Part shown: piece after piece, positions 1-64,000 of the stretch
Position numbering within the stretch: the first letter of the stretch is position 1
Layout of the letters: each line of letters starts with the position of its first letter
Virus record (IMG/VR): IMGVR_UViG_3300046167_000825
Span: 62,001-126,000 of that record
Strand: one strand, 5' to 3'
DNA length: 64,000 nucleotides
Translations under genes and position numbers: made by a program
The notes under the pieces: generated by a model
Seen by the model: the letters and a program-made list of their open reading frames with translations, nothing else
Told to the model about the DNA's origin: nothing
The model's database searches: none

Positions 1-1121
1 AACACTTTTAGGGTTTTGGGGACAGTGGTATTGAGATTGCTGTTATTTAGAGTCATATTGGAAGCACCCACTGTGTTTTTGATGCTCCCCGTTGTGACTG
101 AGTTCGTGATTTTACCATTCCCTAAGATTCTTTGACGGAAAGACCCACCCGTCTTGATTGTTTTGGTTTGTCTCCCAGCGAGAATATTATATTCGTCTAT
201 GTTGGCAGTGGGGGATGGGATAGTTGTCGTGAGAGATGTTTCACGGAGAGGATAGTTGCTCGGCAAACCGTCCTTTGGCCCACTGAAAGAGGTCTGCTCT
301 TGTCCCGTCACAATCTTATTGACGGTCTTCGAGTTGACAGACACTTGGTCAGTGTTCACCTCGAAGGTGTCTTTAGGGGAAACAGCGAACTTGGAGAGTT
401 CAGTGAAGACCACACCATTGGTCGCTGAGAAAACAATGGATTCATTACTAGAAATCCCTACATTTCTAGTGCCTTGTATTAGAACGGACAGTGGCAGATT
501 GTCTGGATCATCGAACTGGGAGGGTTCATTGATAAGCCCCTCGCCTTTAATTTCGATTCCAGAATCTTGTGCAATGAGAGAAACCCCGACATTCTTTTCA
601 CCATTGCCTCCCGCTTGCACTTGGAAAGCACCCTCACTCTTTGAGAGGAAAGACACTTTCTGAGAGTTGCTCCCTAGTTCGATTTGAATACCACTCCCAA
701 AGCGAACTTCAGCAGCGAAGTCTTTATCGCCATTTCTTCGACCAGTGACATTGAGAAAGGCTCTCCCGTTTTTCCCTACTGCAAACATATACGGTGTGGG
801 ATCGATATTGGGTTTTTCGATAGGGGGTGTAATCCTCGTCAAATAAGCGAGATGCTCTGATATATCCTTTTTGGAGGCATCTATAAGTGTGGGTTTCGGA
901 AAGATTTTGGCTGTGAGAGGTTTCCCATAGAGGTCTGGGTCGCTCCTATCATTTGAGATGACCGTCCCCATAACTTGTTCAATGAAGGGCATTTCGGTTT
1001 CGGGATCAACGCCCACATCTGTCTGTTCTGACATTGGGAGTGTGCCATCACTCGTGTGAGTCAATTCAATGCGATGTTCGGTGAGGTTTTCTTCCAGTTC
1101 GTTGTTGATTCGGTAAAAGAT
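1..1121 (-). CDS. C-terminal continuation of the baseplate gene in a shifted frame (partial, runs off the window)
   Basis: Manual translation gives an uninterrupted frame from 1121 to the window edge (IFYRINNELEENLTEHRIELTHTSDG...NTTVPKTLKV). It is not in the ORF track because it has no stop. Confidence 0.7.
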   Translation of the reverse strand, partial: MFYRINNELEENLTEHRIELTHTSDGTLPMSEQTDVGVDPETEMPFIEQVMGTVISNDRSDPDLYGKPLTAKIFPKPTLIDASKKDISEHLAYLTRITPPIEKPNIDPTPYMFAVGKNGRAFLNVTGRRNGDKDFAAEVRFGSGIQIELGSNSQKVSFLSKSEGAFQVQAGGNGEKNVGVSLIAQDSGIEIKGEGLINEPSQFDDPDNLPLSVLIQGTRNVGISSNESIVFSATNGVVFTELSKFAVSPKDTFEVNTDQVSVNSKTVNKIVTGQEQTSFSGPKDGLPSNYPLRETSLTTTIPSPTANIDEYNILAGRQTKTIKTGGSFRQRILGNGKITNSVTTGSIKNTVGASNMTLNNSNLNTTVPKTLKV

Positions 1122-2014
1122 TTACCCCCATACACGGAAGGGTCATTATCGAAGGGATATACTTGGATGTAATCCTCATCAATCATCCCTAGACTTTGAA
1201 GGAACTTGAAGGGATTGAGATCCTCAGAGAACAAATCCGTGTTGAGATTCCCATCCCCATCAACTTCAAAGATGTCATTGGGAGTTAGAATCCCTAGTTC
1301 TGCCTCAGATTCTTGGAGAGCGAGAACTCTGAAGTCTGAGTCAAACAAACTGTACCCCGACCAATCATTACCATCAGAGAACATTTGAGTGGGGAGAGAG
1401 AAGGAATCCCTTTGGACAACACCACTGTAAGACCGAACCCCCGCTTGCACATTGAACAGATTGACACTTTGCGTGACAATACTTTGGTCGGCATCTCTTA
1501 TATGTATTTCATTGCCCCTTCTGTTTGTGAGAAGGACACTTTCGTCTAGGATTAAATCAGAACCAGAAGACGAACTAGCAAGGATATCCCCAGAGTTCAT
1601 AGAGCGTAGTTTATGGCGAACTCTGTTGTATGCCCCCTCAAAGAACTTAGCCCTCTCGTCATTCATGTCATATTGGTCTTGTTCAAAGGGTTGGGACATC
1701 ATCCAATCTTTCCCCATCGACAACCCAGCCCCAATCCAGTTCAGAACTACGGGTCTTTTTGAACCACCCTCCATTGTCCAACCAACGACAGCGAAGTCCC
1801 CAATCTGAGGCATACCCCCCAAAAACATCCTATTACCGATACAAGGGAAGGAGATGGGGATGGGTGTTCGATTAGACTCCGACCCGTTTTTAATACGGAG
1901 GAAGACATTCATATCCTCGTGGTTCACTTCAATCACTTCAGCAATTCGGATAGCCAAATAACCAATCGAATGGGGGTTTTCCGAATCATCTGCCGTTGGA
2001 TCATATTCTGACAT
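1061..2014 (-). CDS. Baseplate hub/spike protein (gp5/VgrG-like N-terminal OB fold), N-terminal part of a frameshifted gene
   Basis: N-terminus IRIAEVIEV...PIPISFPC...GGMPQIGDFAVVGW resembles a gp5/gpV OB fold. The protein-like sequence continues in the -1 frame after YGGK. Confidence 0.55.
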   Translation of the reverse strand: MSEYDPTADDSENPHSIGYLAIRIAEVIEVNHEDMNVFLRIKNGSESNRTPIPISFPCIGNRMFLGGMPQIGDFAVVGWTMEGGSKRPVVLNWIGAGLSMGKDWMMSQPFEQDQYDMNDERAKFFEGAYNRVRHKLRSMNSGDILASSSSGSDLILDESVLLTNRRGNEIHIRDADQSIVTQSVNLFNVQAGVRSYSGVVQRDSFSLPTQMFSDGNDWSGYSLFDSDFRVLALQESEAELGILTPNDIFEVDGDGNLNTDLFSEDLNPFKFLQSLGMIDEDYIQVYPFDNDPSVYGGKSFTESTTNWKKTSPNIALN

Positions 2015-2100
2015 CTTAACACCTCGTTTCGTTTATCCTTTTATTATTGAAAGACTATGACAGTGTATGTCAGCAATCTGAAATAATTAAGGAGTTCATC

Positions 2101-2253
2101 ATGGCTAATTTACCCATTTATCTCACATTACCGAGCAGTCGTAAAGGCAAAAAAACTACTGGAACACCTAAATCGGGCGTTACGGGTGCTGGAAACGGTG
2201 GGGCGAAAGAGTATCCTAATGCGGGAACGAAGATTATTCGTAACCGACTGTAG
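2101..2253 (+). CDS. Small basic G/K-rich protein
   Basis: AAGGAG RBS before ATG 2101 (MANLPIYL...). Confidence 0.5.
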   Translation: MANLPIYLTLPSSRKGKKTTGTPKSGVTGAGNGGAKEYPNAGTKIIRNRL

Positions 2254-2261
2254 GAATAGAT

Positions 2262-2531
2262 ATGTTCAGAAGAAGCATTGATTATCGTGTAGATGGCGAG
2301 GAGGTTCGTCTTTCTATCCGTGTGCATGATTTTATTGTAGAGGAACACTCTCTCAAAAAATCGGACTTCCCACAGTTTGTTGGAAGTGTCCCGACTGTTT
2401 GGGTTGGGGATAAAGTTTCTGTCAAAAAAGTCGGTGCTTCTTCTTTTCTTCGTATTCAGTGTGGGGATATCAGAAAGATATATCTCCTATCAGAACACGA
2501 GATTCTTTCTCTTTGCTACGAAATGAGGTAG
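2262..2531 (+). CDS. Hypothetical protein
   Basis: ORF tiles between its neighbours, with AGGA upstream. Confidence 0.55.
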   Translation: MFRRSIDYRVDGEEVRLSIRVHDFIVEEHSLKKSDFPQFVGSVPTVWVGDKVSVKKVGASSFLRIQCGDIRKIYLLSEHEILSLCYEMR

Positions 2532-2535
2532 TCGG

Positions 2536-3447
2536 ATGTCTTTTTCTAATCAAGATCGGATAAATCTCGTCACGAAATCCCTTGTCGCTGGTGTTTTGGA
2601 TGGGAACTCCCTCAGTCAGTGGTATGAAACCCTTTTCCCCTTCACCTTCATGGTGGAGTCTGGGAAGGTTTTGACCCAACTTGATACCATCAGACAACAC
2701 CCCGCTTCGACTATCCTAGAAGCCCAAAACAATGTAGCCCTCCACTTACAAGGCATAGTCGCAGATTATTCTTCTTTGAATACTGCCATTCGATTGACAG
2801 AGGTGACCGACAGCAACAAGACCACATGGGCTGCTTATTCGGTACATGGTGACACTACTTCTCCTATGCTAGACAACTGGATTCAACCACAGTTAGTTCC
2901 CCAAGCAACTGGAAACCCTTCCAACGGTTATGGGATTCTCTTGTGGGATGGTGACCCATCGGCTGGTGGCGAACTGTTGTCCACGACAATCTATATGACG
3001 GGTGTTGGTGCTTCTCGTAGTGTGGCGTGGTTTTGGAACTACTCCAATGGGTTACTGTTGATATCTGAAATGTTCATAGCAGCACGACCAGCCTTTGACC
3101 CTTACATCACGGGTTTTCGTTATATCGGAACATCCATAGGATCAGTTTCGACTGACATCGACATCCTCACCACAGAGATTGAGCAACTGAAAGCCAGTTT
3201 TGATTTGTTTAAGGTCGAGATAGAAACACAAGTGTTGGCTCTCAAGAACATAGTGGAAGGTATCACGGTCACTTCTCTTGGTTCGGGTGTTGAATTAGGT
3301 CAGATGGGTGGCGTAGGAGAAATCGAACTAAAGACCTTGAAGGGAGGTGACCATGTTTCTATCACAGAAGCCAACGGGGAAGTCACCATCACTGTAGAGG
3401 GTGGTTCAAGGACTGGCATGATAACTCGATTTGTGAGAGGAGGTTGA
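2536..3447 (+). CDS. Putative virion structural protein
   Basis: GAGGT RBS. C-terminal SLGSGVELG...LKTLKGG segment resembles the fibre linker motifs in 51906 and 54315. Confidence 0.45.
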   Translation: MSFSNQDRINLVTKSLVAGVLDGNSLSQWYETLFPFTFMVESGKVLTQLDTIRQHPASTILEAQNNVALHLQGIVADYSSLNTAIRLTEVTDSNKTTWAAYSVHGDTTSPMLDNWIQPQLVPQATGNPSNGYGILLWDGDPSAGGELLSTTIYMTGVGASRSVAWFWNYSNGLLLISEMFIAARPAFDPYITGFRYIGTSIGSVSTDIDILTTEIEQLKASFDLFKVEIETQVLALKNIVEGITVTSLGSGVELGQMGGVGEIELKTLKGGDHVSITEANGEVTITVEGGSRTGMITRFVRGG

Positions 3448-3448
3448 T

Positions 3449-5320
3449 ATGGCTATTGTCACTATCGGTAGACCAGCGTATTTCTTTGTTCTCTTTGTAG
3501 ATGAAGACCAAAACCCCGTTTCTGTTGTGGGGACAACCATCCATCTTTTTACTTTTGATGAAGATGCCGAACTCGTTCTTGAAGATGGAGTTATGACACC
3601 CACCAATGAGGTTGGGAAGTTTATGTATTCCTTCATGATCCCAGAAGACTGGAGTTACGATTCCAATCTCTATGCCCACATGAGAGGGACAGACGATAAG
3701 GGTCTTAAATATCTCACAGAGCAACAGTTCGACTTATGGAATGAAGACGGGACACCTTATCGTAAGCCACCCCCACCACCTCCTATGTCGCATTGGAACA
3801 CAGACGATGGTGGTAACGGTGCTGATGGATTTGCTTCCAATACCGATTTGGCTTTCCAAACAGCACGAGTTCCGACAGCAGACGGTGCTGATGGCAACCT
3901 AGTCCTCTCAGAGGCATGGGGGAATACCACTCAAGACAGAGTGACAAAGACTGGTGTGATCGAAATAGACACAGTCGGACACACGACTGGCTTCGGTGGG
4001 GATTCTCAGTTTGTAGTTCGGATTGAGAGTCTTAATCAAGTTTATGAAGAGGTTGTTTTCCCAGCAACGGGGGACATATCTCAGTTCTCTCCTAGTTCGG
4101 TGATACACTTCACCATCACTGATTTCCAAGATGACAATCAAGACCGCAAGAAAGCCTTCGCTAAAGTAGTCCTTGATTTGGATATGTTGGTGAACTCAGT
4201 GGGGAGATGGGGCAGTGTGTTCCGTGTCACGACAACGCACATCACAGACACGGTTTCAGATGGGGGTGGTTCGTATAGCCACACCATCAATACTTTTTAT
4301 TATGATTCCAATCCCGAAACGCCCTCTTTTGATCAAGTGCTTTTTGAGGAAAACCTCCGTGTAGTTCGTCATCTCTCTGGGATTGCGTATTACACCAATG
4401 ACACAGTGTTCCGAGTGACCGTCAAAGACATCAATCACCTCAATAATGCTTCGGCTAAGGCATCCAAGAATCTTACAGTAGAAGCAGTTAATATCGATCT
4501 ACCGAAGTTGGAACACTCCCCTTTTGGAGTTGGTGCGGGTTATTTTTCGAGTTGGGACTCGAAGGTCAATCGGAACTTCGTGGATTACCAAAAAAACGAT
4601 TGGAAAGTCCAAGAGCCGAACTACCGTGTGATTGATCAGAATATTTATGTGCAAGCACACGCTGATGACACATGGAACAATGGGGTCACAAAGATATCCC
4701 CGTCCCTCCCAGTTCTGATTGACACTTACGAACAGACCTCCACCCCTCAATACGATGGTTTCGATGATGAAATCCACCGAACAGAGAGTGATTATGTCAC
4801 TGTTTGGGATAGCCTCAATCATTTGAACTCTGGTCAAGCGTTGGTGCAAGGGGGCTTCTTACAGATACCTCACACAGATTGGTCGCCTTATCTTCCTCTC
4901 GACCCTTTACCGAATCCCGATTACACGGGGATTGGGCAAGGTGCTTCTTATTATAGGACATTTGAAGCGACAGATGACGGAACAATCTCTCACTCAAACC
5001 TAGAGATGAGTATTTTCGGTCAGTTCGTTAATGGTTTGGAACAAGACCTCATCAATGGTGACCTTCAGATTTTCATCCGTAAGAAAGTTTCTGAGTCGGG
5101 TGCATCTGGTGTGAACTCCCCTCCTTTAATGGTTCATGGCACAGCATATAATCACACTCTTTTTGATGATGGTGTCACCAACGGTCAGATTCGTGAGTTT
5201 GTTGTGGGGAACACCCTCTCTGTCACTTTTGGTGGGTATGCTGTTAAAGAGGGGGTGTATATGGAAATCCGTATCACCAACCCTCTAGTAAAAATAGACT
5301 CAATGTCCGTGAGTTTTTAG
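3449..5320 (+). CDS. Putative virion structural protein (beta-rich, Ig-like N-terminus)
   Basis: 623 aa, T/G/D/N-rich, GAGGAGG RBS, structural context. Confidence 0.45.
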   Translation: MAIVTIGRPAYFFVLFVDEDQNPVSVVGTTIHLFTFDEDAELVLEDGVMTPTNEVGKFMYSFMIPEDWSYDSNLYAHMRGTDDKGLKYLTEQQFDLWNEDGTPYRKPPPPPPMSHWNTDDGGNGADGFASNTDLAFQTARVPTADGADGNLVLSEAWGNTTQDRVTKTGVIEIDTVGHTTGFGGDSQFVVRIESLNQVYEEVVFPATGDISQFSPSSVIHFTITDFQDDNQDRKKAFAKVVLDLDMLVNSVGRWGSVFRVTTTHITDTVSDGGGSYSHTINTFYYDSNPETPSFDQVLFEENLRVVRHLSGIAYYTNDTVFRVTVKDINHLNNASAKASKNLTVEAVNIDLPKLEHSPFGVGAGYFSSWDSKVNRNFVDYQKNDWKVQEPNYRVIDQNIYVQAHADDTWNNGVTKISPSLPVLIDTYEQTSTPQYDGFDDEIHRTESDYVTVWDSLNHLNSGQALVQGGFLQIPHTDWSPYLPLDPLPNPDYTGIGQGASYYRTFEATDDGTISHSNLEMSIFGQFVNGLEQDLINGDLQIFIRKKVSESGASGVNSPPLMVHGTAYNHTLFDDGVTNGQIREFVVGNTLSVTFGGYAVKEGVYMEIRITNPLVKIDSMSVSF

Positions 5321-5330
5321 AGGAGGCTGC

Positions 5331-6341
5331 ATGTCTTTAGACGAGAAGATTAAAACGATTTTGAAAGAGTTGGGTGTGGATGTTTTTTTCCACACAGATC
5401 CTAAAACAAATACCACCGTTGGCAGTTTCGTATTGCCAAAGGAAAAAGCGAAAAAACAAACAAAGGATAACTTAATGTATGACTTAAAACTGAATGACAA
5501 ATATCTCATCCCTATCGAGAAGGGTCAAGCCGTAGGAAAGGGTTGGAAATCACGTTCTGGTTATAAACCAATGGGTGTCACATGGCATTGGACTGCTGGA
5601 TGGGATTTAGAACGAGGTTGTTCTAAGATTCTTGGTGGTGCTAACGCTTCTCGGAAAGGAAAGGCATCTGCTCACTTTGGTGTGGGTCGTTCTTTTGATG
5701 AAGGGATTGATAGATATGTCACCATCGAAAACCGTTCGTGGCACGCTGGTGCGAATCAGACACTTCGTTGGGATGGCAAGCCTTGTGTTATCAATGGTGT
5801 TCGATACAGTGGTGCTTCCTACTGTATTGGAATCGAAACTGTGAATGTAGGCTATGCTCGTAAAGGTGTGAAAGCCAAAGAGGATTGGAGTGAGTGTGCT
5901 TCAGCCAATGGGACAGAGTACAAGATACAGCCTTGGACAGAAGAACAGATTGAAATGATGATTGCTCTAGGGAAACATATCCAAGAGAAATGGAGTCATC
6001 TCACTTGGGAAGACCACCATGATCATCAAGATTTATGTGCTGGTTATAAGACAGACAGTATTGGTTTTCCTTTCGCTCGTGTTCTCAGAGGTGTTTATAA
6101 CGACCCTTCCATCCCAGATGTGTGGTCACCCTTCCTCACAAATGAACAACGCCAACAAGCCCTCATCGATCTAGGTTATGACTTGGGTAAATGGGGTGCA
6201 GATGGCGATTGGGGTCGTATGTCCGACTCGGCTCTACGGGATTTCCAAGAGTTACACGGAATGGTTGAAAACGGTATGTGGACGACTTTCGTGTCCAAAA
6301 AAGTTTATACTGCACTAGAGGAAAAGGGGTTGAAGAAGTAG
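5331..6341 (+). CDS. Endolysin: N-acetylmuramoyl-L-alanine amidase (Amidase_2) with C-terminal peptidoglycan-binding domain
   Basis: TWHWTAG, ASAHFGV, RSWHAG, IGIETVN and HDH motifs. C-terminal LGYDLGKWGADGDWG...ALRDFQELHG is PG_binding_1-like. Confidence 0.85.
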   Translation: MSLDEKIKTILKELGVDVFFHTDPKTNTTVGSFVLPKEKAKKQTKDNLMYDLKLNDKYLIPIEKGQAVGKGWKSRSGYKPMGVTWHWTAGWDLERGCSKILGGANASRKGKASAHFGVGRSFDEGIDRYVTIENRSWHAGANQTLRWDGKPCVINGVRYSGASYCIGIETVNVGYARKGVKAKEDWSECASANGTEYKIQPWTEEQIEMMIALGKHIQEKWSHLTWEDHHDHQDLCAGYKTDSIGFPFARVLRGVYNDPSIPDVWSPFLTNEQRQQALIDLGYDLGKWGADGDWGRMSDSALRDFQELHGMVENGMWTTFVSKKVYTALEEKGLKK

Positions 6342-6355
6342 GGTCTTTTCGTATA
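6327..6355 (+). promoter_or_regulatory. Variant of the bipartite promoter motif (GGGTTG-N15-TTCGTATA)
   Basis: Same spacing as the consensus, about 32 nt before ATG 6388. Confidence 0.45.
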
Positions 6356-6387
6356 TATAAAAAGGCACATATAATAGGAGAATACAA

Positions 6388-7107
6388 ATGACAAAAAAAG
6401 CCTCAAAATTAGAACCAGACCTTCAAAAGGATTTGCTAGACAAGCCTCTTCATTGTTTGGAGGGGGTTGACCTCGTGGGTCTAACAATGAATGACGGTAT
6501 TCATTTAATAGAGCAGATTGTAGGAGAGATCAACGGCTACCTTCATGGGTCAAGTCTAGCGAAAAACCTCGCTCGTCAAAAGATCAACCGTCAGAAGAAG
6601 TTGGCTAATCTTTCGATAATCTTCGATAAACAACTTGAAGTAGTTATTTTTGAAGATCCCTCTCAAGAAGAAAATACTCAAAAAGAAACTATTCAAAAAA
6701 AGACACCCAAACCCAAGAAACCCAAGAAGAAAAAAACCCCAACTCCAGCCCCAACTCTCATTGTAACTGAAGGCTTTGAAATAGAAGAAACCCCCGATTT
6801 GGATTCTTTGATTGTAGAAGCCACGAAAAGGAACATCCCTTTGAAGGGTATCCCCAAAACAGTAGATGCCATTCGGGATCACATTAAGAAAGTTGTATTG
6901 GAAAGGGACGCAGAGTTACCCATAATTAAACCATCAAAACCCAGACCAACTCGTGTGGTTTCCATGACCCCCAACAAAGAAAAGAAACAATCTCGATTGT
7001 CTAAGTTGGTGGATTTGGCAAAAACAAGAGACTTAGAGGAACTTGAACAGTATGCCTCAAAGACACTGGGAGTAGAGGACACCGATGACAGCCAAGACAG
7101 ATTTTGA
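6388..7107 (+). CDS. Hypothetical protein with K/P-rich linker
   Basis: AGGAG RBS, 239 aa ORF. Confidence 0.65.
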   Translation: MTKKASKLEPDLQKDLLDKPLHCLEGVDLVGLTMNDGIHLIEQIVGEINGYLHGSSLAKNLARQKINRQKKLANLSIIFDKQLEVVIFEDPSQEENTQKETIQKKTPKPKKPKKKKTPTPAPTLIVTEGFEIEETPDLDSLIVEATKRNIPLKGIPKTVDAIRDHIKKVVLERDAELPIIKPSKPRPTRVVSMTPNKEKKQSRLSKLVDLAKTRDLEELEQYASKTLGVEDTDDSQDRF

Positions 7108-7339
7108 AAACTTTTTGAATACCGTACTCGGTGTTCTATGTGAATATCCAGAGCGATGTGTAATTGATATCCATTCCTCTTCCCAATCCTCTTTTCTAGT
7201 GTCTATTAAAGTAGACCCCTCAGATTATGGGAAAGTGATAGGGCAAGGTGGTGAGATAGCGAAAGCAATACGAACCATCATTCGAGCGTATGCTGGGAAG
7301 CACCGTGTCAAGTTTCTATTTGAAATAGGTTCATTATGA
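7085..7339 (+). CDS. khpA: Single-KH-domain RNA-binding protein (KhpA/YlqC-like)
   Basis: VDPSDYGKVIGQGGEIAKAIRTII matches the KhpA GxVIGxxG...IRT signature, and 84 aa is typical. Confidence 0.8.
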   Translation: MTAKTDFENFLNTVLGVLCEYPERCVIDIHSSSQSSFLVSIKVDPSDYGKVIGQGGEIAKAIRTIIRAYAGKHRVKFLFEIGSL

Positions 7340-7629
7340 ACTGGTGGTATTCGGGAACAAAAACCAAACGAAATGCTCTTCAAACATTGTCAGATCAGCA
7401 CATCCTAGAGTTCATCCAACAACATGAACTTGCTCGGAAAGACTTTGACGAGGCTTTCGCTGCTTGTTCCCTTGAGCGACAGTACTACCTCCAAGAGTTA
7501 TTGGATATCACTTCCAAGAGGGATAAAAGTCCCGTTATGGATGCCGTTCAAAAAGCAGATAAGATTCAAAAGAGGGGCAATCGTTTGGCGTACTTTCATG
7601 GGAAACCTCGAAAGAAAAGGAGTTCGTAA
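7336..7629 (+). CDS. Hypothetical protein
   Basis: Overlaps neighbours at ATGA and TAATG junctions. Confidence 0.6.
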   Translation: MNWWYSGTKTKRNALQTLSDQHILEFIQQHELARKDFDEAFAACSLERQYYLQELLDITSKRDKSPVMDAVQKADKIQKRGNRLAYFHGKPRKKRSS

Positions 7630-7955
7630 TGGAAAAGTTGCCCTTATCCTCAAAAAAGTTTTTAGCCTATCTTCTAGCAGACATCGGCTGGAAGATGATT
7701 ATCGGTGTCTTAATTTACAAGAATTGTGAAGGCAATAATCAAGTGCTATTATTATCAATAGTGGGTATATCGGGTTTCGTACAAACTGGGTATATTCTAG
7801 GGCAAGCCGCATTAGATCGGTATGTTCGTATCGCTCAAATAACTGCAAAATCTATACAAGGAGAGAATCATGTATCTACCAAAAATAACCAACAATCAGA
7901 ACAAGAACAAAGCCACGAAAACTCTGCCGAAATTGGCTCAACCGAGCAAGAGTAG
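7629..7955 (+). CDS. Small two-TM membrane protein (holin candidate)
   Basis: Two hydrophobic segments and a charged C-terminus, 1.3 kb from the endolysin. Confidence 0.4.
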   Translation: MEKLPLSSKKFLAYLLADIGWKMIIGVLIYKNCEGNNQVLLLSIVGISGFVQTGYILGQAALDRYVRIAQITAKSIQGENHVSTKNNQQSEQEQSHENSAEIGSTEQE

Positions 7956-8325
7956 GGAGATTCTTGAGACAAACAGTATCCCAGCCTTCTCTGAAAGACG
8001 TTTGAACGCCAAACATCGTAAAGGTATTTTGGTGAAGACCCCAGCCACACAAAAAACGACCACAGAGACCGTTGTGGTGGATAAGCCTAGAACACCCGTA
8101 AAGAGTGTGGAAGAAGCCCTAGAACTCACCACAGCCCCCACAGAAGTTGTAGAAGAAGTTGTAGAAGAAGTTGTTGCTGTTGAGACCGAGGCTAGTGAAG
8201 AAACCGTAGATTTGGAGTCTTTGACGAAGAAGCAACTAATTGAAGTGGCGAAGGTAGAAAAGGTGACTTACAAGAATCTGACCAAAGCCGAGTTGTTGGA
8301 AGCACTTTATATTGTAATGGCATAA
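7870..8325 (+). CDS. Protein with C-terminal Rho_N/HeH-like nucleic-acid-binding domain
   Basis: DLESLTKKQLIEVAK...NLTKAELLEAL. Confidence 0.6.
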   Translation: MYLPKITNNQNKNKATKTLPKLAQPSKSREILETNSIPAFSERRLNAKHRKGILVKTPATQKTTTETVVVDKPRTPVKSVEEALELTTAPTEVVEEVVEEVVAVETEASEETVDLESLTKKQLIEVAKVEKVTYKNLTKAELLEALYIVMA

Positions 8326-8336
8326 GGGGGGCGACT

Positions 8337-8900
8337 ATGAGTGATAAGAATAGATTTGGTGGTTTGAACCCAAAGGGCTTATATGTTCCTATGTCAGATG
8401 TTGAGCAAGAAACCTTAATGGTGCTTTCCCAACGTCAAGCCTTCCGTGTTCATATCGTGGATTGGGGTTGGCACAACGCCCCCCAGATTATTGTGGGTGA
8501 TCATCGTCTTTCGATCCAGTTCACGATGACCTTCAATAAGCCCGAAGTCCCACAGCCGTGCTATTACTTTGATTTACAGTTGTATGCTGCGGGCATTAAA
8601 GTATTTCAAGAGAGGCAAGCATTGGTGTATGGAGGGCAACCTCAAATGATAGGGGCTGGCTTACAAATAACACTCGCTTGGGATATTGCTATTGCACATA
8701 TTGATCCTAAACTTGTGAAAGCAGTCACGGGTGCGACTGGTCTGACTTCTCGATTGCAAGATAAAGACACGGGTGCTATGACACTATTCGGGAATATGTC
8801 CTTGTCAAACTCCGACCGAGAAGCGATGGTGAAGATGCGTCACTCTGAAAGCCTCATCCGTTTGGATAATCAGAACTCCGTGAAAAAGTTTAAGAAATAA
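8337..8900 (+). CDS. Hypothetical protein
   Basis: 187 aa ORF with purine-rich RBS. Confidence 0.65.
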   Translation: MSDKNRFGGLNPKGLYVPMSDVEQETLMVLSQRQAFRVHIVDWGWHNAPQIIVGDHRLSIQFTMTFNKPEVPQPCYYFDLQLYAAGIKVFQERQALVYGGQPQMIGAGLQITLAWDIAIAHIDPKLVKAVTGATGLTSRLQDKDTGAMTLFGNMSLSNSDREAMVKMRHSESLIRLDNQNSVKKFKK

Positions 8901-8913
8901 ACTTTGCCATTTG

Positions 8914-8942
8914 GGATCGTTTCCAAACTCAACCTCCGTATA
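8914..8942 (+). promoter_or_regulatory. Bipartite promoter motif GGATCG-N15-TCCGTATA
   Basis: Exact consensus, 33 nt before ATG 8976. Confidence 0.75.
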
Positions 8943-8975
8943 TAAAACAGACCAGTTATATACGGAGGTTTTTTT
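8931..8975 (+). terminator. 15-bp perfect inverted repeat plus U-tract that contains the promoter -10 element and the downstream RBS
   Basis: aacctccgtatataa (8931-8945) / ttatatacggaggtt (8956-8970), followed by T-run. Confidence 0.75.
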
Positions 8976-9851
8976 ATGTCAAATGTTTTGCACACCCCAG
9001 AGTCACACTCTGAACACCCCGACTTTGAGGAGTATCTCTCCATTCTTTTGTTGGAAGAGGAGATATCAGTAAATAATGTTTCTGAGAGAATCCAAGAACT
9101 TATAAAGCCAGCAACCCTATCCAAATCAATGGAACAAACAATCACAACACAAGTTAACAGAAGGCTAATTGAACTAGCCATACCAACCCCCCCACCAAAG
9201 GAACAAAGCACTATGCCTACAACCCAATTTTTGAACCAAATGGATAAAGGATGTTTATATGCCACCGAACTCTTGGATAACAATGAGAACGCTGTCTATG
9301 ATATTTTAACCTTCGTGAAAAGGGTTTCCAACCGAAAACGAGGAGGCAAAATCCGAGTCCCCTCAAAGGTTCGTGAAACTCTATTGCCGATTTCAAACTC
9401 CCCCACCACCTTCAGTTCTTTCCTTGTATCTCTTTTAACTCATTGCTTATGTCAGATAACGGCAGAAGACCTCAATGCGACTTACCAGTTTGTGACGGGT
9501 CGAAAACACAACTATTCTAAGCCTCGTCAAGTCCTAGAACATGCAGAGAAAACACACTGGAAGGACACAGAGATTATCTTTCGTGGCGATTTGGATGAGA
9601 TGGCAGCAGAGGTCGGGGTATTCTTTGATGAACCTACGGATCTCACTGAACCTACGGATCTCCACCAAACCGTCCGAGACTTGTTGGGTATGGTGGAGAA
9701 ACAATCCAAACAAATACAATACTTGTCAAGCATTGTATTGGCTAACCAACAAGCCCCCAATGAGGACAACAAGGTTTCTTTCTCTATGGATAAAGAGGAA
9801 CTCCTTCAATATCTCATTCAAAACAACAAACTCAATTTAACCATCAACTAG
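8976..9851 (+). CDS. Hypothetical protein
   Basis: GGAGG RBS, 291 aa. Confidence 0.65.
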   Translation: MSNVLHTPESHSEHPDFEEYLSILLLEEEISVNNVSERIQELIKPATLSKSMEQTITTQVNRRLIELAIPTPPPKEQSTMPTTQFLNQMDKGCLYATELLDNNENAVYDILTFVKRVSNRKRGGKIRVPSKVRETLLPISNSPTTFSSFLVSLLTHCLCQITAEDLNATYQFVTGRKHNYSKPRQVLEHAEKTHWKDTEIIFRGDLDEMAAEVGVFFDEPTDLTEPTDLHQTVRDLLGMVEKQSKQIQYLSSIVLANQQAPNEDNKVSFSMDKEELLQYLIQNNKLNLTIN

Positions 9852-9860
9852 GAGTACAAC

Positions 9861-10598
9861 ATGTCTAAGTACATTCCATCCATCAGCCCCTTAACCGAAA
9901 GCAAACTTCCCCACACAAAATGGGTTGCTGAGGTGCTTCCTTTCCTTACTGAGTCCGAAGAAGAAATCTGTTTTTCAAAGAAGCAAGAGCAAGTTCTCCT
10001 CTCAGCAGTCACGGGTGATAAAGATAATCTCCCTCAAGCCCAAAGTTTATTCAAAGGGTTGGGATTAAGTAAAAAATATAGAGGATACCTCTTTTCTTAT
10101 CTCACACTCAAAGCCTCAAAGACACTCGGACACCTTGTATCGATCCGTGACATCATGTTGGCATACAAGGCTATCTGTGGTAATGCTTGTCACCCCGACT
10201 ACCCCTTACTGGTGGCGAACTATGGTGGCTTCTATGTCATGCCAACGAATGCTTCCACAGTGTATGAAGCCAACAGCACAAGCCTTGCAGAAGACCATGT
10301 GCAGAATGTGACGGAGTTGCTTATGTCTGTCACGAAGTCAAAAAGAAAATCTTATGACACCAGCAATCTCCAAACACTTGAAGAGTTGGAAGTGACAAAC
10401 AAGACATTGGAAAAGAAGGACATGGAGTTTGTGTTCCAGTTCGCTCATAACAATGATCTTCTGAGAGAATTAATGACCGAACTTCAAGATTCCACTCCCG
10501 ATGTAGACCTTCAACGGTCGGTGGATTTATTCGCTCAGAACTCTATGATGTACGATTTCTTTTCTTTCATGCGAGAGAAGGGTATCTCTATTGCATAA
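9861..10598 (+). CDS. Hypothetical protein
   Basis: AGGAG RBS, 245 aa. Confidence 0.65.
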   Translation: MSKYIPSISPLTESKLPHTKWVAEVLPFLTESEEEICFSKKQEQVLLSAVTGDKDNLPQAQSLFKGLGLSKKYRGYLFSYLTLKASKTLGHLVSIRDIMLAYKAICGNACHPDYPLLVANYGGFYVMPTNASTVYEANSTSLAEDHVQNVTELLMSVTKSKRKSYDTSNLQTLEELEVTNKTLEKKDMEFVFQFAHNNDLLRELMTELQDSTPDVDLQRSVDLFAQNSMMYDFFSFMREKGISIA

Positions 10599-10622
10599 AC
10601 ATTGACTAGACGATTTTCCAAC

Positions 10623-10656
10623 AGCCTCCCGTCAATTCTGTGGGAGGCTTTTTTTT
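10623..10656 (+). terminator. Intrinsic terminator
   Basis: agcctccc / gggaggct stem followed by T-run. Confidence 0.7.
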
Positions 10657-10667
10657 AGAGGTATGAA

Positions 10668-11249
10668 ATGAAGATATTGTGGTTTGACCTAGAAACAACT
10701 GGCTTAGACAAAGACACCAACACCATCCTTGAGATAGGGATTGTCGTTACGGACATGGAGGGGAATGTTTTGAGTGCTTGGGACACCAAGATTAAACCCA
10801 CACCCAACGACATAGCACGGGCATCAAAACGAGCCTTGGAGATTAACGGCTACACCACAAAAGGGTGGGAGGATGCTCCAACTCCAGAGGAAATTGCCCC
10901 CATCATTCGTGAGAAGTTCAATGGGAAATATATTCTCGGTGGTCATAATGTCGCTCACTTTGACGTACCCTTTCTGAAAGCGTGGTTGAAGAAACACAAC
11001 CAAGACCCCAACATTGGATATAGATTTTTAGACACCATGAGTACGGCAGTCGAACATCTTTTCCCTTGTGGGCTGAAATCAGCCTCCCTTGTCAATATCC
11101 GAAAGGCATTGAATATTGAAACGGGGAAAGCACACACTGCTCTTGCTGACACACTCGCTTGTGCTGAGGCATACCGTCAAATGGCTCGTTCCTCTCTTAT
11201 CAAACGACTATGGTGGTCGTATGTCATCCCCAAGAGGATGAAGCAATAA
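10668..11249 (+). CDS. DEDDh 3'-5' exonuclease (DnaQ-like)
   Basis: FDLETTGL (ExoI), GHNVAHFDVPFL (ExoII), HTALADT (ExoIII). Confidence 0.9.
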   Translation: MKILWFDLETTGLDKDTNTILEIGIVVTDMEGNVLSAWDTKIKPTPNDIARASKRALEINGYTTKGWEDAPTPEEIAPIIREKFNGKYILGGHNVAHFDVPFLKAWLKKHNQDPNIGYRFLDTMSTAVEHLFPCGLKSASLVNIRKALNIETGKAHTALADTLACAEAYRQMARSSLIKRLWWSYVIPKRMKQ

Positions 11250-11289
11250 ACTGTCTATTCTCAACTATCATTGAACTGGATTGTATTCA

Positions 11290-12732
11290 ATGAAACTTAA
11301 TTTTATCTACCCCATAAAGGCTTCTGATTTACCCAAAGTCGTTGCGATTTCCATGAAGATGGGGGTTAAGGCTTTTTTGTCCAAAGCCCCCTTCTTGAAA
11401 GAGAAGGTAAAACCCTCCTTAAAGAAGTTACGCATTGAAACAGAAGAGGGACTGCCCGTGAGAGTTTCATATTCTCCCCTCACGGGATTGATAAAAGTCA
11501 ATCCCGAAATGCGACAAATCCGAGATAACCGAAAGGGAATCGTACCCAATCTTCTGTTGGCGTTGGGTATGGGCTATTATGACTTTGGTTTGAGTAAGTC
11601 CGACCAGTTGTATTGGAGAAACCTCACAAGGCGAGAAAAGGTGGACTTGACCCTTCTGAAGCGTTCATCCTTTTCAGTGAGCCAAGTGGGGAAACCTCGT
11701 GTTCTGTTTGCCACCGAGTTATTGAAACACACTATCTTTCAAACACCCTCTGCTCTTTTAGAAACCTTTTTTGATGTGGGGACATCCGATATCATCGAAT
11801 TATCTCCCACGAGATTCAGAGGGCTAGGTCTTACGAGGGGCGAACGGAAGGAACAAATTGAAACTTCCAGTTCTCTGATCGACAGAAAAACAGTGTCTTT
11901 AGAAGATGCTTTGGATATCGCTGGAATCACTGGGTTGACTGACGACATGCGAGAGGCTGGTTACCGAACTGAACTAGATTATGACCAATCGGGGATTATG
12001 GAGTTCAGAGCCTATTCTGGTTCAAGAGTCGTCCTACAAATGAAGCGTTACTTCTTTGATGATATCATCAAAAATGAATATTTCACCCTCAGTGAAGACT
12101 TGCAAAGACAAGGGTTAGGGATGAAAGCCTTCGCCACACAATTGACCTCAGCCATCAAACATGGTGTTGAAAAGATACAGTTGGTGGCAGAGAGGGAGGA
12201 TGCCTCTGGGTTGTTTGGATACAATGTTTGGTGGAGATTCGGTTTTGATGGTCACCTCGATAGTGGGAGATATGGGTCTTCCCTCGAAGCAAAAGCATGG
12301 TGGAAGCAAGCCGTTGTAGAAAAGATTCTTGGTGCATCCGATATGACTGCCCAGAAACAGTTCTACGGTATGGTCGAGAGGTTGAGACGAAAAACAGAGG
12401 AAGGCTCTTTCTCCAACTCAGCCTTCCAATATTTTATGGATGTCACCCTTGATGGTGAATACAGCAACTTAAAAGCCTTTCAAGCACCTAGTCGCAAAGA
12501 CTTCTTAGCCCTCGTGGATTTCTTTAATAAAGTTTCCCCCGAATCACCTTTTTTGAAAACAGAAGATTTGTCCTACAAGTCCCAGAGAATCCAGCGATTG
12601 ATGGAACTAGAAGGTTTTGAAGATTGGTGGCAACAATACGGGGATAAGTGGAACGCTTCATTGGATTTATCCTCTGGGGTAGAAAGCCCCTCAGTAGGTC
12701 TAGTTCGCAATTATATACGAGGACGGCAATGA
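11290..12732 (+). CDS. GNAT-like domain protein, paralogue 1
   Basis: FTLSEDLQRQGLG (acetyl-CoA motif A-like), GYNVWWRFGFDG, C-terminal LMELEGFEDWW...ASLDLS shared with paralogues 2 and 3. Confidence 0.6.
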   Translation: MKLNFIYPIKASDLPKVVAISMKMGVKAFLSKAPFLKEKVKPSLKKLRIETEEGLPVRVSYSPLTGLIKVNPEMRQIRDNRKGIVPNLLLALGMGYYDFGLSKSDQLYWRNLTRREKVDLTLLKRSSFSVSQVGKPRVLFATELLKHTIFQTPSALLETFFDVGTSDIIELSPTRFRGLGLTRGERKEQIETSSSLIDRKTVSLEDALDIAGITGLTDDMREAGYRTELDYDQSGIMEFRAYSGSRVVLQMKRYFFDDIIKNEYFTLSEDLQRQGLGMKAFATQLTSAIKHGVEKIQLVAEREDASGLFGYNVWWRFGFDGHLDSGRYGSSLEAKAWWKQAVVEKILGASDMTAQKQFYGMVERLRRKTEEGSFSNSAFQYFMDVTLDGEYSNLKAFQAPSRKDFLALVDFFNKVSPESPFLKTEDLSYKSQRIQRLMELEGFEDWWQQYGDKWNASLDLSSGVESPSVGLVRNYIRGRQ

Positions 12733-14771
12733 TATATGAAACAACCCCCAGACCCCCTTCGGATAGAAAAGGGTTTACGATAACATCCTTGAAAGACCTC
12801 TTTCATTTGGTTGATAAATACCCAACCAAAGAACCGTATATCATTGCTTGGGAATATGTTTTCATGGACTATTCTTGGGTTTGGATACATCCGAGAGTGT
12901 TGAAAGAAAGTAAACACATGCCAGAGTTCTGGATTCAGTTGGAGGACTGGAGAACAAAGGGCAATCTAGTTCGGTCAGATAACAAAAGTTGGGGTGATAA
13001 AAAGAAAAAATATGCCAAATTAACACAGCCCGTTGATGCAAAGAACTCGGAGGCACTTCGTTTTCCGAAGATTCTTGGAAGGGGTGTTCTTTCAATTGCT
13101 TATGGGACTTCACCAGAGAAAGCAGAACTCTTTAAGAAAAAATGTCTTGCTATCATAAAACGCTTTCAAGGGGATGATTCCCTCGCAGATATTAACGATC
13201 TGTACCCCCGAAAGATGAAGGTCACGGTTAGCGTTATCGAAACCTCTGAGAAATGGGTTATCAACTACGCAGAAGGAGTCCTAGAGATCAATGCTAGTGC
13301 GTTCTTGGGGCAGAGCCTTTCAAGGCAACAGATGCTGTTGTTGAGAGGATTCGGTTTGGCTTATTTCTCTTTGAAACTACGCCCGTCTGATATGAAGAAA
13401 TGGTTCAAGTATTACCGAGTCAAAAAACCCATTGCCAACCGTAAGTTCTATCACCCAGACATCACAAAACTTCAGATAAGTTGGGCAAGTGGTTTGGCTG
13501 ACTTCGTGTTGGGTGAAGAAACCTCTGTGATGAAGACCTTCAGAGAGTACTTCCAGAGAACCTCCGTTGGGGCTAGTCGGGTTGACCTCTCTCAGTTCCC
13601 AACTGAAATGGCTAGTTCGGTGATGGCATCTAGTATTGAACTAGCCGAACCCTTCAAAAACACTCCGTTTCAGAACCTTGAAACCAATGATATCCTAGAT
13701 ATTATGGGTTTGAGCGATGCTGCCGTTGCCACTCCCACTTTACTGGGAGGTTTGACGGGTGCTAATAAAGTGGTTGCCACTGACAACACCTTCAGAGATA
13801 TTGTGGCATACTCCATAGAAACCGATGAGGGGGGTAATGCTGAATGGGATCTTGGTGAGGGTAAAGCCGTATCAATTGCTAGAACCATTTGGTACAACAA
13901 GAAGACGGGTGTGTCTGCCATAGAGAATGACCTTTTTGAACTAGATGAGTCTTTTCAAGGGAAAGGTATTGGGGTTCGGATGGTTTCAAATCAGATAGAT
14001 ATGTGTCTAGCGAAGGGCATTCAAAAAATCATGTGCTATGCCGCAAGAGGTGATGATGAATATGTGGGCTACAAGGTGTGGCACAAAATGGGTTATGATG
14101 CCCTCCTAACTCCCAAGAATCTTGATGAGCACTCCGATGATGAAGATGGTTTCTATTGGTGGGTCTTGAAATCCCTAGAAAAGAAAATAAATGAATACCC
14201 CGAAGATATCTTGCACCGAGAAGTGGATCTTCTCTTACAAAAAGCCGTGGGGTCAAAGAAACCCAGTTATTTCAGAAGCCTCCCCACCCCATTCTTTTCT
14301 CGTTATATGAACATTCGCTTTGAAGAACCACCCTTTGCCAATGATTGGTCAGACCTCGTGCCGACTTTATCCAGAGCAGAGATTTTTCAATACTATTCTT
14401 TCTTGAGTGCTCAAATGAGTAAAGGTGACATCGTCAGTTTCAATCTGTTCAAAGACTTAGAACTCAGTATCACGAAAGACACCATACAAAATCTTATGGA
14501 TGTTGAAGGTTTTGAGGATTGGTGGGGTGAGAACGGTGGTGGATATAAAGCCACTCTTGATTTGAGTGAGGGTGTCAATAGCCCCGCTTATATGATTCTC
14601 TCTTTATACCGTCAAAAGAAGGGCTTGACAAAGATGTCCTCAGACGATCTATTGACTAAGGCAATGGGGTATCTTTCATCGAAAGACATCGCCCTCTTTG
14701 ATGAGGCTCGGAGAGAACTCCGTGTGGCTTCAAAATCTGTTTCTCGCATCGCCACTCTTTGGCTTGCATAA
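12729..14771 (+). CDS. GNAT-like domain protein, paralogue 2
   Basis: FELDESFQGKGIG, GYKVWHKMGYDA, LMDVEGFEDWW...ATLDLS. ATG 12729 overlaps the upstream TGA. Confidence 0.6.
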   Translation: MIYETTPRPPSDRKGFTITSLKDLFHLVDKYPTKEPYIIAWEYVFMDYSWVWIHPRVLKESKHMPEFWIQLEDWRTKGNLVRSDNKSWGDKKKKYAKLTQPVDAKNSEALRFPKILGRGVLSIAYGTSPEKAELFKKKCLAIIKRFQGDDSLADINDLYPRKMKVTVSVIETSEKWVINYAEGVLEINASAFLGQSLSRQQMLLLRGFGLAYFSLKLRPSDMKKWFKYYRVKKPIANRKFYHPDITKLQISWASGLADFVLGEETSVMKTFREYFQRTSVGASRVDLSQFPTEMASSVMASSIELAEPFKNTPFQNLETNDILDIMGLSDAAVATPTLLGGLTGANKVVATDNTFRDIVAYSIETDEGGNAEWDLGEGKAVSIARTIWYNKKTGVSAIENDLFELDESFQGKGIGVRMVSNQIDMCLAKGIQKIMCYAARGDDEYVGYKVWHKMGYDALLTPKNLDEHSDDEDGFYWWVLKSLEKKINEYPEDILHREVDLLLQKAVGSKKPSYFRSLPTPFFSRYMNIRFEEPPFANDWSDLVPTLSRAEIFQYYSFLSAQMSKGDIVSFNLFKDLELSITKDTIQNLMDVEGFEDWWGENGGGYKATLDLSEGVNSPAYMILSLYRQKKGLTKMSSDDLLTKAMGYLSSKDIALFDEARRELRVASKSVSRIATLWLA

Positions 14772-14818
14772 TTTATCTATATCTCTATTTATGTGATGAC
14801 TTTTATTAGGAGTATTCT

Positions 14819-17140
14819 ATGAAAAAACAAGCAAAACTCTCTCGGATTCCAGCAGAGGATGAAACTTCAATCGGTGTCCCTATGAAGTTTTTGGGGAAGC
14901 CTTACACAGTTACAGCCCCAGAAAGCCAAATGGATGAGATATCTATGTTGTGGGCGAACTGGAAACCCTCCATGACAATGTTGAATAAAAATAGTCTTTC
15001 ATACAAGACAGTCCCGAAGTTCAAACGGGGTGTTCGGAACTTGATGAGTAAGAACAGTTTTATGCTCTCTATGTCAGATGAGAAATGGGTTTTCAACTGG
15101 TCATTGGCTCAACAGACTCTCGAAATCAATGTCCAAGCGAAAATGTCGAAAGCGAAAATCAGACGATTGGCTGCCTTTGCTTTTGGGATTATGATGTATG
15201 ACACGGGCCTCAAGCCAAAATCTCGAATCTTTTTCAAGCGTAAAATCAAGAGAGAGAAGCCCCCATTACAAGGTATCCAAAAATATCTCGGTTTCTTGAA
15301 AGACGGTATGGCGTTGGGTCGTGCAAGAGCCGCTTTCGCTTTCGGCTTTATGATGCACTTGGAACAAGTCAGTAAAAAGTTTTTTGGTCATCCCCTCCAT
15401 GCAATGGTGGGAGAGGTCTTCTTCGACAAAAACAACTTTGTTGTTGATGAAGAAACACAATACACCCGCTTTGAGATAGATGAAGAAAGTCCTCTTGGTT
15501 ATGAGTTTGACTCAGAGCGTTTTGACCTTGTTTATAAAGGGAAATCAGAAAGTCAGATTGCTGCAATGAAACGGGTTACTGTTGCTGGGATGGATTATGA
15601 AACAGCCCTAGATTCTACTGGGATTGCCCCCTTCACAAACGCTTTGAAAAAATATATCACCAATGCCGTGAATGACCCTCAGAGCCGAAAACACTCTGAA
15701 GTTCTTAGGGGTTTAGGATTAGGTCAGTCTTCTCAGTTTGATCCCAACAAGTTCGAGTTACGGCTTAATGTTGGTTCAAGTAGTATAGGCTTTCGTCTTA
15801 CTTATAATGGCAGACATTGTTGTAACGGGTCTCGTAGTCAAATGACAAAAAACACACACTACAACGCTTTGTGTGAAGTGTCTAGTTCTTTTCAAGGATT
15901 GGGTGCTGGGATGCACATGTCGGCTTCTCAGATTGAACACGCAATGAAAACGGGTAAGAAGAAGATTAAGGTTTCTGCCGCTTTGGATGGTGGTTGGAGA
16001 ACTTGGAACAAGTTCGGTTTTGAGTCCAATAACCCAGTTATGGGTATAGTCAATGGTGCAAAAAGTTGGTGTGAGAAGTCTGTCGATGCCAAAATCTACG
16101 AGATGGGTTATGTAGATCGTCAACAAGTGATGACGGATCTCATGGTGGGTATGGTTCAACAACTCGGGGGGGCTTCTGCCTTCAGTGGTGCAAGCACGAC
16201 TCAAACTGGCCCCGTTACTCCAGTATTACCTTCAGATTCAAATGCAGATATTGCAGAAATCTTGAAGGAAGTGATTGATACCTCTGGTTCGTATTCGGGA
16301 GCGATGAAAAGGATGCTTCAAGCCGCTGGACTCCCACCAACGGCAAACAAAAGACATATAACCACTTGGTTTGCTGGTAATACCGTCACAGTGGCTCAAC
16401 AACAGAAAGTACATGATTATTTCACTTCGGGTAGTTCTGGCTTTGAAGATAAGTTCCGTAGATTGCGTGGTTATCCTCCTCGTGCGGGGCAATCAAGATC
16501 AAATGTTAATACCTCTCAAATGAACTCAGATATCAAAGGGTTAATAGAGTCTTTTGGTTGGTTTGGTGGTGAAGCCTTTAACGGCACATCCGTTCTTAAC
16601 CTCATCAAATCTCCTCAGTTCGATGTTGTTTTTGGTTATGATAACTTGCCTAAAATTGTGGCGTTCTTCCGTTCTAAAAACTATGAGGATCAAGTTCCAG
16701 CACTCACGAAAGCAAAACTCACTCCTAGAACACAGTACATGCAAGATTGTATGGAACTAGAGGGTTTCTCAAAGTGGTGGTCAGAGGGTGGTGGTCGCAA
16801 TTGGAGTGGAACACTTGACCTCACAGACGGGAAATACTCTATTGCTGTTTTGGCGATGGATCATTATCGAAAAATGAAAGTTCAAAACAAGCCCGATGTT
16901 TATGCAGAGGATTCAGCCTTTCAGCGTGCTCGTGTTGCAAGTGACATGACTTCTATTATTGATGCTGATATCCTTGAGAACTTTGTCAATATACCAGAAT
17001 CTGAAGAATGTGGTGGTGGTCTTCTTCGTATGGATATTGCTTTGATGGAACAAGCAACTCGTAATGCTCGTCTTGAAAAGAAGGACTTGGAAAAAGGTGG
17101 TCTTGTTCGTGTTGCTTCTCGTTGGTTGGGTGGAGAGTAA
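14819..17140 (+). CDS. GNAT-like domain protein, paralogue 3
   Basis: CEVSSSFQGLGAG, GGWRTWNKFGFES, CMELEGFSKWW...GTLDLT. AGGAG RBS. Confidence 0.6.
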   Translation: MKKQAKLSRIPAEDETSIGVPMKFLGKPYTVTAPESQMDEISMLWANWKPSMTMLNKNSLSYKTVPKFKRGVRNLMSKNSFMLSMSDEKWVFNWSLAQQTLEINVQAKMSKAKIRRLAAFAFGIMMYDTGLKPKSRIFFKRKIKREKPPLQGIQKYLGFLKDGMALGRARAAFAFGFMMHLEQVSKKFFGHPLHAMVGEVFFDKNNFVVDEETQYTRFEIDEESPLGYEFDSERFDLVYKGKSESQIAAMKRVTVAGMDYETALDSTGIAPFTNALKKYITNAVNDPQSRKHSEVLRGLGLGQSSQFDPNKFELRLNVGSSSIGFRLTYNGRHCCNGSRSQMTKNTHYNALCEVSSSFQGLGAGMHMSASQIEHAMKTGKKKIKVSAALDGGWRTWNKFGFESNNPVMGIVNGAKSWCEKSVDAKIYEMGYVDRQQVMTDLMVGMVQQLGGASAFSGASTTQTGPVTPVLPSDSNADIAEILKEVIDTSGSYSGAMKRMLQAAGLPPTANKRHITTWFAGNTVTVAQQQKVHDYFTSGSSGFEDKFRRLRGYPPRAGQSRSNVNTSQMNSDIKGLIESFGWFGGEAFNGTSVLNLIKSPQFDVVFGYDNLPKIVAFFRSKNYEDQVPALTKAKLTPRTQYMQDCMELEGFSKWWSEGGGRNWSGTLDLTDGKYSIAVLAMDHYRKMKVQNKPDVYAEDSAFQRARVASDMTSIIDADILENFVNIPESEECGGGLLRMDIALMEQATRNARLEKKDLEKGGLVRVASRWLGGE

Positions 17141-17188
17141 TGAAGAGCCTCGTTTCTCGCATTGCTTCTCGGCACATGGGTGATGAAG

Positions 17189-17217
17189 GGATCGCTTTCA
17201 ATAGGACTTTCCGTATA
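17189..17217 (+). promoter_or_regulatory. Bipartite promoter motif GGATCG-N15-TCCGTATA
   Basis: Exact consensus, 30 nt before ATG 17248. Confidence 0.75.
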
Positions 17218-17247
17218 AGAGTTGCACACCAACTTGAGGAGAGAACT

Positions 17248-17724
17248 ATGACAGCATCCTTCACCCCCGTGACTGAGTTACAACCGAGAAAGAAATGGCG
17301 TAAGAAAATCATTTACGCTGGGTTGTTCCTTGATGACACCACTAGAGCCAACTTGGTTCGGTGGTGGAATCAACAAGAAGGGACAGAAGCACTCCACGAA
17401 AAACAGATTGTCCACCACCTCACTATGGTTTTTAAGCCCTCTCAAGAAGATGTTGAGAATATGCCATTGGGTAAGATCGTGAAGATGTCCGTCATTGGCT
17501 ATGGTCAAGACGATAAAGCCCAAGCCCTTTTCGTTAAAATTGAGGGAGGGGTTCGGTCACAGAACACTAAACCTCATATCACGATGGCTATCTCTTCAAG
17601 TGGTTCTGCAAAGAACTCCAATGACTTGGACATTATCCCTTTAACGGGGCCGACCTTTGAGGGTATCTTTGGATACAGTGGTAAAGGGAAGGATTATCAA
17701 CAAATTGCTTGGGAATCCGAATAA
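17248..17724 (+). CDS. 2H phosphoesterase (a longer in-frame start at 17140 is possible)
   Basis: Two HxT motifs (HHLTMVF, PHITMA). GAGGAG RBS before 17248. Confidence 0.7.
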   Translation: MTASFTPVTELQPRKKWRKKIIYAGLFLDDTTRANLVRWWNQQEGTEALHEKQIVHHLTMVFKPSQEDVENMPLGKIVKMSVIGYGQDDKAQALFVKIEGGVRSQNTKPHITMAISSSGSAKNSNDLDIIPLTGPTFEGIFGYSGKGKDYQQIAWESE

Positions 17725-17741
17725 ATATTGAGAGGATAGGT

Positions 17742-18053
17742 ATGATGGAACAGACTTTACAAGGAGTTTCTATCATGCTTCCCCCTTCTTCGGTATCCAC
17801 TACCATCGACAATTACATCTGGGATCTCGCCCAGCACCAACCACTCATAGACGACTTGGAGAAAAACCTTCAAGTGATCTGTTTGTTTCACCCCGAAAGA
17901 GAAATCCTTTATCTGATAGATGATTATTACCATCTACCCGTAGCAATAAAGAAAATCACAACTAACCCTAGAGAAGACATCCAAGAACTAGCGTATCTTT
18001 GGTTCTCTCTCATACAACTAGCACGAGGACGATATGCCACAATCACTGCTTGA
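17742..18053 (+). CDS. Hypothetical protein
   Basis: GAGG RBS, tiles with neighbours. Confidence 0.55.
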   Translation: MMEQTLQGVSIMLPPSSVSTTIDNYIWDLAQHQPLIDDLEKNLQVICLFHPEREILYLIDDYYHLPVAIKKITTNPREDIQELAYLWFSLIQLARGRYATITA

Positions 18054-18321
18054 CAGAATGGATTACACACAACTTAAAAGCCTTGCTGAGTCACGAGGGT
18101 GCTTACCCGAAGAACCTCATAACAGTGAAGAGATACGAAAAGCCATCCACGATTGGGAGATGGATCGTGGCTTACCCTTCAAGGGTTTGAGAGAGATTGC
18201 CACGAAAAATACCGAGAACACTACCAACTTGAGTGAGGTCTTACAAGCCCTTTCTGAGTTACAGACAACGGTCAATGAAGTCAATGACCGATTGAAACGA
18301 TTAGAGAACAAACATGCGTAG
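18034..18321 (+). CDS. Hypothetical protein with C-terminal coiled coil
   Basis: LSEVLQALSELQTTVNEVNDRLKRLE heptads. Confidence 0.55.
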   Translation: MPQSLLDRMDYTQLKSLAESRGCLPEEPHNSEEIRKAIHDWEMDRGLPFKGLREIATKNTENTTNLSEVLQALSELQTTVNEVNDRLKRLENKHA

Positions 18322-18430
18322 ATTTCTGAAACACAAAATGAAGTACGTTTTCTTAGGGGTTGTCATCACGACAGTCATCGGTGCTTCAATGATAAAGGTG
18401 ACTCTCAAGCCTACTCGGAGTTATGTATGA
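18314..18430 (+). CDS. Small single-TM protein (38 aa, not in the ORF track)
   Basis: MRRFLKHKMKYVFLGVVITTVIGASMIKVTLKPTRSYV fills the gap and overlaps the next ATG. Confidence 0.4.
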   Translation: MRRFLKHKMKYVFLGVVITTVIGASMIKVTLKPTRSYV

Positions 18431-19152
18431 AACTTATCTCTTTTAGGGGTGTGCGAACTACAAGTGATTTGAAGCAAGCCCTAGATTCTTTAGAGGCTCG
18501 TCTAGCGAAAGTCGGGGGAGTCCATTTGAAGATATCCTCTAGTGATGTTTCTCCTTTAGGTGGGTTGGGTCGTGAGATTCGTATGAACCTTGAGGGTGAC
18601 CACACCAAAGAGGAATTGATGTGCCTCTTATGGGGGAACGCCATACCTTGTGGGTTCACACCCATCGACCGTTATCCCAACTTGAACACCGACACGAAAA
18701 ATGTATTTCATTTTTATGGTGCTTGGCAGATATTGCTGGATAATCATTTGAAAGAAGGGCAAGGAGAGTTTGCTTTTTCATCCCTCGTCTGTGCTTGTCA
18801 GTGCGAACTAGGTGTGTGGGAGGGTGGTCGTGCCATAGAGAGAGCGATACAAGCCCATCTACACCGTCTTGGTTATTCTGTGGGTGCTATCACTGGTTCT
18901 ATCTCTGAACTAGACTTGAGGGCTTTCAATGCGTTGGGTTTGTCTAGCCTCCCTCTCGAAACCATTTTGAAAAGACTCACTTCATTTGAGAAGCCGAAGC
19001 CTAGCCCACAAGAAACCCAGACGGGACATCTTGTTTTACCCGATATTGAACATCAAGTGTATTCGTATGGTAATGTGGCAACGACTCAGACCACGAATGG
19101 TGCTTTGATTACAAAACGAGGCTACGGTAGGATAATTATAGATTTTCCTTGA
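18427..19152 (+). CDS. Hypothetical protein
   Basis: 241 aa ORF with ATGA coupling. Confidence 0.6.
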   Translation: MKLISFRGVRTTSDLKQALDSLEARLAKVGGVHLKISSSDVSPLGGLGREIRMNLEGDHTKEELMCLLWGNAIPCGFTPIDRYPNLNTDTKNVFHFYGAWQILLDNHLKEGQGEFAFSSLVCACQCELGVWEGGRAIERAIQAHLHRLGYSVGAITGSISELDLRAFNALGLSSLPLETILKRLTSFEKPKPSPQETQTGHLVLPDIEHQVYSYGNVATTQTTNGALITKRGYGRIIIDFP

Positions 19153-19155
19153 AAG

Positions 19156-19184
19156 GGATCGTGTCCTAGATTCTTTTCCGTATA
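19156..19184 (+). promoter_or_regulatory. Bipartite promoter motif GGATCG-N15-TCCGTATA
   Basis: Exact consensus, 32 nt before ATG 19217. Confidence 0.75.
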
Positions 19185-19216
19185 TGCCTCTGAAACTATT
19201 TAACCCAGAGGTATTT

Positions 19217-20821
19217 ATGGATGAGATATTGAAGAAAGCCTATACGAAGTTGCAGAAGGTTCGTGAGGACACAGAGTTGGAGATACGGAACTCCACTTAC
19301 ATAAAAGACAAGATTGTTCTGTTGGATGGTCGAGAAATCGACTTCAAGTTGAGGTATTATCAAGCCCAGATGGTGGTACATCTTCTGACAATGAGAAGAT
19401 TCGTGGTAGGGGATGACACGGGTTTGGGTAAAACTCTTGAGGCAATTGCTTCCCTTTGTTATTTGTGGGAGAAGAATCCAGCCAAAAAAGTGATTGTGAT
19501 GACAAACAAATCGGTGGTGGGTCAGTGGGCATCCGAGTTTGAGAAGTTCACGGAAGGTGTCACCACATATCAAATTAAAGGCACGAAGAAGAAGCGACAG
19601 AAGCAGTTGGATGAGTTTTGGTCACACGAGGACACCCCTTCAGTTGCTATTATGGGATATCGCAGTGCTTGCTCGGACTTTGAGATTCTCCAGCATTGGA
19701 CAGATTACAATATTGTGTTTGATGAAGCAACGGCATTTAAGACACCTACCACACAAGTACATCAAGTTTGTAAGCATCTTGCTAGTAATGCTGACCGTGC
19801 TTTCGGACTCACAGCAACCCTAATCAAGAACAATTTATTGGAGGGGTGGGGTATTTATAAGGTGATTGTCCCCGACCTCTTCACACCCCATAAGAACGCT
19901 TTCGTGAAGCAGTTCTGTGTGACTCGCTTACAGAAGATTAAAGGTGGTCGGAAGATACCTATTATTGTGGGTTATCGGAAACGGGATATCATGCGTTTCC
20001 GTGATATGATTGACCCCTTCTATCTCGGTCGACCCAAGCACTCTGTGGCATCTGAACTCCCCGTCTTAACCACAAAGAAACTTCGTGTTGGTATGACGAC
20101 ATTCCAACATCAGAAATACCAAGAAGCCTTGACGGGATTGCTAGAACTAGGGACTGGTGAGGAAAAGGAAGTCACGAAACTAACGGCTATTATCTACTGT
20201 CAAGAGATAGCCAATCACCCTTGTTTGATTGAGTGTGATGGTGCATCTGAGAAGTACAACACTTTGGAACAAATGCTGACAGAGGGTGGTGACCTTTATG
20301 GAGAGAAGGTCATTGTCTACACTCGTTTTCGCAAGTTGGTGGATCACTGCATCCCCCTACTTGAGAAGAAGAAGATTAAATGTGTTCGTGTGACTGGTTC
20401 AGAGAATGAGGATCAACGGAAGGACTCCCAAGACATATTCCAAAATCTGGAATCTGGAACGAATGTCATTTGGTTGACGGCTGCTGGTGGGGAAGCGATC
20501 AATCTCCAAAGTGCGAAGGCGATTATTTTCTATGATAGTCCTTGGAGTGCTGGAGATTACTTGCAAATACTCGGTCGCATGATCCGTATTGGTTCGCCCA
20601 ATGACCGTTGTTACGCCATCCATCTAGTCTGTGAAGACACAGTCGATGAGAGAGTGATGGATGTCTTGAGCCGAAAGATGAAACTCATTGAAAGTATCAT
20701 CGGAAAGCGATTAAAAGGTGAAGAGGGATCGGAAAATGATGAGAATACCGTAATAAAACAGACGAGTGAACTCGGAGATATTTTCTCAGCCCTCCAACAA
20801 GACGCAAGGAAGAAAAAATGA
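19217..20821 (+). CDS. SNF2-family (SF2) helicase/ATPase
   Basis: GDDTGLGKT, FDEAT, LTATLIKN, GGEAINLQ, QILGRMIRIG. GAGGT RBS before 19217. Confidence 0.9.
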   Translation: MDEILKKAYTKLQKVREDTELEIRNSTYIKDKIVLLDGREIDFKLRYYQAQMVVHLLTMRRFVVGDDTGLGKTLEAIASLCYLWEKNPAKKVIVMTNKSVVGQWASEFEKFTEGVTTYQIKGTKKKRQKQLDEFWSHEDTPSVAIMGYRSACSDFEILQHWTDYNIVFDEATAFKTPTTQVHQVCKHLASNADRAFGLTATLIKNNLLEGWGIYKVIVPDLFTPHKNAFVKQFCVTRLQKIKGGRKIPIIVGYRKRDIMRFRDMIDPFYLGRPKHSVASELPVLTTKKLRVGMTTFQHQKYQEALTGLLELGTGEEKEVTKLTAIIYCQEIANHPCLIECDGASEKYNTLEQMLTEGGDLYGEKVIVYTRFRKLVDHCIPLLEKKKIKCVRVTGSENEDQRKDSQDIFQNLESGTNVIWLTAAGGEAINLQSAKAIIFYDSPWSAGDYLQILGRMIRIGSPNDRCYAIHLVCEDTVDERVMDVLSRKMKLIESIIGKRLKGEEGSENDENTVIKQTSELGDIFSALQQDARKKK

Positions 20822-21579
20822 AACACCCCCACGCCAACCCAAAATGCAAGGCTTGTAAAGGAGAAGGCAAAATCCGTATCCAAACCAAGAATGCCCCTCC
20901 CAAAGAAAAGTTGTGTGACTGCACCATAGCCTCTCGTCTGCTGAAAAATGCTGACAATGGGTGGTACGGGGTATCCTCTGCACCAAAAGTGTCAGAAAGT
21001 CCTTTGTCGGAAGTTTTAGATAGCAATGTGTGGATGACTGCACCCATTGATTGGATGAAAGCCCATGTTCGTCACATTGCTATACGGAAACCGTTATCGT
21101 GGCGATACAAGGTCATCACCGATAAAGAGTTGATGGCTTCTTGGTTGGCGACTGCTGCTCTCGCTGGAGTTGATATCCTAGACAAAGAAGCGTACTCGGT
21201 CACGACTGCCAAACTGTCAATTGAGGATTTGGTTCAGCCGTATGATCTTGTTATTATTCGATTGGGTGTCAAAGCGGCAAGGAACTCGGCTATGCCAGAG
21301 GTATTATTGGAAGCCCTTGCTTTGAGAGATCACTTAGAACTCCCCACATGGGTGTGGGATCAGCCGAGCAGACCTTTACATGAGGGGCATCGGTGTTGGT
21401 CTATGCAAGTGCAAGTGGAACTCAATGCGTGGGCGAGAGTGAAGCACAATGGGATTGCGAGGGTATCCTCCCCATTGGTTGAGGATTTATCCGACACTTT
21501 GACCCCGAATAGACATCGCACCCAATCTTCAAATCGACCAAAAATAAGAACCTTATCATCATCTACGAGAAAGAAATGA
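20818..21579 (+). CDS. Degenerate DnaC/DnaI-like helicase loader with N-terminal Cys motif
   Basis: CKACKGEG...CDC. DLVIIRLG resembles Walker B DLLIIDDLG, and there is no Walker A. Lies directly upstream of dnaB. Confidence 0.5.
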   Translation: MKHPHANPKCKACKGEGKIRIQTKNAPPKEKLCDCTIASRLLKNADNGWYGVSSAPKVSESPLSEVLDSNVWMTAPIDWMKAHVRHIAIRKPLSWRYKVITDKELMASWLATAALAGVDILDKEAYSVTTAKLSIEDLVQPYDLVIIRLGVKAARNSAMPEVLLEALALRDHLELPTWVWDQPSRPLHEGHRCWSMQVQVELNAWARVKHNGIARVSSPLVEDLSDTLTPNRHRTQSSNRPKIRTLSSSTRKK

Positions 21580-23090
21580 AAACACTCTTACGATCAGCCT
21601 TTCAAGTACAATCCTCTGAATCCCTTGATTTCGCCTTACAGAACTACAACCTCATTCGGGGCTCTGGATTATCCTTTGACCTCCCCGAAGACACCACGAT
21701 ATGGAAGTACATTGTTGACTTTGTTCGTGACCACCAACATGTCCCCAATATAGGAACATTGCGAACACACTTTGACCGTATCCAAGAACATACCGTGGCA
21801 GATAGGCTTGAAATGTTGTCGATGGAGAAACCCAAAGTTCAAGGGGATTTCCGTGTTCACCTCAATGTGTTGGTGGAGGATAAACGCCTCAGAAAAATGA
21901 ATCAAATCCTAGCCGATGCCAAATCTATCTTGACAACGGGTATTCAAATCAAAGAGGGGAAAAAGACTAGAGTGATGAAAGGCCCAGTCGACTCAGTTCG
22001 CTTTATCCTTGACAACTCTCAAGAGGTTGTTGCACCCGTAACGGGAGAACGCTTATCGGGGGATGTCACAAGTGACGGTGTTGACTTTTGGGATGAGTAT
22101 GAACGAGTGGAGAGTGACCCTTTGGCTGGAATGGGGCAGTTCTGTGGGATTGAACAAATCGACACGGCTATTCGTGGTGCGAAGAAACAAGAGTTGTGGC
22201 TTCATGCCGCTTTCACGGGAGGGTTGAAGAGTACCTTCACTCTGAACTGGGCATACAACCAAGCCGTCTATTATAAGTTCAGTTCGTGCTTCTTCTCATT
22301 GGAAATGCCTTACAAACAAGTACGAAGAATCTTGTATGCCATGCACAGTGGTCACGAGAAGTTCGATAAAGTTCGCCCCAAAGGAAAAGGGGATGGTGTA
22401 ACGGTTCAAGGGATACAGTTCGGGGAACTCTCAGCCAAAGCAAGGAAGTTCGTGAAAGAGTATGTAGTTCCCGATTTCAATGACCCAGAGAACAACTATG
22501 GTTCAATATACATCGAAGTGGCTGACCCCGACAAGGAAGCCATTAAAGTCGCTGACATTCGTTCCCGTGCCGAAACCATATTCGCCAAGAACCCCTTCAA
22601 AATACTCTTTGTCGACCACGCTCTATTGGTTGCCCCCCGTAAGTGGGTGTCAAGCACCACAGAACGATTAAACGAGGTTCTGAGGGACTGTAAGCGAATG
22701 GCTATGAACTTCAATCGTGGTGAAGGTATGGCAGTGTTGTGTTTGTTTCAGATATCTCGTGAGGGATTTAAGAGTGCCATGAAGAAAGGGGAGAAAGACC
22801 CAGAGAAAAGAGGGGAGTATGATCTCACGATGTTGTCGTATGCAAATGAAGCCGAGCGAAGTTCGGATATTGTGACAGCGACTTGGGTGGATGATGACCT
22901 CCGAAAAGAGTCTTTGGTGAAGTTCCAGTGTTTGAAGACTCGTGATCACGCCCCCTTTGAGCGTTTCACGGCTAGTGTTCATTGGGAAACTAGGCGAGTG
23001 AAAACCCTTGACCCCAACGAACACGGGCTGAATGTTGAGGAAGTGGGTCAGAGTATAGACGATCAAATCGAAGCCGTTCTCCCCGTTTGA
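21576..23090 (+). CDS. dnaB: DnaB-like replicative helicase
   Basis: AFTGGLKS (H1), FSLEMP (H1a), ILFVDH (H2), FQISR (H3), EAERSSDIV (H4), KTRD. Confidence 0.88.
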   Translation: MKTLLRSAFQVQSSESLDFALQNYNLIRGSGLSFDLPEDTTIWKYIVDFVRDHQHVPNIGTLRTHFDRIQEHTVADRLEMLSMEKPKVQGDFRVHLNVLVEDKRLRKMNQILADAKSILTTGIQIKEGKKTRVMKGPVDSVRFILDNSQEVVAPVTGERLSGDVTSDGVDFWDEYERVESDPLAGMGQFCGIEQIDTAIRGAKKQELWLHAAFTGGLKSTFTLNWAYNQAVYYKFSSCFFSLEMPYKQVRRILYAMHSGHEKFDKVRPKGKGDGVTVQGIQFGELSAKARKFVKEYVVPDFNDPENNYGSIYIEVADPDKEAIKVADIRSRAETIFAKNPFKILFVDHALLVAPRKWVSSTTERLNEVLRDCKRMAMNFNRGEGMAVLCLFQISREGFKSAMKKGEKDPEKRGEYDLTMLSYANEAERSSDIVTATWVDDDLRKESLVKFQCLKTRDHAPFERFTASVHWETRRVKTLDPNEHGLNVEEVGQSIDDQIEAVLPV

Positions 23091-23118
23091 GGTCGTTCTG
23101 AGTGTGTGTTTCCGTATA
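23090..23118 (+). promoter_or_regulatory. Variant promoter motif AGGTCG-N15-TCCGTATA
   Basis: Exact -10 element, 30 nt before ATG 23149. Confidence 0.65.
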
Positions 23119-23148
23119 AGGTTCACACACTCAAACTTGGAGAGCACA

Positions 23149-23535
23149 ATGAGAGTAACATCATTCAAAAGTGGTAGTAAGCGTAAATCCAGTATGGAAT
23201 ATTACAAGGATATTTACCTCAATATAAATGGCACTGACACGAAAGTGGGGCTGATTGGTAAAACGGGGTGGGGGGAGTATCTGGAATACCGAGTGTACTT
23301 CTTCAAAAATGACTTTGATGTTGCAAGCAGATCGATGCGTTTGCTCCACCATAATATCAGCCACAATCTCACTCAAAACACATCCCCCAATAAAGATGAA
23401 TCTGTGATCTTGATGCAAACCTACGACAATCTTAAAGAAGCAAATGGCTATGCCAAACGAGTCTTCAAGGACACTAAGACATTAAAGACAGAAATGTTCA
23501 ATGTCTATCTTAAACTACTACAAGCACTTGGGTGA
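23149..23535 (+). CDS. Hypothetical protein, tandem paralogue A
   Basis: LEYRVYF...TLKTEMFNVYLKLLQALG. GGAG RBS. Confidence 0.65.
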   Translation: MRVTSFKSGSKRKSSMEYYKDIYLNINGTDTKVGLIGKTGWGEYLEYRVYFFKNDFDVASRSMRLLHHNISHNLTQNTSPNKDESVILMQTYDNLKEANGYAKRVFKDTKTLKTEMFNVYLKLLQALG

Positions 23536-23590
23536 GTCATGTTCCGAAAACACCCAGATCATATACTACAAACGGCAACGATAGGTCAAG

Positions 23591-23926
23591 TTGACCGACA
23601 TAGATTCGCAAATGCTGGGATCGATGGTGATATACCGAAAATGCCTAGATATCCAATGGCACACCAAAGACAAGAAATACCTCAAACTAGGTGCGTTGAC
23701 TCCCATCAAAATGGGGAAGGGACTCATTGAGTACCGTGTGTTTTATGTATGTCCCAATTATAAGATGGGGAGTTCCAATAACTCTCACGATGGTTGGATT
23801 CTCATGGATATCTTCCCTAGCGAAGAAGAAGCCAAGGAATACATACACAGTGTGTTTCACAGCAAAGAAACCTTAAAAGAAGAAATGTTTAATATATACA
23901 TCAAACTCCTACAACCAATTGGGTAA
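23591..23926 (+). CDS. Hypothetical protein, tandem paralogue B
   Basis: IEYRVFY...TLKEEMFNIYIKLLQPIG. Start uncertain. Confidence 0.6.
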   Translation: MTDIDSQMLGSMVIYRKCLDIQWHTKDKKYLKLGALTPIKMGKGLIEYRVFYVCPNYKMGSSNNSHDGWILMDIFPSEEEAKEYIHSVFHSKETLKEEMFNIYIKLLQPIG

Positions 23927-23934
23927 AGTGAAAA

Positions 23935-24177
23935 ATGCAACGATCTGAACACGAAATCAAGTTTATTAAAGAGTACTGCAAAAGGATGATGACGGTGGTG
24001 TGTGCTAACTACGCAAGAGAGCAAGCATATCCCCCCATCACCGAGCCGTACTTTTCTATGATGAAAGAGATGGGTTTATTGGGTAAGAAAGACCCCAATG
24101 CACCGACCGCAAAGGGTTGGAAGACTGCCACAACACAACTACGCAAAGGGGGTTCTATGCCCTACAGAGCCAAATAA
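23935..24177 (+). CDS. Hypothetical protein
   Basis: 80 aa, tiles with neighbours. Confidence 0.55.
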   Translation: MQRSEHEIKFIKEYCKRMMTVVCANYAREQAYPPITEPYFSMMKEMGLLGKKDPNAPTAKGWKTATTQLRKGGSMPYRAK

Positions 24178-24188
24178 GGAGAACTATT

Positions 24189-24758
24189 ATGGGTGGAAAC
24201 GGTTATTCAAGCGATGACAATCGCTCTATGCAACTCAACGACAATAACGACAGATACTATTCCTCACGAGGCATTGATCGTGACGATGATTATGACGATG
24301 ATGGAGATTATGGGGATTCTCTTTATGGTTCAAAGCCCGTAGCCGAGTTTAAGGGGTACATAGAGATTACTGAGTTCCTCCCCTACTTTGAGAGATGGAT
24401 TGAGAACCTAAAAATCAATACGGGTAAAGCATACGAAACCACAACTGTGTTCAAGGGTTTCACCACCAAAGGCTATGTTCCCTACTTTATCGGTTTCAAC
24501 TATTTCGATAAAGAGCAAGCCGTTACTTGGGGCTACTACCGAACTCGTGCTTTGATTGATTACTTGGCAGACAAGAACTTGGGCTGGACAATGTATCGGA
24601 GTGAGATCATTGAGTACAAGGTTGGGGATTGGAATAACTTTAATTATTCAGCCGAAAGGGTTTTGTGGGCGAACCACTTGATCTATAAGAAGAACGGATT
24701 GGATTTCCCAAACCTTGAAGAAGCCAAGAACATGTTCCTCACAGTACAAGAAGATTAA
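24189..24758 (+). CDS. Hypothetical protein with acidic N-terminal low-complexity region
   Basis: AAGGAG RBS before 24189. Confidence 0.6.
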   Translation: MGGNGYSSDDNRSMQLNDNNDRYYSSRGIDRDDDYDDDGDYGDSLYGSKPVAEFKGYIEITEFLPYFERWIENLKINTGKAYETTTVFKGFTTKGYVPYFIGFNYFDKEQAVTWGYYRTRALIDYLADKNLGWTMYRSEIIEYKVGDWNNFNYSAERVLWANHLIYKKNGLDFPNLEEAKNMFLTVQED

Positions 24759-24760
24759 AG

Positions 24761-25354
24761 ATGACTATACTATCCATAAATCAAGGGGATTGCTTGGAGC
24801 ATTTGACAACGATGCCAGACGGTTCTGTTGACAGTGTATTGTGTGATCCACCCTATGGGTTGAAGTTCTTCTCACACAACGGTGGGTTTGATAACATAGG
24901 GAACGCCACCCAACAGAAAGAATGGCATCGTGAATGGGTGACACACGCATATCGGCTGTTGAAACCCAACGGTGTTATCAAAGCCTTTTCTAGTCCACGA
25001 ACTCTGCACCATCTGTTGGCGATAATGGTGGAGATCGGCTTTGAGGTGTCCGTAGATTCTTGGTTGTATGTGTCTGGGCGACCAAAGACCATTGATGTGG
25101 CAAAGAGTATTACGGCTTACGAACTAACGGGTTCTTCCTATCAAGGGAAGTTCCACGAACTATCCAAAGGACACAAGAGGTCGAAACTAGACATAGACGA
25201 CTATGTGAATCGAGGGAAGTTCTTCACAAAGGGGCATCAAGAAACCCTAGATTTTGAACTAACCGAGAACGGTCAGAAATGGGATGGATGGCAGTACGGA
25301 TTGAAACCAGCATTTGAACCAATAATTATGGGCTATAAAGGAGCAAAACAATGA
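24761..25354 (+). CDS. N4/N6 DNA methyltransferase, N-terminal catalytic module only (N1)
   Basis: GDCLE, CDPPY, RLLKPNG, YVSGRPK, LKPAFEP. Stops without an FxGxG motif. Confidence 0.8.
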   Translation: MTILSINQGDCLEHLTTMPDGSVDSVLCDPPYGLKFFSHNGGFDNIGNATQQKEWHREWVTHAYRLLKPNGVIKAFSSPRTLHHLLAIMVEIGFEVSVDSWLYVSGRPKTIDVAKSITAYELTGSSYQGKFHELSKGHKRSKLDIDDYVNRGKFFTKGHQETLDFELTENGQKWDGWQYGLKPAFEPIIMGYKGAKQ

Positions 25355-27261
25355 CAACATTAACACTAATGAATGGCGATTGTGTCGCCAAGATGAAAGA
25401 GATGGCAGACGAATCTGTGGATGCTGTTCTGTGTGACCCCCCGTACGGACTGAAGTTCATGAACAAGGATTTCGATGATTTGGGTGAGGGGAAACAACAG
25501 AGAGAGTGGCATGTCCAATGGGTGAAAGAAGCCTTTCGAGTTCTGAAACCGAATGGGGTTATGAAAGCCTTTGGGGGAACTAGAACCTACCAACATCTTC
25601 TTGCAGCAATGGCAGAAGTGGGATTCTCTGTTGACCTTTCTGTCTGGGCATACGGATGTCTATCGGAAGACACCGAAATACTTACGGGCGAAGGGTGGGT
25701 TGAACAATCAAAACTCAATAATGGTTCTATGGTTGTGTCCTATTGTATAGACAAGGACACTTATCAAGTGCAAGCCGTTGAGGAGGTAGTTCGATATGAA
25801 TACAAGGATACCGCTTACAGAATACAATCAGATCATACAGACCAAATCGTGTCCCGAAACCATCGTTGCATTGTTGAACGAGAGGGAGAAAGAACTTTTC
25901 TTTTCGCAGAACACTTGCAAGCAAACGAAGTCGTACCCTTTGTGGAGAGTGTGTCGATACGAGGGTTGCGAAACGATCTTTCAAACGGATACAACACGGC
26001 ACGGGCTAAGAAAGAAACTCTGTTCGACCATTCGAGCACACTATCCGACAAAGACTTGCAAGGGGTGTCACAAGGAGTTTCAAACCAGAGAGAAAACAAC
26101 AAAGTATTGTTCGAGGGCATGTCGACCACCTACATGGGTGACGAAAGTATGCAAGGGGTGCAACAAAGAGTTTCAAACAAAGAGATCCTCACAGACTTGG
26201 TGCAAGCGAGAATGTATGACACTGCCGAAGATCACAAAAGAGTGTCAAGGTTGTGGGAAAGAGTTTCAAGTACCAGATGGGAAAGTGGGGCGAGCAAGGT
26301 TGTATTGCAAGCAAGAATGTCAGAGGAAACCAAAGGTGGAATTGACTTGTTATGTCTGCCAAAAGGTGATCCTAGTGAGAGCAAGAAGATTAGAGCGAGC
26401 AAAAAATCCAACTTGTTCAAGGCAGTGCAACGGAGTTCTGAGGGGCGAGGAATGGAAAGCACACGCTCACAAGGGGCGGGCGAACTGGTCACAAGAGAGC
26501 GAACAAGCCTTAGTGGAGAGAATGACGGGAAGCACCAACCCAGCGTGGAAGGGTGGGGTGACCTATCGCAATCGCAAGGGGAACTACATAACTCAGAGTA
26601 TCGCTTATGTGAGATGCCCAACCGAGTACACCTCAATGGCGAGGAAAGACGGGTATGTGATGGAACATCGTTTGAAAGTGGCACAAGCAGTTGGCAGACC
26701 ACTGACGAGAACCGAATGTGTTCATCACATCAATCACAACGCAGAGGACAATCGGTTGGAGAACTTGATGTTGTTCAAGAACAATCGGGATCACAAACTG
26801 TACGAAGCACATGGGAAACCCGAACCACTTTGGCAACCGTCACCCCAATAGAGTACGAGGGCATTGTATGGTGTGTGAAAGTACCAACGGGTGCTTTTGT
26901 CGCTAGACGGAATGGCAAGGTCTTTGTTACGGGGAACTCTGGCTTCCCAAAATCCCTGAATATAAGTAAGAAACTGGACTCAAGACATAAAGCCCGAACG
27001 GGTGAGGAAGGGGCTATCATTGGTTTCACGAAAGGAGTTGGTGGCGAGAACATCAATGATATCGTGGCTGGTAAAGAAGTGCGAACCACAGATGAAGAAG
27101 GTGGCAAAGGTGTGGGTGCTTACGGTACGGGTGCGAAGCAAGTAGCCGTTGATGTTCCCGTCAGAGAGTGGGTCACAGACGAAGCGAAGACTTGGGAAGG
27201 CTGGGGCACGTCTTTGAAGCCAGCCTTTGAGCCAGTGTGTGTAGGATACAAAAGAGTATGA
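25351..27261 (+). CDS. N4/N6 DNA methyltransferase N-terminal module (N2) containing an intein
   Basis: GDCVA, CDPPY, RVLKPNG, AYG|CLSEDTEILT...VFVTGN|SGFPKS, LKPAFEP. No FxGxG motif. Confidence 0.85.
   Translation: MTTLTLMNGDCVAKMKEMADESVDAVLCDPPYGLKFMNKDFDDLGEGKQQREWHVQWVKEAFRVLKPNGVMKAFGGTRTYQHLLAAMAEVGFSVDLSVWAYGCLSEDTEILTGEGWVEQSKLNNGSMVVSYCIDKDTYQVQAVEEVVRYEYKDTAYRIQSDHTDQIVSRNHRCIVEREGERTFLFAEHLQANEVVPFVESVSIRGLRNDLSNGYNTARAKKETLFDHSSTLSDKDLQGVSQGVSNQRENNKVLFEGMSTTYMGDESMQGVQQRVSNKEILTDLVQARMYDTAEDHKRVSRLWERVSSTRWESGASKVVLQARMSEETKGGIDLLCLPKGDPSESKKIRASKKSNLFKAVQRSSEGRGMESTRSQGAGELVTRERTSLSGENDGKHQPSVEGWGDLSQSQGELHNSEYRLCEMPNRVHLNGEERRVCDGTSFESGTSSWQTTDENRMCSSHQSQRRGQSVGELDVVQEQSGSQTVRSTWETRTTLATVTPIEYEGIVWCVKVPTGAFVARRNGKVFVTGNSGFPKSLNISKKLDSRHKARTGEEGAIIGFTKGVGGENINDIVAGKEVRTTDEEGGKGVGAYGTGAKQVAVDVPVREWVTDEAKTWEGWGTSLKPAFEPVCVGYKRV
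25781..25787 (+). promoter_or_regulatory. Internal Shine-Dalgarno AGGAGGT for the nested HNH ORF
   Basis: 8 nt before ATG 25796, encoded within intein codons. Confidence 0.7.
25796..26851 (+). CDS. HNH homing endonuclease with four CxxC...CxxxC Zn repeats, overprinted inside the intein in a different frame
   Basis: GYVMEHRL...VHHINHNAEDNRLENL (HNH_3-like), NPAWKGG, repeated CKGC.KEFQ...CSRAC, own RBS. Confidence 0.88.
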   Translation: MNTRIPLTEYNQIIQTKSCPETIVALLNEREKELFFSQNTCKQTKSYPLWRVCRYEGCETIFQTDTTRHGLRKKLCSTIRAHYPTKTCKGCHKEFQTREKTTKYCSRACRPPTWVTKVCKGCNKEFQTKRSSQTWCKRECMTLPKITKECQGCGKEFQVPDGKVGRARLYCKQECQRKPKVELTCYVCQKVILVRARRLERAKNPTCSRQCNGVLRGEEWKAHAHKGRANWSQESEQALVERMTGSTNPAWKGGVTYRNRKGNYITQSIAYVRCPTEYTSMARKDGYVMEHRLKVAQAVGRPLTRTECVHHINHNAEDNRLENLMLFKNNRDHKLYEAHGKPEPLWQPSPQ

Positions 27262-27329
27262 CTTTTCTTGCGAACCACTATTTTGTCTGCTACCCTAATA
27301 CAACCAACCAACAGCGAAAGGAGTTTGTT

Positions 27330-27941
27330 ATGGATTGTGTGTGTAAGGGCTGTGGGAAAGACTTTCGTGTTTCTCCCAGTGTTATCCGAAAGGGTGGTGG
27401 TAAGTATTGTTCAAGGGCTTGCACGAAAAAAGGTGAGAACCGAGAGTGTCCTACATGTGGTTCGCAGTTTTATGTCAAGAACGCAGAAATCAAGAGGGGC
27501 TATGGCACATACTGTTCGAGAGAGTGTGCCAACCCAGCACGAGGATTGAGTGGTGAAAACCATCCTCAATGGAAGGGTGGTAAGTACAAGCATGGTGACG
27601 GTTATATAATGGTGCGTGTAGGCACGGATAAATACGAACTAGAGCATCGTGTAGTGATGGCGAACCATTTGGGTCGGGAACTGAAAACCCACGAGCATGT
27701 TCATCACATCAATGGTGTGAAGGATGACAACCGTATAGAGAATCTTGAACTGACTACGGCAAGCCAGCACACGAAAGAGCATCACGCTCCCAAGAAGGAT
27801 TTATCGACTTGGATGGCAGTCGCTTGTTTGAGTTGTGGGAATGTCTTCGCTGAACGGAAGAAAAAGGTAGAGAGAAACCCGAACTGTTTTTGCAACAGAG
27901 ATTGTTATATCGCTGGCAAGAAAAAGAGAGTTGTGCAATGA
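27330..27941 (+). CDS. Free-standing HNH endonuclease with Zn-ribbon repeats
   Basis: AAGGAG RBS before ATG 27330. HPQWKGG, LEHRVVM...HVHHINGVKDDNRIENL. Confidence 0.88.
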   Translation: MDCVCKGCGKDFRVSPSVIRKGGGKYCSRACTKKGENRECPTCGSQFYVKNAEIKRGYGTYCSRECANPARGLSGENHPQWKGGKYKHGDGYIMVRVGTDKYELEHRVVMANHLGRELKTHEHVHHINGVKDDNRIENLELTTASQHTKEHHAPKKDLSTWMAVACLSCGNVFAERKKKVERNPNCFCNRDCYIAGKKKRVVQ

Positions 27942-28225
27942 ACAAGTGTAATAAATGTGGGAAAGAATTGAGTATGTATTATGTGACGGTGGGCGTGATG
28001 GGGAACTTCTGTGGAACAGAGTGCCTAGAAGCCTACCGAACTTATTTACAGAAACAAACTGAACAGAATGCCTACAAGAATCTTTGCAAACTGATTTATG
28101 CAATGAATAGAGTGATGCTCTCCCAAGACCCTTCCGAAAAGGATGTCATCTTCATAAAGAGGGTAGAAGCAGAGGTTTTGAATATGAAAGACTGGATCAC
28201 ACAACTAGCAAAAGTAGAGCAATGA
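27938..28225 (+). CDS. Small Zn-finger protein
   Basis: CNKC...FCGTEC, ATGA coupling. Confidence 0.55.
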   Translation: MNKCNKCGKELSMYYVTVGVMGNFCGTECLEAYRTYLQKQTEQNAYKNLCKLIYAMNRVMLSQDPSEKDVIFIKRVEAEVLNMKDWITQLAKVEQ

Positions 28226-28285
28226 CAGATTTTTGGAAAAAACTAGATGAGGCTTTCGCCTATATCTTTCAAACAAAGAAGAAAA

Positions 28286-29980
28286 ATGACAATACTAAAA
28301 TTAATGAAAGGCGATTGCCTCGAAAAAATGAAGAACCTTGAAAGTTCTTCTGTCCCCTCTATCTTATGCGACCCACCTTACGGCTTGGAGTTCATCACTG
28401 AACTAGAAGGGAAATCACGGAACTTGATGAACCCCACTAGCGAAGCAGATATCAAACGGAAAGAAGACTATGGGAACTCGTACGCTGGGCGTGCCTCCAA
28501 CCTTCCCGATTTGGGTAAGTTCGGACAGTATGGGAAAGGGGTACAAGAGTGGCACAAGGGTTGGGTTGGGGCTTGTCATAGGGTATTGTCAGAAGACGGC
28601 TCGTTGATGGCTTTCAATTCCAGCAAGACCTCTCACCGAATGATAGCCGCTATGGTCGAACTAGGGTTTCACATTTCTATTGATGCTTGGGTATATCTGT
28701 CTGGGATGCCCAAAGCACGAGACTTAGGGGCTGGTGTAGGTTGGTATACAAACTTGAAGCCCTCTTATGAACCTATCATTGTGTGCCGAAAACAAAAAGG
28801 AGAAACTATGCACAAATCACATTTAATTTATATCGGACGGAAGCCTTTGAGCGAGAGGAACATCGCAGAGAATGTTTTGAAGCACGGGACGGGTGCGATG
28901 AACATTGATGCTTGTCGAATAGGTGACGAGGAGCGAACTTACACGGGAAGTGGTGAATCTCAAATGAGATACAATGACGACCGTGCTGGTTTGGCAGATG
29001 GGAGAGGAAAAGAACTTGAGTTCACGGTAAAAGGTCGATGGCCCGCAAACTCTATCTTCTCTAGTTCATGTGCCAAGATTCTTACAAAGCAGATTGGGGC
29101 AGAGGCTTCCACTTATTTTTTCATTTCTGAGGATCGTTTTGATAACCACAATTCGTATAACAACAACAAGGAGAACACTATGAATGTACCATCAGATTTA
29201 TTAGACTATTTACACACGATGATTACCCCCACACATGTGGGAGGGGAAAGTCTCATCATCCAAGAGGGCTTGAACGATCACGACTTCAGCCAATACACCG
29301 ACAATCAATGGCACGGTTGTATCGCTGTTGGAACACCGACAGAGGAAACAAGCAAGGAACTTATGAGAGTCATGAAGGCTGGTGCTCATTTGATGTTGAT
29401 AGCCCCCGAAGAAGAACCCACTGGTTATAAGGGTGCTTGTCAGATTGAGGACACGGGATTTGAAATCAGAGATTCTATATTTTGGGCGAGAGAAACCGAC
29501 CCAGAGAATCCCAACTTCATGTACATGCCAAAGGCTTCACGGAGTGAGAGAGAACTAGGCACAGAGCATTTGAAAAAAGTCAGTGGTGCTGAAGCCGTTG
29601 ATCGGAAAGAAGGTTCTGCTGGGATGGACAACCCCCGTGCTGGTGCTGGTAGAACAGCCACAGAGATTGGTAATTTTCATCCGACTGTCAAGCCCATTGG
29701 GATTATGGAATGGTTGGCTCGTGATGTACCAAAAGGTGCGACAGTTCTAGACCCATTTATGGGTTCTGGCACTATGGGTATCGCTTGTGTGAAGACGGGA
29801 CACTCTTATATAGGCACAGAGATTGACGAGAGTTACTTCCCTATTGCAGATGCTCGTATCCGTCATTGGAATGAAACCTATTGTGCTTGGGATAGTGCTG
29901 AGGTCATTTCTGACCTAGATGAGGAAGAGACAGAGGATGTCCTAGCCCCTATCGACTTGAACAGTTTCTTGGGTTTTTAG
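28286..29980 (+). CDS. Beta-class N4/N6 DNA methyltransferase: N module (N3) + middle module + C module
   Basis: CDPPY, YLSGMPK, IGRKPL...NIDACRI...GRWPAN, HPTVKP, DPFMGSG. In-frame AAGGAG+ATG at 28808 and 29180. Confidence 0.85.
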   Translation: MTILKLMKGDCLEKMKNLESSSVPSILCDPPYGLEFITELEGKSRNLMNPTSEADIKRKEDYGNSYAGRASNLPDLGKFGQYGKGVQEWHKGWVGACHRVLSEDGSLMAFNSSKTSHRMIAAMVELGFHISIDAWVYLSGMPKARDLGAGVGWYTNLKPSYEPIIVCRKQKGETMHKSHLIYIGRKPLSERNIAENVLKHGTGAMNIDACRIGDEERTYTGSGESQMRYNDDRAGLADGRGKELEFTVKGRWPANSIFSSSCAKILTKQIGAEASTYFFISEDRFDNHNSYNNNKENTMNVPSDLLDYLHTMITPTHVGGESLIIQEGLNDHDFSQYTDNQWHGCIAVGTPTEETSKELMRVMKAGAHLMLIAPEEEPTGYKGACQIEDTGFEIRDSIFWARETDPENPNFMYMPKASRSERELGTEHLKKVSGAEAVDRKEGSAGMDNPRAGAGRTATEIGNFHPTVKPIGIMEWLARDVPKGATVLDPFMGSGTMGIACVKTGHSYIGTEIDESYFPIADARIRHWNETYCAWDSAEVISDLDEEETEDVLAPIDLNSFLGF

Positions 29981-30352
29981 ATGGGATATAGCAGAAAAAT
30001 AGGGCGTTATTCGTATGAATGGTCTTCGGAAACATTGGAGTCTTTTAAGGGGGAGATCACTTTGGTTTCTATCAATAGAGTTTCCACAGACACAGTCATT
30101 GGGTTTATCCGTGACACATTAGATTATCGACTAGCCTTGTTCAAGGAAATCCCATCAAGGGGTGGCAAGGATTACCCCATTGTACTTCTCACACTTGAGG
30201 GGGATTATGAGGTCATTAGAGGACATAATACTGTTGTGTGGCATATCCACAATGGTTCAAATGGACTTGCTTGTCATGTTTTCACAGAGGAAGACCTAGT
30301 TCGATTGCCTCATTTGAAAACGCAAGACTGGCAATGTATAACGGTGACCTAG
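29981..30352 (+). CDS. Hypothetical protein, weakly ParB-like
   Basis: YPIVLL...YEVIRGHN resembles ParB PIVV...IDGHHR. Confidence 0.45.
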   Translation: MGYSRKIGRYSYEWSSETLESFKGEITLVSINRVSTDTVIGFIRDTLDYRLALFKEIPSRGGKDYPIVLLTLEGDYEVIRGHNTVVWHIHNGSNGLACHVFTEEDLVRLPHLKTQDWQCITVT

Positions 30353-30353
30353 A

Positions 30354-30908
30354 ATGTCAAAACGAGCAAAAAGAATACAAGACAATATTTCCATCGAGTT
30401 GGTGCTTCAAGATATTGGATATCCCGTTCGTGGTGGTGGTATGCGTGAGGAACAATTTCCTTGTGATTTACACGGGGATGGTCAAGACGGTGCATTTTCA
30501 GCACGAGTTTATCCAGAGAGTTCCTCGTGGTATTGTTTTGCTTGTGGGAAAAGTCGGGATGCCATCGAAACCTACCGAGATAAGTTTGGGTTGGAGTTCG
30601 GAGAGGCATGTGAAGTAATAGAGAAGAAGTATGGGTTGTCTGTTTGGAAATGGACAGCGAGAGAAGAAACACAACAAGAAGAAACAATAGAAGACACATC
30701 GGATCAAGATTTTGAAAGTATGCGACAGAGAGTAGAAAGAGTGTTGTATATGGTTCAGAGAGAAAAACCCATGCAAGAGGTTCTTGCCTTTTGGGAAGGG
30801 TATGATTGTGTCTTATGGCATTTGGAGAAAGATTTATGGGATTATCAACGAGCAACTGCTGGATTAAAAAGAATCCATACCAGTTTAATAGGGAGGAAGC
30901 CCTCATGA
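30354..30908 (+). CDS. DNA primase zinc-binding (CHC2) domain protein without TOPRIM
   Basis: FPCDLH...SARVY...WYCFACGKSRDAI. Confidence 0.75.
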   Translation: MSKRAKRIQDNISIELVLQDIGYPVRGGGMREEQFPCDLHGDGQDGAFSARVYPESSSWYCFACGKSRDAIETYRDKFGLEFGEACEVIEKKYGLSVWKWTAREETQQEETIEDTSDQDFESMRQRVERVLYMVQREKPMQEVLAFWEGYDCVLWHLEKDLWDYQRATAGLKRIHTSLIGRKPS

Positions 30909-31060
30909 CGAAGCACTTTGATATGTTGCCGAGCCTCCTTCAAATAGAGGTGAGGGCTTTACACGACAGAAGGTTATCACTCACACCTATCGAACGCAGA
31001 AGGTATCTTTGGTTGGCTAAGAAAGCCCTTTATCTCTATGCCTTGAAAGCCTCGTTATGA
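30905..31060 (+). CDS. Small hypothetical protein
   Basis: GGAGG upstream, ATGA coupling on both sides. Confidence 0.45.
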   Translation: MTKHFDMLPSLLQIEVRALHDRRLSLTPIERRRYLWLAKKALYLYALKASL

Positions 31061-31227
31061 CAGAGAAGCACCACCGACATTTGGCTTGGTTACGAGAAGC
31101 CGAACACCGTATTTTATCGTATTTATCTCTTATGGAATACAATGAGCGAACTGAGGGTGAAGCCCACGAACTTGTGAAGCATCTCTTGCAAGTTTCCAAT
31201 CAGATATTGCAACTGGAGAATCTGTGA
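31057..31227 (+). CDS. Small hypothetical protein (56 aa, not in the ORF track)
   Basis: MTEKHHRHLAWLREAEHR...QLENL, with ATGA and GTGA coupling. Confidence 0.45.
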   Translation: MTEKHHRHLAWLREAEHRILSYLSLMEYNERTEGEAHELVKHLLQVSNQILQLENL

Positions 31228-31649
31228 GGGGTGTTCGAGAAGCAAAAATATCTTGTCCAGAACAAGGGGATTTTTTGTTGTTGTGGGCTATCCCAAAAGA
31301 GAACAATCCGAGAGGTGTCTTTTCAGTTTTGGAGAACACGGCATGGGATTGTCTAGTTGGTAAGGTGAGTGGTGAAGTGTTGTCCCACGCTTTTCATGGT
31401 TGGGCGACACCTTTAGTTCGAGAACTCCCCCCACCACCCAAACAGATTCTTAGAAAGATGAAGGGGGAGGAATGTTGGATGCAGAAAGAGTGTGTAATGC
31501 ACAACAAGAAATGTTATCCCCACATGGATGTTCCAAATTGTTTTGAACCAGAGGAAGAATCCATCAGACACATTGTGAATTATATACTAGCAATGATGAA
31601 GCATGGTTATCGGGTAGTTTGGGTTGAGGGAAAAGAGTTTCAGATTTAG
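31224..31649 (+). CDS. Hypothetical Cys-containing protein
   Basis: 141 aa ORF with CWMQKEC...CYPH...CFEP. Confidence 0.55.
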   Translation: MRGVREAKISCPEQGDFLLLWAIPKENNPRGVFSVLENTAWDCLVGKVSGEVLSHAFHGWATPLVRELPPPPKQILRKMKGEECWMQKECVMHNKKCYPHMDVPNCFEPEEESIRHIVNYILAMMKHGYRVVWVEGKEFQI

Positions 31650-31677
31650 GATCGTTTCCCGTTTGGTTCTCCGTATA
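31649..31677 (+). promoter_or_regulatory. Bipartite promoter motif GGATCG-N15-TCCGTATA
   Basis: Exact consensus, 25 nt before the polymerase ATG. Confidence 0.75.
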
Positions 31678-31702
31678 ATAAAAAACAAACAAGGAGAAGA
31701 AG

Positions 31703-34399
31703 ATGAACCTCAATGACTTTCTATTCGACAAACATGGCAGAAGTAAAGCGTCTGCCCCCACAGCCACAATGAAAGAGTGGATGAGAGATTATCGCTTTGA
31801 ATTAGTGACAAATGACACCATCGCAAAAGTGGTGGATGAATGTATTGAGGCTGGTTTGTACGGGATAGACTTGGAAACAACGGGTCTTGATAACCGAGTT
31901 TACAACAACAGAACAGTCGATCAAATTGTTGGTATATGCCTCGCTCCGAAAGCCCATGTGGGCTATTACATTCCCGTTCGTCATCGGGAGGATGGGGCAG
32001 AGAGAAATGTGTCAATATCGTTGGTTGAGAGTGAAATCAAACGATTGTCTGAAGCAGACTCAGTGGGCATTTTCCACAATGCGAAGTTCGATCTCGTGTT
32101 CCTTGAAAACAGTGGGATGGGGATGTGGGATTCACACAAGGGCTTTGAGGATACTTTCATCCTTGCTTACTTATCCGACACGAGGATGCGTAGGAAAGGT
32201 TTGAAATACCTCACCAACAACTTGTTGGGGTTAGAGATGATCGAACTCAAAGAGTTGTTCCCACAAGACCATAAAGGGAAACTAGATTACTCTTTGCTTG
32301 ACCCCTCTCTCCCAGAGGTGTTGGCGTATGCTGCGAGTGATGCCGTTTGTACTTATATGTTATTCAAGGAGTTCCACCCGAAAGTCATTGGTGACAAAGC
32401 CGAGCCAGATCAGTCTGTTGTGTATGCTATGGAGAAGGGGTGTCTAGCAGCAACAAGATGGATGGAGAAGAATAAGATGCCCACTGACCGAGAGGTCATT
32501 AAAGAATTGATTAAACTTGGTCAGCAAGAAATGTTCGACTCATTGGAAGAAGTCTATCTCACTGCCAAAGATATTCTCGGTAGAGAAGTCGCACCGAGTT
32601 GGTTCTATTATTTGAAAGAGAACTTTGACCCCTCACCCACCCAGCCGATCAAAGACCAAATTGACAACGCAAAGAACCACGAGAAGCGAATGGGCGTGGT
32701 TGAAGTAGACACCGTGCATAAAGAGGTCAAGAGCCTCCTAGACGGTCGTAAAACGGAGATACGGGAGTTTCCCTTTGTCTATGACATTCTCTCAGCCAAA
32801 CAGTTGGGGACAATGATGTGGGAGATGGGTATTGGAGGTTTGAAAGTCACAGACAAGAGCCGAGAGAAGCATGAAGCCGACCCTAAGAAAGACTTACAGA
32901 TTAAGACCACCAAAGATGAGATGGATCGTTTGATGAACACGATGGGTGATAAGTTCCCTTTCATGAATAAAATCAAACGGTTTCGTGAAACACAGAAGGC
33001 TTTGTCTACCAATCTCCTCCCTATGTATGAGGATGCAGACGAGAATGGCGACCTCAGAATTAATTTCAAGCAACAAGGAACTGACACGGGGAGATTTACT
33101 ACGCCAGGGACTAAGGATCGTGGTGAGGGATTACACGGAGGCACAAGGTTCAATCTTCATTCTCTACCCTCCACTTATGACCCAAGTCGTCCAGAGTGTA
33201 TGAGAAGACTCCGAGAGTGTATAAAAGCCCGTGAGGGTATGTTCCTAGCAGCCATTGACTTCAGTGGTGAGGAATTGCGTATTGTAACCAATCTATCGGG
33301 AGAGCCTTTGTGGTTGGAGCAATTTTTCCGATGTTCTGATTGCGATACCCACTTTGATAGGAAAGAACGTCCACCCAAGTTTTGTCCGAATTGTGGTTCT
33401 GATAAAATCGGTGACTTGCACTCATTGACGGCTCTCTCTATCTTTGGTAAAGAAGCCAAGAAAGACCCCCGATGGAAAGCCCTTCGTGGTCAAGGGAAAG
33501 CCACGAACTTCGCTCTTTGTTATGGTGGTGGTCGTGGGGCAGTAATGCGTGCCGTTGGTGTTGATGAGAATGAAGGTGCGAGGATTAAAGCCCAGTTCGA
33601 TAAGACCTACAAGGGTCTATCTACTTGGTGGGGTCAGCAGAAAGAAAAAGCAGTGCAGAAAGGGTGGGTGCAGACCTCTTTCGGTCGGAAATACCCCGTG
33701 CCAGATGCTCTCTTGCCGAAGAAAGGTATGACACATGGTATTCCCAACAGTGGTTTGATTGCGAAAGCCCAACGGAACTCTATCAATGGCCCCATTCAAG
33801 GCACTGGTGCAGATATCTTGAAGATCGCTATGTGGCACATTTATCACGAAGCAAAGAAACGAGATTGGTTAGACCGAGCGAGAATACTTGCTTGTATGCA
33901 CGATGAAATCTTGTTTGAGATTGAAGGGGAAATCCTTGAAGAAGCCATTGATGTCTACACCGAAATTATGGCACAGAAGACAGTCGCCTCAAGACGGTGG
34001 CGAGTTCCCTTGACGGTCGATGTTGAGATAGGGAAGAACTGGAAAGTTCCGTATGACCTCTATGCTATCCGAAACGGTGAAGAAGCCATGCCAGAGGAAC
34101 TAGCCCCTTACCTCAATCAAGAACGAATAAAAGAATCCGTGAAAGACAAAACCCCCGAAGAAGATAAACCCGAAGAGATCCAACTCAAGGGGGGTGTCTT
34201 TGAGTTCGTGATTACGAAGGACAAGTCTTACGGGCTAGGCGACTGTCTTGCCAAAGTGCTGTTCAAAGCCAATAACAGTGGTACGAAACCTCTCCGTGTC
34301 CTCACAAGAGGGGGTGGGGTCATACTAGATGTTGAGGATGGCTTCCTCGTTAATCCATATATTTTCACAGAAGAAGCAACCGTTGAGGGATTGGTATGA
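31703..34399 (+). CDS. polA: Family A DNA polymerase with 3'-5' exonuclease (no 5'-3' exo)
   Basis: IDLETTGL, HNAKFD, YAASDA. Motif A DFSGEELR, motif B RGQGKATNFALCYG (Phe at the 762-equivalent), motif C MHDE. Confidence 0.93.
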   Translation: MNLNDFLFDKHGRSKASAPTATMKEWMRDYRFELVTNDTIAKVVDECIEAGLYGIDLETTGLDNRVYNNRTVDQIVGICLAPKAHVGYYIPVRHREDGAERNVSISLVESEIKRLSEADSVGIFHNAKFDLVFLENSGMGMWDSHKGFEDTFILAYLSDTRMRRKGLKYLTNNLLGLEMIELKELFPQDHKGKLDYSLLDPSLPEVLAYAASDAVCTYMLFKEFHPKVIGDKAEPDQSVVYAMEKGCLAATRWMEKNKMPTDREVIKELIKLGQQEMFDSLEEVYLTAKDILGREVAPSWFYYLKENFDPSPTQPIKDQIDNAKNHEKRMGVVEVDTVHKEVKSLLDGRKTEIREFPFVYDILSAKQLGTMMWEMGIGGLKVTDKSREKHEADPKKDLQIKTTKDEMDRLMNTMGDKFPFMNKIKRFRETQKALSTNLLPMYEDADENGDLRINFKQQGTDTGRFTTPGTKDRGEGLHGGTRFNLHSLPSTYDPSRPECMRRLRECIKAREGMFLAAIDFSGEELRIVTNLSGEPLWLEQFFRCSDCDTHFDRKERPPKFCPNCGSDKIGDLHSLTALSIFGKEAKKDPRWKALRGQGKATNFALCYGGGRGAVMRAVGVDENEGARIKAQFDKTYKGLSTWWGQQKEKAVQKGWVQTSFGRKYPVPDALLPKKGMTHGIPNSGLIAKAQRNSINGPIQGTGADILKIAMWHIYHEAKKRDWLDRARILACMHDEILFEIEGEILEEAIDVYTEIMAQKTVASRRWRVPLTVDVEIGKNWKVPYDLYAIRNGEEAMPEELAPYLNQERIKESVKDKTPEEDKPEEIQLKGGVFEFVITKDKSYGLGDCLAKVLFKANNSGTKPLRVLTRGGGVILDVEDGFLVNPYIFTEEATVEGLV

Positions 34400-34548
34400 A
34401 ATACAAAATCGTCAGACATTATCGAGATATAAATAAACGCTCACGAACCATCAAGAGGGGTTTTTCTCTTGAGGAAGCCCAAGCACATTGCCGTGACCCT
34501 AAAACCAGCACTGAAACCTATTTTGATGGCTATACGGAGGACACATGA
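34396..34548 (+). CDS. Small hypothetical protein (50 aa, not in the ORF track)
   Basis: MKYKIVRHY...RTIKRGFSLEEAQAHCRDP...YFDGY, with ATGA coupling. Confidence 0.55.
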   Translation: MKYKIVRHYRDINKRSRTIKRGFSLEEAQAHCRDPKTSTETYFDGYTEDT

Positions 34549-34763
34549 TAGACGAACATAAAAGAGCAAACGAGCAGTACTTCCGAAAGGTGCTTTCATT
34601 GGTGGCTGAGAACGGTGTTTACACCTACCCACACATTGCAGAAGCCTACACTGTCAGAGGGGGGGTCTTTTATGGAACTAAGAATGGTGTGAAAAGAATG
34701 AGAGAGGTCACCCCCAAAGGCTTCCACAAGCATATAAAGTTAAAGGGCAAAAAAAATGACTGA
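34545..34763 (+). CDS. Hypothetical protein
   Basis: GGAGG RBS. Confidence 0.55.
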   Translation: MIDEHKRANEQYFRKVLSLVAENGVYTYPHIAEAYTVRGGVFYGTKNGVKRMREVTPKGFHKHIKLKGKKND

Positions 34764-34965
34764 GGATGAGATCAAGATGAACGCAGTGGCTATCGCTGAG
34801 GGTTGGTACGACAAAGAACCCTCCGAAAAAGAATGGGTGTCGGCTTTCCAACATCTCATTGACACGGGGATGTGTTGGCAATTACAAGGGTGGTTTGGTC
34901 GTACCGCTATGTCTTTAATAGAACAAGGGGTTTGTCACCCACCAAAAGGAAACACCAATGAATAG
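34756..34965 (+). CDS. Small hypothetical protein
   Basis: AFQHLIDTGMCWQLQGWFGRTA, tiles with neighbours. Confidence 0.6.
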   Translation: MTEDEIKMNAVAIAEGWYDKEPSEKEWVSAFQHLIDTGMCWQLQGWFGRTAMSLIEQGVCHPPKGNTNE

Positions 34966-35755
34966 CCATGCCACAGAAGACTTCCTATCCGAGTGTATGA
35001 TAGGACAGAAAAAGATATCCGAGAAAGACTTCGGGCAGCAGTTCTGTCGTGTCTGTAAAAACCAAGAATGTCATCGTGCTGGTTGGGGGGAATCCCAATG
35101 GGTGCAGAGAATGACGACTCAAGTTGATAGATTATTGGATAACCCCACTTTCGCTGACCCCCGTGACCCCCAGTATCGTCAAATCCGAGAACATGATTTC
35201 CCAGACTTGTTGAAAGAAGCCATCCGTGTCGAAATCATAGAGCAGAAAGGGGACTGGAGTATTCCGAGTGAAGTCGATGTTATGACGAGCGTGGGAGCAA
35301 AGGGTGTCCAAGTCCTACCCGAACTAGCCCCTAGTTCAACTACACAAGAGGAAAAGACACCCCAAAACGGACACCCAGAGAAACCCGCCCCAATCATACA
35401 TTCGGAACTAAATGTACCCCAAAATAATCCGAGTGATAGTCTGACATCTGAACAAGCCCAATCAAATCCTCAGATAAATCCTCAAGAAAAAAAGGGTGTG
35501 TCTATCTATACCAATACCCCTTTCCCGAAAGAGGGTTTAATGATTGACGGGTCAAGCCCAGTGCAGAAAACTAACGCAGATCAGCCTCCTACGAACCCTA
35601 TGGGGAGTTCCCCAGTTCGACAACCTAGCAGATTTACTCTGGATAGTTGGTCAGCCCCCGAACTATCTAAGCCGAAAAATCTAGTCAAAAAAGGTGCGAG
35701 AATCCAAATGGGTGGCACACCTTCTCCTAATAAAGGCAATCCCGATGACAAATAA
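34958..35755 (+). CDS. Hypothetical protein (Cys cluster, P/Q/S-rich C-terminal half)
   Basis: FCRVCKNQEC, AAGGA RBS. Confidence 0.6.
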   Translation: MNSHATEDFLSECMIGQKKISEKDFGQQFCRVCKNQECHRAGWGESQWVQRMTTQVDRLLDNPTFADPRDPQYRQIREHDFPDLLKEAIRVEIIEQKGDWSIPSEVDVMTSVGAKGVQVLPELAPSSTTQEEKTPQNGHPEKPAPIIHSELNVPQNNPSDSLTSEQAQSNPQINPQEKKGVSIYTNTPFPKEGLMIDGSSPVQKTNADQPPTNPMGSSPVRQPSRFTLDSWSAPELSKPKNLVKKGARIQMGGTPSPNKGNPDDK

Positions 35756-35987
35756 GGATTATGTTTATACGATTGATCACGAGGCGAAGCATGTTTGTTT
35801 ACCTCCTCCTAGATTGGCGGGTGATATTGGTTCTCCCCCTAGTTGGGCGTGCTATGCTCGAAGTCATAGATTCAAGGTTTATTTCAAGGGGTATTCTAAT
35901 GGGATACTCACTCAAGAATCTTGGGAAAAGCACATTCAAAAAAACGAAACATTTATAATCAATTCAAACGATATGGAGAAAGAATGA
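35745..35987 (+). CDS. Hypothetical protein
   Basis: ATG 35745 overlaps the upstream gene end. Confidence 0.5.
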   Translation: MTNKDYVYTIDHEAKHVCLPPPRLAGDIGSPPSWACYARSHRFKVYFKGYSNGILTQESWEKHIQKNETFIINSNDMEKE

Positions 35988-36490
35988 ACATACACGAAAA
36001 ATTGTGGGAGAACTACAAGCAGAACACCACAAAAGACATATATGACCAAGAGGGGTCATATAACATTATGTACCAAGCCGAGATTCTTGGTGATGGTGGG
36101 CAGACGATTTCATTTAAGGCTTTAGATCGTCATCATGAGTATGACTTTGAATCTGTGTATGGGCAAGTTGATGTTGCTTTATATGAGCAAGATGCTCTCT
36201 TTGTACGGAACTTTGAGAGGGCAGTTGGAGAGAAATCTTTGGAAGGTATTGTTGACGAGATGTTCCCCCAGTGGAAAGAAGATTGGGATATACCCAACAA
36301 TGACCTTTATTCAAACTTGAACATGGAAGATTTACTAGAGGACATCTGTTGGCATAAAGATGGGATGCAGAGATTCATGACTTTCTTCGGCTATGCCCGA
36401 TTGCTCAATAGTGATATTTGGTTCGACACTAATTATGTCGCACCCTTCCATGAAGATCCGAACCAGTTGAAACTTGACTTTGGTGTATAA
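35984..36490 (+). CDS. Hypothetical acidic protein
   Basis: GGAG RBS, ATGA coupling. Confidence 0.6.
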   Translation: MNIHEKLWENYKQNTTKDIYDQEGSYNIMYQAEILGDGGQTISFKALDRHHEYDFESVYGQVDVALYEQDALFVRNFERAVGEKSLEGIVDEMFPQWKEDWDIPNNDLYSNLNMEDLLEDICWHKDGMQRFMTFFGYARLLNSDIWFDTNYVAPFHEDPNQLKLDFGV

Positions 36491-36909
36491 TGAAAACCTT
36501 CACTATGAAATATTGTGGGTGTGAATACACTTGGGACGTGGAAGTCATTTGGGAGGCGACCTCCTCATTTGAGGGCGAGGCTTTACCTCTCACCGAACTA
36601 GAACACACTCTCGATTGGGATTGCTGGAGTGGTGAGATGTATCCGAGCAACCTTCTCTATCACTATCAAAGGGTGATTGATGCTGATCTTCATTTCCCTA
36701 TAATAGTGACAAGAAACCAGTGGGGGAACATCGATCATGTTGTGGATGGTATGCACCGTATCGTTAAAGCCTTTGCTCATAGTCACGAGAAAATAATGGC
36801 TAAAGAGATAGGGGTAGATTGGCTCACGGGGTTGCCTACTATATCAAAGAATTGTTATTGTGGTGTGTGTGGCTGTGACCCATGTGATTGCAATTGGGGC
36901 AACGAATAA
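36490..36909 (+). CDS. ParB/Srx-like domain protein
   Basis: ADLHFPIIV...VVDGMHRIVKA. Confidence 0.7.
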   Translation: MKTFTMKYCGCEYTWDVEVIWEATSSFEGEALPLTELEHTLDWDCWSGEMYPSNLLYHYQRVIDADLHFPIIVTRNQWGNIDHVVDGMHRIVKAFAHSHEKIMAKEIGVDWLTGLPTISKNCYCGVCGCDPCDCNWGNE

Positions 36910-37112
36910 TGAAAATCACAGAGGGAAATAGACGGATAAGAGATGCAAGAATATCTTATAAAGGGAGAGGGGGTGTGATTCTACGAGCGAGAGTCGGGAG
37001 AAAGCCCACACCCATAATGGCAGAGATACAGTTCCAGTTTGGGGATAGAGAAACGCACGATATCTCTGAGGCTTATTGGGACACAGAGAAAAAACTTTGG
37101 GTGGTGGGATGA
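36909..37112 (+). CDS. Hypothetical protein
   Basis: TAATG coupling. Confidence 0.5.
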   Translation: MKITEGNRRIRDARISYKGRGGVILRARVGRKPTPIMAEIQFQFGDRETHDISEAYWDTEKKLWVVG

Positions 37113-37537
37113 TTATTACAATAGGAAGAAAGCCTTTTAAGGGTGCAGTCATAGACAATGTCATGAAGAATCACTGTGGGGGGATCAACATAGACCCTTG
37201 TCGGATTACCTTTCAGACAGACGGGGTGCGAAAAGAAACCAAGCGAACCCCAAGAGATGACACAGCCGTATGGACTGACAAGAACAGTGGTATGAAGAAA
37301 GAGAACTCTTTGTATGCCGATGCCGACCCACGAGGTCGCTTCCCCGCCAATGTTCTGTTCTCAGAGAGTGTTACCCACCACTTACCCAAAGCGACACAAG
37401 GTCACTGGGCTAATGCGAAGGTCACGGGCTATGGTGATCGTATCGGTTCGGGGACAGTTGAATATCCTGATGTTGGTGAAAAAGATCAAAGTGGTGGCTC
37501 GGTAGCAAAATACTTCTTCATTTTGCGAGGTGTTTGA
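37109..37537 (+). CDS. Stand-alone methyltransferase middle module (M2)
   Basis: MIITIGRKPF...NV...GGINIDPCRI...GRFPANV...SVAKYF aligns with the middle of the 28286 ORF. No DPPY or FxGxG motif. Confidence 0.75.
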   Translation: MIITIGRKPFKGAVIDNVMKNHCGGINIDPCRITFQTDGVRKETKRTPRDDTAVWTDKNSGMKKENSLYADADPRGRFPANVLFSESVTHHLPKATQGHWANAKVTGYGDRIGSGTVEYPDVGEKDQSGGSVAKYFFILRGV

Positions 37538-37713
37538 TGCTTATTATAGGTTTCTTTCTACTGGGGTGTCACCACAGAACGGTTGGAGTGATAGACATTA
37601 TTGATAATGGTGTCTGTGCTGTCCAGATTGATGAGGCTACCACAATACTAGTCAATGGGTCGAAATGTAAAGGACTTAAAGAGGGCGACAGCCTTTTAAT
37701 GGAGATGAAATGA
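37537..37713 (+). CDS. Small putative lipoprotein (58 aa, not in the ORF track)
   Basis: MLIIGFFLLGC lipobox-like, TGATG coupling. Confidence 0.45.
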   Translation: MLIIGFFLLGCHHRTVGVIDIIDNGVCAVQIDEATTILVNGSKCKGLKEGDSLLMEMK

Positions 37714-37754
37714 TTATTACGATTGGGAGAAAACCTTATTTCAAAAAAGTCTAG
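37710..37754 (+). pseudogene. 14-codon remnant of a methyltransferase middle module (MIITIGRKPYFKKV)
   Basis: First 9 aa are identical to the starts of 37109 and 40575, and YFKKV matches the end of 40575. Confidence 0.6.
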
Positions 37755-37759
37755 TATTG

Positions 37760-37788
37760 GGATCGCTGCTCTGATTGATTTCCGTATA
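37760..37788 (+). promoter_or_regulatory. Bipartite promoter motif GGATCG-N15-TCCGTATA
   Basis: Exact consensus, 32 nt before ATG 37821. Confidence 0.75.
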
Positions 37789-37820
37789 GAAAAGGAACAA
37801 TTAAAAGACGAGGTGGTCGC

Positions 37821-38153
37821 ATGAGTAGAACGGGAACTTGGGTACTAGCCCAACAATGGGAAAATGAGAATTGGTCACCACACGAAGGTGATTACATGGA
37901 TTATTCCCCACACGATTTTGCGATCTCTCAACCAGAATGGCATGCAGTGTTCGGTGAATGTGTGGGGTTGCTCTTTCAAGCCCTCACGGAGCAAGGTGGT
38001 GGGGAAACACCCGCACGGATTCTGTATAGTAAGGCAGAGAATATGGCTGTCGATATCATTGCTATACAGAGAGAGAAGAGCATAGCCGAAGCCTATAAAG
38101 AACTTGGATATGAAATGGCTAACACCGAGTCATCAGATGAACTACCCTTTTAA
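37821..38153 (+). CDS. Hypothetical protein with SSB-like C-terminal tail (SSDELPF)
   Basis: GAGG RBS, acidic tail ending in PF. Confidence 0.6.
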   Translation: MSRTGTWVLAQQWENENWSPHEGDYMDYSPHDFAISQPEWHAVFGECVGLLFQALTEQGGGETPARILYSKAENMAVDIIAIQREKSIAEAYKELGYEMANTESSDELPF

Positions 38154-38163
38154 GGAGGATACG

Positions 38164-38610
38164 ATGAAAGTTAAAATCAAAAAACTACACGAAGATGCAG
38201 TCATACCGAAATACGCACATGAGAGTGATGCTGGAATGGATTTACACTGTGTTCGGAGAGGTTGGGATGACTATGGGAATGTTGTTTATTTCACTGGGCT
38301 TGCCTTTGAGATACCGAGTGGGTATGTGGGGTTGCTATTCCCCCGTAGTTCGGTCTGTAAGAAGGAACTCTCGCTCACGAACTCAGTGGGTGTCATAGAT
38401 TCTGGTTATCGGGGTGAAGTCATGATGAAGTTCAGCAACACCGAGAACCCAAAAGAACCGTATCTCTACACAGAAGGGAAAATCTATGAGGTAGGGGAAC
38501 GAATCGGTCAGTTGATTATCATGCCCTACCCCAAGATTGAGTTCGTCTTATCAGACGAGTTGGGGGATTCTGAGAGAGGATCTGGTGGTTATGGTTCAAC
38601 GGGACAATGA
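38164..38610 (+). CDS. dut: Trimeric dUTPase
   Basis: AGMDL, PRSS, GVIDSGYRGE, RIGQLI, RGSGGYGSTG. AAGGAGG RBS. Confidence 0.95.
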   Translation: MKVKIKKLHEDAVIPKYAHESDAGMDLHCVRRGWDDYGNVVYFTGLAFEIPSGYVGLLFPRSSVCKKELSLTNSVGVIDSGYRGEVMMKFSNTENPKEPYLYTEGKIYEVGERIGQLIIMPYPKIEFVLSDELGDSERGSGGYGSTGQ

Positions 38611-38629
38611 TAAACAAAAAGGAGGTCTT

Positions 38630-39163
38630 ATGGATTATGTGAAGCAAACCCTAGTTTCTTCAATACAGAGTATTATCGGAACGTCTGAGGGCAACATGCA
38701 CTACATTGCGACTCATGTGCGTGATGGTAAGCGAGTACCACTTCGCTTGCTTGACATCCAAGGGGCAAGGGGTCGGAGAGCCTTTGAGTTGGAAACGCTA
38801 CGGAGATACACGACTCTTTGTGTTCAAAGGGGTGAAACCCACAGTTATTTCCTCATGGAGGTCTTTATGTTGATGGCTGTGGAGAGGGGTTTGAAGGAAG
38901 TGGGCGTGGTTTTACATCAGAGGCTAACTCCCACTCAAATTGTTGCTTCGGCAGAACAAGTTTTCCCTCTGAAAGATTGGCTTGCTGCATCGAAGATGTC
39001 AGATGAGATGCTGTTATCTGACGAGAAGCATGCCCCGAAAGTGATGGAAACTGTCATTGAGGTGGAAGACGAGGAAGACGAGGAAGATGTACTAGAAGAG
39101 GACAAGGGGAAAGAGGGGGATAGCGATGATGACGATGACGATGACTGGGGAGGTTGGTTATGA
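38630..39163 (+). CDS. Hypothetical protein with a long D/E tail
   Basis: AAGGAGG RBS, ends EDEEDEED...DDDDDDDWGGWL. Confidence 0.65.
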   Translation: MDYVKQTLVSSIQSIIGTSEGNMHYIATHVRDGKRVPLRLLDIQGARGRRAFELETLRRYTTLCVQRGETHSYFLMEVFMLMAVERGLKEVGVVLHQRLTPTQIVASAEQVFPLKDWLAASKMSDEMLLSDEKHAPKVMETVIEVEDEEDEEDVLEEDKGKEGDSDDDDDDDWGGWL

Positions 39164-39369
39164 AAGTGACTGTAAAGATTGTGGGGGATAAAGGGTATAT
39201 CGAGAAGGGTGTGATAGGTGTTGGTTTTGGGGCTTGGGGGAGGGCTGGGAGTATAAAAGTACAACTTGGTCTGCCCGATTTCCCGAAGTCTTTACCACAA
39301 GAAGAATGGCGAAGCATCACGGCAGATAGGATTGTTGATGTTGAAACCAACACCCCACGAAAGACATGA
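39160..39369 (+). CDS. Hypothetical protein
   Basis: GGAGG RBS. Confidence 0.5.
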   Translation: MKVTVKIVGDKGYIEKGVIGVGFGAWGRAGSIKVQLGLPDFPKSLPQEEWRSITADRIVDVETNTPRKT

Positions 39370-39575
39370 GTGGGTATGATGTACGAGTGAAGGTGAAAGA
39401 CGGTGTTCCCTATGTCATTAAAAAGACAATAGGGGAAACTTATGCTTCTTGGGCACATAGCGAGAAGTCCTTAATACCGAGAACACTGGGGCTAAATGAA
39501 AGACCCGTTGCAGTGTCACAAACACAATGGAATAAGATCAAGGCAGACCGAAAGGTCACAATACGACTGACATAA
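39366..39575 (+). CDS. Hypothetical protein
   Basis: ATGA coupling. Confidence 0.5.
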   Translation: MSGYDVRVKVKDGVPYVIKKTIGETYASWAHSEKSLIPRTLGLNERPVAVSQTQWNKIKADRKVTIRLT

Positions 39576-39590
39576 AAAGGGAGCGAGGAA

Positions 39591-39800
39591 ATGACAGAAG
39601 AAATTACAGTGGAAAGCACAGTCCAGAAGTTTTTGGTGTTGAAGATGTTTTCCGAAACTATGTATGTGGGAAACATCAATCAGTTCGTGGGCATCATAAA
39701 TGGTGATGATCACGACAATATCCGAGAGTTTTACCCCAATAAAGACATCCAGTTTTTCAAGGATGTCCTTGATAAATTAAATGAAAGTTACGAAGTATAA
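39591..39800 (+). CDS. Hypothetical protein
   Basis: GAGG RBS. Confidence 0.55.
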   Translation: MTEEITVESTVQKFLVLKMFSETMYVGNINQFVGIINGDDHDNIREFYPNKDIQFFKDVLDKLNESYEV

Positions 39801-39808
39801 AGGAGCAA

Positions 39809-40117
39809 ATGATGAACCTAGAATTATCAGACAGAGAGCAAATGTTGTTGGAAAGTGTCTTACGGATGGTATTGAGTGACCTATTAGATGGCGACCCAAT
39901 GGTAGTTGAGGATTACACAGCCGTTCTCACAAATCTGAACAATGGGGTTTTTGGGGAGAAGCAATATAAGTTTGATGACCCCAATGATTGGATGACGACC
40001 CTCCTTGATTTACGCACTCTCTTAGATCGCCTCAATCCAGAGTGGGTTGAGATATGTAAAGAACGAGGTGTTGAATCATACATCGAAGAAGATTCTGATT
40101 ACGAGCCTCTTGATTAA
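39809..40117 (+). CDS. Hypothetical acidic protein
   Basis: AAGGAG RBS. Confidence 0.6.
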   Translation: MMNLELSDREQMLLESVLRMVLSDLLDGDPMVVEDYTAVLTNLNNGVFGEKQYKFDDPNDWMTTLLDLRTLLDRLNPEWVEICKERGVESYIEEDSDYEPLD

Positions 40118-40129
40118 GGTTGTGCTGAT

Positions 40130-40321
40130 ATGTTGAAAAAGTTTTTAGAGAGAATCGGTTTTGTTATAGGTCACCCTAGAACCTTGTCCCACAAAGAGAA
40201 TAACCTCTTGAGGGAAGAGGGCTTGATGTCATCATGTGAGGTCGCTTGGGAATCTTTCGACTGCAAACATTGGTTTATACGGAACAACAAAACCAGTGAA
40301 ATGCGAGTGGTGACCAAATGA
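40130..40321 (+). CDS. Hypothetical protein
   Basis: AAGGT RBS. Confidence 0.5.
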   Translation: MLKKFLERIGFVIGHPRTLSHKENNLLREEGLMSSCEVAWESFDCKHWFIRNNKTSEMRVVTK

Positions 40322-40560
40322 TTATCAATATATTTCTGACATTGATAGCGATGGTGTTTCTGACGACAGTTTTCTTTGAGGCATTGACCCCTTTGTTTGA
40401 GATGTTTTTCCCAAAAACAGTCACTCAATGGGGGCTGAGGAAGAAACGGATAGAACTGAACAAGATAGAGCAAGAGAACTTGCTTCTAGGACAGAAGAAA
40501 GAAGCCATCCAGAAACAGAAAGCCTTAGAAGATTTTCTTCGGGAACATAACCTTTCATAA
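40318..40560 (+). CDS. Single-TM protein with coiled coil
   Basis: Hydrophobic N-terminus, ATGA coupling. Confidence 0.55.
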   Translation: MIINIFLTLIAMVFLTTVFFEALTPLFEMFFPKTVTQWGLRKKRIELNKIEQENLLLGQKKEAIQKQKALEDFLREHNLS

Positions 40561-40574
40561 CATACGGACAGATA

Positions 40575-40886
40575 ATGATTATCACAATAGGTAGGAAGCC
40601 TTTCAAGGGTGCAGTAGTGGACAATGTGAAAGACAACGCTTGTGGTGGGTTAAACATCAATGAAACCCGTATTGGAACAGAGGGAGGTCGAACCAACAAA
40701 GGGGGCTATCAAGATTCTTTTGTGGGAGGCACAGTGGATTACAAAACCTCTGGGGTTGAAACCGATCTCACACCGAAAGGGAGATGGGCTGCGAATGTGA
40801 TAATCAATACTGCTTCTTCTCGGGCTTTAGATGAACAAAGTGGGGGTACTGTTGCAAGCAGATATTTCAAAAAGGTGGGCAAATGA
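40575..40886 (+). CDS. Stand-alone methyltransferase middle module (M3)
   Basis: MIITIGRKPFKGAVVDNV...GGLNINETRI...GRWAANV...VASRYFKKV. Confidence 0.75.
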   Translation: MIITIGRKPFKGAVVDNVKDNACGGLNINETRIGTEGGRTNKGGYQDSFVGGTVDYKTSGVETDLTPKGRWAANVIINTASSRALDEQSGGTVASRYFKKVGK

Positions 40887-41656
40887 AGAATCTTAATGAG
40901 GGTTTGTTGTCTGGACATGCGAGTCGGTCATTCCAGTGTGAAGTGGAAGCCCATTTTCGTGACTTGGAAGAAGTTTTGGTCAATGAGATACAGCAACACG
41001 ATATCATCTTAGGTTGTGTCGCTTGGGTTAGTTCGCCAAAGGTCGTGGAAGCACTTGCTGGTAAAACCACTTGCTTGATTGTCGATAGGAAGTTCCCCCG
41101 ATTGAATAAGAACATGAAAGAGATGTACCAGTTGCTTCAAATGAATGACAAATCACCGATTTATCGGATGTTGAAAAACGGACATGGGTGGGATGAATAC
41201 TTCTGTTATTCCAATGGGGGTAAGACATTGCCGTACACGATGTATGGAGATTGGAACTTTGAGTCGGGCATGTACTATGTCGATGGAGGACACTTCCGAT
41301 ATATGCACCACAAGTTCCTCTTGATGCTCAAAGAAAAGGGTCAGTGTTCTTGTGGGAAAATCCTTTATGAACCGACAGTGTGGACGGGGTCATATAACTT
41401 CACGAAGAACGCCAAGACTGGATTGGAGAACGCTATGATTATCCGAAACAACGGAGTGGGTGCTTCCTATCTAGGGGAGTTCCTTGAAGTTTTCCACAAC
41501 CACGCTCTCCAATTGAATATCCTCGATTGGGAAACTATGGAAAAAACGGGTTGGAAGGAAACAGATAGTGGGTATCCTATGCCATTATGTCGTCTTCATA
41601 ACTATTTCCCATTGGGTTGGTTCGATAGTTGTGGGTACGAATCAGAGGAGATTTAG
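40883..41656 (+). CDS. Phospholipase D-like (HKD) nuclease-domain protein
   Basis: GCVAWVSS, MHHKFLL, VWTGSYNFTKNA...ENAMII. Confidence 0.8.
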   Translation: MKNLNEGLLSGHASRSFQCEVEAHFRDLEEVLVNEIQQHDIILGCVAWVSSPKVVEALAGKTTCLIVDRKFPRLNKNMKEMYQLLQMNDKSPIYRMLKNGHGWDEYFCYSNGGKTLPYTMYGDWNFESGMYYVDGGHFRYMHHKFLLMLKEKGQCSCGKILYEPTVWTGSYNFTKNAKTGLENAMIIRNNGVGASYLGEFLEVFHNHALQLNILDWETMEKTGWKETDSGYPMPLCRLHNYFPLGWFDSCGYESEEI

Positions 41657-41657
41657 T

Positions 41658-41834
41658 ATGCCGATTTATGAATATAAATGTAAAGAGTGTAAGGTCAAAA
41701 AAGAAGAACTACAAGGTTTTGATGACCCAGCCCCAAAGTGTGAGAAGTGTGAGAAAGAAATGGTGCGACTTATCTCTCAGACCTCTTTTCAGTTGAAAGG
41801 GGGTGGTTGGTACAAGGATGGATATCAAAAATGA
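41658..41834 (+). CDS. FmdB-family zinc-ribbon protein
   Basis: MPIYEYKCKEC...CEKC...RLISQTSFQLKGGGWYKDGY. Confidence 0.85.
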   Translation: MPIYEYKCKECKVKKEELQGFDDPAPKCEKCEKEMVRLISQTSFQLKGGGWYKDGYQK

Positions 41835-42445
41835 TCACAGTTGCTCGCAAACCCGTAGAAACCTACCGCACTCTCCTCATTGATCCTCCTTGGAAGATGT
41901 GTTCGGGGGGGAGTACAACCATCAACCCTAAGTTTAAGTATCCTTTACAGAAACAAAAAGATATCGTGGCTACGGTCAAGGGTTGGTTAAAAGAGTATCC
42001 AGTGGCAGAAGAAGCCCATTGTTATATTTGGGGGATAAACTCTTTTTCAACTGGGGGTTCAAGAGGCTTGCTTGATACGATTGACCTCTGTGAACAGATT
42101 GGGTTCAAACCCGTCACTTTCTTGGTTTGGACTAAACCACAAGGGAATCCAACCCCTTATGGGCTAAGGAATACCGAACTGTGCTTGTTTGGGGCGAAAT
42201 GGCGAAATGGTCAGAGTGATAGAGTTATGTACAAGGCAAAGAAAGATTCTGAGAGTGTTGTCGGTCGGGGCTTAACCTCTTCTGTTGATTTCATTCATGC
42301 TTCTCGGAGAGAACATAGCCGAAAGCCTCTTGAGTTCTATGACTTGATTGAGCAACGCTCCAATGGCCCCTATCTTGAATTGTATTCAAGGTCTAAAAGA
42401 TTTAATTGGACATGTGTTGGTAATGAAGTGGGGAAATATGTTTGA
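41831..42445 (+). CDS. MT-A70-family adenine methyltransferase
   Basis: LIDPPW, AHCYIW, FLVWTK, NTELCLFG, HSRKP, YLELYSR. Confidence 0.88.
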   Translation: MITVARKPVETYRTLLIDPPWKMCSGGSTTINPKFKYPLQKQKDIVATVKGWLKEYPVAEEAHCYIWGINSFSTGGSRGLLDTIDLCEQIGFKPVTFLVWTKPQGNPTPYGLRNTELCLFGAKWRNGQSDRVMYKAKKDSESVVGRGLTSSVDFIHASRREHSRKPLEFYDLIEQRSNGPYLELYSRSKRFNWTCVGNEVGKYV

Positions 42446-42935
42446 GGGTTTATTAAAGGGTTCGATGGCAATGTCTGTCGGCTGTACAAAGAGTGGTAAG
42501 ACCAAATATCTTTCTGAGTTACACTCTCGGATGGTGTTGAAGAAGCAAGTGTGTGGTTATTTCCAAGCGAAGAAGGGTGAGAAGGGTTTCTATGTGTCTG
42601 AACCTTCTCAGATATTTGAACGAGGGAAGAATCTCCCAATTTTGTTGATTGATAACATCCACTTGATGTCACCAGAGGTCACAGAAATCCTAACCATTCT
42701 GAAGATATCCAAACAGTTGTATGTCACCAGTGAGGAGATCACCCCTTATGGGTTGGCTTATCCTCATGTGGGGAAACTCCTTTGTCACGCAGACCAAGTG
42801 ACAAAACTTTCTGCCGTTTGTACGAAATGTGGAGCAGATGCTCGGTACACTTATGTGAAGGCAAAGAAAGATAACGAAAAGCAAATCAAAGTAGAGCCAA
42901 GATGCTTCACCCATTGGCAAAAGAGGACATTATGA
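42438..42935 (+). CDS. Thymidine kinase-like protein (type II), degenerate
   Basis: GCTKSGKT, LIDNIHL (consensus DEAQF), ADQVTKLSAVCTKC, EPRC. Confidence 0.65.
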   Translation: MFEGLLKGSMAMSVGCTKSGKTKYLSELHSRMVLKKQVCGYFQAKKGEKGFYVSEPSQIFERGKNLPILLIDNIHLMSPEVTEILTILKISKQLYVTSEEITPYGLAYPHVGKLLCHADQVTKLSAVCTKCGADARYTYVKAKKDNEKQIKVEPRCFTHWQKRTL

Positions 42936-43126
42936 GAAACATACTTTTGTGGGGGGCGATTCCAATGTTGTACCTTCTTATACAGAGTGCTAGGATTGGG
43001 TCAGTCCATTACACCGCGAATATAGATTGTGACAGTCTGAAAGGCGACCGTCAATCCTTTATTGTGTGTTCTAGGAAAAAAAGAGTGGCACAACGAAATA
43101 TGAAGAGGTTCTGGGATGGATATTGA
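42932..43126 (+). CDS. Small exported or membrane protein
   Basis: GAGG RBS, hydrophobic N-terminus. Confidence 0.45.
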   Translation: MRNILLWGAIPMLYLLIQSARIGSVHYTANIDCDSLKGDRQSFIVCSRKKRVAQRNMKRFWDGY

Positions 43127-43985
43127 ATCTAAAATGAAAAATCTCACCCAACAGTTGGTGGCACAAAATCCCGAACTAGGTGCAGTTCTTAAACAAGTTG
43201 AGGGGAAGGGCTTCGAGGAACAAGTCGAGGCGTTAGTTCCAGTGCTCATGGGGATATCCAAGAATCTTGATTTGGCTTCACTGATGGATGCCAATGATAT
43301 CATTTACACCAATGAACAAGGCACGGAAAGGTTGAATCCCAAATACGAAGCCTATCTTGCAGAGAGACTTCAATTCGATGGGGATATTCCCGAACTCCGA
43401 ACTGAGAATCTTCCGAGAGGGAATAAACCAGCCGTTCCCGTGAGTACTCAATCGAAGAATCCCACGATGATTGGGTCGCAGTTGGAACAAGCCTCTGAGA
43501 AAATACTAGATCAGTTTCGGTCGAGCAGTTCAACGGCTTTAACAAAGACGGATGACCCAGAAGATTATCAAAGGGGTCAATTGCCAGTCGCTCAAACAGT
43601 TGAAGGTTTGTCTGCAAAGGAGTACTTCGCTTTGACTCCCGTTGAGAAAAAAGAACACACTTGGAGGTTCATCTCCACCACGCAAGGGAGAGTGTCTGCT
43701 GTCCCCGTCATTGCTGATGTTCTATTAGAGATGTTTGCGAAGAAGAAACATGCGATTTATTACGGGAAGGGGTCAGAGATGGTTCGGGAACACACTTGGA
43801 CATTGAGTCTAGTGGATGGAGCGAACTCCACACAGAGCAACTTCTCTTACATTGATATCGTGGCGAGGTCATTCGTCCGTGACTTTGAGGCTGGTGTGAA
43901 AGGGAAATCCTTCACGATTGACCCAATAAATAGAGTGGCTGATCGGCTATTCGGTTGGAAGATAACCATTTGGGATCGATCATAG
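43116..43985 (+). CDS. Hypothetical protein
   Basis: 289 aa ORF. Confidence 0.65.
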   Translation: MDIESKMKNLTQQLVAQNPELGAVLKQVEGKGFEEQVEALVPVLMGISKNLDLASLMDANDIIYTNEQGTERLNPKYEAYLAERLQFDGDIPELRTENLPRGNKPAVPVSTQSKNPTMIGSQLEQASEKILDQFRSSSSTALTKTDDPEDYQRGQLPVAQTVEGLSAKEYFALTPVEKKEHTWRFISTTQGRVSAVPVIADVLLEMFAKKKHAIYYGKGSEMVREHTWTLSLVDGANSTQSNFSYIDIVARSFVRDFEAGVKGKSFTIDPINRVADRLFGWKITIWDRS

Positions 43986-44001
43986 ATTCTTTATTCGTAT
44001 A
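43973..44001 (+). promoter_or_regulatory. Bipartite promoter motif GGATCG-N15-TTCGTATA
   Basis: Exact -35, 37 nt before ATG 44039. Confidence 0.7.
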
Positions 44002-44038
44002 GAAAGTGTCAGTAACAACAAACACATTGGAGAACTAA

Positions 44039-44350
44039 ATGACACAAATCTACGAAATACTTGAAGCAATAAAAGCAAACACGAATCACATTGTCGTGAT
44101 GACCCCCTCAGAAGATGAGAGTCGCATTATCGTCAATGAATTGCGAACTGCCCAAACTTTTGCTGGACACGGTCGAGTGTTCTTCAAGGACAATACAAGA
44201 ATCTCTATCATCACCGCGGGGGATACCTACGATGAAGGTGTCACGGACTATTCTCTTTTGCACTGGGCTTGGTATAATCAACCAGAAGCAAACAAAATGA
44301 AAAAGGCACAACAATGGGAAGCGAAGGCGAAGGAAATCCTCACGAAGTAA
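44039..44350 (+). CDS. Hypothetical protein
   Basis: GGAG RBS. Confidence 0.55.
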   Translation: MTQIYEILEAIKANTNHIVVMTPSEDESRIIVNELRTAQTFAGHGRVFFKDNTRISIITAGDTYDEGVTDYSLLHWAWYNQPEANKMKKAQQWEAKAKEILTK

Positions 44351-44751
44351 AAAGACTTTACACTGTGATATTGAAGGGAGGCACTTCTTTTGAAGTTGGT
44401 ATTCCTTATTCGGGGGCTGTGGCACATGATGGTGTTCACAGCCTTCATCATATCTACTGCACGAGTGAAACACTGGATATGATTTTATCTCTAGGGGCTA
44501 CCTCCTCTACGGTATATCACGAGAGTGAGAATGAAGAACAGCGAGCCGAGAGGAAGTTGCTCCACCGAGAAGACTTACAGAAGGTGTTCCCAACATCCGA
44601 GTGTGGTTCTTGTTTTTGGTTCGACCTCTCCACCAAGAATCTGTGTGGGGCTATCGACTGGGAGGATGAACGAAAAAAAGCCTCTTTGGAGTTTCACAAA
44701 GAGGCTATCGGTTCTCTACACAAGTGTCCTATTAGGTCAGAGGCACTGTGA
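44314..44751 (+). CDS. Hypothetical protein with Cys cluster
   Basis: CGSCFWF...CG...C. Start uncertain. Confidence 0.5.
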   Translation: MGSEGEGNPHEVKRLYTVILKGGTSFEVGIPYSGAVAHDGVHSLHHIYCTSETLDMILSLGATSSTVYHESENEEQRAERKLLHREDLQKVFPTSECGSCFWFDLSTKNLCGAIDWEDERKKASLEFHKEAIGSLHKCPIRSEAL

Positions 44752-45526
44752 GGATACCATCGTCAATGACAAGTCTGAGGGTTTTATTCTCATCGAGGTA
44801 AAACTCTAGTTCGTCACTGAGGTGAGCATGGACATCATATTCAGAGGCATACCACCAATGAACAGCGTGTCGTGAGGAAACTTTATCCCATGCCTTATGG
44901 TAGGGCGTGAAATCTTTCTTTTCAAGATAAGCAAAGACAAAGAGTAAATCAATCCAATAGAACTGTTCTGCCATTTCGGGTTCAAGTTCCCAAACACCAG
45001 CGTTGTGTTGTTCCATACGATAGAGGGCTGCATCAATCTCAGCCATAGAGGAACGCAAACGAAAGAGGGTTTCCCAATCAATATCAAGGAACATTGCCCC
45101 CCTCGCCATGAGCCGAGCGTACTCCTTACTCTTATTCACGAGATACCAACCGATAGTAGCGTATGCCAATTGGAATTGTTTATACACTGTCGGTTTCTCG
45201 AACCAACGGAACATCTTCTTCCCAAAGGTCGTGACAAGGTCACCCTCTGGAGGTTGACTCTCTTTCCATTCAGCGAACAACTTAAACAACTTGAGTGGGT
45301 CTGTTTGTCTAGTGATTGAAGGGTTTGCGGCATGGAACGCAGACATTGTGTACTGAGAATCCTTTCGGATGGTTTCCGAGAGGATTCTCCGAGACCAAAA
45401 GATGATCTCAGAAAAGGGTAGATGCTCAATGCCTTCAGCCAACCAAATGGGGTCGGGTTTTTGACCCGAAAAAACAGCCATAAAATCGGTAGTGTTCTGT
45501 GGGGGTGGTGGGTAAATATCAAACAT
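44732..45526 (-). CDS. Hypothetical aromatic-rich protein
   Basis: AGGAG RBS and promoter motif upstream. Confidence 0.65.
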   Translation of the reverse strand: MFDIYPPPPQNTTDFMAVFSGQKPDPIWLAEGIEHLPFSEIIFWSRRILSETIRKDSQYTMSAFHAANPSITRQTDPLKLFKLFAEWKESQPPEGDLVTTFGKKMFRWFEKPTVYKQFQLAYATIGWYLVNKSKEYARLMARGAMFLDIDWETLFRLRSSMAEIDAALYRMEQHNAGVWELEPEMAEQFYWIDLLFVFAYLEKKDFTPYHKAWDKVSSRHAVHWWYASEYDVHAHLSDELEFYLDENKTLRLVIDDGILTVPLT

Positions 45527-45554
45527 TTGTGTCTCCTTTTATGATTTCATCTTA

Positions 45555-45583
45555 TATACGGAAAGAGAACACGTTCACGATCC
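45555..45583 (-). promoter_or_regulatory. Bipartite promoter motif GGATCG-N15-TCCGTATA
   Basis: Exact consensus on the minus strand, 28 nt before ATG 45526. Confidence 0.75.
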
Positions 45584-46378
45584 CACTCTCTTTGCCCACT
45601 TCTTATTGGGGCAAGAGGCACAAGGTTGGACACAAGCCTTTTTCACACGATCCTTCTCCTCAGAAACCATAATCCCAGCACCATAATTAGCAGACATCAC
45701 GGCACAATTGAATAATCCTCCCGTGTAACGACCATCGGAGTTATGACAGTAACCAAAGATTTGACCGTCATCCCTAACCCGTAAACGAGCACCCACTGCC
45801 AAAGGTTGATCATGAACCAAAGCCCAACGGTGTGCATCGTAGAAAGTCGGCTTGGAGGTGTGATCATATACCGTGTGACCACGCAAGAAAGCCATATTCA
45901 AAATGTCTATGACCTCCAGTTCATCTTCTGTGAAACCAACCCAACCTTCGGAAAGGGTTTCTTCTGGCTCAGAATCGGGGTTGTGCGACCAATCAACGAC
46001 TTCTGACTCCTCCTCTAGTTCTAGTTCAGTGGGTTCTACACAAAGGGTCTTATCGTCCGATTCTGAGGCTTCTTGTACTTCTAGTTCTAGTTCAGAGGGC
46101 TTCCAGTATTCTCTACCACCCTCCGATTTCTGAAGTGTCAGCAAGCCCATTTCTTGGACTCTCTCACAGACGGCATCCCACTTGTCGCTTGAAAGACGGG
46201 AAATACCGTAGTACTTCGTGACGACTCTTTTCCACTCTGAGTTGTCTTTGCTCTTACGACCGAGACCACTTTTCAGTGTTCCTACATATTGGGAAACAAC
46301 ATTGAAAAGGGCTTGGCACGCTCCATCGAGGGTTTTTTCTTCTGAGGGTTGTATGAAAGTTGATAGTATGTCACTCAT
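45575..46378 (-). CDS. Hypothetical protein with acidic linker
   Basis: AGGAG RBS, 267 aa. Confidence 0.6.
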   Translation of the reverse strand: MSDILSTFIQPSEEKTLDGACQALFNVVSQYVGTLKSGLGRKSKDNSEWKRVVTKYYGISRLSSDKWDAVCERVQEMGLLTLQKSEGGREYWKPSELELEVQEASESDDKTLCVEPTELELEEESEVVDWSHNPDSEPEETLSEGWVGFTEDELEVIDILNMAFLRGHTVYDHTSKPTFYDAHRWALVHDQPLAVGARLRVRDDGQIFGYCHNSDGRYTGGLFNCAVMSANYGAGIMVSEEKDRVKKACVQPCASCPNKKWAKRVGS

Positions 46379-46863
46379 TGTGCATTCTCCTTATATTGAT
46401 CAAACCATTTGGGTGTGGGGGTGTGTTTCCAAGTGGGTATCAACCCATTCTTAAAAATCTTATTTGCTATATAATATTGATAGGAAGCGTGGGGGTTGTC
46501 TAGTTTCCATTTCACATCCATTGCCAGAACGAAAGGAGTCCTATCACCCAACAAAGGCACGAGAGCCTTCGCACACTCTTTAATTACAAGATGCGACTTG
46601 TGAATCTTACCATACCGTCTAGTGTATTCTTCACCAAGACCGTTGCCGTAAGCGATAACCCACTCCCAGTTCCCCAAACTCTCTCTTGCCCACTTGGTAC
46701 AAGGGTGGTTCTTGTGGGTGGGTTTATAAGGTGCTTCAAGCCCCCAGAGGTGAAGGTTGGTGCAAAGTATTTGAGCAACTTCTAGTGGCATTTTGATTGC
46801 GTGTGCCTCACATGACTCCCGTGCTGAGATTAAGGGGTCTTCATTGACAGCAAATAAGTTCAT
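46375..46863 (-). CDS. Pyrimidine-dimer DNA glycosylase / endonuclease V family (Pyr_excise-like)
   Basis: MNLF...HAIKMPLEVAQIL...YKPTHKNHPCTKWAR...EYTRRYGKIHKS. AGGAG RBS. Confidence 0.8.
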   Translation of the reverse strand: MNLFAVNEDPLISARESCEAHAIKMPLEVAQILCTNLHLWGLEAPYKPTHKNHPCTKWARESLGNWEWVIAYGNGLGEEYTRRYGKIHKSHLVIKECAKALVPLLGDRTPFVLAMDVKWKLDNPHASYQYYIANKIFKNGLIPTWKHTPTPKWFDQYKENAQ

Positions 46864-46891
46864 TGTTCTCTCCTTGTTTATTGGAAACATT

Positions 46892-46920
46892 GATACGGAG
46901 AAATCTATTGTGAGCGATCC
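46892..46920 (-). promoter_or_regulatory. Bipartite promoter motif GGATCG-N15-TCCGTATC
   Basis: Exact -35, 28 nt before ATG 46863. Confidence 0.7.
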
Positions 46921-46943
46921 CACACCTCTTTCTTATTTAAGTG

Positions 46944-46972
46944 CGGTTGCATTTCCGTTTGACTTCCGTATA
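46944..46972 (+). promoter_or_regulatory. Variant promoter motif CGGTTG-N15-TCCGTATA
   Basis: Exact -10, 30 nt before ATG 47003. Confidence 0.6.
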
Positions 46973-47002
46973 GAGAGTGTCACTAAAACACGAGGTATTA
47001 CA

Positions 47003-47695
47003 ATGACTACTAAAACCACTAAAACCACTACTAAACCACGCACTACTAAACCACGCACTAGAAAAACACCAACAAAAGACCTTTTCGCAAACCTAGACCG
47101 ACCATTCTCTGACCAAGATGTCAAGTGGCGTGTCGGTCGTCAATCCCGTGATGGCAAGAAAGCGGCTTTGCTCGCTTATGTAGATGCACGCTCCGTTCAA
47201 GCCCGTTTTGATGGGGCAGTCGGAAAAGAAAACTGGTCTGTGACCTATGTTCCATTTGGCGATACGGGTGCAGTTATGGCTACTGTGTCAGTCCGTATCA
47301 ATGGTGAGTGGGTGTCCAAGTCTGACATTGGTTCTCCATCCAATGTAGAGAGAGAAAAAGGGGCTGTGTCTGATGCCTTTAAGCGTGCTTCTGTCGCTTG
47401 GGGTGTGGGAAGACACCTCTATGACCTCCCCGAAACTTGGCGACCAATCATTGCCGCTAAGCCTTCTGACCCCCGTGCCTTTTGGGTTAAGGGTGGTTAT
47501 ATCACCCCACCTCGTATGGCTGATTTCAAACCAAAGGTCACAGAGGACGAAGAACTGAAGCGATTTGAAGAAGCAATCAAAGGTGAGTTCAACATCTCCC
47601 TTGCAGAAGCGATTGCTCTGGCTGGTAACGATCTAGATACACGCCAACTCCGTGTGGCTTTCTATACAACCCAAAAGGAAGCGAAAGCCTCCTAG
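47003..47695 (+). CDS. Rad52/Rad22-family (Sak-like) single-strand annealing protein
   Basis: LAYVDARSVQARFDGAVGKENW...SKSDIG...EKGAVSDAFKRASVAWGVGRHLY. GAGGT RBS. Confidence 0.85.
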   Translation: MTTKTTKTTTKPRTTKPRTRKTPTKDLFANLDRPFSDQDVKWRVGRQSRDGKKAALLAYVDARSVQARFDGAVGKENWSVTYVPFGDTGAVMATVSVRINGEWVSKSDIGSPSNVEREKGAVSDAFKRASVAWGVGRHLYDLPETWRPIIAAKPSDPRAFWVKGGYITPPRMADFKPKVTEDEELKRFEEAIKGEFNISLAEAIALAGNDLDTRQLRVAFYTTQKEAKAS

Positions 47696-47706
47696 TCTTC
47701 CCCACT

Positions 47707-47740
47707 CCATCACTTGCCCTTTTGGGTGAGTGGTGGTTTT
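47707..47740 (+). terminator. Intrinsic terminator
   Basis: 13-bp stem with G-U pairs (ccatcacttgccc / gggtgagtggtgg), UUUU loop, T-run. Confidence 0.7.
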
Positions 47741-47779
47741 ATTCACCCCCATTAGATTCTTGAAATCTCTGGAGAACAC

Positions 47780-48313
47780 ATGACATCATTAAACAATGAC
47801 GAACTAAAGCGAACTTTAATCACGAAACTCTTTGAAAAAATGATCGAGAAAGACGATATCAACACAGATGAAGCCGTTCTCTTGATGCGAGCCCTTGGGC
47901 GATATGCCGAAGAACATTATGAAATCCCACCCACAATCAAAAAACAGATGACGAAGTTCATTGAAACAAACGAAGACACCGTGACTATGATTTTCAATAG
48001 CGACATCGAAACCATCATGGCTTTTCTCCGTCAAAAGTATATCAACTGGGAGAGTCAAGAAACCTTTGAGAGCCTAGCCACAATCAATGAGTTCTATGTG
48101 GCATTGATGGGCTTGTGGATGATAGACGAGTATGACCCCACCGAGGGGAAAGCGTGGTCTCTCCTCACAGAAACAACCTCGTATGTCGAGAACAATATGA
48201 ATCGCTTCACACCCTCAAAGAAGATGGTCAGTCATTTTCACAACCCATCAAGTATGAACCCAATCCAAGACTTGTGGAAGGCGATGAAAGGTCACCCCAC
48301 AATCTCCGTCTGA
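47780..48313 (+). CDS. Hypothetical protein
   Basis: GGAG RBS, 177 aa. Confidence 0.6.
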   Translation: MTSLNNDELKRTLITKLFEKMIEKDDINTDEAVLLMRALGRYAEEHYEIPPTIKKQMTKFIETNEDTVTMIFNSDIETIMAFLRQKYINWESQETFESLATINEFYVALMGLWMIDEYDPTEGKAWSLLTETTSYVENNMNRFTPSKKMVSHFHNPSSMNPIQDLWKAMKGHPTISV

Positions 48314-48566
48314 AACAATCAGCGATGGAATACATTATGGCACTGAAATAAATGTTCTCTTTATAGGGGGCATCTATCTCTAAAACCAAAAGGCGATAAC
48401 CAATGATGGTATCGCCTTTTTTGTTTTCACCTACAAGAACTCGTGTTTTTGCTTTCCACTCGGGGTGGTAAGACACTTCAAGAATCTCGTGGCCCTTAAT
48501 GCACCAATCTCCTTGTAAGTCTTCTTTCCAAACATGAATGATATCGTTTTCAATTTCCAGTGACAT
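48228..48566 (-). CDS. Hypothetical protein (3' end doubtful)
   Basis: GAGGAG RBS before ATG 48566. Runs through the hairpin and overlaps the convergent gene. Confidence 0.35.
   Translation of the reverse strand: MSLEIENDIIHVWKEDLQGDWCIKGHEILEVSYHPEWKAKTRVLVGENKKGDTIIGYRLLVLEIDAPYKENIYFSAIMYSIADCFRRRLWGDLSSPSTSLGLGSYLMGCEND
48388..48422. terminator. Bidirectional terminator-like hairpin between convergent genes
   Basis: aaaaggcgataacca / tggtatcgcctttt with A- and T-runs. Confidence 0.6.
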
Positions 48567-48936
48567 GGATGTGAATCTCCTCTCCTCTGTTGATGGTAGT
48601 GGTAGCAACAATCTTCCCCTTCCCTCCAAACAAAAGAATACGAACATTGGGTGTGTCTGTCCTTTTATAGAACGGAGCAAACCCAGAAATAAGATGACCA
48701 TCAACACAATGTTGGTGGTTGAACTTCCCGTATACAATCACATCTTCAACAATAGCACCCTTCTCCAAATATCTCGAAGCAACCACAACACCCTCTTTCA
48801 ATCGAATATGGGCTTTGGGGTTAGTCTGTTTCGGGACTAGCAAAGGACGGTCACAAGACACACAAAGAACATAAGAAGCATAAACTTTCTGCTTCAAACC
48901 ACAACGGCAAGTGATTTCCTCTGCGTGTTTCAACAT
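48550..48936 (-). CDS. Degenerate SET-domain-like protein with N-terminal Zn ribbon
   Basis: CRC...CVSC, GVVVASRYLEKGAIVE, DTPNV, IVATTTINRGEEIHI. Lacks the NHS motif and terminal Tyr. Confidence 0.55.
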   Translation of the reverse strand: MLKHAEEITCRCGLKQKVYASYVLCVSCDRPLLVPKQTNPKAHIRLKEGVVVASRYLEKGAIVEDVIVYGKFNHQHCVDGHLISGFAPFYKRTDTPNVRILLFGGKGKIVATTTINRGEEIHIHVTGN

Positions 48937-49205
48937 GTTTTTTTCCTTTTGAAAAAAGTTAGTTATTTTTTATATGTTTCATAGTTATTATACACGGTGT
49001 AGTTCTAGTTCGTACATCTTATCTGGCATATTGGAGAACTACCGAAAGAGTGCTTCCCATATAAAACATTTATATTTGATTTGATTTATTTATAACTCTC
49101 ACCAAAACCCTAGAGTTTATCTTGTGTTTCGTTCGCTGAACAGTGTTTGGGCGAGTTAATAAATGTTTCTCTAGGAGGTCTGAGTTGTAGTTCGGTGAGT
49201 AGATC

Positions 49206-49238
49206 AAAAAAAAGGCTTGGAGTTTCCCCCAAGCCTTT
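49206..49238 (-). terminator. Intrinsic terminator of the fibre gene
   Basis: aaaggcttgg / ccaagccttt stem with an A-run (U-tract on the minus strand). Confidence 0.75.
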
Positions 49239-49259
49239 CAAGCATAAACCAGAAAGAGG

Positions 49260-51746
49260 CTAGTCTTTCAAGCCCATGTAATCAACAGTGATGATATCTT
49301 GGGTGTTCAGAACACCACCGAACTCAACCTTGTAATAACGAATCAGTCCAGCATTTGGATGAACGGTGTTCGCCAAAGGGTGAGCAGTTGTGGGAGTAAC
49401 ATCAGTGTTTGTCTGTCCAGCCAAATTGTGACTGTCACCAGCATTGGTATCGGTCTGTCCAATAGTTAAAGACAACACTTGTGCTCGCCAAGCCGATTCA
49501 ACTTTTGATCCGTACTTGATAGGATAACGAACGAACTCGTCACTGGTATCATAATCACCGTATGTGGCGGGGTAATTGACTGGATTAACCACTGCAACAA
49601 CTTTGTATTCGTCTGCACTTTGAAGTGTCGCACTTGAGTTTCGTTGGATTAAACGGACACCGTTTTTATACACACGAACACTTGACCAATAGGTGTTGTT
49701 ATTGAGATGAGAACTATTCCCACTGTTCGCTGGATTAGTCGGATTAGGAGCATTGGCTAACAAAGAACCCAAGACAAGAATCTGATTATTCCCAGCCACT
49801 GTTGGAATACGGAACTCATGTAAGTCACCGAAACCACCCCCGTTTGTGCCACTTGTGTTGGTCGCATCAGCGTCATAGACCTCAGAAGCGTAGGCTTGAA
49901 GATCGTTAGCATCATCCAAACGGGCAAAGTCGGCATACTGATGACTCATAGGAGCGACAGTCAAACGACCAGTGTCTACGGGAGCAGTGCTAGATTGTTC
50001 GAGAGCAGCATCCAGTTCTTGGATAGCATCTTTGAATGAACCCGTCTTCGTGATGATGTGTGTAGAACCCGAACCAGTAGAATCAAAGTCAGTCTTCGTT
50101 CCGTCATTCTCTAAACCAACAGCCGTTTCAATGCTATCCATCTCTGTGTTGATATCACCAATGTCAGAAGTATTGGTAGCAATGTCAGAAGTATTGGTCG
50201 CAATATTTCCAGCATTCGTTCCAATGTCTGTGGCATTTTGAGTAATGTCACCTTCATTGGTTGTGACACGACCTTCAAGAGCCGTGAGGTCAGTGTTGAG
50301 TTGAGCGATGTCACCTTCGTTGGTAGCAACTTTTCCGTCAATAACACTGGAATCAACCGTCCAACCAGAATCGGCAGAACCCGATACAACGATATTACCG
50401 CTGTCTTGAATATTAGCATTGGTGTTGTCGATGATGTCAATTGTGTTGTTTGGCGAAGCGTTGTTCCAAACCAAACCGTCATTCTGATTGGCATAAAAGG
50501 TATTCACACCGTCAGAGAAATAACCAGCACTAGCGACCTTGTAATAATCACCAGCCTCTTTTTGCGTGAGAGTGGTCGAAAGGTCGGTAGCAGAGGTATT
50601 ATTTGCACCACCCGAAACTGTTCCAACATACTCAAAAGCAGAACCGAGATTGGAGATGCTCGTTGCGTTCGCTTGAACGGCAGTATCAAGAGCAGAAATG
50701 TCAGCCGTTACGGTTGATCCAGAGATGTAAGTCCCACTATTGGAATAAGCCGTGTTGATAAAACCAAGAGAGGTTTGAGTGGCATCAAGTTCAGTTTGAA
50801 GACCACCGATATTTGTTGCGTTGGTGGAAATATCCCCTTCGGCAGTCGTCAAACGAAGATCGAGATTGGTAATGTCTGTGGCATTTGTTCCAATACTTGC
50901 TAGATTGGCAGCGATATCTCCGTCATTACTTACAATCGCAGCATCCAAAAGACTCAAAGCATTTGAAACATCGGTTGCACTTTGCAGATAGGTGCTTGAA
51001 CCCAAATTGAAAGCCGTAGCACTTGTAATGTTGGTGATACCAAGTCGATTTTCTACATTTGACTCAAGAGTGTCAATGTTTGCTTGCAAGCCTTGATCAG
51101 CAGAAATCAGTGCTTGTTCGATAGTATCCAATGCACTATCAAGTCCTTCGATAGCACCGAAGACACTAGTGATAGTGGCGGCAGTAAGATAGTTCGTTCC
51201 AGCGAAGCCAGCAATACCACTTGGATTTGCGACATTCAGACCGAGAGTAGCATTTACATCACCACGAAGGGTTGTAATATCCCCAGCATTTGTTCCAATG
51301 CCAGCCGTGTTGGTGGCAATATTGGATGTGTTGGTGGCGATGTTTCCAGCATTTGTAGAAATGCCCGTTTCAGCCGTTTTGAGAGCAGTGTCAATCGCTT
51401 CAATAACACTTGTCCAGTCAGTTAAAATGGCTGGAGCAACGGGTGCAGCACTTGAAGTGAGGTTTATTGTTCCGAAAGTGAAGGTGTCGTTAGCGGTATC
51501 ATAAGTGATTCCAGCACCAAGAACGGTAGCCAAAGAACCCAAACGAGCATCAAGGTCTGAGTCAATTGCCGTTTCAATAGTGGCTTCCAAAGCATTCAAG
51601 TCAGCGATATTGGCTACGGCAGCATTGCCATTCGTTAAGGAAGAATCGACAAGGAAACTAGCATATTGTGTGGTGCTTGAAAAGTGATCGGAGGTCAGTT
51701 GATCGTCCCCGAACTGTCCAGACCGAATAGAGATATTAAGAGCCAT
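49260..51746 (-). CDS. Long coiled-coil fibre-like virion protein
   Basis: 828 aa, T/N/A/D/G-rich, with heptads such as IATNTSN/IATNTSD/IGTNAGD. AAGGAG RBS. Confidence 0.6.
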   Translation of the reverse strand: MALNISIRSGQFGDDQLTSDHFSSTTQYASFLVDSSLTNGNAAVANIADLNALEATIETAIDSDLDARLGSLATVLGAGITYDTANDTFTFGTINLTSSAAPVAPAILTDWTSVIEAIDTALKTAETGISTNAGNIATNTSNIATNTAGIGTNAGDITTLRGDVNATLGLNVANPSGIAGFAGTNYLTAATITSVFGAIEGLDSALDTIEQALISADQGLQANIDTLESNVENRLGITNITSATAFNLGSSTYLQSATDVSNALSLLDAAIVSNDGDIAANLASIGTNATDITNLDLRLTTAEGDISTNATNIGGLQTELDATQTSLGFINTAYSNSGTYISGSTVTADISALDTAVQANATSISNLGSAFEYVGTVSGGANNTSATDLSTTLTQKEAGDYYKVASAGYFSDGVNTFYANQNDGLVWNNASPNNTIDIIDNTNANIQDSGNIVVSGSADSGWTVDSSVIDGKVATNEGDIAQLNTDLTALEGRVTTNEGDITQNATDIGTNAGNIATNTSDIATNTSDIGDINTEMDSIETAVGLENDGTKTDFDSTGSGSTHIITKTGSFKDAIQELDAALEQSSTAPVDTGRLTVAPMSHQYADFARLDDANDLQAYASEVYDADATNTSGTNGGGFGDLHEFRIPTVAGNNQILVLGSLLANAPNPTNPANSGNSSHLNNNTYWSSVRVYKNGVRLIQRNSSATLQSADEYKVVAVVNPVNYPATYGDYDTSDEFVRYPIKYGSKVESAWRAQVLSLTIGQTDTNAGDSHNLAGQTNTDVTPTTAHPLANTVHPNAGLIRYYKVEFGGVLNTQDIITVDYMGLKD
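50160..50201 (-). repeat. Two 21-bp tandem units encoding a heptad repeat
   Basis: aatgtcagaagtattggtagc / aatgtcagaagtattggtcgc. Confidence 0.8.
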
Positions 51747-51905
51747 AATGGTTCTCCTTTTTTAGATTAAGAGGGTGTTTCAAAAAATGGGTTTTGAGCA
51801 CACCCATCTTCAGATAAGGGTTTGAAATAAAGTAATTATTGGTCTGAGATAATCTGTCTATATAAGTCGGACGGTAGAATGTGAAGATTATGGAGATGTG
51901 ATACT

Positions 51906-54302
51906 ATGGCTCAAGCATTGATACAATCTCTCCTCAATGGTGACCCCAATACCGTTGTTGAGGGTCAGTCAAGAAATGACTTATCCTTTGGGGATAAGGT
52001 CTATCTGAAAAGTGTGAGTGATGGTGCGAACACCTATTCTTGGAATCTTTTGTATAAACCCGAAGATTCAACAGCAAGTCTCTCTGGGAATCCGACATCA
52101 GTGGCGGTTGGTTTTTTTGAGGTAGATAAAGAGGGGTCATATCTAGTTCGCTTGATTGTTAATGCGGGTGCTTCGGGAGAATCCACGCAGTATCTTCGTC
52201 TGAGAGCCTTGACTCAATTTGGGAACTTGCATCTTGTGTCAGCGGGAGAGCGTAAAACCTTCCAAGAATCTATCCCGTCAGATATTGATATATCGGGTTG
52301 GACGAACGACCAAAATCGTAATCTCCTCACTTTATTGGATTTCATCAAGCCTTTGGTTTCATCTGGGCGTGTTTTATATGTCGATGCCAATGACGGCACA
52401 AAGGAATACGGCAATCATTCTTCCATTCAAGAAGCCATTGACTACGCTTCAGCAACAAGTCCGAGCGAGAACGCACCCTACACCATAATGATACGGGCTG
52501 GTGTTTACACGGGTGACATCACCTTAAAGCCTCATGTCCATCTCGTTGGTTTTTCGGGTGATAGTTCAGTGGAGGATAGACGAGTTGTCATAGATGGTTT
52601 AATCACGACTGACCTCCCGAATATAGGCGATCAATCTTTCGTCACCAATCTCTATATTAAAGGGGATGTCGCAACGACCAACCCCCTCGTGACCAAAAGT
52701 GGAAATGGGACATTAAGTTTTGTTCGTACTCATATCATGCAAACATCTTCTAGTGTCGGTCAAGGTGCGACTCTTTCTGTCGAAGATGGTGTAGTCAATT
52801 TGGATAACTGTAAGGTGACAGCCAATGATGGGGGGTTAGACGATCAGTTCGCTCTAGTTCAGAAAGGTGCTTCCGTCATCAATGCTCGGAGAACGGAGTT
52901 CGTTGCCCCTTCTTGTATCCATCTCAATGTAGATCGAGAACCAGCCAACACAATGAAAGCCAACTTCGTGAGTTGTGAGATTTCCTCAACGGGTGGCGTG
53001 ACCAGTTCGGCTGTGAGTGGTCAATCCCAAGCAAACTTCGACCATTGTTTGTTTGATGTGAACAGTGGGAAAGCCTTTGATATAAACTCTGGTGGGGGTT
53101 CATTGGTCACGGGTGATATCGTCATACAATTAAGATGGTCGTTCATCCCCACAGAAGTTTATTGGGATGTGAATGACACTGACGGTTTGAATGAAATCCG
53201 TGTCGGGGCAATTCAGTGGAGTGGTCTCCAAGAATCTGGAATTGTTGGTTTGCCACCCCATGCCGTGAAGATAACACCTCTTGTTGGGGGTGACACCATT
53301 GGTTATGACGGTGCTGCTTCTGCTGATAACATTCAAGATGCCATTGATGAAACATATTCTCTCACAAATATAACGGGTGGGAATGTCGGAACGGGAACGA
53401 GAGTCTTCAAGCAGAAGAACTCCAATGTCCTAGAGTTCAAAACACTTGTGGGAGATGGAACTGTCAGTGTCAGTTCGACCACAAACGAGATTCAGTTGGG
53501 CTTCAGTGGGGCAGTCAGTTCGATATACCAAGACAATACCTCCATCACTATCGTGGACGAGGGTGGGTTAGCCGATGGGAGTATCCTCATCAATATAGAT
53601 GGTGTGGATTATTGGATGTTCGACACCAATGGTTCTTTCCTCCCTATGAATACGGGAACACAAGACATCGGCTCACCGACCAATAGAGTTCAGAGTATCT
53701 ATGTCGATGCCATTTCCTCAGTACATTTCGTCTATGACGATGGGGCTTCTCAGTTTGATTACCCTCTCAATATAGATGTCACTGACACTTCCAAACCAGA
53801 GTTGTTGTTCAATGGTGTCCCCATCGCCACTCCTTTTGAGGAGAAGTTCTATGAGGTGAAGGGTACAGACATTGGGTGGTACAACGATGTCAAACTGTTG
53901 GCTTCTCCTCTCAAATATGACAGTGGTTACACGGGTGTACCCGTCCTATTAATTGAAGACACCACAATGGCTGGGACAAGTGCCACCAATGACAAAGGAC
54001 AAGCCATAAATCTCAAGAACCTCACAGTGGTATTGCGATTGAGTGGGGAGAATGGCACAATTGACGACACCATTCTGACAGAGATTGTTGTGGATGTTTA
54101 TGTGGGCAGTGAAGAAGCCAGTTTCTCAGTGACTGGCTATTCTTTCGATACACTACAAGAGATAGAGTTGCCTTTGGATATCCCGAATATCCCCCCCGAA
54201 GAAAAAATCCGAGTGGAGATATTTTTTATACGAAACCCTAACAGTAGTGTTGAGATTCCAGTTTTACCTCTAGGGGTGAAGTTTGGTTATGTCCTACAAT
54301 AA
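51906..54302 (+). CDS. Tail fibre/tailspike-like protein: PKD/Ig-like domain + pectin-lyase-like beta-helix
   Basis: YSWNL...DKEGSYLVRLIV, then SSIQEAIDYA...PYTIMIRAGVY. Confidence 0.6.
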   Translation: MAQALIQSLLNGDPNTVVEGQSRNDLSFGDKVYLKSVSDGANTYSWNLLYKPEDSTASLSGNPTSVAVGFFEVDKEGSYLVRLIVNAGASGESTQYLRLRALTQFGNLHLVSAGERKTFQESIPSDIDISGWTNDQNRNLLTLLDFIKPLVSSGRVLYVDANDGTKEYGNHSSIQEAIDYASATSPSENAPYTIMIRAGVYTGDITLKPHVHLVGFSGDSSVEDRRVVIDGLITTDLPNIGDQSFVTNLYIKGDVATTNPLVTKSGNGTLSFVRTHIMQTSSSVGQGATLSVEDGVVNLDNCKVTANDGGLDDQFALVQKGASVINARRTEFVAPSCIHLNVDREPANTMKANFVSCEISSTGGVTSSAVSGQSQANFDHCLFDVNSGKAFDINSGGGSLVTGDIVIQLRWSFIPTEVYWDVNDTDGLNEIRVGAIQWSGLQESGIVGLPPHAVKITPLVGGDTIGYDGAASADNIQDAIDETYSLTNITGGNVGTGTRVFKQKNSNVLEFKTLVGDGTVSVSSTTNEIQLGFSGAVSSIYQDNTSITIVDEGGLADGSILINIDGVDYWMFDTNGSFLPMNTGTQDIGSPTNRVQSIYVDAISSVHFVYDDGASQFDYPLNIDVTDTSKPELLFNGVPIATPFEEKFYEVKGTDIGWYNDVKLLASPLKYDSGYTGVPVLLIEDTTMAGTSATNDKGQAINLKNLTVVLRLSGENGTIDDTILTEIVVDVYVGSEEASFSVTGYSFDTLQEIELPLDIPNIPPEEKIRVEIFFIRNPNSSVEIPVLPLGVKFGYVLQ

Positions 54303-54314
54303 TGGAGATTAAAA

Positions 54315-57300
54315 ATGGCTATTGCTTCAATTAAATCAACAAGAAACTCAGACCCAGCAACCTCTCTCGTTGATTCCAGTCGAGAGGATGTTCTTAGTGG
54401 GGATGTCATCACTTTAGAAAGTATTGGAGTGGGTGTCACCACCCATTCGTGGAGCATTATGTTCTCCCCCGATGGTTCTAGTGCCTCTCTCACTTCCACC
54501 AACGCTGCTGTCACTCAGTTCGCTATTGATGAGGAAGGTTCATATCTATTAAGGCTGATTGTCGATGCGGGATTACCCACAGAACATTCTATGTATGTTC
54601 GCCACCGAGTTTTGACTCAGTTCGCTGGATTGCAATTGGTTGCCGCTGGTGAAAGACGGGATGAAGAAGCGATAATACCAAATGACATCGGGATTTATGG
54701 TTGGGCATACGAGCAGAATGGTAACCTCCGTAAGATTCTTGAAATCCTAAAGCCGATTGCTATGAGTGGTCGAGTTGTTCATGTCGATTCAAATCTAGGA
54801 ACACAAGGTTATGGTGATTTCGCCACCATCCAAGAAGCCATTGATTTCTCTGTTCTGGATGGAGCAAGTGAAAGCCAGCCTTATGTCGTGTTAATCAATG
54901 AAGGTGTCTACGAAGAGACTCTGACTCTCCAACCTTTCGTGCATTTGGTGGGAACTCAACATAAAAGCACCCAAGATGTGCCAGACCTCACAGCCAAGCC
55001 GAAGTTGTCACCACGAGTGGTTGTGAAATCGGAAGTGTCACACGATGCTACTCTCACAGCCAATAGTGAATTGGCTATCCTTGTCGGGCTTCATTTCTTA
55101 TGTGAGGTAACGACTGCCAACCCCATGTTTGCTAAGACGGGTGAGGGTGTCCTCCAAGCAAATGCTTGTACATTCGAGGGTACTGCCATCACTGTCGGAC
55201 AAGGGGCATTGATTGATCTCCAAGAGGGTCGCTTTGTCGGGATGGACTGTCGCTTCCGAATGGATGAAACTGGGGATATCGGGAACTTCGCTTTCTTACA
55301 GAGTGGGGAAGACACCACATCTCTCTTAGATTCTTGTGTTTTCACAGCACCCTCTTGTTTGGCAATCAACCCGAATCAACATAATGTCGGTGGGGTCATC
55401 AATGTCCTCCGTGATTGTATTGTTAGTTCGGCCCAGTATGGACTCGCCACCAACGGAACATCGACTGTCATCAATTCATCTCTGAGAGATGGGGTAGAGA
55501 ATATATCTATCAACTGGTTGGGGTCGTCTTACGGTGTGTCGAACTCTGGGAATAGCGAGCAGACTATCCTTTTCTCTGAAATTGAAGGGGATATCTATTG
55601 GAACAAAGACAACACAAACCACAATAATACCTTGAAAGTGGGGGCAGTCGTTTTTGAAACCCTCAACGAAAGTGGTACGGGGAGTGCTATTTCGGTAGAG
55701 GCTCTCGCTAATGCTCTTTCTATCAGTTTTGATAACACCCTCAGTTCTTTGGTCAGCACAAATGTCCAAGATGCCCTCTCCGAACTAGAGAGTTTACTCG
55801 CCAACAAAGTCGAATCTGCCGTCAATATAGGGACTGGCTCTGAGGTTTTCAAACAGAAGACGGGGACAGACCTAGAACTGAGAACAGTTCTAGGAACGGG
55901 TGGTATCAATGTCGCTCTCAGTGGTACTGGTGATGAACTAGAAATCTCCTACACGGGTGCGGGTGTTTCTAATCAAATCAATCAAGATGACTCTTCTGTC
56001 GTTGTGACAGACACGGGTGTCCTCGCCACAATAGACTTCACCATCAATGCCACAAATGAATGGCGTATAGACGGTGTGGGTGACCTTTTATCTATGAATG
56101 GTGGTGCGTTGGGGGCTAGTACTTCTTATATCCCTAGTCTTTATTTAGAAGCCCTCCAATGGGATGTGACTACGGGTGTGACGGTATCAGAAGGGCAGAT
56201 GGCTTGGAATGACACTGCTGGCACAATGGACATTGGTTTGAAAGGTGGGAATGTAACCCTTCAAGTCGGTCAAGAGGAGGTGTTCCACGCTGTTAATGAC
56301 GACACCACCCAGATAAACGATGGGCAAGCCGTTTTTATCAGTGGAGCGAACGGGGCTTCGGGGCAACTTAAAGTCCAACGGGCTTCTTATGACACAGCCA
56401 ATGCTCACAGTTGTGTGGGACTTGCTACCGAGAATCTTATATACCCCAATGGTCAAGGCTTTGTCACGACCTTTGGTTTGGTGCGAGGGATTGATACGAG
56501 TGGTTTGGCTGGGGCTGTTGGTGACCCCGTTTATTTGGAGGTGGATGGTGATTTAACAACTGTCAAACCAGATGCAGCCACGAATATAAACCACCGAACT
56601 GTGGAGATTGGTTACCTCGTGAAGAAAGGCAACAATGGTCAGATTTTTGTGCGAGTCCGTGATGTTCATTTGGAGAATTGGCAAGAAGATGCAAGTGGGA
56701 ACTTACTCCCCCTCCAAAACAATGCTTTCAACATTGGTTCTCCCTCTTACATTGTGAATAGTATCTACGCCAATGCTTACAATTCAATCCGATTTATAGA
56801 TCCCAGCACAACAGAAGAGTTCCATTTCCGAGTGGATACAACCTCATCAATGCCTCGAATGAAAATCGGTGACATGTTCGTGGCGGGTGTTCCCGACACA
56901 GAGAATATGGAGAATATGCCCCCTCTAGCACTTGCAGAGATAACCACTATGAAGGCAGAGGGTTTTCGTCCTCTTTTATGGGATGTTTCTGGGAACGGGC
57001 AACACATACTAATTAAAGATGCAGTTCAGAATGTGACTCCTTCCGTCCTTAAACTAGGGGATAAAGAAATTGTAACATTATCAGAGGATGATTTTTTGAT
57101 TTCTGACGATGCTCATGACACCTTTATGGTGTATAGCACCACTGAACATACTTGGAGAACGCAGAGTAAGGCTTCGATGACAGTACCCTACAACAATCTA
57201 ACGGGGAAGCCGACACTTTTGAGTGATTTCACGAATGATGTTGGATTCCTTACAACCGTAGGAAACATAGACTACAATCAGATTTCAAACACTCCCTCTG

Positions 57301-57833
57301 ATCTATCGGATTTCAATAACGATCTCACGATTGCGTACGACACCTTGACTGGCAGACCGACTCTGTTCGATGGTCAGTACAGTTCTTTGACGGGAACTCC
57401 GAGTATCCCTTCTGCTATCAATGACCTCTCAATGCCAAATGGTGGCTCAAATGGCGATGTTCTCACAAGGAATGGGAATGATGTTGAGTACACTGACACT
57501 AAAGATATCCACTTGGACAGTATTTACGCCCATTCGATGTTGGCACAAGGCAACCCCACCAAACCAGTCGTAGCAGAGTTCGGGAAACTCCACTTCATCT
57601 CGTTGGTTGACCAGCATGTCACGCTGAATCTCCCAGCCGCTTCAAGTGTCGGGAACTTCAAGACAATCAAAATCAAACTCATAGAAAGATCGGGTGAATG
57701 GACATTGACTATCAAACCCGATGGGACAGACGAGATAGATAAAGCCAATGCCGATATCGTGTGGAATAACAACACCTTCTTGATGAAATCAATCACGCTA
57801 TATTCAGACGGCTCTAACTGGTGGTTAATCTAA
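54315..57833 (+). CDS. Tail fibre/tailspike-like protein, paralogue of 51906 with a longer C-terminus
   Basis: HSWSI...DEEGSYLLRLIV, then ATIQEAIDFS...PYVVLINEGVY. C-terminal LNLPAASS...TIKPDGTDEID fibre end. Confidence 0.6.
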   Translation: MAIASIKSTRNSDPATSLVDSSREDVLSGDVITLESIGVGVTTHSWSIMFSPDGSSASLTSTNAAVTQFAIDEEGSYLLRLIVDAGLPTEHSMYVRHRVLTQFAGLQLVAAGERRDEEAIIPNDIGIYGWAYEQNGNLRKILEILKPIAMSGRVVHVDSNLGTQGYGDFATIQEAIDFSVLDGASESQPYVVLINEGVYEETLTLQPFVHLVGTQHKSTQDVPDLTAKPKLSPRVVVKSEVSHDATLTANSELAILVGLHFLCEVTTANPMFAKTGEGVLQANACTFEGTAITVGQGALIDLQEGRFVGMDCRFRMDETGDIGNFAFLQSGEDTTSLLDSCVFTAPSCLAINPNQHNVGGVINVLRDCIVSSAQYGLATNGTSTVINSSLRDGVENISINWLGSSYGVSNSGNSEQTILFSEIEGDIYWNKDNTNHNNTLKVGAVVFETLNESGTGSAISVEALANALSISFDNTLSSLVSTNVQDALSELESLLANKVESAVNIGTGSEVFKQKTGTDLELRTVLGTGGINVALSGTGDELEISYTGAGVSNQINQDDSSVVVTDTGVLATIDFTINATNEWRIDGVGDLLSMNGGALGASTSYIPSLYLEALQWDVTTGVTVSEGQMAWNDTAGTMDIGLKGGNVTLQVGQEEVFHAVNDDTTQINDGQAVFISGANGASGQLKVQRASYDTANAHSCVGLATENLIYPNGQGFVTTFGLVRGIDTSGLAGAVGDPVYLEVDGDLTTVKPDAATNINHRTVEIGYLVKKGNNGQIFVRVRDVHLENWQEDASGNLLPLQNNAFNIGSPSYIVNSIYANAYNSIRFIDPSTTEEFHFRVDTTSSMPRMKIGDMFVAGVPDTENMENMPPLALAEITTMKAEGFRPLLWDVSGNGQHILIKDAVQNVTPSVLKLGDKEIVTLSEDDFLISDDAHDTFMVYSTTEHTWRTQSKASMTVPYNNLTGKPTLLSDFTNDVGFLTTVGNIDYNQISNTPSDLSDFNNDLTIAYDTLTGRPTLFDGQYSSLTGTPSIPSAINDLSMPNGGSNGDVLTRNGNDVEYTDTKDIHLDSIYAHSMLAQGNPTKPVVAEFGKLHFISLVDQHVTLNLPAASSVGNFKTIKIKLIERSGEWTLTIKPDGTDEIDKANADIVWNNNTFLMKSITLYSDGSNWWLI

Positions 57834-60800
57834 TGGGATTATTCTTACCCTCAAATGGTATCTCAACCTACGGCTACGGTGGTTATGGTGTTGCTCCTTT
57901 CGGGGCGACAAATCCACCCACACAGCAAAGCCTTATTTCGGGTTTCGGTCAAAGTCTTATCTTTGGTGGAGTCAGCACCTTCCCAGCACCACCCATTGCT
58001 TCAGTCGATGGCTTCGGTGGGCATTTCGGTCTTGGGGTTTATGGTACAAGAGGAACAAGTCTCACGAGAGTCAGTTCAGCGAGAGCAGTGGATGGGAACA
58101 CCCTCGAAATCTTCTTTTCGGCTGATGTCCTAGAGGATGCTTCTTATTATGCTGTGGCTTCTTACAAGATTCTTGAAACACTTGGTGCGGCATGTGATAT
58201 CACTAGCGTGGAAAAGGGTCGGGTCGGAGAACTAGGGCTTAGTTCTGTCATTGTCAAACACAACGGAACGACAATGGGAGGCTATTACCAAGTCCTCGTA
58301 GAGAATCTCACAGACACCTCCCATAATCCAATACTCCCAGAAGAAGGTTCAAAAGCCTTCTTCTGTGGATTAAGACCTACCACAGAAGTTTCTGCCGAAT
58401 CTATTGACGGCAATGTCATTATCACTTTCAATGAAGGAATCGAAAGTGGAGGAGATGACACCTCTAATTACTTGTGGGAATATGATTATCCAGTAAATGT
58501 CACCGTGACAAATATCTCCCAACCCCAAGAAAATAAGGTCGAACTAGAACTACAAGGTTTGACACATACTGACTATTTACTCACGCTGGGAAGACTTCCC
58601 AGCATCCTATTCTCTGATAATGTGGGTTCAAACTATGTTTTTACGGGATTAGGGGAGGCTTCGAGAGTTCCTTCTGGGTTATTAATTTCTAAAGAACAGA
58701 ATGATGCTTTCCTAGTTCGCTTTCCCGATGAGCATGGGGATATCCAACCCAACTCGGCTTACACCGTAGAACTCTCCTTTGATTTGAGCACACCTCACAT
58801 CCGACCTTATTATCTGACAGAACCCGTCATGGAGATATTTGTTTCGGATGGTTTGGTTGAGATTGGTTTGGTGTTCAAAGAGATAGATGGTGTTGGTGTC
58901 ATTGAGATGAACAGTGGTCTTTATTCAACTCAAGTCATCTCTGATTGGAGAAGAACTCGTCAAGATTTGAAACTCATTCGGAATGAGAGATATGGTTTTT
59001 ATGCCCTTGAGGTAAATGGGGCATGTTTGCTTTCTATTCCATTGGGTTCTTTGACGGGGATTGATGTACATGGAGTGGGAGTTTCCTTTAACTTCAATCC
59101 GTATTATCGGTTGTTACACTTCCTTATAGAAAAGGTTATCTTCACGGCTTCTCAGACGATATATACCACCTCTGGGAACTTTATCCATAACAGTGTCTTG
59201 AACATACGAGGGAACTCCACCTCCGTCCAAGAGATACTCCTAACCCAACACGGCCCCCTCACTAAAGGATGGGGAGATGCAACGCCCGCCACTGATCAAG
59301 ATGTGGCTGTGTTTGTTAATGGTGTGGCAGTTGAAGTTGAGGCTGTCAATCCTTACGAGGGTGCAATCCAGCCTCTCATTCCTATCCCTTTAATGCCTAG
59401 TGGTCTGATTGATGTGCGTGTTGATTACAAGTGGCACAAAAGCCCTATTATGCAGATGGCTGGATTGAATACGGAGGGTTTGACACTGAATAAATGGGAC
59501 AGAGCAAATCATCTCCATGACACCAGACCCAACAACTCCTCAAGAGGGAAAGAGAACATAGGGAGATTCCCCTTCGGTGTGGTGTTGCCATTCGGAGAAC
59601 GCAAACAACCAAAACTGGTTTCCCACAGATACATTGGTTTTGAGCGAGATTACAGTGCTGTTCTGAACTCACCCACCACAATGATGTTGAACCAAGACCC
59701 ACATAGAGTGGCTATCCCCGAACTACACGAGATGGTGAATGGGGAGGTACATTCTCTCGATGGGAACTCCACGCCCAGCGACAATGGTTGGGGCGTGTCT
59801 GAGATAAGTGCGAATATCAATGGTGACGGGACATTCACGACAAATGGGAAGGGTCAGTTCTATAAAGAGATAGACTTCGCTTTCCCTAAGAGTGTGGTGT
59901 TTGCCTCTCGATTCCAAGTGAAAGAATATGAACTGACGGGTGTCTTCACCAATGTCGCCTTCGGTGTGAAAACAAATCATTTTTTACACATGGTGGGGAT
60001 GCTAGAAATAAATGGTGTGCAGCACATTGGACTTTGCACGAACTTCGATGAACCCCATCTGCAAGATTCTTGGAATATCGGACTCGAACAGACAGTCGAT
60101 CTCATCTCGCAAAATCAATTCAAGATCGCCACAGAGGATTACCCCCTCGTTTCGTCATTGGCAACCCTTCGCTTCCAAGTCTTTAATGGCACGCAAGTCG
60201 GAACATACACTGTGATTGAAGCGACACCCCTAACTACTGGGGAAACAATCGTGGAGTTCAGCCCTCCAATGTCAGCCCCATACACCGAATGGGAAAATAG
60301 CCCCGTCACGCTGAACTTTGAGCATCTGTTCTCGGATTTCAATCAGACTTATCGGTTGGTGTCTAACACCGAAAGCCGTGAGGTGCAGTTGTTTATTGGT
60401 GGGGCAGTCAGTGGATTGGCGTTTGAAGACGTGGTTGAAACCACCGTTGTGCGAACTAGAGATGCCTTCAACTTCACAGAAGGTGTTTTCTCTGGAGGAC
60501 TACTAAGCAACGGCTACAAAAACACGACAATTGATTATTCATTGATTCAATTCGGAACGACACCCAAGAACGCTCTCTTGTACTCAAGGGGACATGTCAT
60601 CTCTGAGCATTTCTCCCAAGTTCCAAGTGATTGGTTCGTGCTAGGGGATTACGGACAAGCAATCATAGATGTCGACCGTATGGATTTGAGAGGGCAAGGG
60701 GGATACACTTTCCACCGTATTGAGCCTTTCTTCCAAAAGAAAGTCATTTCCGATACAGATTTATTCTTCCAAGTGGATGAAGGCGATATCGAAGTTCGAG

Positions 60801-62998
60801 TGGATGACGGAGTGCGGCTCATCTTATTCAAGAATCTTCTATTTGATACAGATGTCTCTGGGAAGAAACACCTCGTCAATCTCACGAAGGAAGTTCTGAA
60901 TGGGAGTTTAAGTTTTGAGGAGGCTGACTGGGAAACAACGGCTCTCTACTCTCAACTGAATGACATATATCATATAGCACATGGAACAATTGCCCCTAGT
61001 CCTATCCCTTGTGATTATCAACCCCCCAAGTTTGAAGCCAAGAAAGATATCACACCGAATGGTCAAGGGTTGTCCATTGAGTTCCGACTCCAACAAGTGA
61101 AGTGGGATGGGGGTCTTAGCGGGACTTCGCTGCTGTTCCAGCAAGGCGATTATTCCGTGCTAGTTCAGTTCGGAAATAATGAGTTCACAGTAGGTTTGCC
61201 AACGGGCGTGGTAAATACATACCCTTTCATGCACATAGGGGAATACCACACCTACCGATTGGTTCTCGATGTCATAACATCAACCTTAAATATCCTTGCA
61301 GACGACACCCTTGTAGATTCATTAGCCCTCCCTCTGTTCGCTGACATCTCTGACCCAAGTGTTGTTATCACCAGTGAGGAAGAGTGCTTGCTAGACTATC
61401 TCACGGTTCTCCAAAGACCCAACGCCACAGCCCAACGAACAATCGGTGTGTGGAAACAAGGAGTTCAGACAGACTTAGACTCGTGGGAAGTGCCAAGAAC
61501 AGATTCCCATTTCCTCCCCAACAGTTCAAGCATTTCCGTGATAGAAGAAATGGACTGGCGAGAGATGATGGATGTACGCCTCCACCGAGATGCTGGGTGG
61601 GGTTTGACCTTGTATCGGACAGACTTAGCCCCACCACCTTATTTTGATGGTGTGTGGGCAACCGAAACGACCGACCCCTCTGCTGGTTGGATTAACATCG
61701 AATATGATGATTTACCCCCGTCAGAAAGTCCAGTGGGAATGATTTCTTTTGGGGCTGACATTGGGTACTCCGTGTGGCGACTGTTCCGTTATCGTATGTA
61801 CCTCACAGCGAAGGAAGATTGGAGTTCGCCCCACCACATGATTCTCAACCAAGCAAATGTGCTGACCTCCGATGAGATACACAAGGACATCACAATTGAG
61901 TTGTGTGAAGTGGAGAGTCTTTCCAACCAAGTGATTAGTTTAATCCCGACTGATTTGTTTGCAGAGAATATCTTTGTGGTGCGAGTGGAAGACATCGTTC
62001 TCCCTAGTTCGATGTGGGAGTTCGATGAACAATCTCAGAGTATCTTCGTGAAACAGCCATTGGGTTTCACGGAGGGTAAGCCCTACATTGGATTGGTTCA
62101 TAGCCATGAGGGAATCTTGATGGTGGGGGAGTATCACATTGAGGATGCGAACCAAGAGATTCTTGAGATACGGGAACATTACACAGCCCACATCTCTTAC
62201 GCCCCCTCTAGGACAACTCGGACAAAGACTTATCTGAAAAACCAAGAGGTTCTTTCTTCCATCACTTTATTGAATGAAGGAACACCTCCCGTACCCAAGT
62301 CGCAGATTGCAGATGCCATCAGAGAAGTCGTCTTTGGTTCGGGTGTTAATATAGTTCAAGATGTCTTGAACAATGACCCCGACTTCTTCTTAAATGACCC
62401 TTCCAAGTCTGTCCAGTTCAGAGATCCCAATGAAAGATATGAAAACTTAGAGTTCATTGAGAAGGAACTCGGTTCAGATGAACCCATCACGATTGCTTGC
62501 GATGACTTCAACGAGATCGATATCAGAGGCTCAAAGTTCTCAGAGAATGTGGAGGTCGTGAAGCAAACCCCTCAACAAATCGGTCATGTCATGCACTTAT
62601 CTGGTGGGGCATATCTAGGGAAGACACTCGGGGGGACAAATGCCGTTCTGTACCCCAATGCTCCCGCCACACAAGTAGGGAAAGGATCAGTCCAACGACA
62701 ATGTCTTATTAAACTTAGTGTGAAATCTATTCTGAGAGGGAACACGGAAGAAGCCCTAGAAGAAACAATCCCAACCCCAAATGACGGGGGGTCTTGTGAT
62801 ATGGTTCTCACAGATTATGCCAACCTACACACGCACATCGCTCCTTGGGGTACTATGATAGCGTTAGGTCAGAACTCATTGTTGTACGGTGCTAGTTCTG
62901 TTCAACCAACTGGCGTGCCAAGTTCTGGCACGGGGGTGACCCTTGAAGGAGGACTCCCTTTACCTCAACCAACCACAACTACAATAACTGTTCCATAA
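57833..62998 (+). CDS. Very large beta-rich virion protein (baseplate wedge/tail-associated)
   Basis: About 1720 aa, ATG 57833 overlaps the upstream TAA, lies between fibre and baseplate genes. Confidence 0.5.
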   Translation: MGLFLPSNGISTYGYGGYGVAPFGATNPPTQQSLISGFGQSLIFGGVSTFPAPPIASVDGFGGHFGLGVYGTRGTSLTRVSSARAVDGNTLEIFFSADVLEDASYYAVASYKILETLGAACDITSVEKGRVGELGLSSVIVKHNGTTMGGYYQVLVENLTDTSHNPILPEEGSKAFFCGLRPTTEVSAESIDGNVIITFNEGIESGGDDTSNYLWEYDYPVNVTVTNISQPQENKVELELQGLTHTDYLLTLGRLPSILFSDNVGSNYVFTGLGEASRVPSGLLISKEQNDAFLVRFPDEHGDIQPNSAYTVELSFDLSTPHIRPYYLTEPVMEIFVSDGLVEIGLVFKEIDGVGVIEMNSGLYSTQVISDWRRTRQDLKLIRNERYGFYALEVNGACLLSIPLGSLTGIDVHGVGVSFNFNPYYRLLHFLIEKVIFTASQTIYTTSGNFIHNSVLNIRGNSTSVQEILLTQHGPLTKGWGDATPATDQDVAVFVNGVAVEVEAVNPYEGAIQPLIPIPLMPSGLIDVRVDYKWHKSPIMQMAGLNTEGLTLNKWDRANHLHDTRPNNSSRGKENIGRFPFGVVLPFGERKQPKLVSHRYIGFERDYSAVLNSPTTMMLNQDPHRVAIPELHEMVNGEVHSLDGNSTPSDNGWGVSEISANINGDGTFTTNGKGQFYKEIDFAFPKSVVFASRFQVKEYELTGVFTNVAFGVKTNHFLHMVGMLEINGVQHIGLCTNFDEPHLQDSWNIGLEQTVDLISQNQFKIATEDYPLVSSLATLRFQVFNGTQVGTYTVIEATPLTTGETIVEFSPPMSAPYTEWENSPVTLNFEHLFSDFNQTYRLVSNTESREVQLFIGGAVSGLAFEDVVETTVVRTRDAFNFTEGVFSGGLLSNGYKNTTIDYSLIQFGTTPKNALLYSRGHVISEHFSQVPSDWFVLGDYGQAIIDVDRMDLRGQGGYTFHRIEPFFQKKVISDTDLFFQVDEGDIEVRVDDGVRLILFKNLLFDTDVSGKKHLVNLTKEVLNGSLSFEEADWETTALYSQLNDIYHIAHGTIAPSPIPCDYQPPKFEAKKDITPNGQGLSIEFRLQQVKWDGGLSGTSLLFQQGDYSVLVQFGNNEFTVGLPTGVVNTYPFMHIGEYHTYRLVLDVITSTLNILADDTLVDSLALPLFADISDPSVVITSEEECLLDYLTVLQRPNATAQRTIGVWKQGVQTDLDSWEVPRTDSHFLPNSSSISVIEEMDWREMMDVRLHRDAGWGLTLYRTDLAPPPYFDGVWATETTDPSAGWINIEYDDLPPSESPVGMISFGADIGYSVWRLFRYRMYLTAKEDWSSPHHMILNQANVLTSDEIHKDITIELCEVESLSNQVISLIPTDLFAENIFVVRVEDIVLPSSMWEFDEQSQSIFVKQPLGFTEGKPYIGLVHSHEGILMVGEYHIEDANQEILEIREHYTAHISYAPSRTTRTKTYLKNQEVLSSITLLNEGTPPVPKSQIADAIREVVFGSGVNIVQDVLNNDPDFFLNDPSKSVQFRDPNERYENLEFIEKELGSDEPITIACDDFNEIDIRGSKFSENVEVVKQTPQQIGHVMHLSGGAYLGKTLGGTNAVLYPNAPATQVGKGSVQRQCLIKLSVKSILRGNTEEALEETIPTPNDGGSCDMVLTDYANLHTHIAPWGTMIALGQNSLLYGASSVQPTGVPSSGTGVTLEGGLPLPQPTTTTITVP

Positions 62999-63047
62999 TT
63001 CTTCTATTGAAAGAAATAGATAACCCCAACACATTGGTGGAGATAAA

Positions 63048-63677
63048 ATGAAAAAAGATAAAATGAATCCTATGCGTGAAAATCTGAATGTCGGTTTCCA
63101 ACTAGCCCCTAGTGAAATTGGACAGTTTGTTAAGAAGGGGAGCATCATATTTGATATGTATGATCACGCAACGGGCGAGAGAACGTACTTCGAGAAAGAC
63201 AATGTCATTACATTGGATGCTGGTATCCACGCTGCTCGTTTATTCAAAGACAATGCCGAACCGAACTTCGGGATGTTTATGTTAGCGTGTGGGACGGGTG
63301 CAACTGGTGCGTTGTTATCCCCCGATGCTCCAGACCCCCGTCAGAGAAAACTCAACAACGAAATTGAAAGAAAAGGTTTCTCAGCAACAACTTTCAGAGA
63401 CTCTTTAGGGAACGCTGTGGCTTACCCCACCAACATTGTGGATTTCACATGCACTTACGGTGAAGCAGAAGCAGTGGGGCCTCTCAACGAAATGGGTTTA
63501 TTATCACCCCTTTCAGAGAACCCAGCCCAAAAGACACCGAACCCAAATAACTTCCCAACTAGAGATACAACAGTGGATGTCACGCAATATGATGTTCTTC
63601 TGAACTATCTCACTTTTGGTGTGATCACCAAGCCCTCAACGGCTACCCTAAGCATTTCCTGGCGAATTACGTTTTAA
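63048..63677 (+). CDS. Baseplate/tail-fibre attachment protein
   Basis: NVITLDAG...MLACGTG...LNNEIER...FTCTYGEAEAVGPLNEMGL. Confidence 0.6.
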   Translation: MKKDKMNPMRENLNVGFQLAPSEIGQFVKKGSIIFDMYDHATGERTYFEKDNVITLDAGIHAARLFKDNAEPNFGMFMLACGTGATGALLSPDAPDPRQRKLNNEIERKGFSATTFRDSLGNAVAYPTNIVDFTCTYGEAEAVGPLNEMGLLSPLSENPAQKTPNPNNFPTRDTTVDVTQYDVLLNYLTFGVITKPSTATLSISWRITF

Positions 63678-63727
63678 GAGATGTTTGGGATTTTGGGTTT
63701 TTTATAGATTTATGGAGATAGGATAAC

Positions 63728-64000
63728 ATGGCAATACATAAGAAATATTATACGGGTTCGACAGTATCAAGGGATTTGCCCACTGGCGAGCATTCGTTTT
63801 CTCAAGTGGTGTATCAGAGTGGTAAGCCCATTCTCGATGCTGAACTCAACCACGATCAAGATATCAAGCAAGAGATTCAGAAACTCTTAGGAGATGTCCA
63901 TCTTCCCTCTGGGTTCTTCCGTCATCAAACTAGACGGGACAACGAGGCTCAAGATTTTGAGTATGTGGCTGACACCAATACCTTCTTGATAAATAAACTT
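63728..64000 (+). CDS. Baseplate/tail-associated protein, N-terminus only (partial)
   Basis: Manual translation MAIHKKYY...VVYQSGKPILDAELN, resembling the QQG..LD.ELNE starts of phage baseplate proteins. Confidence 0.55.
   Translation, partial: MAIHKKYYTGSTVSRDLPTGEHSFSQVVYQSGKPILDAELNHDQDIKQEIQKLLGDVHLPSGFFRHQTRRDNEAQDFEYVADTNTFLINKL

What the first reader, a model, noticed from the sequence alone, without database searches (positions are those of the whole stretch)
6327..46972. Fixed-spacing bipartite promoter regulon GGATCG-N15-TCCGTATA
Seen: eight sites with exact GGATCG and a 15-nt spacer (8914, 17189, 19156, 31649, 37760, 43973 on +; 45583, 46920 on -), plus variants at 6327, 23090, 46944. 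All face the downstream gene and lie 25-37 nt before its ATG. Targets include SNF2, polA, Rad52-like, the glycosylase and the 2H enzyme. I saw none before the large structural genes. Established: this is not the sigma70 consensus. The CGTA core recalls ECF -10 elements and the N15 spacing recalls sigma28 promoters. Inference: a middle-gene promoter read by a phage-encoded or hijacked alternative sigma factor not encoded in this window.
Basis: partly seen in the sequence, partly recalled or inferred. Interest (0 to 1): 0.75.

Follow-up and report, generated by a model that had tools for sequence, protein, structure and literature searches.

The report
Jumbo-phage sigma-factor promoter regulon
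A rigidly spaced two-box DNA signal sits in front of about 60 genes of an uncultured marine jumbo phage and is most likely the promoter read by one of the phage's own sigma factors. This is a familiar kind of phage gene-timing switch, but its sequence and sigma family have not been described.

Summary
The window is part of a 289-kb marine virus contig. GGATCG-N15-TCCGTATA has 10 matches in the window against 0.19 expected. Genome-wide, about 60 sites fit a weight matrix, against 0 in shuffled genomes. Read as hexamers the motif is [GGATCG or CGGTTG]-N17-CGTATA. The spacing is fixed: 48 sites at one spacing and 0-1 at any other. A pyrimidine-purine pair lies 6-7 nt downstream. Nearly all sites are intergenic, face a gene, and lie 16-45 nt before a ribosome-binding site and start codon. 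GGATCG sites head replication and repair genes (polA, SNF2, helicase, SbcCD-like, glycosylase). CGGTTG sites head small unknown genes and Rad52. Large genes instead carry ATAATC-N3-CTATAT. No RNA polymerase domains were found, but two sigma-70-family genes lie outside the window. Relatives with sigma proteins 51-62% identical keep TCCGTATA and both upstream flavours, and the hexamers drift by lineage. The polA site keeps both boxes while its spacer diverges. Most likely it is a promoter class read by host core polymerase plus a phage sigma, probably the two-domain "sigma-B". Transcription starts, timing and the sigma assignment are untested.

The parts
6327..6355 (+). M-class promoter-like site, intermediate -35 flavour (GGGTTG-N15-TTCGTATA), 32 nt before the ATG of gene 6388-7107 (239 aa, unknown)
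   Evidence: PWM 22.2 bits
8914..8942 (+). M-class site, flavour A (GGATCG-N15-TCCGTATA), before gene 8976-9851 (291 aa, unknown). The -10 box forms the 5' arm of a 13-bp hairpin (8933-8968) followed by a T-run.
   Evidence: The inverted repeat was read directly from the sequence.
14768..14782 (+). Second promoter-like class (L-class), ATAATTTATCTATAT, 36 nt before gene 14819-17140 (773 aa, no family hit)
17189..17217 (+). M-class site, flavour A, 30 nt before gene 17248-17724 (158 aa; faint 2H-type tRNA_lig_CPD hit)
19156..19184 (+). M-class site, flavour A, 32 nt before the SNF2-family helicase gene (19217-20821)
23090..23118 (+). M-class site, variant AGGTCG, 30 nt before gene 23149-23535 (128 aa, unknown)
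   Evidence: 26.1 bits
29131..29159 (+). M-class site, flavour A (TTCGTATA), inside ORF 28247-29980. It is followed by a ribosome-binding site and an in-frame ATG at 29180, which would give a 266-aa form holding the N6/N4 methyltransferase domain. The arrangement is kept in the relative with 82%-identical polA.
31649..31677 (+). M-class site, flavour A, 25 nt before family-A DNA polymerase (31703-34399). Both boxes are kept and the spacer diverges in relatives with 82% and 72% identical polA. One lineage has GCAACG in place of GGATCG.
37760..37788 (+). M-class site, flavour A, 32 nt before gene 37821-38153 (110 aa, unknown)
   Evidence: 31.9 bits
43973..44001 (+). M-class site, flavour A (TTCGTATA), 37 nt before gene 44039-44350 (103 aa, unknown)
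45555..45583 (-). M-class site, flavour A, 28 nt before gene 45526-44732 (264 aa, unknown)
46892..46920 (-). M-class site, flavour A (TCCGTATC), 28 nt before the Pyr_excise (T4 endonuclease V-type) glycosylase gene 46863-46375. It is divergent from the 46944 site.
   Evidence: One metatranscriptome contig covers 46659-46862.
46944..46972 (+). M-class site, flavour B (gTG-CGGTTG-CA...TCCGTATA), 30 nt before the Rad52-family gene 47003-47695
   Evidence: 30.4 bits
51849..51863 (+). L-class site, ATAATCTGTCTATAT, 42 nt before the 798-aa gene 51906-54302, which heads a run of very large genes

Best explanation
The motif is the promoter of a phage-specific transcription class. A bacterial-type core RNA polymerase, presumably the host's, is redirected by a phage-encoded sigma-70-family factor. 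The sigma's domain 4 reads the upstream hexamer (core TG-s-G-r-T-y-G, as GGATCG or CGGTTG). Its domain 2 reads CGTATA exactly 17 bp downstream. Transcription starts at a purine about 7 nt after the -10 box.

The most likely reader is the 207-aa two-domain sigma, 'sigma-B', at G000 155283-155906, about 29 kb beyond the window. The GGATCG flavour serves replication, recombination and repair genes, which suggests middle timing. The CGGTTG flavour serves a dense block of small genes around the sigma-B gene. A different element, ATAATC-N3-CTATAT, precedes the large genes. It may be read by the RpoD-like 250-aa 'sigma-A'.

Shown here: the motif statistics, geometry, orientation and gene classes; the sigma genes; the absence of polymerase domains; and conservation in relatives. 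Inferred: that the sites are promoters, the start site, the timing, and which sigma reads which class.
For: Statistics and geometry:
- 10 window matches against 0.19 expected.
- About 60 genome sites at 16 bits or more, against 0 in shuffles. 56 of 67 hits at 11 bits or more are intergenic, and most of the rest reflect my crude start calls.
- The upstream box is recovered from a seed built on the -10 box alone. Pyrimidine at +6 in 42/49 sites and purine at +7 in 46/49.
- One spacing only: 48 sites against 0-1 at any other spacing.
- A ribosome-binding site and start codon follow 57 of the 60 sites scoring 15 bits or more.
- There is no paralogy among downstream genes, so the similarity of the sites is not a product of duplication.

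Who could read it:
- Two sigma-70-family genes lie outside the window.
- No Rpb2_6 or Rpb1_2 domains were found, with valid controls.
- Sigma-70-consensus sites are not enriched.

Relatives:
- TCCGTATA at the same distance from a hexamer recurs in every lineage sampled that carries a sigma-B orthologue of 51-60% identity. There are 17 sites in 20.6 kb of L146 and 12 in L148.
- The hexamers drift by lineage: CGGTTG, CGGTTC or CCGTTG for one flavour, and GGATCG or GCAACG for the other.
- The polA site keeps both boxes while its spacer diverges.

Pointing to sigma-B:
- Its region 2.3/2.4 (FDTYAxQWxFxYMQQxNWKK) and its 4.2 helix (VSKQRCQQIIS) differ from the canonical sequences and are nearly invariant across the family. 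This matches an invariant -10 box and a conserved GTT core in the -35 box.
- Sigma-A keeps a canonical region 2 but varies freely at the positions that read -35 and -12.
- Sigma-B models as sigma-2 plus sigma-4 with no folded sigma-3.
- The sigma-B gene lies in the block dense with flavour-B sites, downstream of M-class variants.
- In four lineages a GGTATAAT or GGTATAGT sits just upstream of it, within otherwise unalignable DNA.
Against: No transcription start is mapped. The only RNA evidence is one low-depth metatranscriptome contig at 46659-46862.

Sigma-A and sigma-B co-occur in the motif-bearing lineages, so co-occurrence cannot separate them. The one outgroup (LR745208.1) lacks both sigma families and the motif.

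Sigma-B's recognition helix does not change where the lineage hexamers change, so there is no clean protein-DNA co-variation.

Two conserved -35 flavours sharing one -10 box are not simply explained by a single sigma-4 domain.

The contig is only about 66% complete, so a polymerase or another factor could be encoded in the missing part. The search for a T7-type polymerase had no working positive control. Host and timing are unknown.
Confidence: 0.68

Rival explanations
1. The sites are promoters as described, but the reader is the RpoD-like 250-aa sigma-A (G000 191237-191989), or sigma-A reads one flavour and sigma-B the other.
For: Sigma-A has complete regions 1.2, 2, 3 and 4, and its -35-reading residues are non-canonical (SRPQVYQ against TRERIRQ). 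It co-occurs with the motif in L150 and L152. Two flavours could mean two readers.
Against: Sigma-A's region 2.3/2.4 is canonical (FSTYAIWWVRQSI). That predicts a TATAAT-like -10 box with A at -11 and T at -7, which CGTATA lacks but the L-class ATAAT supplies. Its positions equivalent to T440, E585 and R588 vary among orthologues, while both boxes of the motif stay conserved. Two very different sigma-2 domains sharing one -10 box is unlikely.
Confidence: 0.12
2. Shared -10 box with alternative upstream readers, analogous to T4 sigma appropriation. A sigma reads CGTATA, while GGATCG (or CGGTTG) is bound by a separate phage activator that replaces the sigma-4 to -35 contact. One candidate is the sigma-4-only protein at G000 236708-237310. 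This would give two temporal classes.
For: Both flavours share the -10 box and the geometry and are conserved separately in several lineages. They split by gene function. A protein holding only a sigma-4-like helix-turn-helix is encoded after the clamp loader, behind a flavour-B-like promoter.
Against: No AsiA or MotA homologue was detected, although those searches had no positive control. The sigma-4-only protein belongs to a very broad family of about 500 representatives, so it is not specific to motif-bearing phages. Intermediate hexamers exist (GGGTTG six times, GGGTCG twice), which suggests a continuum read by one domain.
Confidence: 0.13
3. The motif is read by a host alternative sigma factor (ECF-like or sigma-28-like) that the phage hijacks. 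The phage sigma genes then serve other promoters.
For: A CGTA -10 core is typical of the ECF factor sigma-W (PMC5758882). The host is unknown, so its sigma repertoire cannot be checked.
Against: The upstream box lacks the ECF 'AAC' signature. The boxes drift among closely related phage lineages (polA 81-82% identical) in step with fast-evolving phage sigma genes. That is expected for a phage-internal sigma-promoter pair and not for a signal fixed by a host factor. Both phage sigmas have non-canonical DNA-reading residues and therefore need matching promoters.
Confidence: 0.05
4. The sites are not sigma-dependent promoters. They could be promoters for a phage RNA polymerase encoded in the missing third of the genome, or operator or insulator repeats.
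For: The contig is about 66% complete. The T7-type polymerase search was uninformative. Some sites overlap hairpins, for example at 8933-8968.
Against: Single-subunit and phiKZ/AR9-type phage polymerases use short contiguous or -10-only promoters. They do not use two hexamers separated by a non-conserved 17-bp spacer with a pyrimidine-purine pair 7 nt downstream (established knowledge). There are no beta/beta' domains in 289 kb. The strict co-orientation and the fixed position before ribosome-binding sites fit promoters.
Confidence: 0.02

Closest known systems
Bacillus phage SPO1 middle promoters read by phage sigma gp28 (then gp33/gp34 for late genes)
   Same: A phage-encoded sigma-70-family factor redirects host core polymerase to a bipartite, non-sigma-A promoter with a spacer of about 17 bp. 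This forms a temporal cascade that begins with host-sigma transcription (own knowledge; cascade summarised in PMC13401047).
   Different: The consensus is different (SPO1 AGGAGA-N17-TTTNTTT, from memory). No sequence relationship to gp28 was shown. There are two conserved -35 flavours here. The host and phage lineage are unrelated (marine, uncultured, family-A polymerase).
T4 middle promoters (MotA box plus sigma-70 -10 box, with AsiA)
   Same: Early and middle classes share a -10 box and differ in the upstream element. The middle class drives replication and recombination genes.
   Different: No AsiA or MotA homologue was detected. The -10 box here is not a host sigma-70 box. The upstream box sits at the canonical -35 position with a 17-bp spacer, not at -30.
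ECF (group 4) sigma promoters, e.g. B. subtilis sigma-W (TGAAAC ... CGTA)
   Same: CGTA core in the -10 box (PMC5758882). The candidate reader has two domains (sigma-2 and sigma-4). Cognate-type sites lie upstream of the sigma gene, suggesting autoregulation.
   Different: The -35 box lacks 'AAC'. Sigma-B's nearest sequence and fold matches are sigma-S, sigma-32 and sigma-A, not ECF factors. No anti-sigma factor was identified.
Sigma-28/FliA promoters (TAAA-N15-GCCGATAA)
   Same: Superficial likeness of CCGTATA to CCGATAA, and of the 'N15' when the boxes are written long.
   Different: The upstream box is unrelated. With hexamers the spacer is 17. FliA/WhiG models score far below their cut-offs for both phage sigmas.
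Sigma factors of 'group 2' jumbo phages (Iyer et al. 2021, PMC7824862)
   Same: Jumbo phages without their own polymerase that encode RpoD-like and minimal sigma factors, which probably recruit host core polymerase.
   Different: Group 2 is defined there by a family-B polymerase and a gp23-type capsid. This phage has a family-A polymerase. No promoter consensus was given for those phages.

Membership tests
Sigma-70-family (bipartite) promoter | Two conserved boxes separated by a non-conserved spacer of fixed length, about 17 bp | tested here: met
   Hexamer-N17-CGTATA. 48 sites at one spacing and 0-1 at any other.
Sigma-70-family (bipartite) promoter | Intergenic, co-oriented with the gene, upstream of the ribosome-binding site and start codon | tested here: met
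   56 of 67 hits are intergenic by crude gene calls. 57 of the 60 sites at 15 bits or more have a ribosome-binding site and start codon, mostly 16-66 nt downstream.
Sigma-70-family (bipartite) promoter | Transcription starts 6-8 nt downstream of the -10 box | tested here: inconclusive
   Only a sequence hint: pyrimidine at +6 (42/49) and purine at +7 (46/49). The single RNA contig is uninformative.
Housekeeping sigma-70/sigma-A promoter | TTGACA-N17-TATAAT consensus | tested here: not met
   The boxes differ, and consensus sites are not enriched in the span.
ECF (group 4) sigma regulon | -35 box containing AAC and -10 box containing CGT | tested here: not met
   CGT(A) is present, but the -35 box is GGATCG or CGGTTG with no AAC (PMC5758882).
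ECF (group 4) sigma regulon | Sigma with only sigma-2 and sigma-4 domains | tested here: met
   In the sigma-B model residues 1-82 and 130-205 are helical, and residues 82-129 have pLDDT below 50. HMM matches cover regions 2 and 4 only.
ECF (group 4) sigma regulon | Sequence membership in ECF groups and an adjacent anti-sigma factor | tested here: inconclusive
   Only the general sigma-70 superfamily model TIGR02937 passes its cut-off. The best specific matches are RpoH, RpoS and RpoD. Anti-sigma factors were not examined.
Sigma-28/FliA regulon | TAAA-N15-GCCGATAA and a FliA-type sigma | tested here: not met
   There is no TAAA box. FliA_WhiG scores 79 bits for sigma-A against a cut-off of 190, and is not among the 25 listed matches for sigma-B.
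T4-type sigma appropriation (MotA/AsiA) | AsiA and MotA homologues, and an activator box at -30 combined with a host -10 box | tested here: not met
   PF09010 and PF09114 give no match, though without a positive control. The -10 box is not host-type.
Phage-encoded sigma cascade (SPO1/T4-like logic) | Phage sigma gene(s), no phage polymerase, and distinct promoter classes for distinct gene sets | tested here: met
   Sigma genes. No beta/beta' domains. M-class A and B against L-class gene sets.
Phage-encoded sigma cascade (SPO1/T4-like logic) | The specific sigma binds and activates the specific promoter | not testable with these tools
   Complex prediction does not evaluate protein-DNA pairs. 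This needs in vitro transcription or reporter assays.

The most novel reading that the evidence does not exclude
One -10 specificity is combined with two interchangeable upstream readers. CGGTTG would be read by sigma-B's own domain 4. GGATCG would be read by a separate phage factor, or gated by methylation of the GATC it contains, since the phage encodes many N6/N4 methyltransferases. This would give an early-to-middle switch without changing sigma. The system has diversified into lineage-specific, mutually orthogonal sigma-promoter pairs across a clade of uncultured marine jumbo phages.
Probability: 0.15. Interest if true: 0.75.

Novelty: new member of a known kind. Interest (0 to 1): 0.55.

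Why it matters
The result gives a concrete regulatory map for an uncultured marine jumbo-phage clade found in many seawater metagenomes. The map holds about 60 promoters of one class, a second class before the large genes, and the candidate sigma factors. This phage combines a family-A polymerase with its own sigma factors and no detected RNA polymerase, a combination not covered by the published jumbo-phage groups.

The lineage-specific drift of the -35 box around an invariant -10 box is a natural series of sigma-promoter variants. It can be tested directly in E. coli with synthetic genes. It could also yield orthogonal expression parts and show how sigma domain 4 specificity evolves. The motif should also improve gene-start and operon annotation in these genomes.

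Tried and rejected
- **RNA evidence.** Only one metatranscriptome run holds any of the region. It gives one 204-nt contig at depth 2.6 (46659-46862), which is useless for start mapping.
- **IMG/VR scan for the exact pattern.** Almost all hits were single chance matches. The one multi-hit contig is the same phage from another sample.
- **polA-based locus searches.** IMG/VR gave nothing. The metagenome collection gave identical strains or relatives at 40-49% identity that lack the motif.
- **LR745208.1 (485 kb, polA 46% identical).** It has no motif and neither sigma family. This is consistent with the model, but it cannot separate sigma-A from sigma-B.
- **Complex prediction of sigma-B with promoter DNA.** The tool does not fold or score protein-DNA pairs, so this is no evidence either way.
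- **A loose 'host-type' pattern, GGTAnnnT.** It is not enriched in intergenic DNA overall (31 oriented intergenic copies of 303 in total). Only the copies upstream of sigma-B are supported, by conservation in relatives.
- **Class-B similarity as gene duplication.** Rejected, because there is no paralogy among the downstream proteins.
- **Terminase and tail-sheath Pfam searches.** These were meant to anchor the structural module and found nothing. PHROG and Pfam gave no function for the L-class genes except one methyltransferase.
- **Literature.** No paper links CCGTATA to a phage promoter.

Full report
**What the window is.** The window is bases 62001-126000 of a single 289,014-bp IMG/VR virus contig. 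The contig has 44.7% G+C, is classed as linear, and CheckV estimates it at about 66% complete. Near-identical DNA is present in many seawater and marine metagenomes. It has no close match among deposited phage genomes. The nearest deposited record is an unannotated 485-kb 'uncultured phage', LR745208.1, whose polA is 46% identical.

**Checking the observation.** GGATCG-N15-TCCGTATA at up to 2 mismatches gives 10 matches in the window against 0.19 expected, and 0 of 100 shuffles reach that number. GGATCG alone is not enriched: 18 copies against 24.8 expected. Each window site faces a ribosome-binding site plus start codon 20-37 nt downstream.

**Extent and anatomy.**
- Across the contig, TCCGTATA is the most intergenic-enriched 8-mer. 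35 of its 40 copies lie in the 9.5% of the sequence that is non-coding.
- I aligned 49 intergenic YCGTATA sites chosen only by the downstream box. They show an upstream box at a fixed place: T-30, G-29, [C/G]-28, G-27, [G/A]-26, T-25 (49/49), [T/C]-24, G-23 (48/49). They also show a pyrimidine at +6 (42/49) and a purine at +7 (46/49), counting from the last A of TATA.
- Written as hexamers the element is [GGATCG or CGGTTG]-N17-CGTATA. This is the canonical geometry of the sigma-70 family, and the pyrimidine-purine pair sits where a transcription start would be expected.
- A weight-matrix scan gives 60 sites at 16 bits or more, against 0 in five Markov-shuffled genomes.
- The spacing is absolute: 48 sites at one spacing and 0-1 at every other spacing from 11 to 21.
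- Nearly all sites are intergenic and co-oriented with the next gene. The few 'coding' calls come from my crude start-codon choices. The exception is 29131, which truly lies inside an ORF.

**Two upstream flavours.** Intermediates also occur: GGGTTG six times and GGGTCG twice. Flavour B also has a conserved leader, roughly TGTCAATCAATCAA. The proteins downstream of these sites share no paralogy, so the near-identical promoters are kept by function and not by duplication.

**Gene content behind each flavour.**
- Flavour A heads polA, an SNF2 helicase, a methyltransferase, a Pyr_excise glycosylase, a RecD/Dda-like helicase and an SbcC-like gene. The SbcD-like gene and the clamp-loader gene carry intermediate or B-like hexamers (GGGTTG and CAGTTG).
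- Flavour B heads mostly small unknown genes clustered at 143-165 kb of the contig. In the window it heads the Rad52 gene.
- No site lies in contig regions 20-68 kb, 110-143 kb (window 48-64 kb) or 250-273 kb, where the largest genes are.

**A second promoter-like class.** Upstream regions without the motif are enriched for CTATAT: 20 sequences against 1.9 expected. The full element is ATAATC-N3-CTATAT, 26-42 nt before large genes. In the window it occurs at 14768-14782 and 51849-51863. It is conserved in relatives. Its ATAAT half resembles a canonical -10 box. Most of the genes it heads have no Pfam or PHROG match, so calling them 'late' or 'structural' remains an inference.

**Who could read the motif.**
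- The contig has no Rpb2_6 or Rpb1_2 polymerase domains, and the controls for these searches worked. The T7-type polymerase search had no working control.
- Two sigma-70-family proteins are encoded, both outside the window. Sigma-A is 250 aa at G000 191237-191989, has regions 1.2, 2 and 4, and is closest to RpoD/RpoS. Sigma-B is 207 aa at 155283-155906 and has regions 2 and 4 only.
- A 200-aa protein holding only a sigma-4-like helix-turn-helix is encoded at 236708-237310, after the clamp loader. Its family is very broad, about 500 representatives.
- Sigma-B models as two helical domains joined by a low-confidence linker, with no folded sigma-3. Its nearest solved folds are sigma-A, sigma-32 and sigma-S.
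- Sigma-70-consensus sites are not enriched across the finding's span.

**Comparative test.**
- Both sigmas have homologues at about 90% and at 51-69% identity in metagenome assemblies. Some lie on contigs of 58-302 kb. polA has a graded series of homologues at 98, 82, 81, 72 and 63% identity.
- Around sigma-B orthologues, TCCGTATA recurs at the same distance from a hexamer. There are 17 such sites in 20.6 kb of L146 and 12 in L148.
- The -10 box is invariant in all five sigma-B sub-groups. The flavour-B hexamer is specific to each lineage:

| Lineage (locus) | Flavour-B hexamer |
|---|---|
| Own contig, L158 | CGGTTG(CA) |
| L146 | CGGTTG(AG) |
| L157, L159 | CGGTTC(G) |
| L148 | CCGTTG(AGA) |

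- Flavour A (GGATCG) recurs in L150, L152, L154, L155 and L157. In the L148/L153 lineage it is replaced by GCAACG (or ACAACG, CCAACG) at five sites, including polA.
- Upstream of polA both boxes are retained while the spacer diverges in the relatives with 82% and 72% identical polA. The 63% lineage shows AGATCG-N15-TCGGTATG.
- More distant phages lack the motif. LR745208.1 (46%) has none and also lacks both sigma families. L121 (40%) has none in its 22-kb locus and L123 (49%) none in its 2.8-kb fragment; their sigma content was not examined.
- A signal that is conserved under divergence, yet drifts among phage lineages, fits a phage-internal sigma-promoter pair better than a fixed host factor.

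**Which sigma.** This step is inference.
- Sigma-B's region 2.3/2.4 and its 4.2 recognition helix are non-canonical and almost invariant across the family. That matches the invariant -10 box and the conserved core of the -35 box.
- Sigma-A keeps a canonical region 2.3/2.4, which suits an ATAAT-type -10 box such as the L-class. Its residues equivalent to T440, E585 and R588 of sigma-70 vary freely among orthologues. That does not fit two strongly conserved boxes.
- The sigma-B gene sits in the block dense with flavour-B sites, downstream of weak M-class variants.
- In four lineages a GGTATAAT or GGTATAGT lies just upstream of sigma-B in otherwise unalignable DNA. This suggests host-sigma transcription that starts the cascade. 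In two other lineages sigma-B instead follows a glycosylase gene behind an M-class promoter.
- Against a clean assignment: both sigmas co-occur with the motif, and sigma-B's recognition helix does not change where the hexamers change.
- Why two flavours share one -10 box is unexplained. One tolerant sigma-4 domain, a separate activator, or methylation of the GATC in flavour A all remain possible. No AsiA or MotA homologues were detected.

**Comparison with known systems.**
- In logic the system resembles the phage sigma cascades of SPO1 and T4. It also fits the statement that some jumbo phages lack a polymerase and carry sigma factors (PMC7824862).
- The CGTA -10 core recalls the ECF factor sigma-W (PMC5758882). 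However, the -35 box lacks AAC, and sigma-B is not ECF-like by sequence.
- The likeness to sigma-28 promoters is superficial.
- No paper links this consensus to a phage.

**Verdict.** The feature is a new member of a known kind: a regulon driven by a phage-encoded sigma factor. Open points are the transcription starts, the timing, the sigma assignment and the meaning of the two flavours.

Noticed in passing
window 14768-14782 and 51849-51863; about 20 more across the contig: A second promoter-like class, ATAATC-N3-CTATAT, lies 26-42 nt before large genes. It is conserved in relatives (L150, L152, L156, L157). In some copies the upstream half reads GGTAGAAT or GGTATTCT, which looks like a TAnnnT -10 box.
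   Followed up: partly
whole contig (167 copies), e.g. in the spacer of the window 19156 and 43973 sites; also in relatives next to the sigma-B start: AGATTCTT, with the palindrome-like core AGAWTCT, is about 15 times over-represented. It is evenly spread (about 1 per 1.7 kb), occurs in all reading frames and on both strands, and often lies just upstream of flavour-B promoters. It looks like a DNA-level protein-binding or modification site.
   Followed up: partly
window 28247-29980 (site at 29131-29159, in-frame ATG at 29180): A 577-aa methyltransferase ORF contains an internal M-class promoter, a ribosome-binding site and an in-frame start that would give a 266-aa form holding only the methyltransferase domain. 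The arrangement is kept in relative L154. In the L153 lineage the promoter sits in front of a separate methyltransferase gene.
   Followed up: partly
window 8933-8975: The -10 box of the 8914 site forms the 5' arm of a 13-bp perfect hairpin (CCTCCGTATATAA / TTATATACGGAGG) followed by seven T's and the ATG. This looks like an intrinsic terminator overlapping the promoter, which would stop read-through but not the promoter's own transcript.
   Followed up: no
window 25351-27261: A DNA methylase gene appears to be interrupted by an intein (N6_N4_Mtase plus a weak Intein_splicing hit). Relatives carry up to about 10 tandem N6/N4 methyltransferase genes upstream of polA.
   Followed up: no
G000 155258-155282 and the equivalent positions in L146, L148, L158: GGTATAAT or GGTATAGT is conserved immediately upstream of sigma-B in four lineages. 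In this contig it ends 5 nt before the ATG and there is no ribosome-binding site, so the mRNA may be leaderless.
   Followed up: partly
flavour-B sites, e.g. window 46973-46995; G000 143-165 kb: There is a conserved leader downstream of flavour-B promoters, roughly TGTCAATCAATCAA, also seen in relatives. It could be a 5'-UTR element or an operator.
   Followed up: no
G000 51021-61151 (-), 13362-18119, 133897-139215; window 57821-62998: Very large ORFs of 3376, 1585, 1772 and 1725 aa. The one scanned (1772 aa) had no family hit; the others were not followed up.
   Followed up: no
G000 268830-268904: The contig carries a single tRNA-Ala (TGC). The 7-mer CGAACTA is also over-represented: 113 copies, roughly six times my back-of-envelope composition estimate.
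   Followed up: no
L148/L153 lineage: In this lineage the flavour-A core CAACG is the exact reverse complement of the flavour-B core CGTTG, at the same positions of the hexamer. This is not the case in the window's own phage.
   Followed up: no

What the first reader, a model, noticed from the sequence alone, without database searches (positions are those of the whole stretch)
8914..8976. Promoter built into a terminator hairpin that also hides the next RBS
Seen: the left arm of a perfect 15-bp inverted repeat contains the -10 element, and the right arm contains the GGAGG RBS of ORF 8976, followed by a U-tract. Inference: transcripts from upstream would terminate or keep the RBS paired, while transcripts from the embedded promoter lack the left arm and are translatable. 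Established analogy: hairpin occlusion of RBSs on long T4 transcripts.
Basis: partly seen in the sequence, partly recalled or inferred. Interest (0 to 1): 0.6.

Follow-up and report, generated by a model that had tools for sequence, protein, structure and literature searches.

The report
Promoter, terminator and RBS in one hairpin
In a large uncultivated phage, one 63-base stretch between two genes appears to stop transcription from upstream, start new transcription with a phage-specific promoter, and hide the next gene's ribosome-binding site on any RNA that reads through; the logic is known from phage T4, here in a more compact form with a new promoter type.

Summary
There is a perfect 15-bp inverted repeat (8931-8945 / 8956-8970, 10-nt loop). 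GGAGG (8964-8968) lies in the right arm, followed by T7 and then ATG 8976.

The promoter is real in the genomic sense, but it is not a sigma-70 TATAAT promoter. It is one of 19 exact copies of GGATCG-N17-CGTATA (0.03 expected) in the 289-kb phage genome. These belong to 52 bipartite sites, 50 of which sit 22-76 nt before an SD plus start codon. The phage encodes at least 3 sigma-70-family proteins.

The -10-like CGTATA (8937-8942) lies inside the left arm. Transcripts from this promoter therefore cannot contain that arm; the predicted start is A8949-A8951, in the loop.

Predicted cost of opening the RBS is 20 kcal/mol on long RNA and 4.5 kcal/mol on short RNA. This is the largest difference among 41 promoters of this phage, and 8 of the 41 show the same logic.

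The hairpin is one of 29 strong terminator-like hairpins (2.5 expected). Three related lineages keep the promoter boxes, lower stem, T7 and ATG invariant and keep the hairpin stable.

No RNA data could be obtained, so the transcript start, termination and translation effects remain inferred. I rate it a new variant of a known kind (T4 gene e type control plus PeSL-type promoter/terminator cassettes).

The parts
8337..8900 (+). Upstream ORF (187 aa, unknown function), last gene of the upstream transcription unit; stop TAA at 8898-8900
   Evidence: syntenic homologues in L010-L015
8913..8919 (+). -35-like box GGGATCG of the class A phage promoter
   Evidence: GGGATCG is found in 18 gene-upstream regions versus 2.0 expected. 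It lies exactly 24 nt before the C of CGTATA, as in all 19 class A sites. Invariant in relatives.
8920..8936 (+). 17-nt promoter spacer; its 3' end (8931-8936) is already in the left arm
   Evidence: Fixed 17-nt spacing in 19 of 19 class A sites
8937..8942 (+). -10-like box CGTATA (extended consensus TCCGTATA, 8935-8942), inside the left arm
   Evidence: TCCGTATA is found upstream of 31 genes versus 2.3 expected. 50 of 52 bipartite sites are followed by SD plus start within 22-76 nt. Invariant in relatives.
8931..8945 (+). Left (5') arm of the hairpin; contains the anti-SD CCUCC (8933-8937) and the -10 box
   Evidence: invariant in three lineages
8946..8955 (+). Loop; predicted transcription start at A8949-A8951 (inferred from sigma-70-family geometry and from the shortest leaders of sister promoters)
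   Evidence: SD begins 7-9 nt after CGTATA in the shortest class A leaders; the loop is the most variable block in relatives
8956..8970 (+). Right (3') arm; contains the Shine-Dalgarno GGAGG (8964-8968)
   Evidence: The lower 9 bp are invariant. The upper part varies but hairpin stability is kept at -18.7 to -21.0 kcal/mol.
8969..8975 (+). T7 tract: terminator U-tract and, at the same time, the 7-nt SD-to-AUG spacer
   Evidence: invariant in relatives
8976..9851 (+). ORF of 291 aa (unknown function), first gene of the two-gene unit driven by the embedded promoter
9861..10598 (+). ORF of 245 aa (unknown function), second gene of the unit
   Evidence: syntenic in relatives
10623..10657 (+). Next terminator-like hairpin (10-bp stem, T8), which ends the two-gene unit. 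Its flank resembles the first cassette but has no promoter boxes, and the SD of the next gene lies after the U-tract.
6326..6355 (+). Promoter of the upstream unit (GGGGTTG-N17-CGTATA), a source of the 'long' transcripts that reach the hairpin
   Evidence: genome 68350

Best explanation
The 63 bases form a three-in-one regulatory cassette of a large phage that appears to use host RNA polymerase with its own sigma factors.

(1) Read as RNA from upstream, 8931-8975 is an intrinsic terminator: a 15-bp stem followed by U7, 30 nt after the stop codon. It ends the upstream unit.

(2) Read as DNA, 8913-8942 is a phage-specific class A promoter (GGGATCG-N17-CGTATA) whose -10 box is the core of the terminator's 5' arm. 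RNA made from it starts in the loop (about A8949-A8951). Such RNA lacks the 5' arm, so it cannot form the hairpin and is neither terminated nor occluded.

(3) The 3' arm carries the SD of ORF 8976, and the U-tract is the SD-AUG spacer. Any transcript that escapes termination keeps the SD locked against the CCUCC of the 5' arm.

Net effect: the ORF 8976 / ORF 9861 unit is expressed only when the class A promoter fires. It is insulated from upstream transcription at both the transcriptional and the translational level.

Shown here: the sequence anatomy, the motif recurrence, the conservation and the predicted energetics. Inferred: the start site, the termination efficiency, the size of the translational effect, and which sigma factor reads the promoter.
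For: Promoter. 19 exact GGATCG-N17-CGTATA sites are present (about 0.03 expected), and the backwards-read control pattern gives 0. 52 of the 87 CGTATA sites carry the G.G.T.G-type box at exactly -24. Of those 52, 43 are non-coding in a genome that is 8.5% non-coding, and 50 precede an SD plus start. Of the 35 CGTATA sites without the box, only 4 are non-coding and 6 precede an SD plus start. At least three sigma-70-family genes are present and no RNA polymerase core domains were found. Sister class A promoters precede the SNF2 helicase and PolA genes of the window.

Terminator. The genome has 29 hairpins with a stem of at least 9 bp followed by at least T5, against 2.5 +/- 1.6 in order-2 Markov genomes. 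None lies in coding sequence. 19 lie within 60 nt after a co-oriented stop, typically 22-30 nt, and ours lies at 30 nt.

Occlusion. SD P(unpaired) is 0.000 on long RNA. Opening costs 19.7-20.3 kcal/mol on long RNA against 4.2-4.8 kcal/mol on short RNA. The difference of 15.5 kcal/mol is the highest of 41 promoters. 8 of 41 reach 8 kcal/mol or more, against 4.3% of promoter/RBS chimeras (permutation p < 1e-4). Further sites put the SD or AUG against a 5' arm in or just upstream of the promoter's -10 region: genome 9557, 81179, 185913 and 217597.

Conservation. GGGATCG, the whole left arm, the lower 9 bp, T7 and ATG are invariant in three lineages whose ORF 8976 protein is 77-79% identical. The loop and upper right arm vary, yet hairpin energy stays at -18.7 to -21.0 kcal/mol through a G-U pair and re-registered pairs.

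Precedent. T4 e, soc, 49 and I-TevI (PMC3014915) and PeSL cassettes (PMC2839356).
Against: There is no double-sided covariation. 13 of 15 pairs never vary, one changes to G-U and one to A-C, so the RNA structure is supported by conservation and energy only.

The upstream unit's own promoter (6326-6355) has the same -10 box, so it is not shown that long and short transcripts belong to different times.

Four other terminator hairpins carry the next gene's SD in the 3' arm without a class A or B promoter (genome 4703, 217224, 265113, 276655). An SD in a terminator arm may therefore be partly a by-product of genome compaction.

The 10-nt loop and the A/U-rich upper stem are not those of a textbook strong terminator.

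The host is unknown and the genome is only about 66% complete.
Confidence: 0.65

Rival explanations
1. Compaction only. A real terminator and a real promoter overlap because the intergenic space is 75 nt. The SD sits in the 3' arm because a G-rich arm plus a U-run happens to make a good SD plus spacer. Occlusion has no selected regulatory role, since few transcripts read through.
For: Four other strong terminators have the next start codon 5-9 nt after the stem, with the SD in the arm. Composite promoter/terminator overlaps of other geometries occur at genome 176227, 205778 and 228160. The genome is 91.5% coding.
Against: The promoter/RBS complementarity is specific to the matched pairs genome-wide (matched mean 4.0 versus 2.6 kcal/mol, permutation p < 1e-4), and ours is the extreme case. 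The full 15-bp pairing goes well beyond what a terminator needs. Hairpin stability is kept in relatives by different upper-stem pairings.
Confidence: 0.2
2. DNA-level operator. The 40-bp palindrome is the binding site of a dimeric repressor that sits on the -10 box and controls the class A promoter. RNA structure would then be incidental.
For: Perfect dyad symmetry centred on the promoter's -10 / start region. The palindrome is unique among the 52 promoters.
Against: Relatives break the DNA symmetry in the right arm (an inserted A, a T-to-C change and an A-to-G change) while keeping an RNA hairpin of equal energy, including a G-U pair that exists only in RNA. The U7 tract, the SD and the position 30 nt after a stop codon are explained by the RNA model and not by an operator. 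No sister promoter carries the same half-sites.
Confidence: 0.05
3. RNA processing or stability hairpin (an RNase III-type site, or a 3'-end protector of the upstream mRNA) rather than a terminator, with the promoter as annotated.
For: The stem is long and perfect, and phages such as T7 use intergenic hairpins for processing (my own knowledge).
Against: 15 bp is short for RNase III (my own knowledge). The U7 tract directly after the stem, and the 28 similar hairpin-plus-T-run elements placed after stop codons, fit intrinsic termination.
Confidence: 0.05
4. Antisense small RNA. The minus strand of 8896-8994 encodes a structured sRNA related to the Rfam LOOT motif.
For: Sub-threshold Rfam match: 29.6 bits, E = 0.0054 in a 3-kb search.
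Against: The score is far below the gathering score of 46.4 bits. The match is absent from the whole-window search. There is no promoter motif or U-tract on the minus strand. The match rests mainly on the A-run plus long hairpin.
Confidence: 0.02

Closest known systems
T4 genes e (lysozyme), soc, 49 and I-TevI: a late promoter inside an SD-sequestering hairpin (PMC3014915)
   Same: [quoted passage not shown] Long upstream transcripts pair the SD and are poorly translated (about 100-fold for gene e). Transcripts from the internal promoter lack the 5' strand and are translated.
   Different: Here the promoter is not the gp55-dependent TATAAATA, which occurs 11 times in this genome and only once near a start. 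It is a bipartite GGGATCG-N17-CGTATA motif. The same hairpin is also followed by U7 and looks like an intrinsic terminator. The phage is unrelated to T4: its nearest GenBank relative is an uncultured 485-kb phage at 46% PolA identity.
PeSL (promoter-early stem-loop) composite promoter/terminator cassettes of T4-like phages (PMC2839356, PMC4122927)
   Same: Short intergenic cassettes combine a promoter with a stem-loop that terminates upstream transcription. The stem-loop often lies between -35 and -10 or overlaps the -10, and the SD and start codon follow. Other promoters of this phage have exactly that geometry (genome 176227, 205778, 228160).
   Different: In PeSLs the SD lies 3' of the stem-loop, not inside it, and the promoters are host sigma-70 type. 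Here the stem spans from the -10 box to the SD. No role in recombination was tested.
ECF-type sigma promoters, e.g. B. subtilis sigma-W with a CGTA -10 (PMC5758882)
   Same: A CGT(A)-containing -10 box, close adherence to consensus and a rigid spacer.
   Different: The hallmark AAC of the ECF -35 is absent (GGGATCG / GCGGTTG instead). The phage sigmas score as generic sigma-70 family, the largest being nearest to RpoD/RpoS-type models. This is a resemblance only.
Ordinary Rho-independent terminators
   Same: A G/C-rich lower stem, a U-run, and placement 20-30 nt after a stop codon. That distance keeps the terminating ribosome from suppressing termination (PMC4824070).
   Different: The 5' arm doubles as a promoter -10 box and the 3' arm as an RBS. 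The loop is 10 nt and the upper stem is A/U-rich.

Membership tests
Intrinsic (Rho-independent) terminator | Stable stem-loop with a G/C-rich base, directly followed by a U-run | tested here: met
   15-bp stem, 5 G-C pairs in the lower stem, -19.1 kcal/mol, U7
Intrinsic (Rho-independent) terminator | Intergenic, co-oriented, shortly after a stop codon, and over-represented against chance | tested here: met
   30 nt after TAA. 29 such hairpins in the genome versus 2.5 +/- 1.6 simulated, none in coding sequence.
Intrinsic (Rho-independent) terminator | RNA 3' ends in the U-run | not testable with these tools
Sigma-70-family-dependent promoter (phage class A) | Two conserved boxes at fixed spacing, recurring upstream of genes in the gene's orientation | tested here: met
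   19 exact sites at N17. 52 sites of the wider family, 50 of them followed by an SD plus start at 22-76 nt.
Sigma-70-family-dependent promoter (phage class A) | A sigma factor available to read it | tested here: inconclusive
   Three sigma-70-family ORFs are present. Which one, if any, reads class A is unknown.
Sigma-70-family-dependent promoter (phage class A) | Mapped transcription start 5-9 nt after the -10 box | not testable with these tools
   No RNA data. The start at 8949-8951 is inferred.
T4-type promoter-in-hairpin translational control (e, soc, 49, I-TevI) | SD and/or AUG paired on long transcripts | tested here: met
   Prediction only: P(unpaired SD) 0.000, opening cost 20 kcal/mol
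T4-type promoter-in-hairpin translational control (e, soc, 49, I-TevI) | The internal promoter is placed so that its transcripts lack the 5' strand | tested here: met
   The -10 box (8937-8942) lies inside the 5' arm (8931-8945). Opening cost is 4.2-4.8 kcal/mol for starts at 8944-8955.
T4-type promoter-in-hairpin translational control (e, soc, 49, I-TevI) | T4 late promoter TATAAATA read by gp55 | tested here: not met
   There is no TATAAATA at the site. The motif is not enriched before genes: 11 sites, 1 near a start. So this works like the T4 cases but is not a homologue of them.
PeSL cassettes | A promoter plus a terminator stem-loop in one short intergenic cassette, with the stem-loop overlapping the -10 | tested here: met
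   definition from PMC2839356
PeSL cassettes | Host sigma-70-like consensus, T4-like genome context, SD outside the stem-loop | tested here: not met
   Different boxes, the SD is inside the stem, and the phage is not T4-like
Rfam LOOT RNA (RF03000) | Score at or above the gathering threshold | tested here: not met
   29.6 bits versus 46.4 bits, minus strand; lost in the whole-window search

The most novel reading that the evidence does not exclude
The site is the extreme form of a genome-wide design rule. The phage's own sigma-dependent promoters carry a built-in anti-Shine-Dalgarno (the C/U-rich ...(C)UCC just before CGUAUA, or complementary spacer sequence). Each promoter would then also act, when transcribed from upstream, as a translational silencer of the gene it controls. 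Gene expression would be tied strictly to promoter firing in a genome where read-through is common. At 8913-8975 this has fused with an intrinsic terminator into one 45-nt element with three functions. This would be a previously undescribed insulation strategy in huge phages.
Probability: 0.35. Interest if true: 0.7.

Novelty: new variant of a known kind. Interest (0 to 1): 0.55.

Why it matters
If confirmed, this is a natural and very compact insulator of about 63 bp. It terminates upstream transcription, restarts transcription, and silences read-through translation, all by letting one hairpin arm be a promoter box and the other an RBS.

It extends the T4 gene e principle to an unrelated huge phage with its own sigma factors, and it suggests the principle is used repeatedly in that genome (8 of 41 promoters).

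The work also yields a usable promoter map (classes A, B and C) and a terminator map for a phage lineage with no cultured member. That map makes its temporal programme testable.

The element would also be a ready-made part for synthetic operon design.

Tried and rejected

2. GenBank phages: no DNA match to 8300-9900.

3. IMG/VR relatives of ORF 8976: none found. Relatives of the upstream ORF at 47% identity (L002, L003) have a different downstream gene and no hairpin. An anchored DNA pattern in viral contigs found nothing. The metagenome scan returned only one contig already held and one identical copy.

4. Covariation: only three distinct sequences and no double-sided change, so no covariance model was built.

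5. The nearest named relative, LR745208.1, does not use the promoter motif: 1 chance-level hit in 485 kb against 17 in this genome. The motif's age cannot be traced that way.

6. Function of the regulated genes: Pfam, PHROGs, PDB sequence search and the ESM Atlas gave nothing usable for ORFs 8337, 8976 and 9861.

7. The host sigma-70 consensus scan finds no promoter at the site, and promoter-like sites are no more common than in shuffles (26 versus 29.9). The sigma-70 reading of the '-10' was therefore dropped in favour of the phage motif.

8. Rfam LOOT hit on the minus strand: rejected as chance.

9. T7-like and multisubunit RNA polymerase domains: none found. The T7-like search had a silent control, and the record is about 66% complete.

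10. The GATC inside GGGATCG as a special Dam-type signal: GATC is only moderately depleted (0.43) and is common elsewhere, so this was not pursued.

Full report
**Context**

The window is bases 62001-126000 of a 289,014-bp IMG/VR virus record. CheckV estimates it at 66% complete. It has no DNA match among GenBank phages. By PolA its nearest named relative is the uncultured 485-kb phage LR745208.1 at 46% identity. The finding lies in a + strand gene array that contains an amidase, a KH-domain protein, an endonuclease VII-like protein, a DnaQ-like exonuclease, an SNF2 helicase, a DnaB-like helicase, DNA methylases and PolA.

**1. The observation**

The sequence is as described.
- The left arm is AACCTCCGTATATAA (8931-8945), the loop is AACAGACCAG (8946-8955) and the right arm is TTATATACGGAGGTT (8956-8970). 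The arms are 15 of 15 complementary.
- GGAGG lies at 8964-8968 and T7 at 8969-8975.
- ATG 8976 opens a 291-aa ORF. Relatives keep its N-terminus as protein from the first Met.
- The upstream 187-aa ORF stops at 8898-8900.
- The local fold has z = -4.6 and the hairpin alone is -19.1 kcal/mol.
- By arithmetic, chance would give such a repeat about 0.003 times in this genome.

**2. The promoter is real, but of a phage-specific kind**

A sigma-70 consensus scan finds nothing at the site and no excess of such sites anywhere. A k-mer enrichment test on the 100 nt upstream of 348 crude gene calls gave three strongly enriched words:
- TCCGTATA, 31 observed against 2.3 expected.
- GGGATCG, 18 against 2.0.
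- TGCGGTTG, 13 against 1.2.

Listing all 87 CGTATA sites and aligning them shows that 52 carry a G.G.T.G-type box exactly 24 nt upstream. These fall mainly into two groups:
- Class A, GGATCG, 19 sites.
- Class B, (GC)GGTTG, 30 sites. Many are clustered at genome 143-165 kb before small ORFs and carry an extra downstream CAATCAA.

The exact pattern GGATCG-N17-CGTATA occurs 19 times and never at N16 or N18. About 0.03 is expected, and a backwards-read control gives 0.

Of the 52 sites, 43 lie in the 8.5% of the genome that my gene calls leave non-coding, and 50 are followed by an SD plus a start codon at 22-76 nt. Of the 35 CGTATA sites without the box, only 4 are non-coding and 6 have such a start.

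The site in question has GGGATCG at 8913-8919, a 17-nt spacer and CGTATA at 8937-8942. It is a typical class A copy with 39 nt to the ATG. Sister class A sites precede the SNF2 helicase and PolA genes.

The genome encodes at least three sigma-70-family proteins, and no RNA polymerase core domains were detected. Host polymerase redirected by phage sigmas is therefore the economical reading; this is inference. The CGTA-type -10 with a rigid spacer recalls ECF-type promoters (PMC5758882), but the AAC of the ECF -35 is missing, so that is only a resemblance.

**3. Geometry**

The -10 box sits inside the 5' arm. A promoter does not transcribe its own -10 box, so RNA from this promoter cannot contain the arm, whatever the exact start. 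Two lines of reasoning put the start at about A8949-A8951, inside the loop:
- Sigma-70-family spacing.
- The shortest class A leaders, in which the SD begins 7-9 nt after CGTATA.

**4. The terminator**

A scan for stems of at least 9 bp (G-U allowed, at least 3 G-C pairs, loop 3-12) followed by at least T5 finds 29 in the genome. Order-2 Markov genomes give 2.5 +/- 1.6. None of the 29 is in coding sequence. 19 lie within 60 nt after a co-oriented stop, typically 22-30 nt.

The hairpin here is the second longest and lies 30 nt after the stop. That distance is what ribosome-polymerase coupling studies predict is needed for efficient termination (PMC4824070). The next such hairpin (10623-10657) closes a two-gene unit made of ORF 8976 and ORF 9861.

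**5. RBS occlusion**

Partition-function folding gives these values:
- On RNA starting at 8860 or 8901, the SD has P(unpaired) = 0.000, and opening 8962-8981 costs 19.7-20.3 kcal/mol.
- On RNA starting anywhere from 8944 to 8955, opening costs 4.2-4.8 kcal/mol.

In current thermodynamic models of initiation, a difference of about 15 kcal/mol corresponds to a change of several hundred-fold; that conversion is inference from my own knowledge. The stop codon of the upstream ORF is too far away for a terminating ribosome to melt the stem (inference).

**6. Is this a one-off?**

The same long-minus-short calculation for 41 class A and B promoters puts this site first, at 15.5 kcal/mol.
- The promoters have a median of 2.9 kcal/mol, against 1.0 for 301 control genes.
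- In a swap test, each promoter's upstream half was joined to every other promoter's RBS half. Matched pairs have a mean of 4.0 against 2.6 for mismatched pairs (permutation p < 1e-4; Mann-Whitney p = 0.043).
- 8 of 41 matched pairs reach 8 kcal/mol or more, against 4.3% of chimeras.
- Structures show the same logic at genome 9557, 81179 (window 19179, before the SNF2 helicase), 185913 and 217597. In these the -10 box or the spacer pairs with the SD or AUG.

Only the site at 8931-8975 adds a U7 tract. Other promoters overlap terminators in PeSL-like ways (genome 176227, 205778, 228160).

Conversely, 5 of the 29 strong terminators have the next start codon 5-9 nt after the stem, with the SD in the arm (genome 4703, 70931, 217224, 265113, 276655). 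The four others lack a class A or B promoter. At least three of them are abutted by a third promoter-like motif, class C. This keeps open the rival view that an SD in a terminator arm is partly a result of compaction.

**7. Relatives**

The word search found homologues of ORF 8976 at 77-79% identity. Their contigs are syntenic.

In the aligned intergenic region, several blocks are invariant in all three lineages: GGGATCG, the whole left arm, the lower 9 bp of the stem, T7 and ATG. Most of the variation lies in four places:
- The stretch between the stop codon and the -35 box.
- The spacer, at a few positions.
- The loop, at about half of its positions.
- The upper right arm.

Overall intergenic identity (84-91%) is similar to that of the flanking genes (80-95%). 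The evidence therefore lies in the pattern of change, not in its overall level.

Each lineage still folds into a hairpin of -18.7 to -21.0 kcal/mol. One uses a U-G pair and new pairs recruited from the former loop; another tolerates one A-C mismatch and also recruits new pairs. Formally there is no double-sided covariation.

The invariant left arm beside a drifting right arm fits a left arm under double constraint, as both promoter sequence and pairing partner. The G-U pair and the broken DNA symmetry argue against a DNA operator.

**8. Comparison with known systems**

The mechanism matches T4 genes e, soc, 49 and I-TevI. There a late promoter lies in the DNA for the 5' strand of an SD-sequestering helix, and only the short late transcripts are translated (PMC3014915). 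It also matches the PeSL idea of composite promoter/terminator cassettes whose stem-loop may overlap the -10 box (PMC2839356 and PMC4122927).

It differs in four ways:
- It uses a new bipartite promoter instead of TATAAATA or a sigma-70 consensus.
- It lies in an unrelated huge phage.
- It makes one hairpin serve as terminator, promoter carrier and RBS mask at once.
- It uses the U-tract as the SD-AUG spacer.

I therefore rate it a new variant of a known kind.

**9. Limits**

All functional statements are predictions. The time classes are only guessed from gene content: class B before small ORFs, class A before replication genes, class C before large genes.

The upstream unit's promoter shares the same -10 box. 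The biological reason for insulating the two units from each other is therefore not established.

Noticed in passing
whole genome (G000), including the window: Extreme avoidance of short palindromes, a strong restriction-avoidance signature. Observed versus expected: AGCT 1 / 931, CCGG 0 / 501, GCGC 0 / 166, CGCG 10 / 173, GGCC 43 / 622, ACGT 57 / 726.
   Followed up: partly
about 60 sites genome-wide, e.g. window 14760-14787 and 51841-51868; genome 4678, 265087, 275984, 276629: A third promoter-like motif, class C: (A)ATAAT-N3-T(C/T)TATA(T). It lies very close to the SD, at least 14-17 nt from ATG. At several sites it directly abuts the 5' side of a terminator-like hairpin that holds the next SD, so the promoter would run straight into a terminator. 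This could be an antitermination or attenuation arrangement. It is unexplained.
   Followed up: partly
genome 143000-165000 (outside the window): A dense cluster of class B promoters (TGCGGTTGCA..TTTTTTAAGAGAyCCGTATA..TGTAAGCAATCAA) before small ORFs on both strands. It looks like an early-gene region built from repeated regulatory cassettes.
   Followed up: partly
window 10596-10673: The next intergenic cassette resembles the one studied (TAAAC-TTG-C, CGATTTTCCAAC, CCTCCCGT) but has neither GGGATCG nor CGTATA. It may be a duplicated cassette that lost, or never had, the promoter. It is conserved in L012.
   Followed up: partly
window 29130-29185: A full class A promoter (AGGATCG-N17-CGTATA), followed by AAGGAG and ATG, lies inside the 577-aa methylase ORF 28247-29980. 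This indicates an internal start or two adjacent genes.
   Followed up: no
window 8910-8927: The -35 box sits in a small 7-bp hairpin (UUUGGGA ucgu UUCCAAA) on the + strand RNA. Its pairing is kept with G-U pairs in L012. Significance is unknown.
   Followed up: no
window 8896-8994, minus strand: Sub-threshold Rfam LOOT (RF03000) match at 29.6 bits against a 46.4-bit threshold. It is not recovered in the whole-window search and is judged to be chance.
   Followed up: yes
genome 155283-155906, 191237-191989, 236702-237310: Three sigma-70-family ORFs of 207, 250 and 202 aa. The third matches region 4 only. Which promoter class each one serves is unknown.
   Followed up: partly
L019 (Ga0206677_10000711, 31.7-kb contig): A second metagenome holds a contig identical to the window over the 161-base stretch read here, which spans the whole regulatory region.
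   Followed up: no

Follow-up and report, generated by a model that had tools for sequence, protein, structure and literature searches.

The Alt protein of phage T4 is an ADP-ribosyltransferase packaged in the virion, and thereby a protein-modifying enzyme that is delivered together with the phage DNA. To our knowledge, phage protein acylation is almost unexplored in comparison with ADP-ribosylation or phosphorylation. The closest precedent for the locus described here is provided by the phage polyvalent proteins that are predicted to be packaged, in which RimI-like GNATs are found, often beside ART domains, and for which an uncultured Mediterranean phage protein and gp113 of Mycobacterium phage Alice serve as exemplars (Iyer et al., 2017; PMC5512222). 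The three genes analysed here encode a RimI-like phage module of a kind known from these polyvalent proteins; new is the three-gene form with a large helical insert. Whereas compact relatives of the module share a polypeptide with ART-PolyVal, portal, InPase, 2H, SNF2 or Zeta-toxin domains, the trio consists of three separate genes, each with one predicted zincin-like domain, rather than a giant fusion. It also differs from the compact polyvalent members in that the module contains a helical insert of 117-242 aa and is surrounded by replication genes. The trio would share with T4 Alt the concept of a protein-modifying enzyme that enters with the DNA, and related modules occur in fusion with ART domains of broadly the same kind, but its fold and predicted chemistry are those of a GNAT. 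An ART similar to Alt was considered and rejected, with no ART family match on the trio.

The three co-oriented genes are located at 11290-17140 in the window, by which we mean the whole stretch of 64,000 nucleotides that was analysed from IMG/VR record IMGVR_UViG_3300046167_000825 (Table 1). They are large tandem paralogs, as stated in the original prediction, with a similarity far above chance in BLASTP comparisons (P0001/P0002, E 6e-21; P0001/P0003, 3e-9 in two segments; P0002/P0003, 1e-9 and 8e-8), and no further copies of their GNAT domain were found in the whole 289-kb record. The stop codon of P0001 is overlapped by the ATG of P0002, and the start codons of all three genes are backed by orthologs in other contigs. 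The common motifs listed in the original prediction, Q-x-x-G-x-G, G[YW]x[VT]WxxxG[FY] and [LC]M[ED][LV]EGFxxWW followed by LDL[ST], are present in all three proteins, except that the F.L given in that prediction ahead of Q-x-x-G-x-G reads C-E-V in P0003. The zincin-like N-terminal domain and the C-terminal peptide are features beyond that description. Types 1, 2 and 3 form separate groups with support values of 100/98, 92/90 and 100/99, and the order of the trio and the adjacent gene for a 194-aa protein is kept in the related marine phage contigs L005, L006 and L007. The triplication is thus old, with the three types as separate old clades, and the carrier is a widespread and abundant marine giant phage that is present in many runs.

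Table 1. Features of the three-gene locus and its flanks, with positions in the window.
Feature	Position	Strand	Description
Terminator-like hairpin	10623-10649	+	Strong; upstream of tightly packed gene run
RNase_T-type exonuclease gene	10668-11249	+	Heads tightly packed gene run
P0001 (type 1)	11290-12732	+	480 aa; predicted zincin-like N-domain, then GNAT with insert; no C-terminal tail; orthologs P0010 and P0012
P0001 aa 1-189	11290-11856	+	N-terminal domain, homologous to zincin-like domain of P0002 (alignment); no HExxH; fold predicted from P0002 model
P0001 aa 190-325	11857-12264	+	GNAT beta1 to alpha4; Q272..G275.G277, G310-Y311..W314...G318-F-D320; AF2 model, fold searches, conservation
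P0001 aa 326-428	12265-12573	+	Helical insert of about five helices, alpha4/beta6; DSSP of AF2 model
P0001 aa 429-480	12574-12729	+	C-terminal part of GNAT: LMELEGFEDWW ... LDLS ... Y475; last strand(s) and closing helix
P0002 (type 2)	12729-14771	+	680 aa; extra N-domain 1-85, predicted zincin-like ~96-308, GNAT ~319-632, insert ~463-582, C-terminal helix and tag
P0002 aa 96-308	13014-13652	+	Predicted zincin-like fold of an N-helix, a three-stranded sheet and two C-helices; helix at would-be active site (aa 197-216) lacks HExxH
P0002 aa 673-679	14745-14765	+	C-terminal peptide RIATLWL
P0003 (type 3)	14819-17140	+	773 aa; predicted zincin-like 1-249, GNAT ~250-700, 242-aa insert ~402-643, C-terminal tail
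P0003 aa 764-770	17108-17128	+	C-terminal peptide RVASRWL
P0163	17140-17724	+	194 aa; overlaps stop of P0003 (TGATG); two H-x-T motifs
P0163 aa 7-13	17158-17178	+	Peptide RIASRHM

The assignment of the C-terminal module to the GNAT fold, a mixed alpha/beta arrangement (beta1-alpha1-alpha2-beta2-4-alpha3-beta5-alpha4-beta6/7), is well supported by structure prediction. The AF2 model of the core (P0001 residues 190-480, with an alignment of 125 sequences as input) reached a pLDDT of 91.4 and a pTM of 0.87, and all 45 Foldseek matches in the PDB at E<=1e-3 were of the GNAT fold, among them RimI, Ard1, HP0935, GCN5 and NatD, so that the structure check suggested along with the original prediction came out in favor of a GNAT. 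With VIA-align, by whose own caveat Z-scores of 6-7.5 are middling, the core model recovered 314 chains at Z>=5, the best 50 of which were essentially all GNAT-fold, and the top match was NatD (Z 7.5, 144 residues over model residues 7-284, with the insert crossed). The ESM atlas returned RimI-type clusters (TM 0.56-0.66 by target), and all 20 PDB chains matched by the family profile at E<=10 were GNATs, with a best E-value of 0.003. Weak matches to Acetyltransf_1 were obtained for 19 of the 125 family members. Searches of the trio against Pfam, NCBIfam and PHROGs gave no model above threshold; the best was Acetyltransf_1 on P0002 alone (15.6 bits against a cut-off of 20.7), with no match of this model on P0001 or P0003 and none in NCBIfam on any of the three. 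The PHROGs scan also showed PHROG 18050, of unknown function, below threshold.

Motif A of GNATs, Q/R-x-x-G-x-G/A, lies in the loop between beta4 and alpha3 and binds the pyrophosphate of CoA. It is intact in the trio, as Q-R-Q-G-L-G in P0001, Q-G-K-G-I-G in P0002 and Q-G-L-G-A-G in P0003, and in the core model it occupies residues 83-88, immediately before a helix at 87-101. Fold, motif A loop and topology are shared with RimI, NatD (Naa40) and GCN5, which are the best structural matches of the core model, whereas the identity to these proteins is only 10-17% and the module adds a closing helix, the large insert and a signature of its own, EGxxWW...DL..G..S...Y.

A profile search for the module yielded 1611 cluster representatives, which define a large, unnamed GNAT clade for which Pfam, NCBIfam and PHROGs offer no dedicated model and which is linked to portal-fused phage proteins. 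In other phages the module is compact and present in one to four copies per protein, and a Pfam scan of nine giant proteins showed portal, ART-PolyVal, InPase, Zeta-toxin, 2H or SNF2 domains besides the module in seven. The combinations include Portal_Mu with two module copies and ART-PolyVal (P0039), Phage_portal with 2H and one module copy, encoded next to the large terminase (P0122, in L009), and the module with ART-PolyVal and Zeta_toxin (P0040), with ADPrib_exo_Tox (P0031), with InPase (P0033) or with InPase and SNF2 (P0082); a further multidomain protein has a 2H part (P0050), and some relatives are fused to a Panacea antitoxin domain. These multidomain relatives correspond, by their domain companions and by description, to the effectors termed “polyvalent” proteins by Iyer et al. 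(2017; PMC5512222), who distinguish two GNAT families. No match to deposited phage genomes was found by megablast with the region or by tblastn with P0002, a segment with two copies and three compact members, and no relative was identified when IMG/VR was scanned with a pattern from the family alignment.

Because the same module is fused to portals and ADP-ribosyltransferases in other phages, the trio proteins are probably effectors that modify host proteins. We favor as reasonably probable the hypothesis that they are old paralogs that serve as GNAT acyltransferase effectors on host (or phage) proteins. Each paralog would be a two-module protein, in which a degenerate zincin-like N-module is followed by an entire acyl-CoA N-acyltransferase of the GNAT fold, whose nearest counterparts are the protein acetyltransferases RimI, NatD and GCN5. 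The paralog would bind acetyl- or acyl-CoA through the Q-x-x-G-x-G loop and acylate an amine of a host (or phage) protein, with a different target for each paralog that is set by the insert and the N-domain, while the end helix of types 2 and 3 would mediate docking on a common partner. By analogy with the portal-fused relatives, the proteins may also be packaged in the virion; no sequence for capsid targeting and no proteolytic site was recognized in the trio. Enzyme activity, targets and timing, along with the roles of the insert, N-domain and peptide, are putative elements of this scheme.

The genomic surroundings point to another scenario, which we consider possible but doubtful, namely that the proteins work as GNAT acyltransferases without being packaged, are produced together with the replication genes in early or mid infection, and act in the cell on host or phage proteins, so that the kinship with portal-fused modules reflects ancestry only. 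The neighbors of the trio encode an RNase_T exonuclease, an SNF2 helicase, DnaB, PolA and DNA methylases, with similar replication-gene surroundings in L005 and L007, and no portal, MuF or capsid gene adjoins the trio. The genes belong to a tight, co-oriented run that follows the terminator-like hairpin; in the promoter and terminator scan, sites were no more common than in shuffles. Furthermore, short contigs of one marine metatranscriptome map to all three genes, for which DNA carry-over is a possible source. On the other hand, virion protein genes are often scattered in giant-phage genomes, other versions of the module are joined to portals in a single polypeptide, and the recurrence of the terminal peptide suggests sorting or docking.

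Yet another scenario concerns the substrate, in that the trio might acylate aminoacyl-tRNA, a nucleotide or other small-molecule defence signal, or a cell-wall precursor instead of a protein. TacT, AtaT and KacT are toxins that act on aminoacyl-tRNA, and in VIA-align the core model matched AtaT, TacT, KacT and GmvT at Z ~6, no more than 1.5 below the best-scoring protein acetyltransferases. In addition, Zeta toxin, InPase, 2H and the Panacea antitoxin domain are among the fusion partners of related modules, and the adjoining gene encodes a protein that is 2H phosphoesterase-like by motif. Nevertheless, RimI, NatD and GCN5 are the nearest structural classes, by scores that cannot separate these options, and the GNATs of polyvalent proteins were placed in a RimI-like clade by Iyer et al. 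(2017; PMC5512222). We consider a non-protein substrate improbable.

If the trio proteins are acyltransferases that modify proteins, the insert is a candidate determinant of target choice. It measures 117 aa in P0001, 132 aa in P0002 and 242 aa in P0003 when counted from motif to motif, in line with the previous estimate of about 105-260 aa, as compared to 15-47 aa at the same site in 100 compact relatives, and its size is constant within each type. In P0001, the helices of the insert are at model residues 143-235 according to DSSP of the core model. The domain had been described as a split GNAT-like domain, a wording that we would modify: the fold matches span both halves, with VIA-align ranges that reach model residues 271-291, and we therefore interpret the module as a whole GNAT domain that is interrupted, always at the same site between alpha4 and beta6, by a helical insertion. 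Division of the domain over two genes or polypeptides is rejected, as each protein contains all of it. A protein atlas search with the P0003 insert gave no usable match. The trio represents a natural experiment in which the same catalytic core occurs with different inserts in one phage, and since the core is shared and the inserts differ, the role of the insert in the choice of target is directly testable.

The N-terminal domain of each of the three proteins is predicted to be zincin-like, without the HExxH motif. VIA-wide matches to this domain in P0002 include anthrax lethal factor (1yqy_A, Z 7.4), M1 aminopeptidases (Z 6-7), the BoNT light chain, PPEP and Wss1, and about 40 of the best 50 rows were zincins, at Z-scores of at most 7.4 and with the domain taken from the larger P0002 model. 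Likewise, M34-like peptidases from jumbo phages are among the BFVD matches. The domain (P0002 aa 95-282) is predicted to share the zincin core of the lethal factor family (M34) and of the zincin-like MPTase domains found in polyvalent proteins, but differs in the absence of HExxH and the downstream Glu and of a sequence-level signal. No HExxH, downstream Glu or other His/Glu motif was found in 25 aligned N-domain relatives, and the would-be active-site helix of P0002 reads L-L-x-G-[FL]-G-L-A-Y. An active metallopeptidase is rejected because HExxH and the downstream Glu are absent from all 25 relatives, in which no metal ligands were found. The zincin-like call is based on the fold, since no sequence-level support was found; an hhalign comparison of the N-domain alignment with the ATLF-like part of P0058 showed no relation. 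The domain is probably a degenerate zincin-like fold without its metal site, and a binding or adaptor role is therefore most likely. Anthrax lethal factor has an inactive N-terminal zincin copy, and the N-domain of the trio resembles the dead N-terminal binding domain of lethal factor and edema factor in principle only. A protein atlas search with residues 1-95 of P0002 gave no usable match.

The catalytic core has retained a distinct pattern of conservation. In the 125 family sequences, which are very divergent with a mean column identity of 13%, R253, G275, G310, W314, G318 and W447 (P0001 numbering) are invariant, and N262, G277, Q284, Y311, D320, D459, S466 and Y475 are conserved in at least 90%. 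The position of the alpha4 general-acid Tyr of RimI, NatD, GCN5 and other usual GNATs is occupied by an invariant Trp, for which reason the chemistry of the family may differ from that of textbook GNATs, and P0003 departs at two near-invariant positions, Y311 to W and D320 to E. These substitutions, the precedent for a loss of catalysis in the dead zincin-like domain and the existence of tandem GNATs with a single active copy, such as 2wpx among the Foldseek matches, could indicate pseudoenzymes or scaffolds that keep the fold for structure or for binding of CoA or a partner and transfer nothing, but we consider this very improbable, given the full or nearly full conservation of motif A and of about 14 positions with polar or aromatic residues, which is the pattern expected of an active site.

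We also examined the peptide R[IV]A[ST]xWL, which is located on the C-terminal helix at the ends of P0002 and P0003. A closely related peptide, R[IV]A[ST]R[WHY][LMI], is present in the same genome on five further proteins, namely a SWIM-like protein, a topoisomerase-IB-like protein, two small proteins and the neighboring 2H-like protein, at whose start it is located. The strict pattern, with Arg at the fifth position, has six copies compared to 0.005 in shuffles, and a looser pattern, under which the P0002 copy with Leu at this position is also counted, has seven compared to 0.025. The peptide is kept in orthologs, and its codons vary synonymously among the seven copies, which is why a DNA-level repeat or regulatory element is rejected as its cause. 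Because closely related peptides recur on other proteins of the same phage, the peptide probably docks its carriers on a common partner, and it provides a handle for identifying such partners. More speculatively, and in our view unlikely, it could be a sorting or docking tag of the giant-phage lineage that brings separately encoded effectors together on a single partner, which might be located in the capsid or at an ejection or replication hub, with the three GNATs, made diverse by their inserts, delivered together as a host-modifying panel. If this is true, the tag would achieve without covalent linkage what domain fusion achieves in the polyvalent proteins of other phages.

The gene downstream of the trio encodes one of the peptide carriers, P0163. 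No profile support for a 2H assignment of this protein was obtained with Pfam, with phmmer against the PDB or in hhalign comparisons with the 2H regions of P0122 and P0050; only the second H-x-T motif was aligned, without significance. Both H-x-T motifs are invariant in three orthologs, and by these motifs P0163 is suggested to be a 2H phosphoesterase.

Three co-oriented genes lie where three tandem paralogues had been predicted, and the kinship of their products, P0001, P0002 and P0003, is borne out by pairwise BLASTP E-values of 6e-21, 3e-9 and 1e-9. The motifs listed in the original prediction were recovered in all three proteins, the sole deviation being C-E-V in place of F.L in P0003, and the distance from G[YW]xxWxxxG[FY] to [LC]M[ED]xEGFxxWW is 117, 132 and 242 aa, respectively. 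No fourth copy of the domain was found in the 289-kb record.

Positions of the features discussed (window coordinates unless G000:C1, the whole record, is named; domain limits from the full-length P0002 model)
Feature	Position	Details
Terminator-like hairpin	10623-10649	strong; 10-bp stem, 6 G-C pairs, T-run
P0001 (type 1)	11290-12732	480 aa
P0002 (type 2)	12729-14771	680 aa; ATG overlaps P0001 stop
P0002 N-terminal small domain	12729-12983	aa 1-85
P0002 second domain		aa about 95-310
P0002 GNAT insert helices		aa 472-564
P0002 long C-terminal helix		aa 651-679
P0002 C-terminal peptide	14745-14765	RIATLWL, followed by A
Differences in run X24	13039-13066	9 C>T, 1 G>C in 28 bases
P0003 (type 3)	14819-17140	773 aa
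P0003 C-terminal peptide	17108-17128	RVASRWL, followed by GGE
194-aa gene	17140-17724	overlaps P0003 stop
Peptide of 194-aa gene product	17158-17178	RIASRHM, preceded by M-K-S-L-V-S at the start of the protein
Methylase in pieces	24761-29980	N6_N4 DNA methylase
Peptide copies outside window	G000:C1 11221, 175432 (-), 251571, 269940
976-aa protein	G000:C1:250134-253064	topoisomerase-IB-like

Curated databases say little about these proteins: Pfam gave only a sub-threshold Acetyltransf_1 match (P0002), NCBIfam gave none, and the PHROGs match is to a family of unknown function. The core (P0001 190-480) was aligned to 100 compact instances of the domain and to 24 close relatives, and the AlphaFold2 model based on this alignment has a mean pLDDT of 91.4 and a pTM of 0.87. 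All 45 Foldseek matches in the PDB at E<=1e-3 have the GNAT fold, including RimI, Ard1, HP0935, GCN5/PCAF and NatD, as do essentially all of the best 50 of the 314 chains that VIA-align matched at Z>=5, among which NatD ranks first (Z 7.5, with an alignment of 144 residues across model residues 7-284). The ESM atlas returned RimI-type clusters, and all 20 PDB chains matched by a sequence profile at E<=10 were GNATs (best E 0.003).

The modelled order of elements fits the GNAT topology: a strand, two helices, four strands, alpha3 directly after the Q-x-x-G-x-G loop, beta5 and a short alpha4, followed by about five inserted helices, beyond which a short strand, a pair of short helices and a last strand lead to the helix that closes the domain. 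The VIA-align alignments run from the N-terminal strands through residues 271-291 and thus cross the insert. The GNAT part of the original prediction therefore stands, whereas its "split" domain is better described as one complete domain that carries inserted helices between alpha4 and beta6, an assignment that we consider very probable.

GNAT motif A is intact in the three proteins, as had been proposed. Across the 125 aligned sequences, which are very divergent (13% mean column identity), R253, G275, G310, W314, G318 and W447 (P0001 numbering) are invariant, and conservation is 90% or higher at N262, G277, Q284, Y311, D320, D459, S466 and Y475, a pattern that looks like an active site. The position of the usual alpha4 tyrosine is occupied by an invariant tryptophan, and among eight type 3 proteins seven have W at 311 and five have E at 320, P0003 having both.

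The record, of which the window covers bases 62001-126000, is estimated by CheckV to be 66% complete and therefore comes from a giant phage. Near-identical copies of the stretch occur in seawater and marine metagenomes from some twenty studies, while megablast and tblastn found nothing resembling it among deposited phage genomes, and a pattern scan with the family alignment found no other such contig in IMG/VR. Three related marine contigs (L005, L006 and L007), with proteins 34-56% identical to their counterparts in the window, share the gene order exonuclease, type 1, type 2, type 3, 194-aa gene, SNF2 and DnaB. By maximum likelihood, the three types fall into separate groups (support 100/98, 92/90 and 100/99), the compact members are separated from the trio family (100/99), and insert length is steady within types (117-118, 115-146 and 239-254 aa). 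Both the triplication and the insert thus date far back, and none of the three copies has been lost. In the window, the strong hairpin directly precedes the exonuclease gene, the first of the run formed by the exonuclease, the trio and the 2H-like 194-aa gene.

All three paralogues share a further domain. In the full-length P0002 model (pLDDT 84.9), an exhaustive VIA search matched residues 95-282 to zincin metallopeptidases (anthrax lethal factor, Z 7.4; M1 aminopeptidases, Z 6-7; botulinum light chains, PPEP and Wss1) and to the inactive N-terminal copies of LF, EF and Certhrax, the toxins being fold matches only. The element order agrees with the zincin core. As HExxH was absent from all 25 relatives and hhalign against the ATLF-like part of the giant protein P0058 gave no sequence-level support, we predict a catalytically dead, zincin-like domain with moderate confidence only. 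Residues 1-85 of P0002 form an extra, well-modelled domain, confined to type 2 proteins, with no match in any search tried.

A family profile run against 1.84 billion cluster representatives recovered 1611 proteins at E<=1e-3, most of which match in two conserved pieces only. In stand-alone members of about 180-250 aa these pieces make up a single compact domain (about 175 aa), present in one to four copies per polypeptide; the gap between them is 15-47 residues (median 28) in the 100 compact instances. Seven of nine giant module-bearing proteins carry further Pfam domains: Portal_Mu and ART-PolyVal (P0039), Phage_portal and 2_5_RNA_ligase2 (P0122, whose gene immediately follows that of the large terminase in L009), ART-PolyVal and Zeta_toxin (P0040), ADPrib_exo_Tox (P0031), InPase (P0033), InPase and SNF2 (P0082) and 2_5_RNA_ligase2 (P0050). 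P0037 has only a weak GNAT match, and P0058 weak GNAT and ATLF matches. Giant multidomain proteins of this kind were described as "polyvalent proteins" by Iyer et al. (2017; PMC5512222), who distinguished two RimI-like GNAT families in them, one typically adjoining an ART domain, named the zincin-like MPTase as the commonest partner, and argued that the phage members enter the virion and reach the host together with the DNA. The window contains a comparable set as separate genes: three that join a zincin-like domain to a GNAT domain, then a 2H-like gene and, 2 kb beyond it, an SNF2 helicase gene. The 2H-like assignment of the 194-aa product is suggested by two invariant H-x-T motifs only; it matches PHROG 36523 (unknown function), and Pfam, phmmer against the PDB and hhalign against the 2H parts of P0122 and P0050 lent no support. 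A metagenomic relative, P0028 (1363 aa), joins four compact modules to a SocA_Panacea antitoxin-type domain, which hints at a link to toxin-antitoxin-like systems.

GNAT modules in phage polyvalent proteins are already published; new are the triplicated stand-alone form, with its predicted dead zincin-like domain and large lineage-specific helical insert, in an abundant marine giant phage, and a recurrent terminal peptide. We lean toward the three proteins being catalytically active transferases that depend on acyl-CoA and probably modify proteins; they may instead be pseudoenzymes or act on non-protein substrates. Delivery with the virion, as the original prediction proposed, seems to us possible but less likely than not. 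The main alternative, which the replication-gene neighborhood favors, is that the proteins are made early or midway through infection and act inside the cell. Four short contigs from one marine metatranscriptome fall on all three genes, weak evidence for expression because DNA can occur in such libraries. A metatranscriptome contig from run X24 differs within P0002, where three DNA runs show no difference, and may reflect a strain variant, an artefact or editing.

The terminal peptide, R[IV]A[ST]R[WHY][LMI] in strict form, has six in-frame copies in the record, where shuffles give 0.005; a pattern that accepts leucine as fifth residue, which P0002 has there, gives seven against 0.025. It sits mostly at a terminus of its seven otherwise unrelated carriers, which include a SWIM-like 131-aa protein (C-terminal end), a 105-aa protein (near the C-terminal end), and the 976-aa and a 182-aa protein (internal). 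Since codons vary at synonymous sites, the target of selection is the peptide rather than its DNA. L005-L007 retain it at the same three places, namely the ends of the P0002 and P0003 orthologs and the start of the 194-aa gene; our guess is a docking or sorting tag. The topoisomerase-IB-like segment of the 976-aa protein was recognized only by eye, and this protein has two tag-like peptides, ISRIATRVF and ITRVASRYM. Elsewhere in the window, two ORFs each align to no more than the initial 80 or so positions of the Pfam methylase model, one of them with an intein-splicing match, and are followed by an HNH_3 endonuclease ORF and a 577-aa ORF with the methylase remainder.
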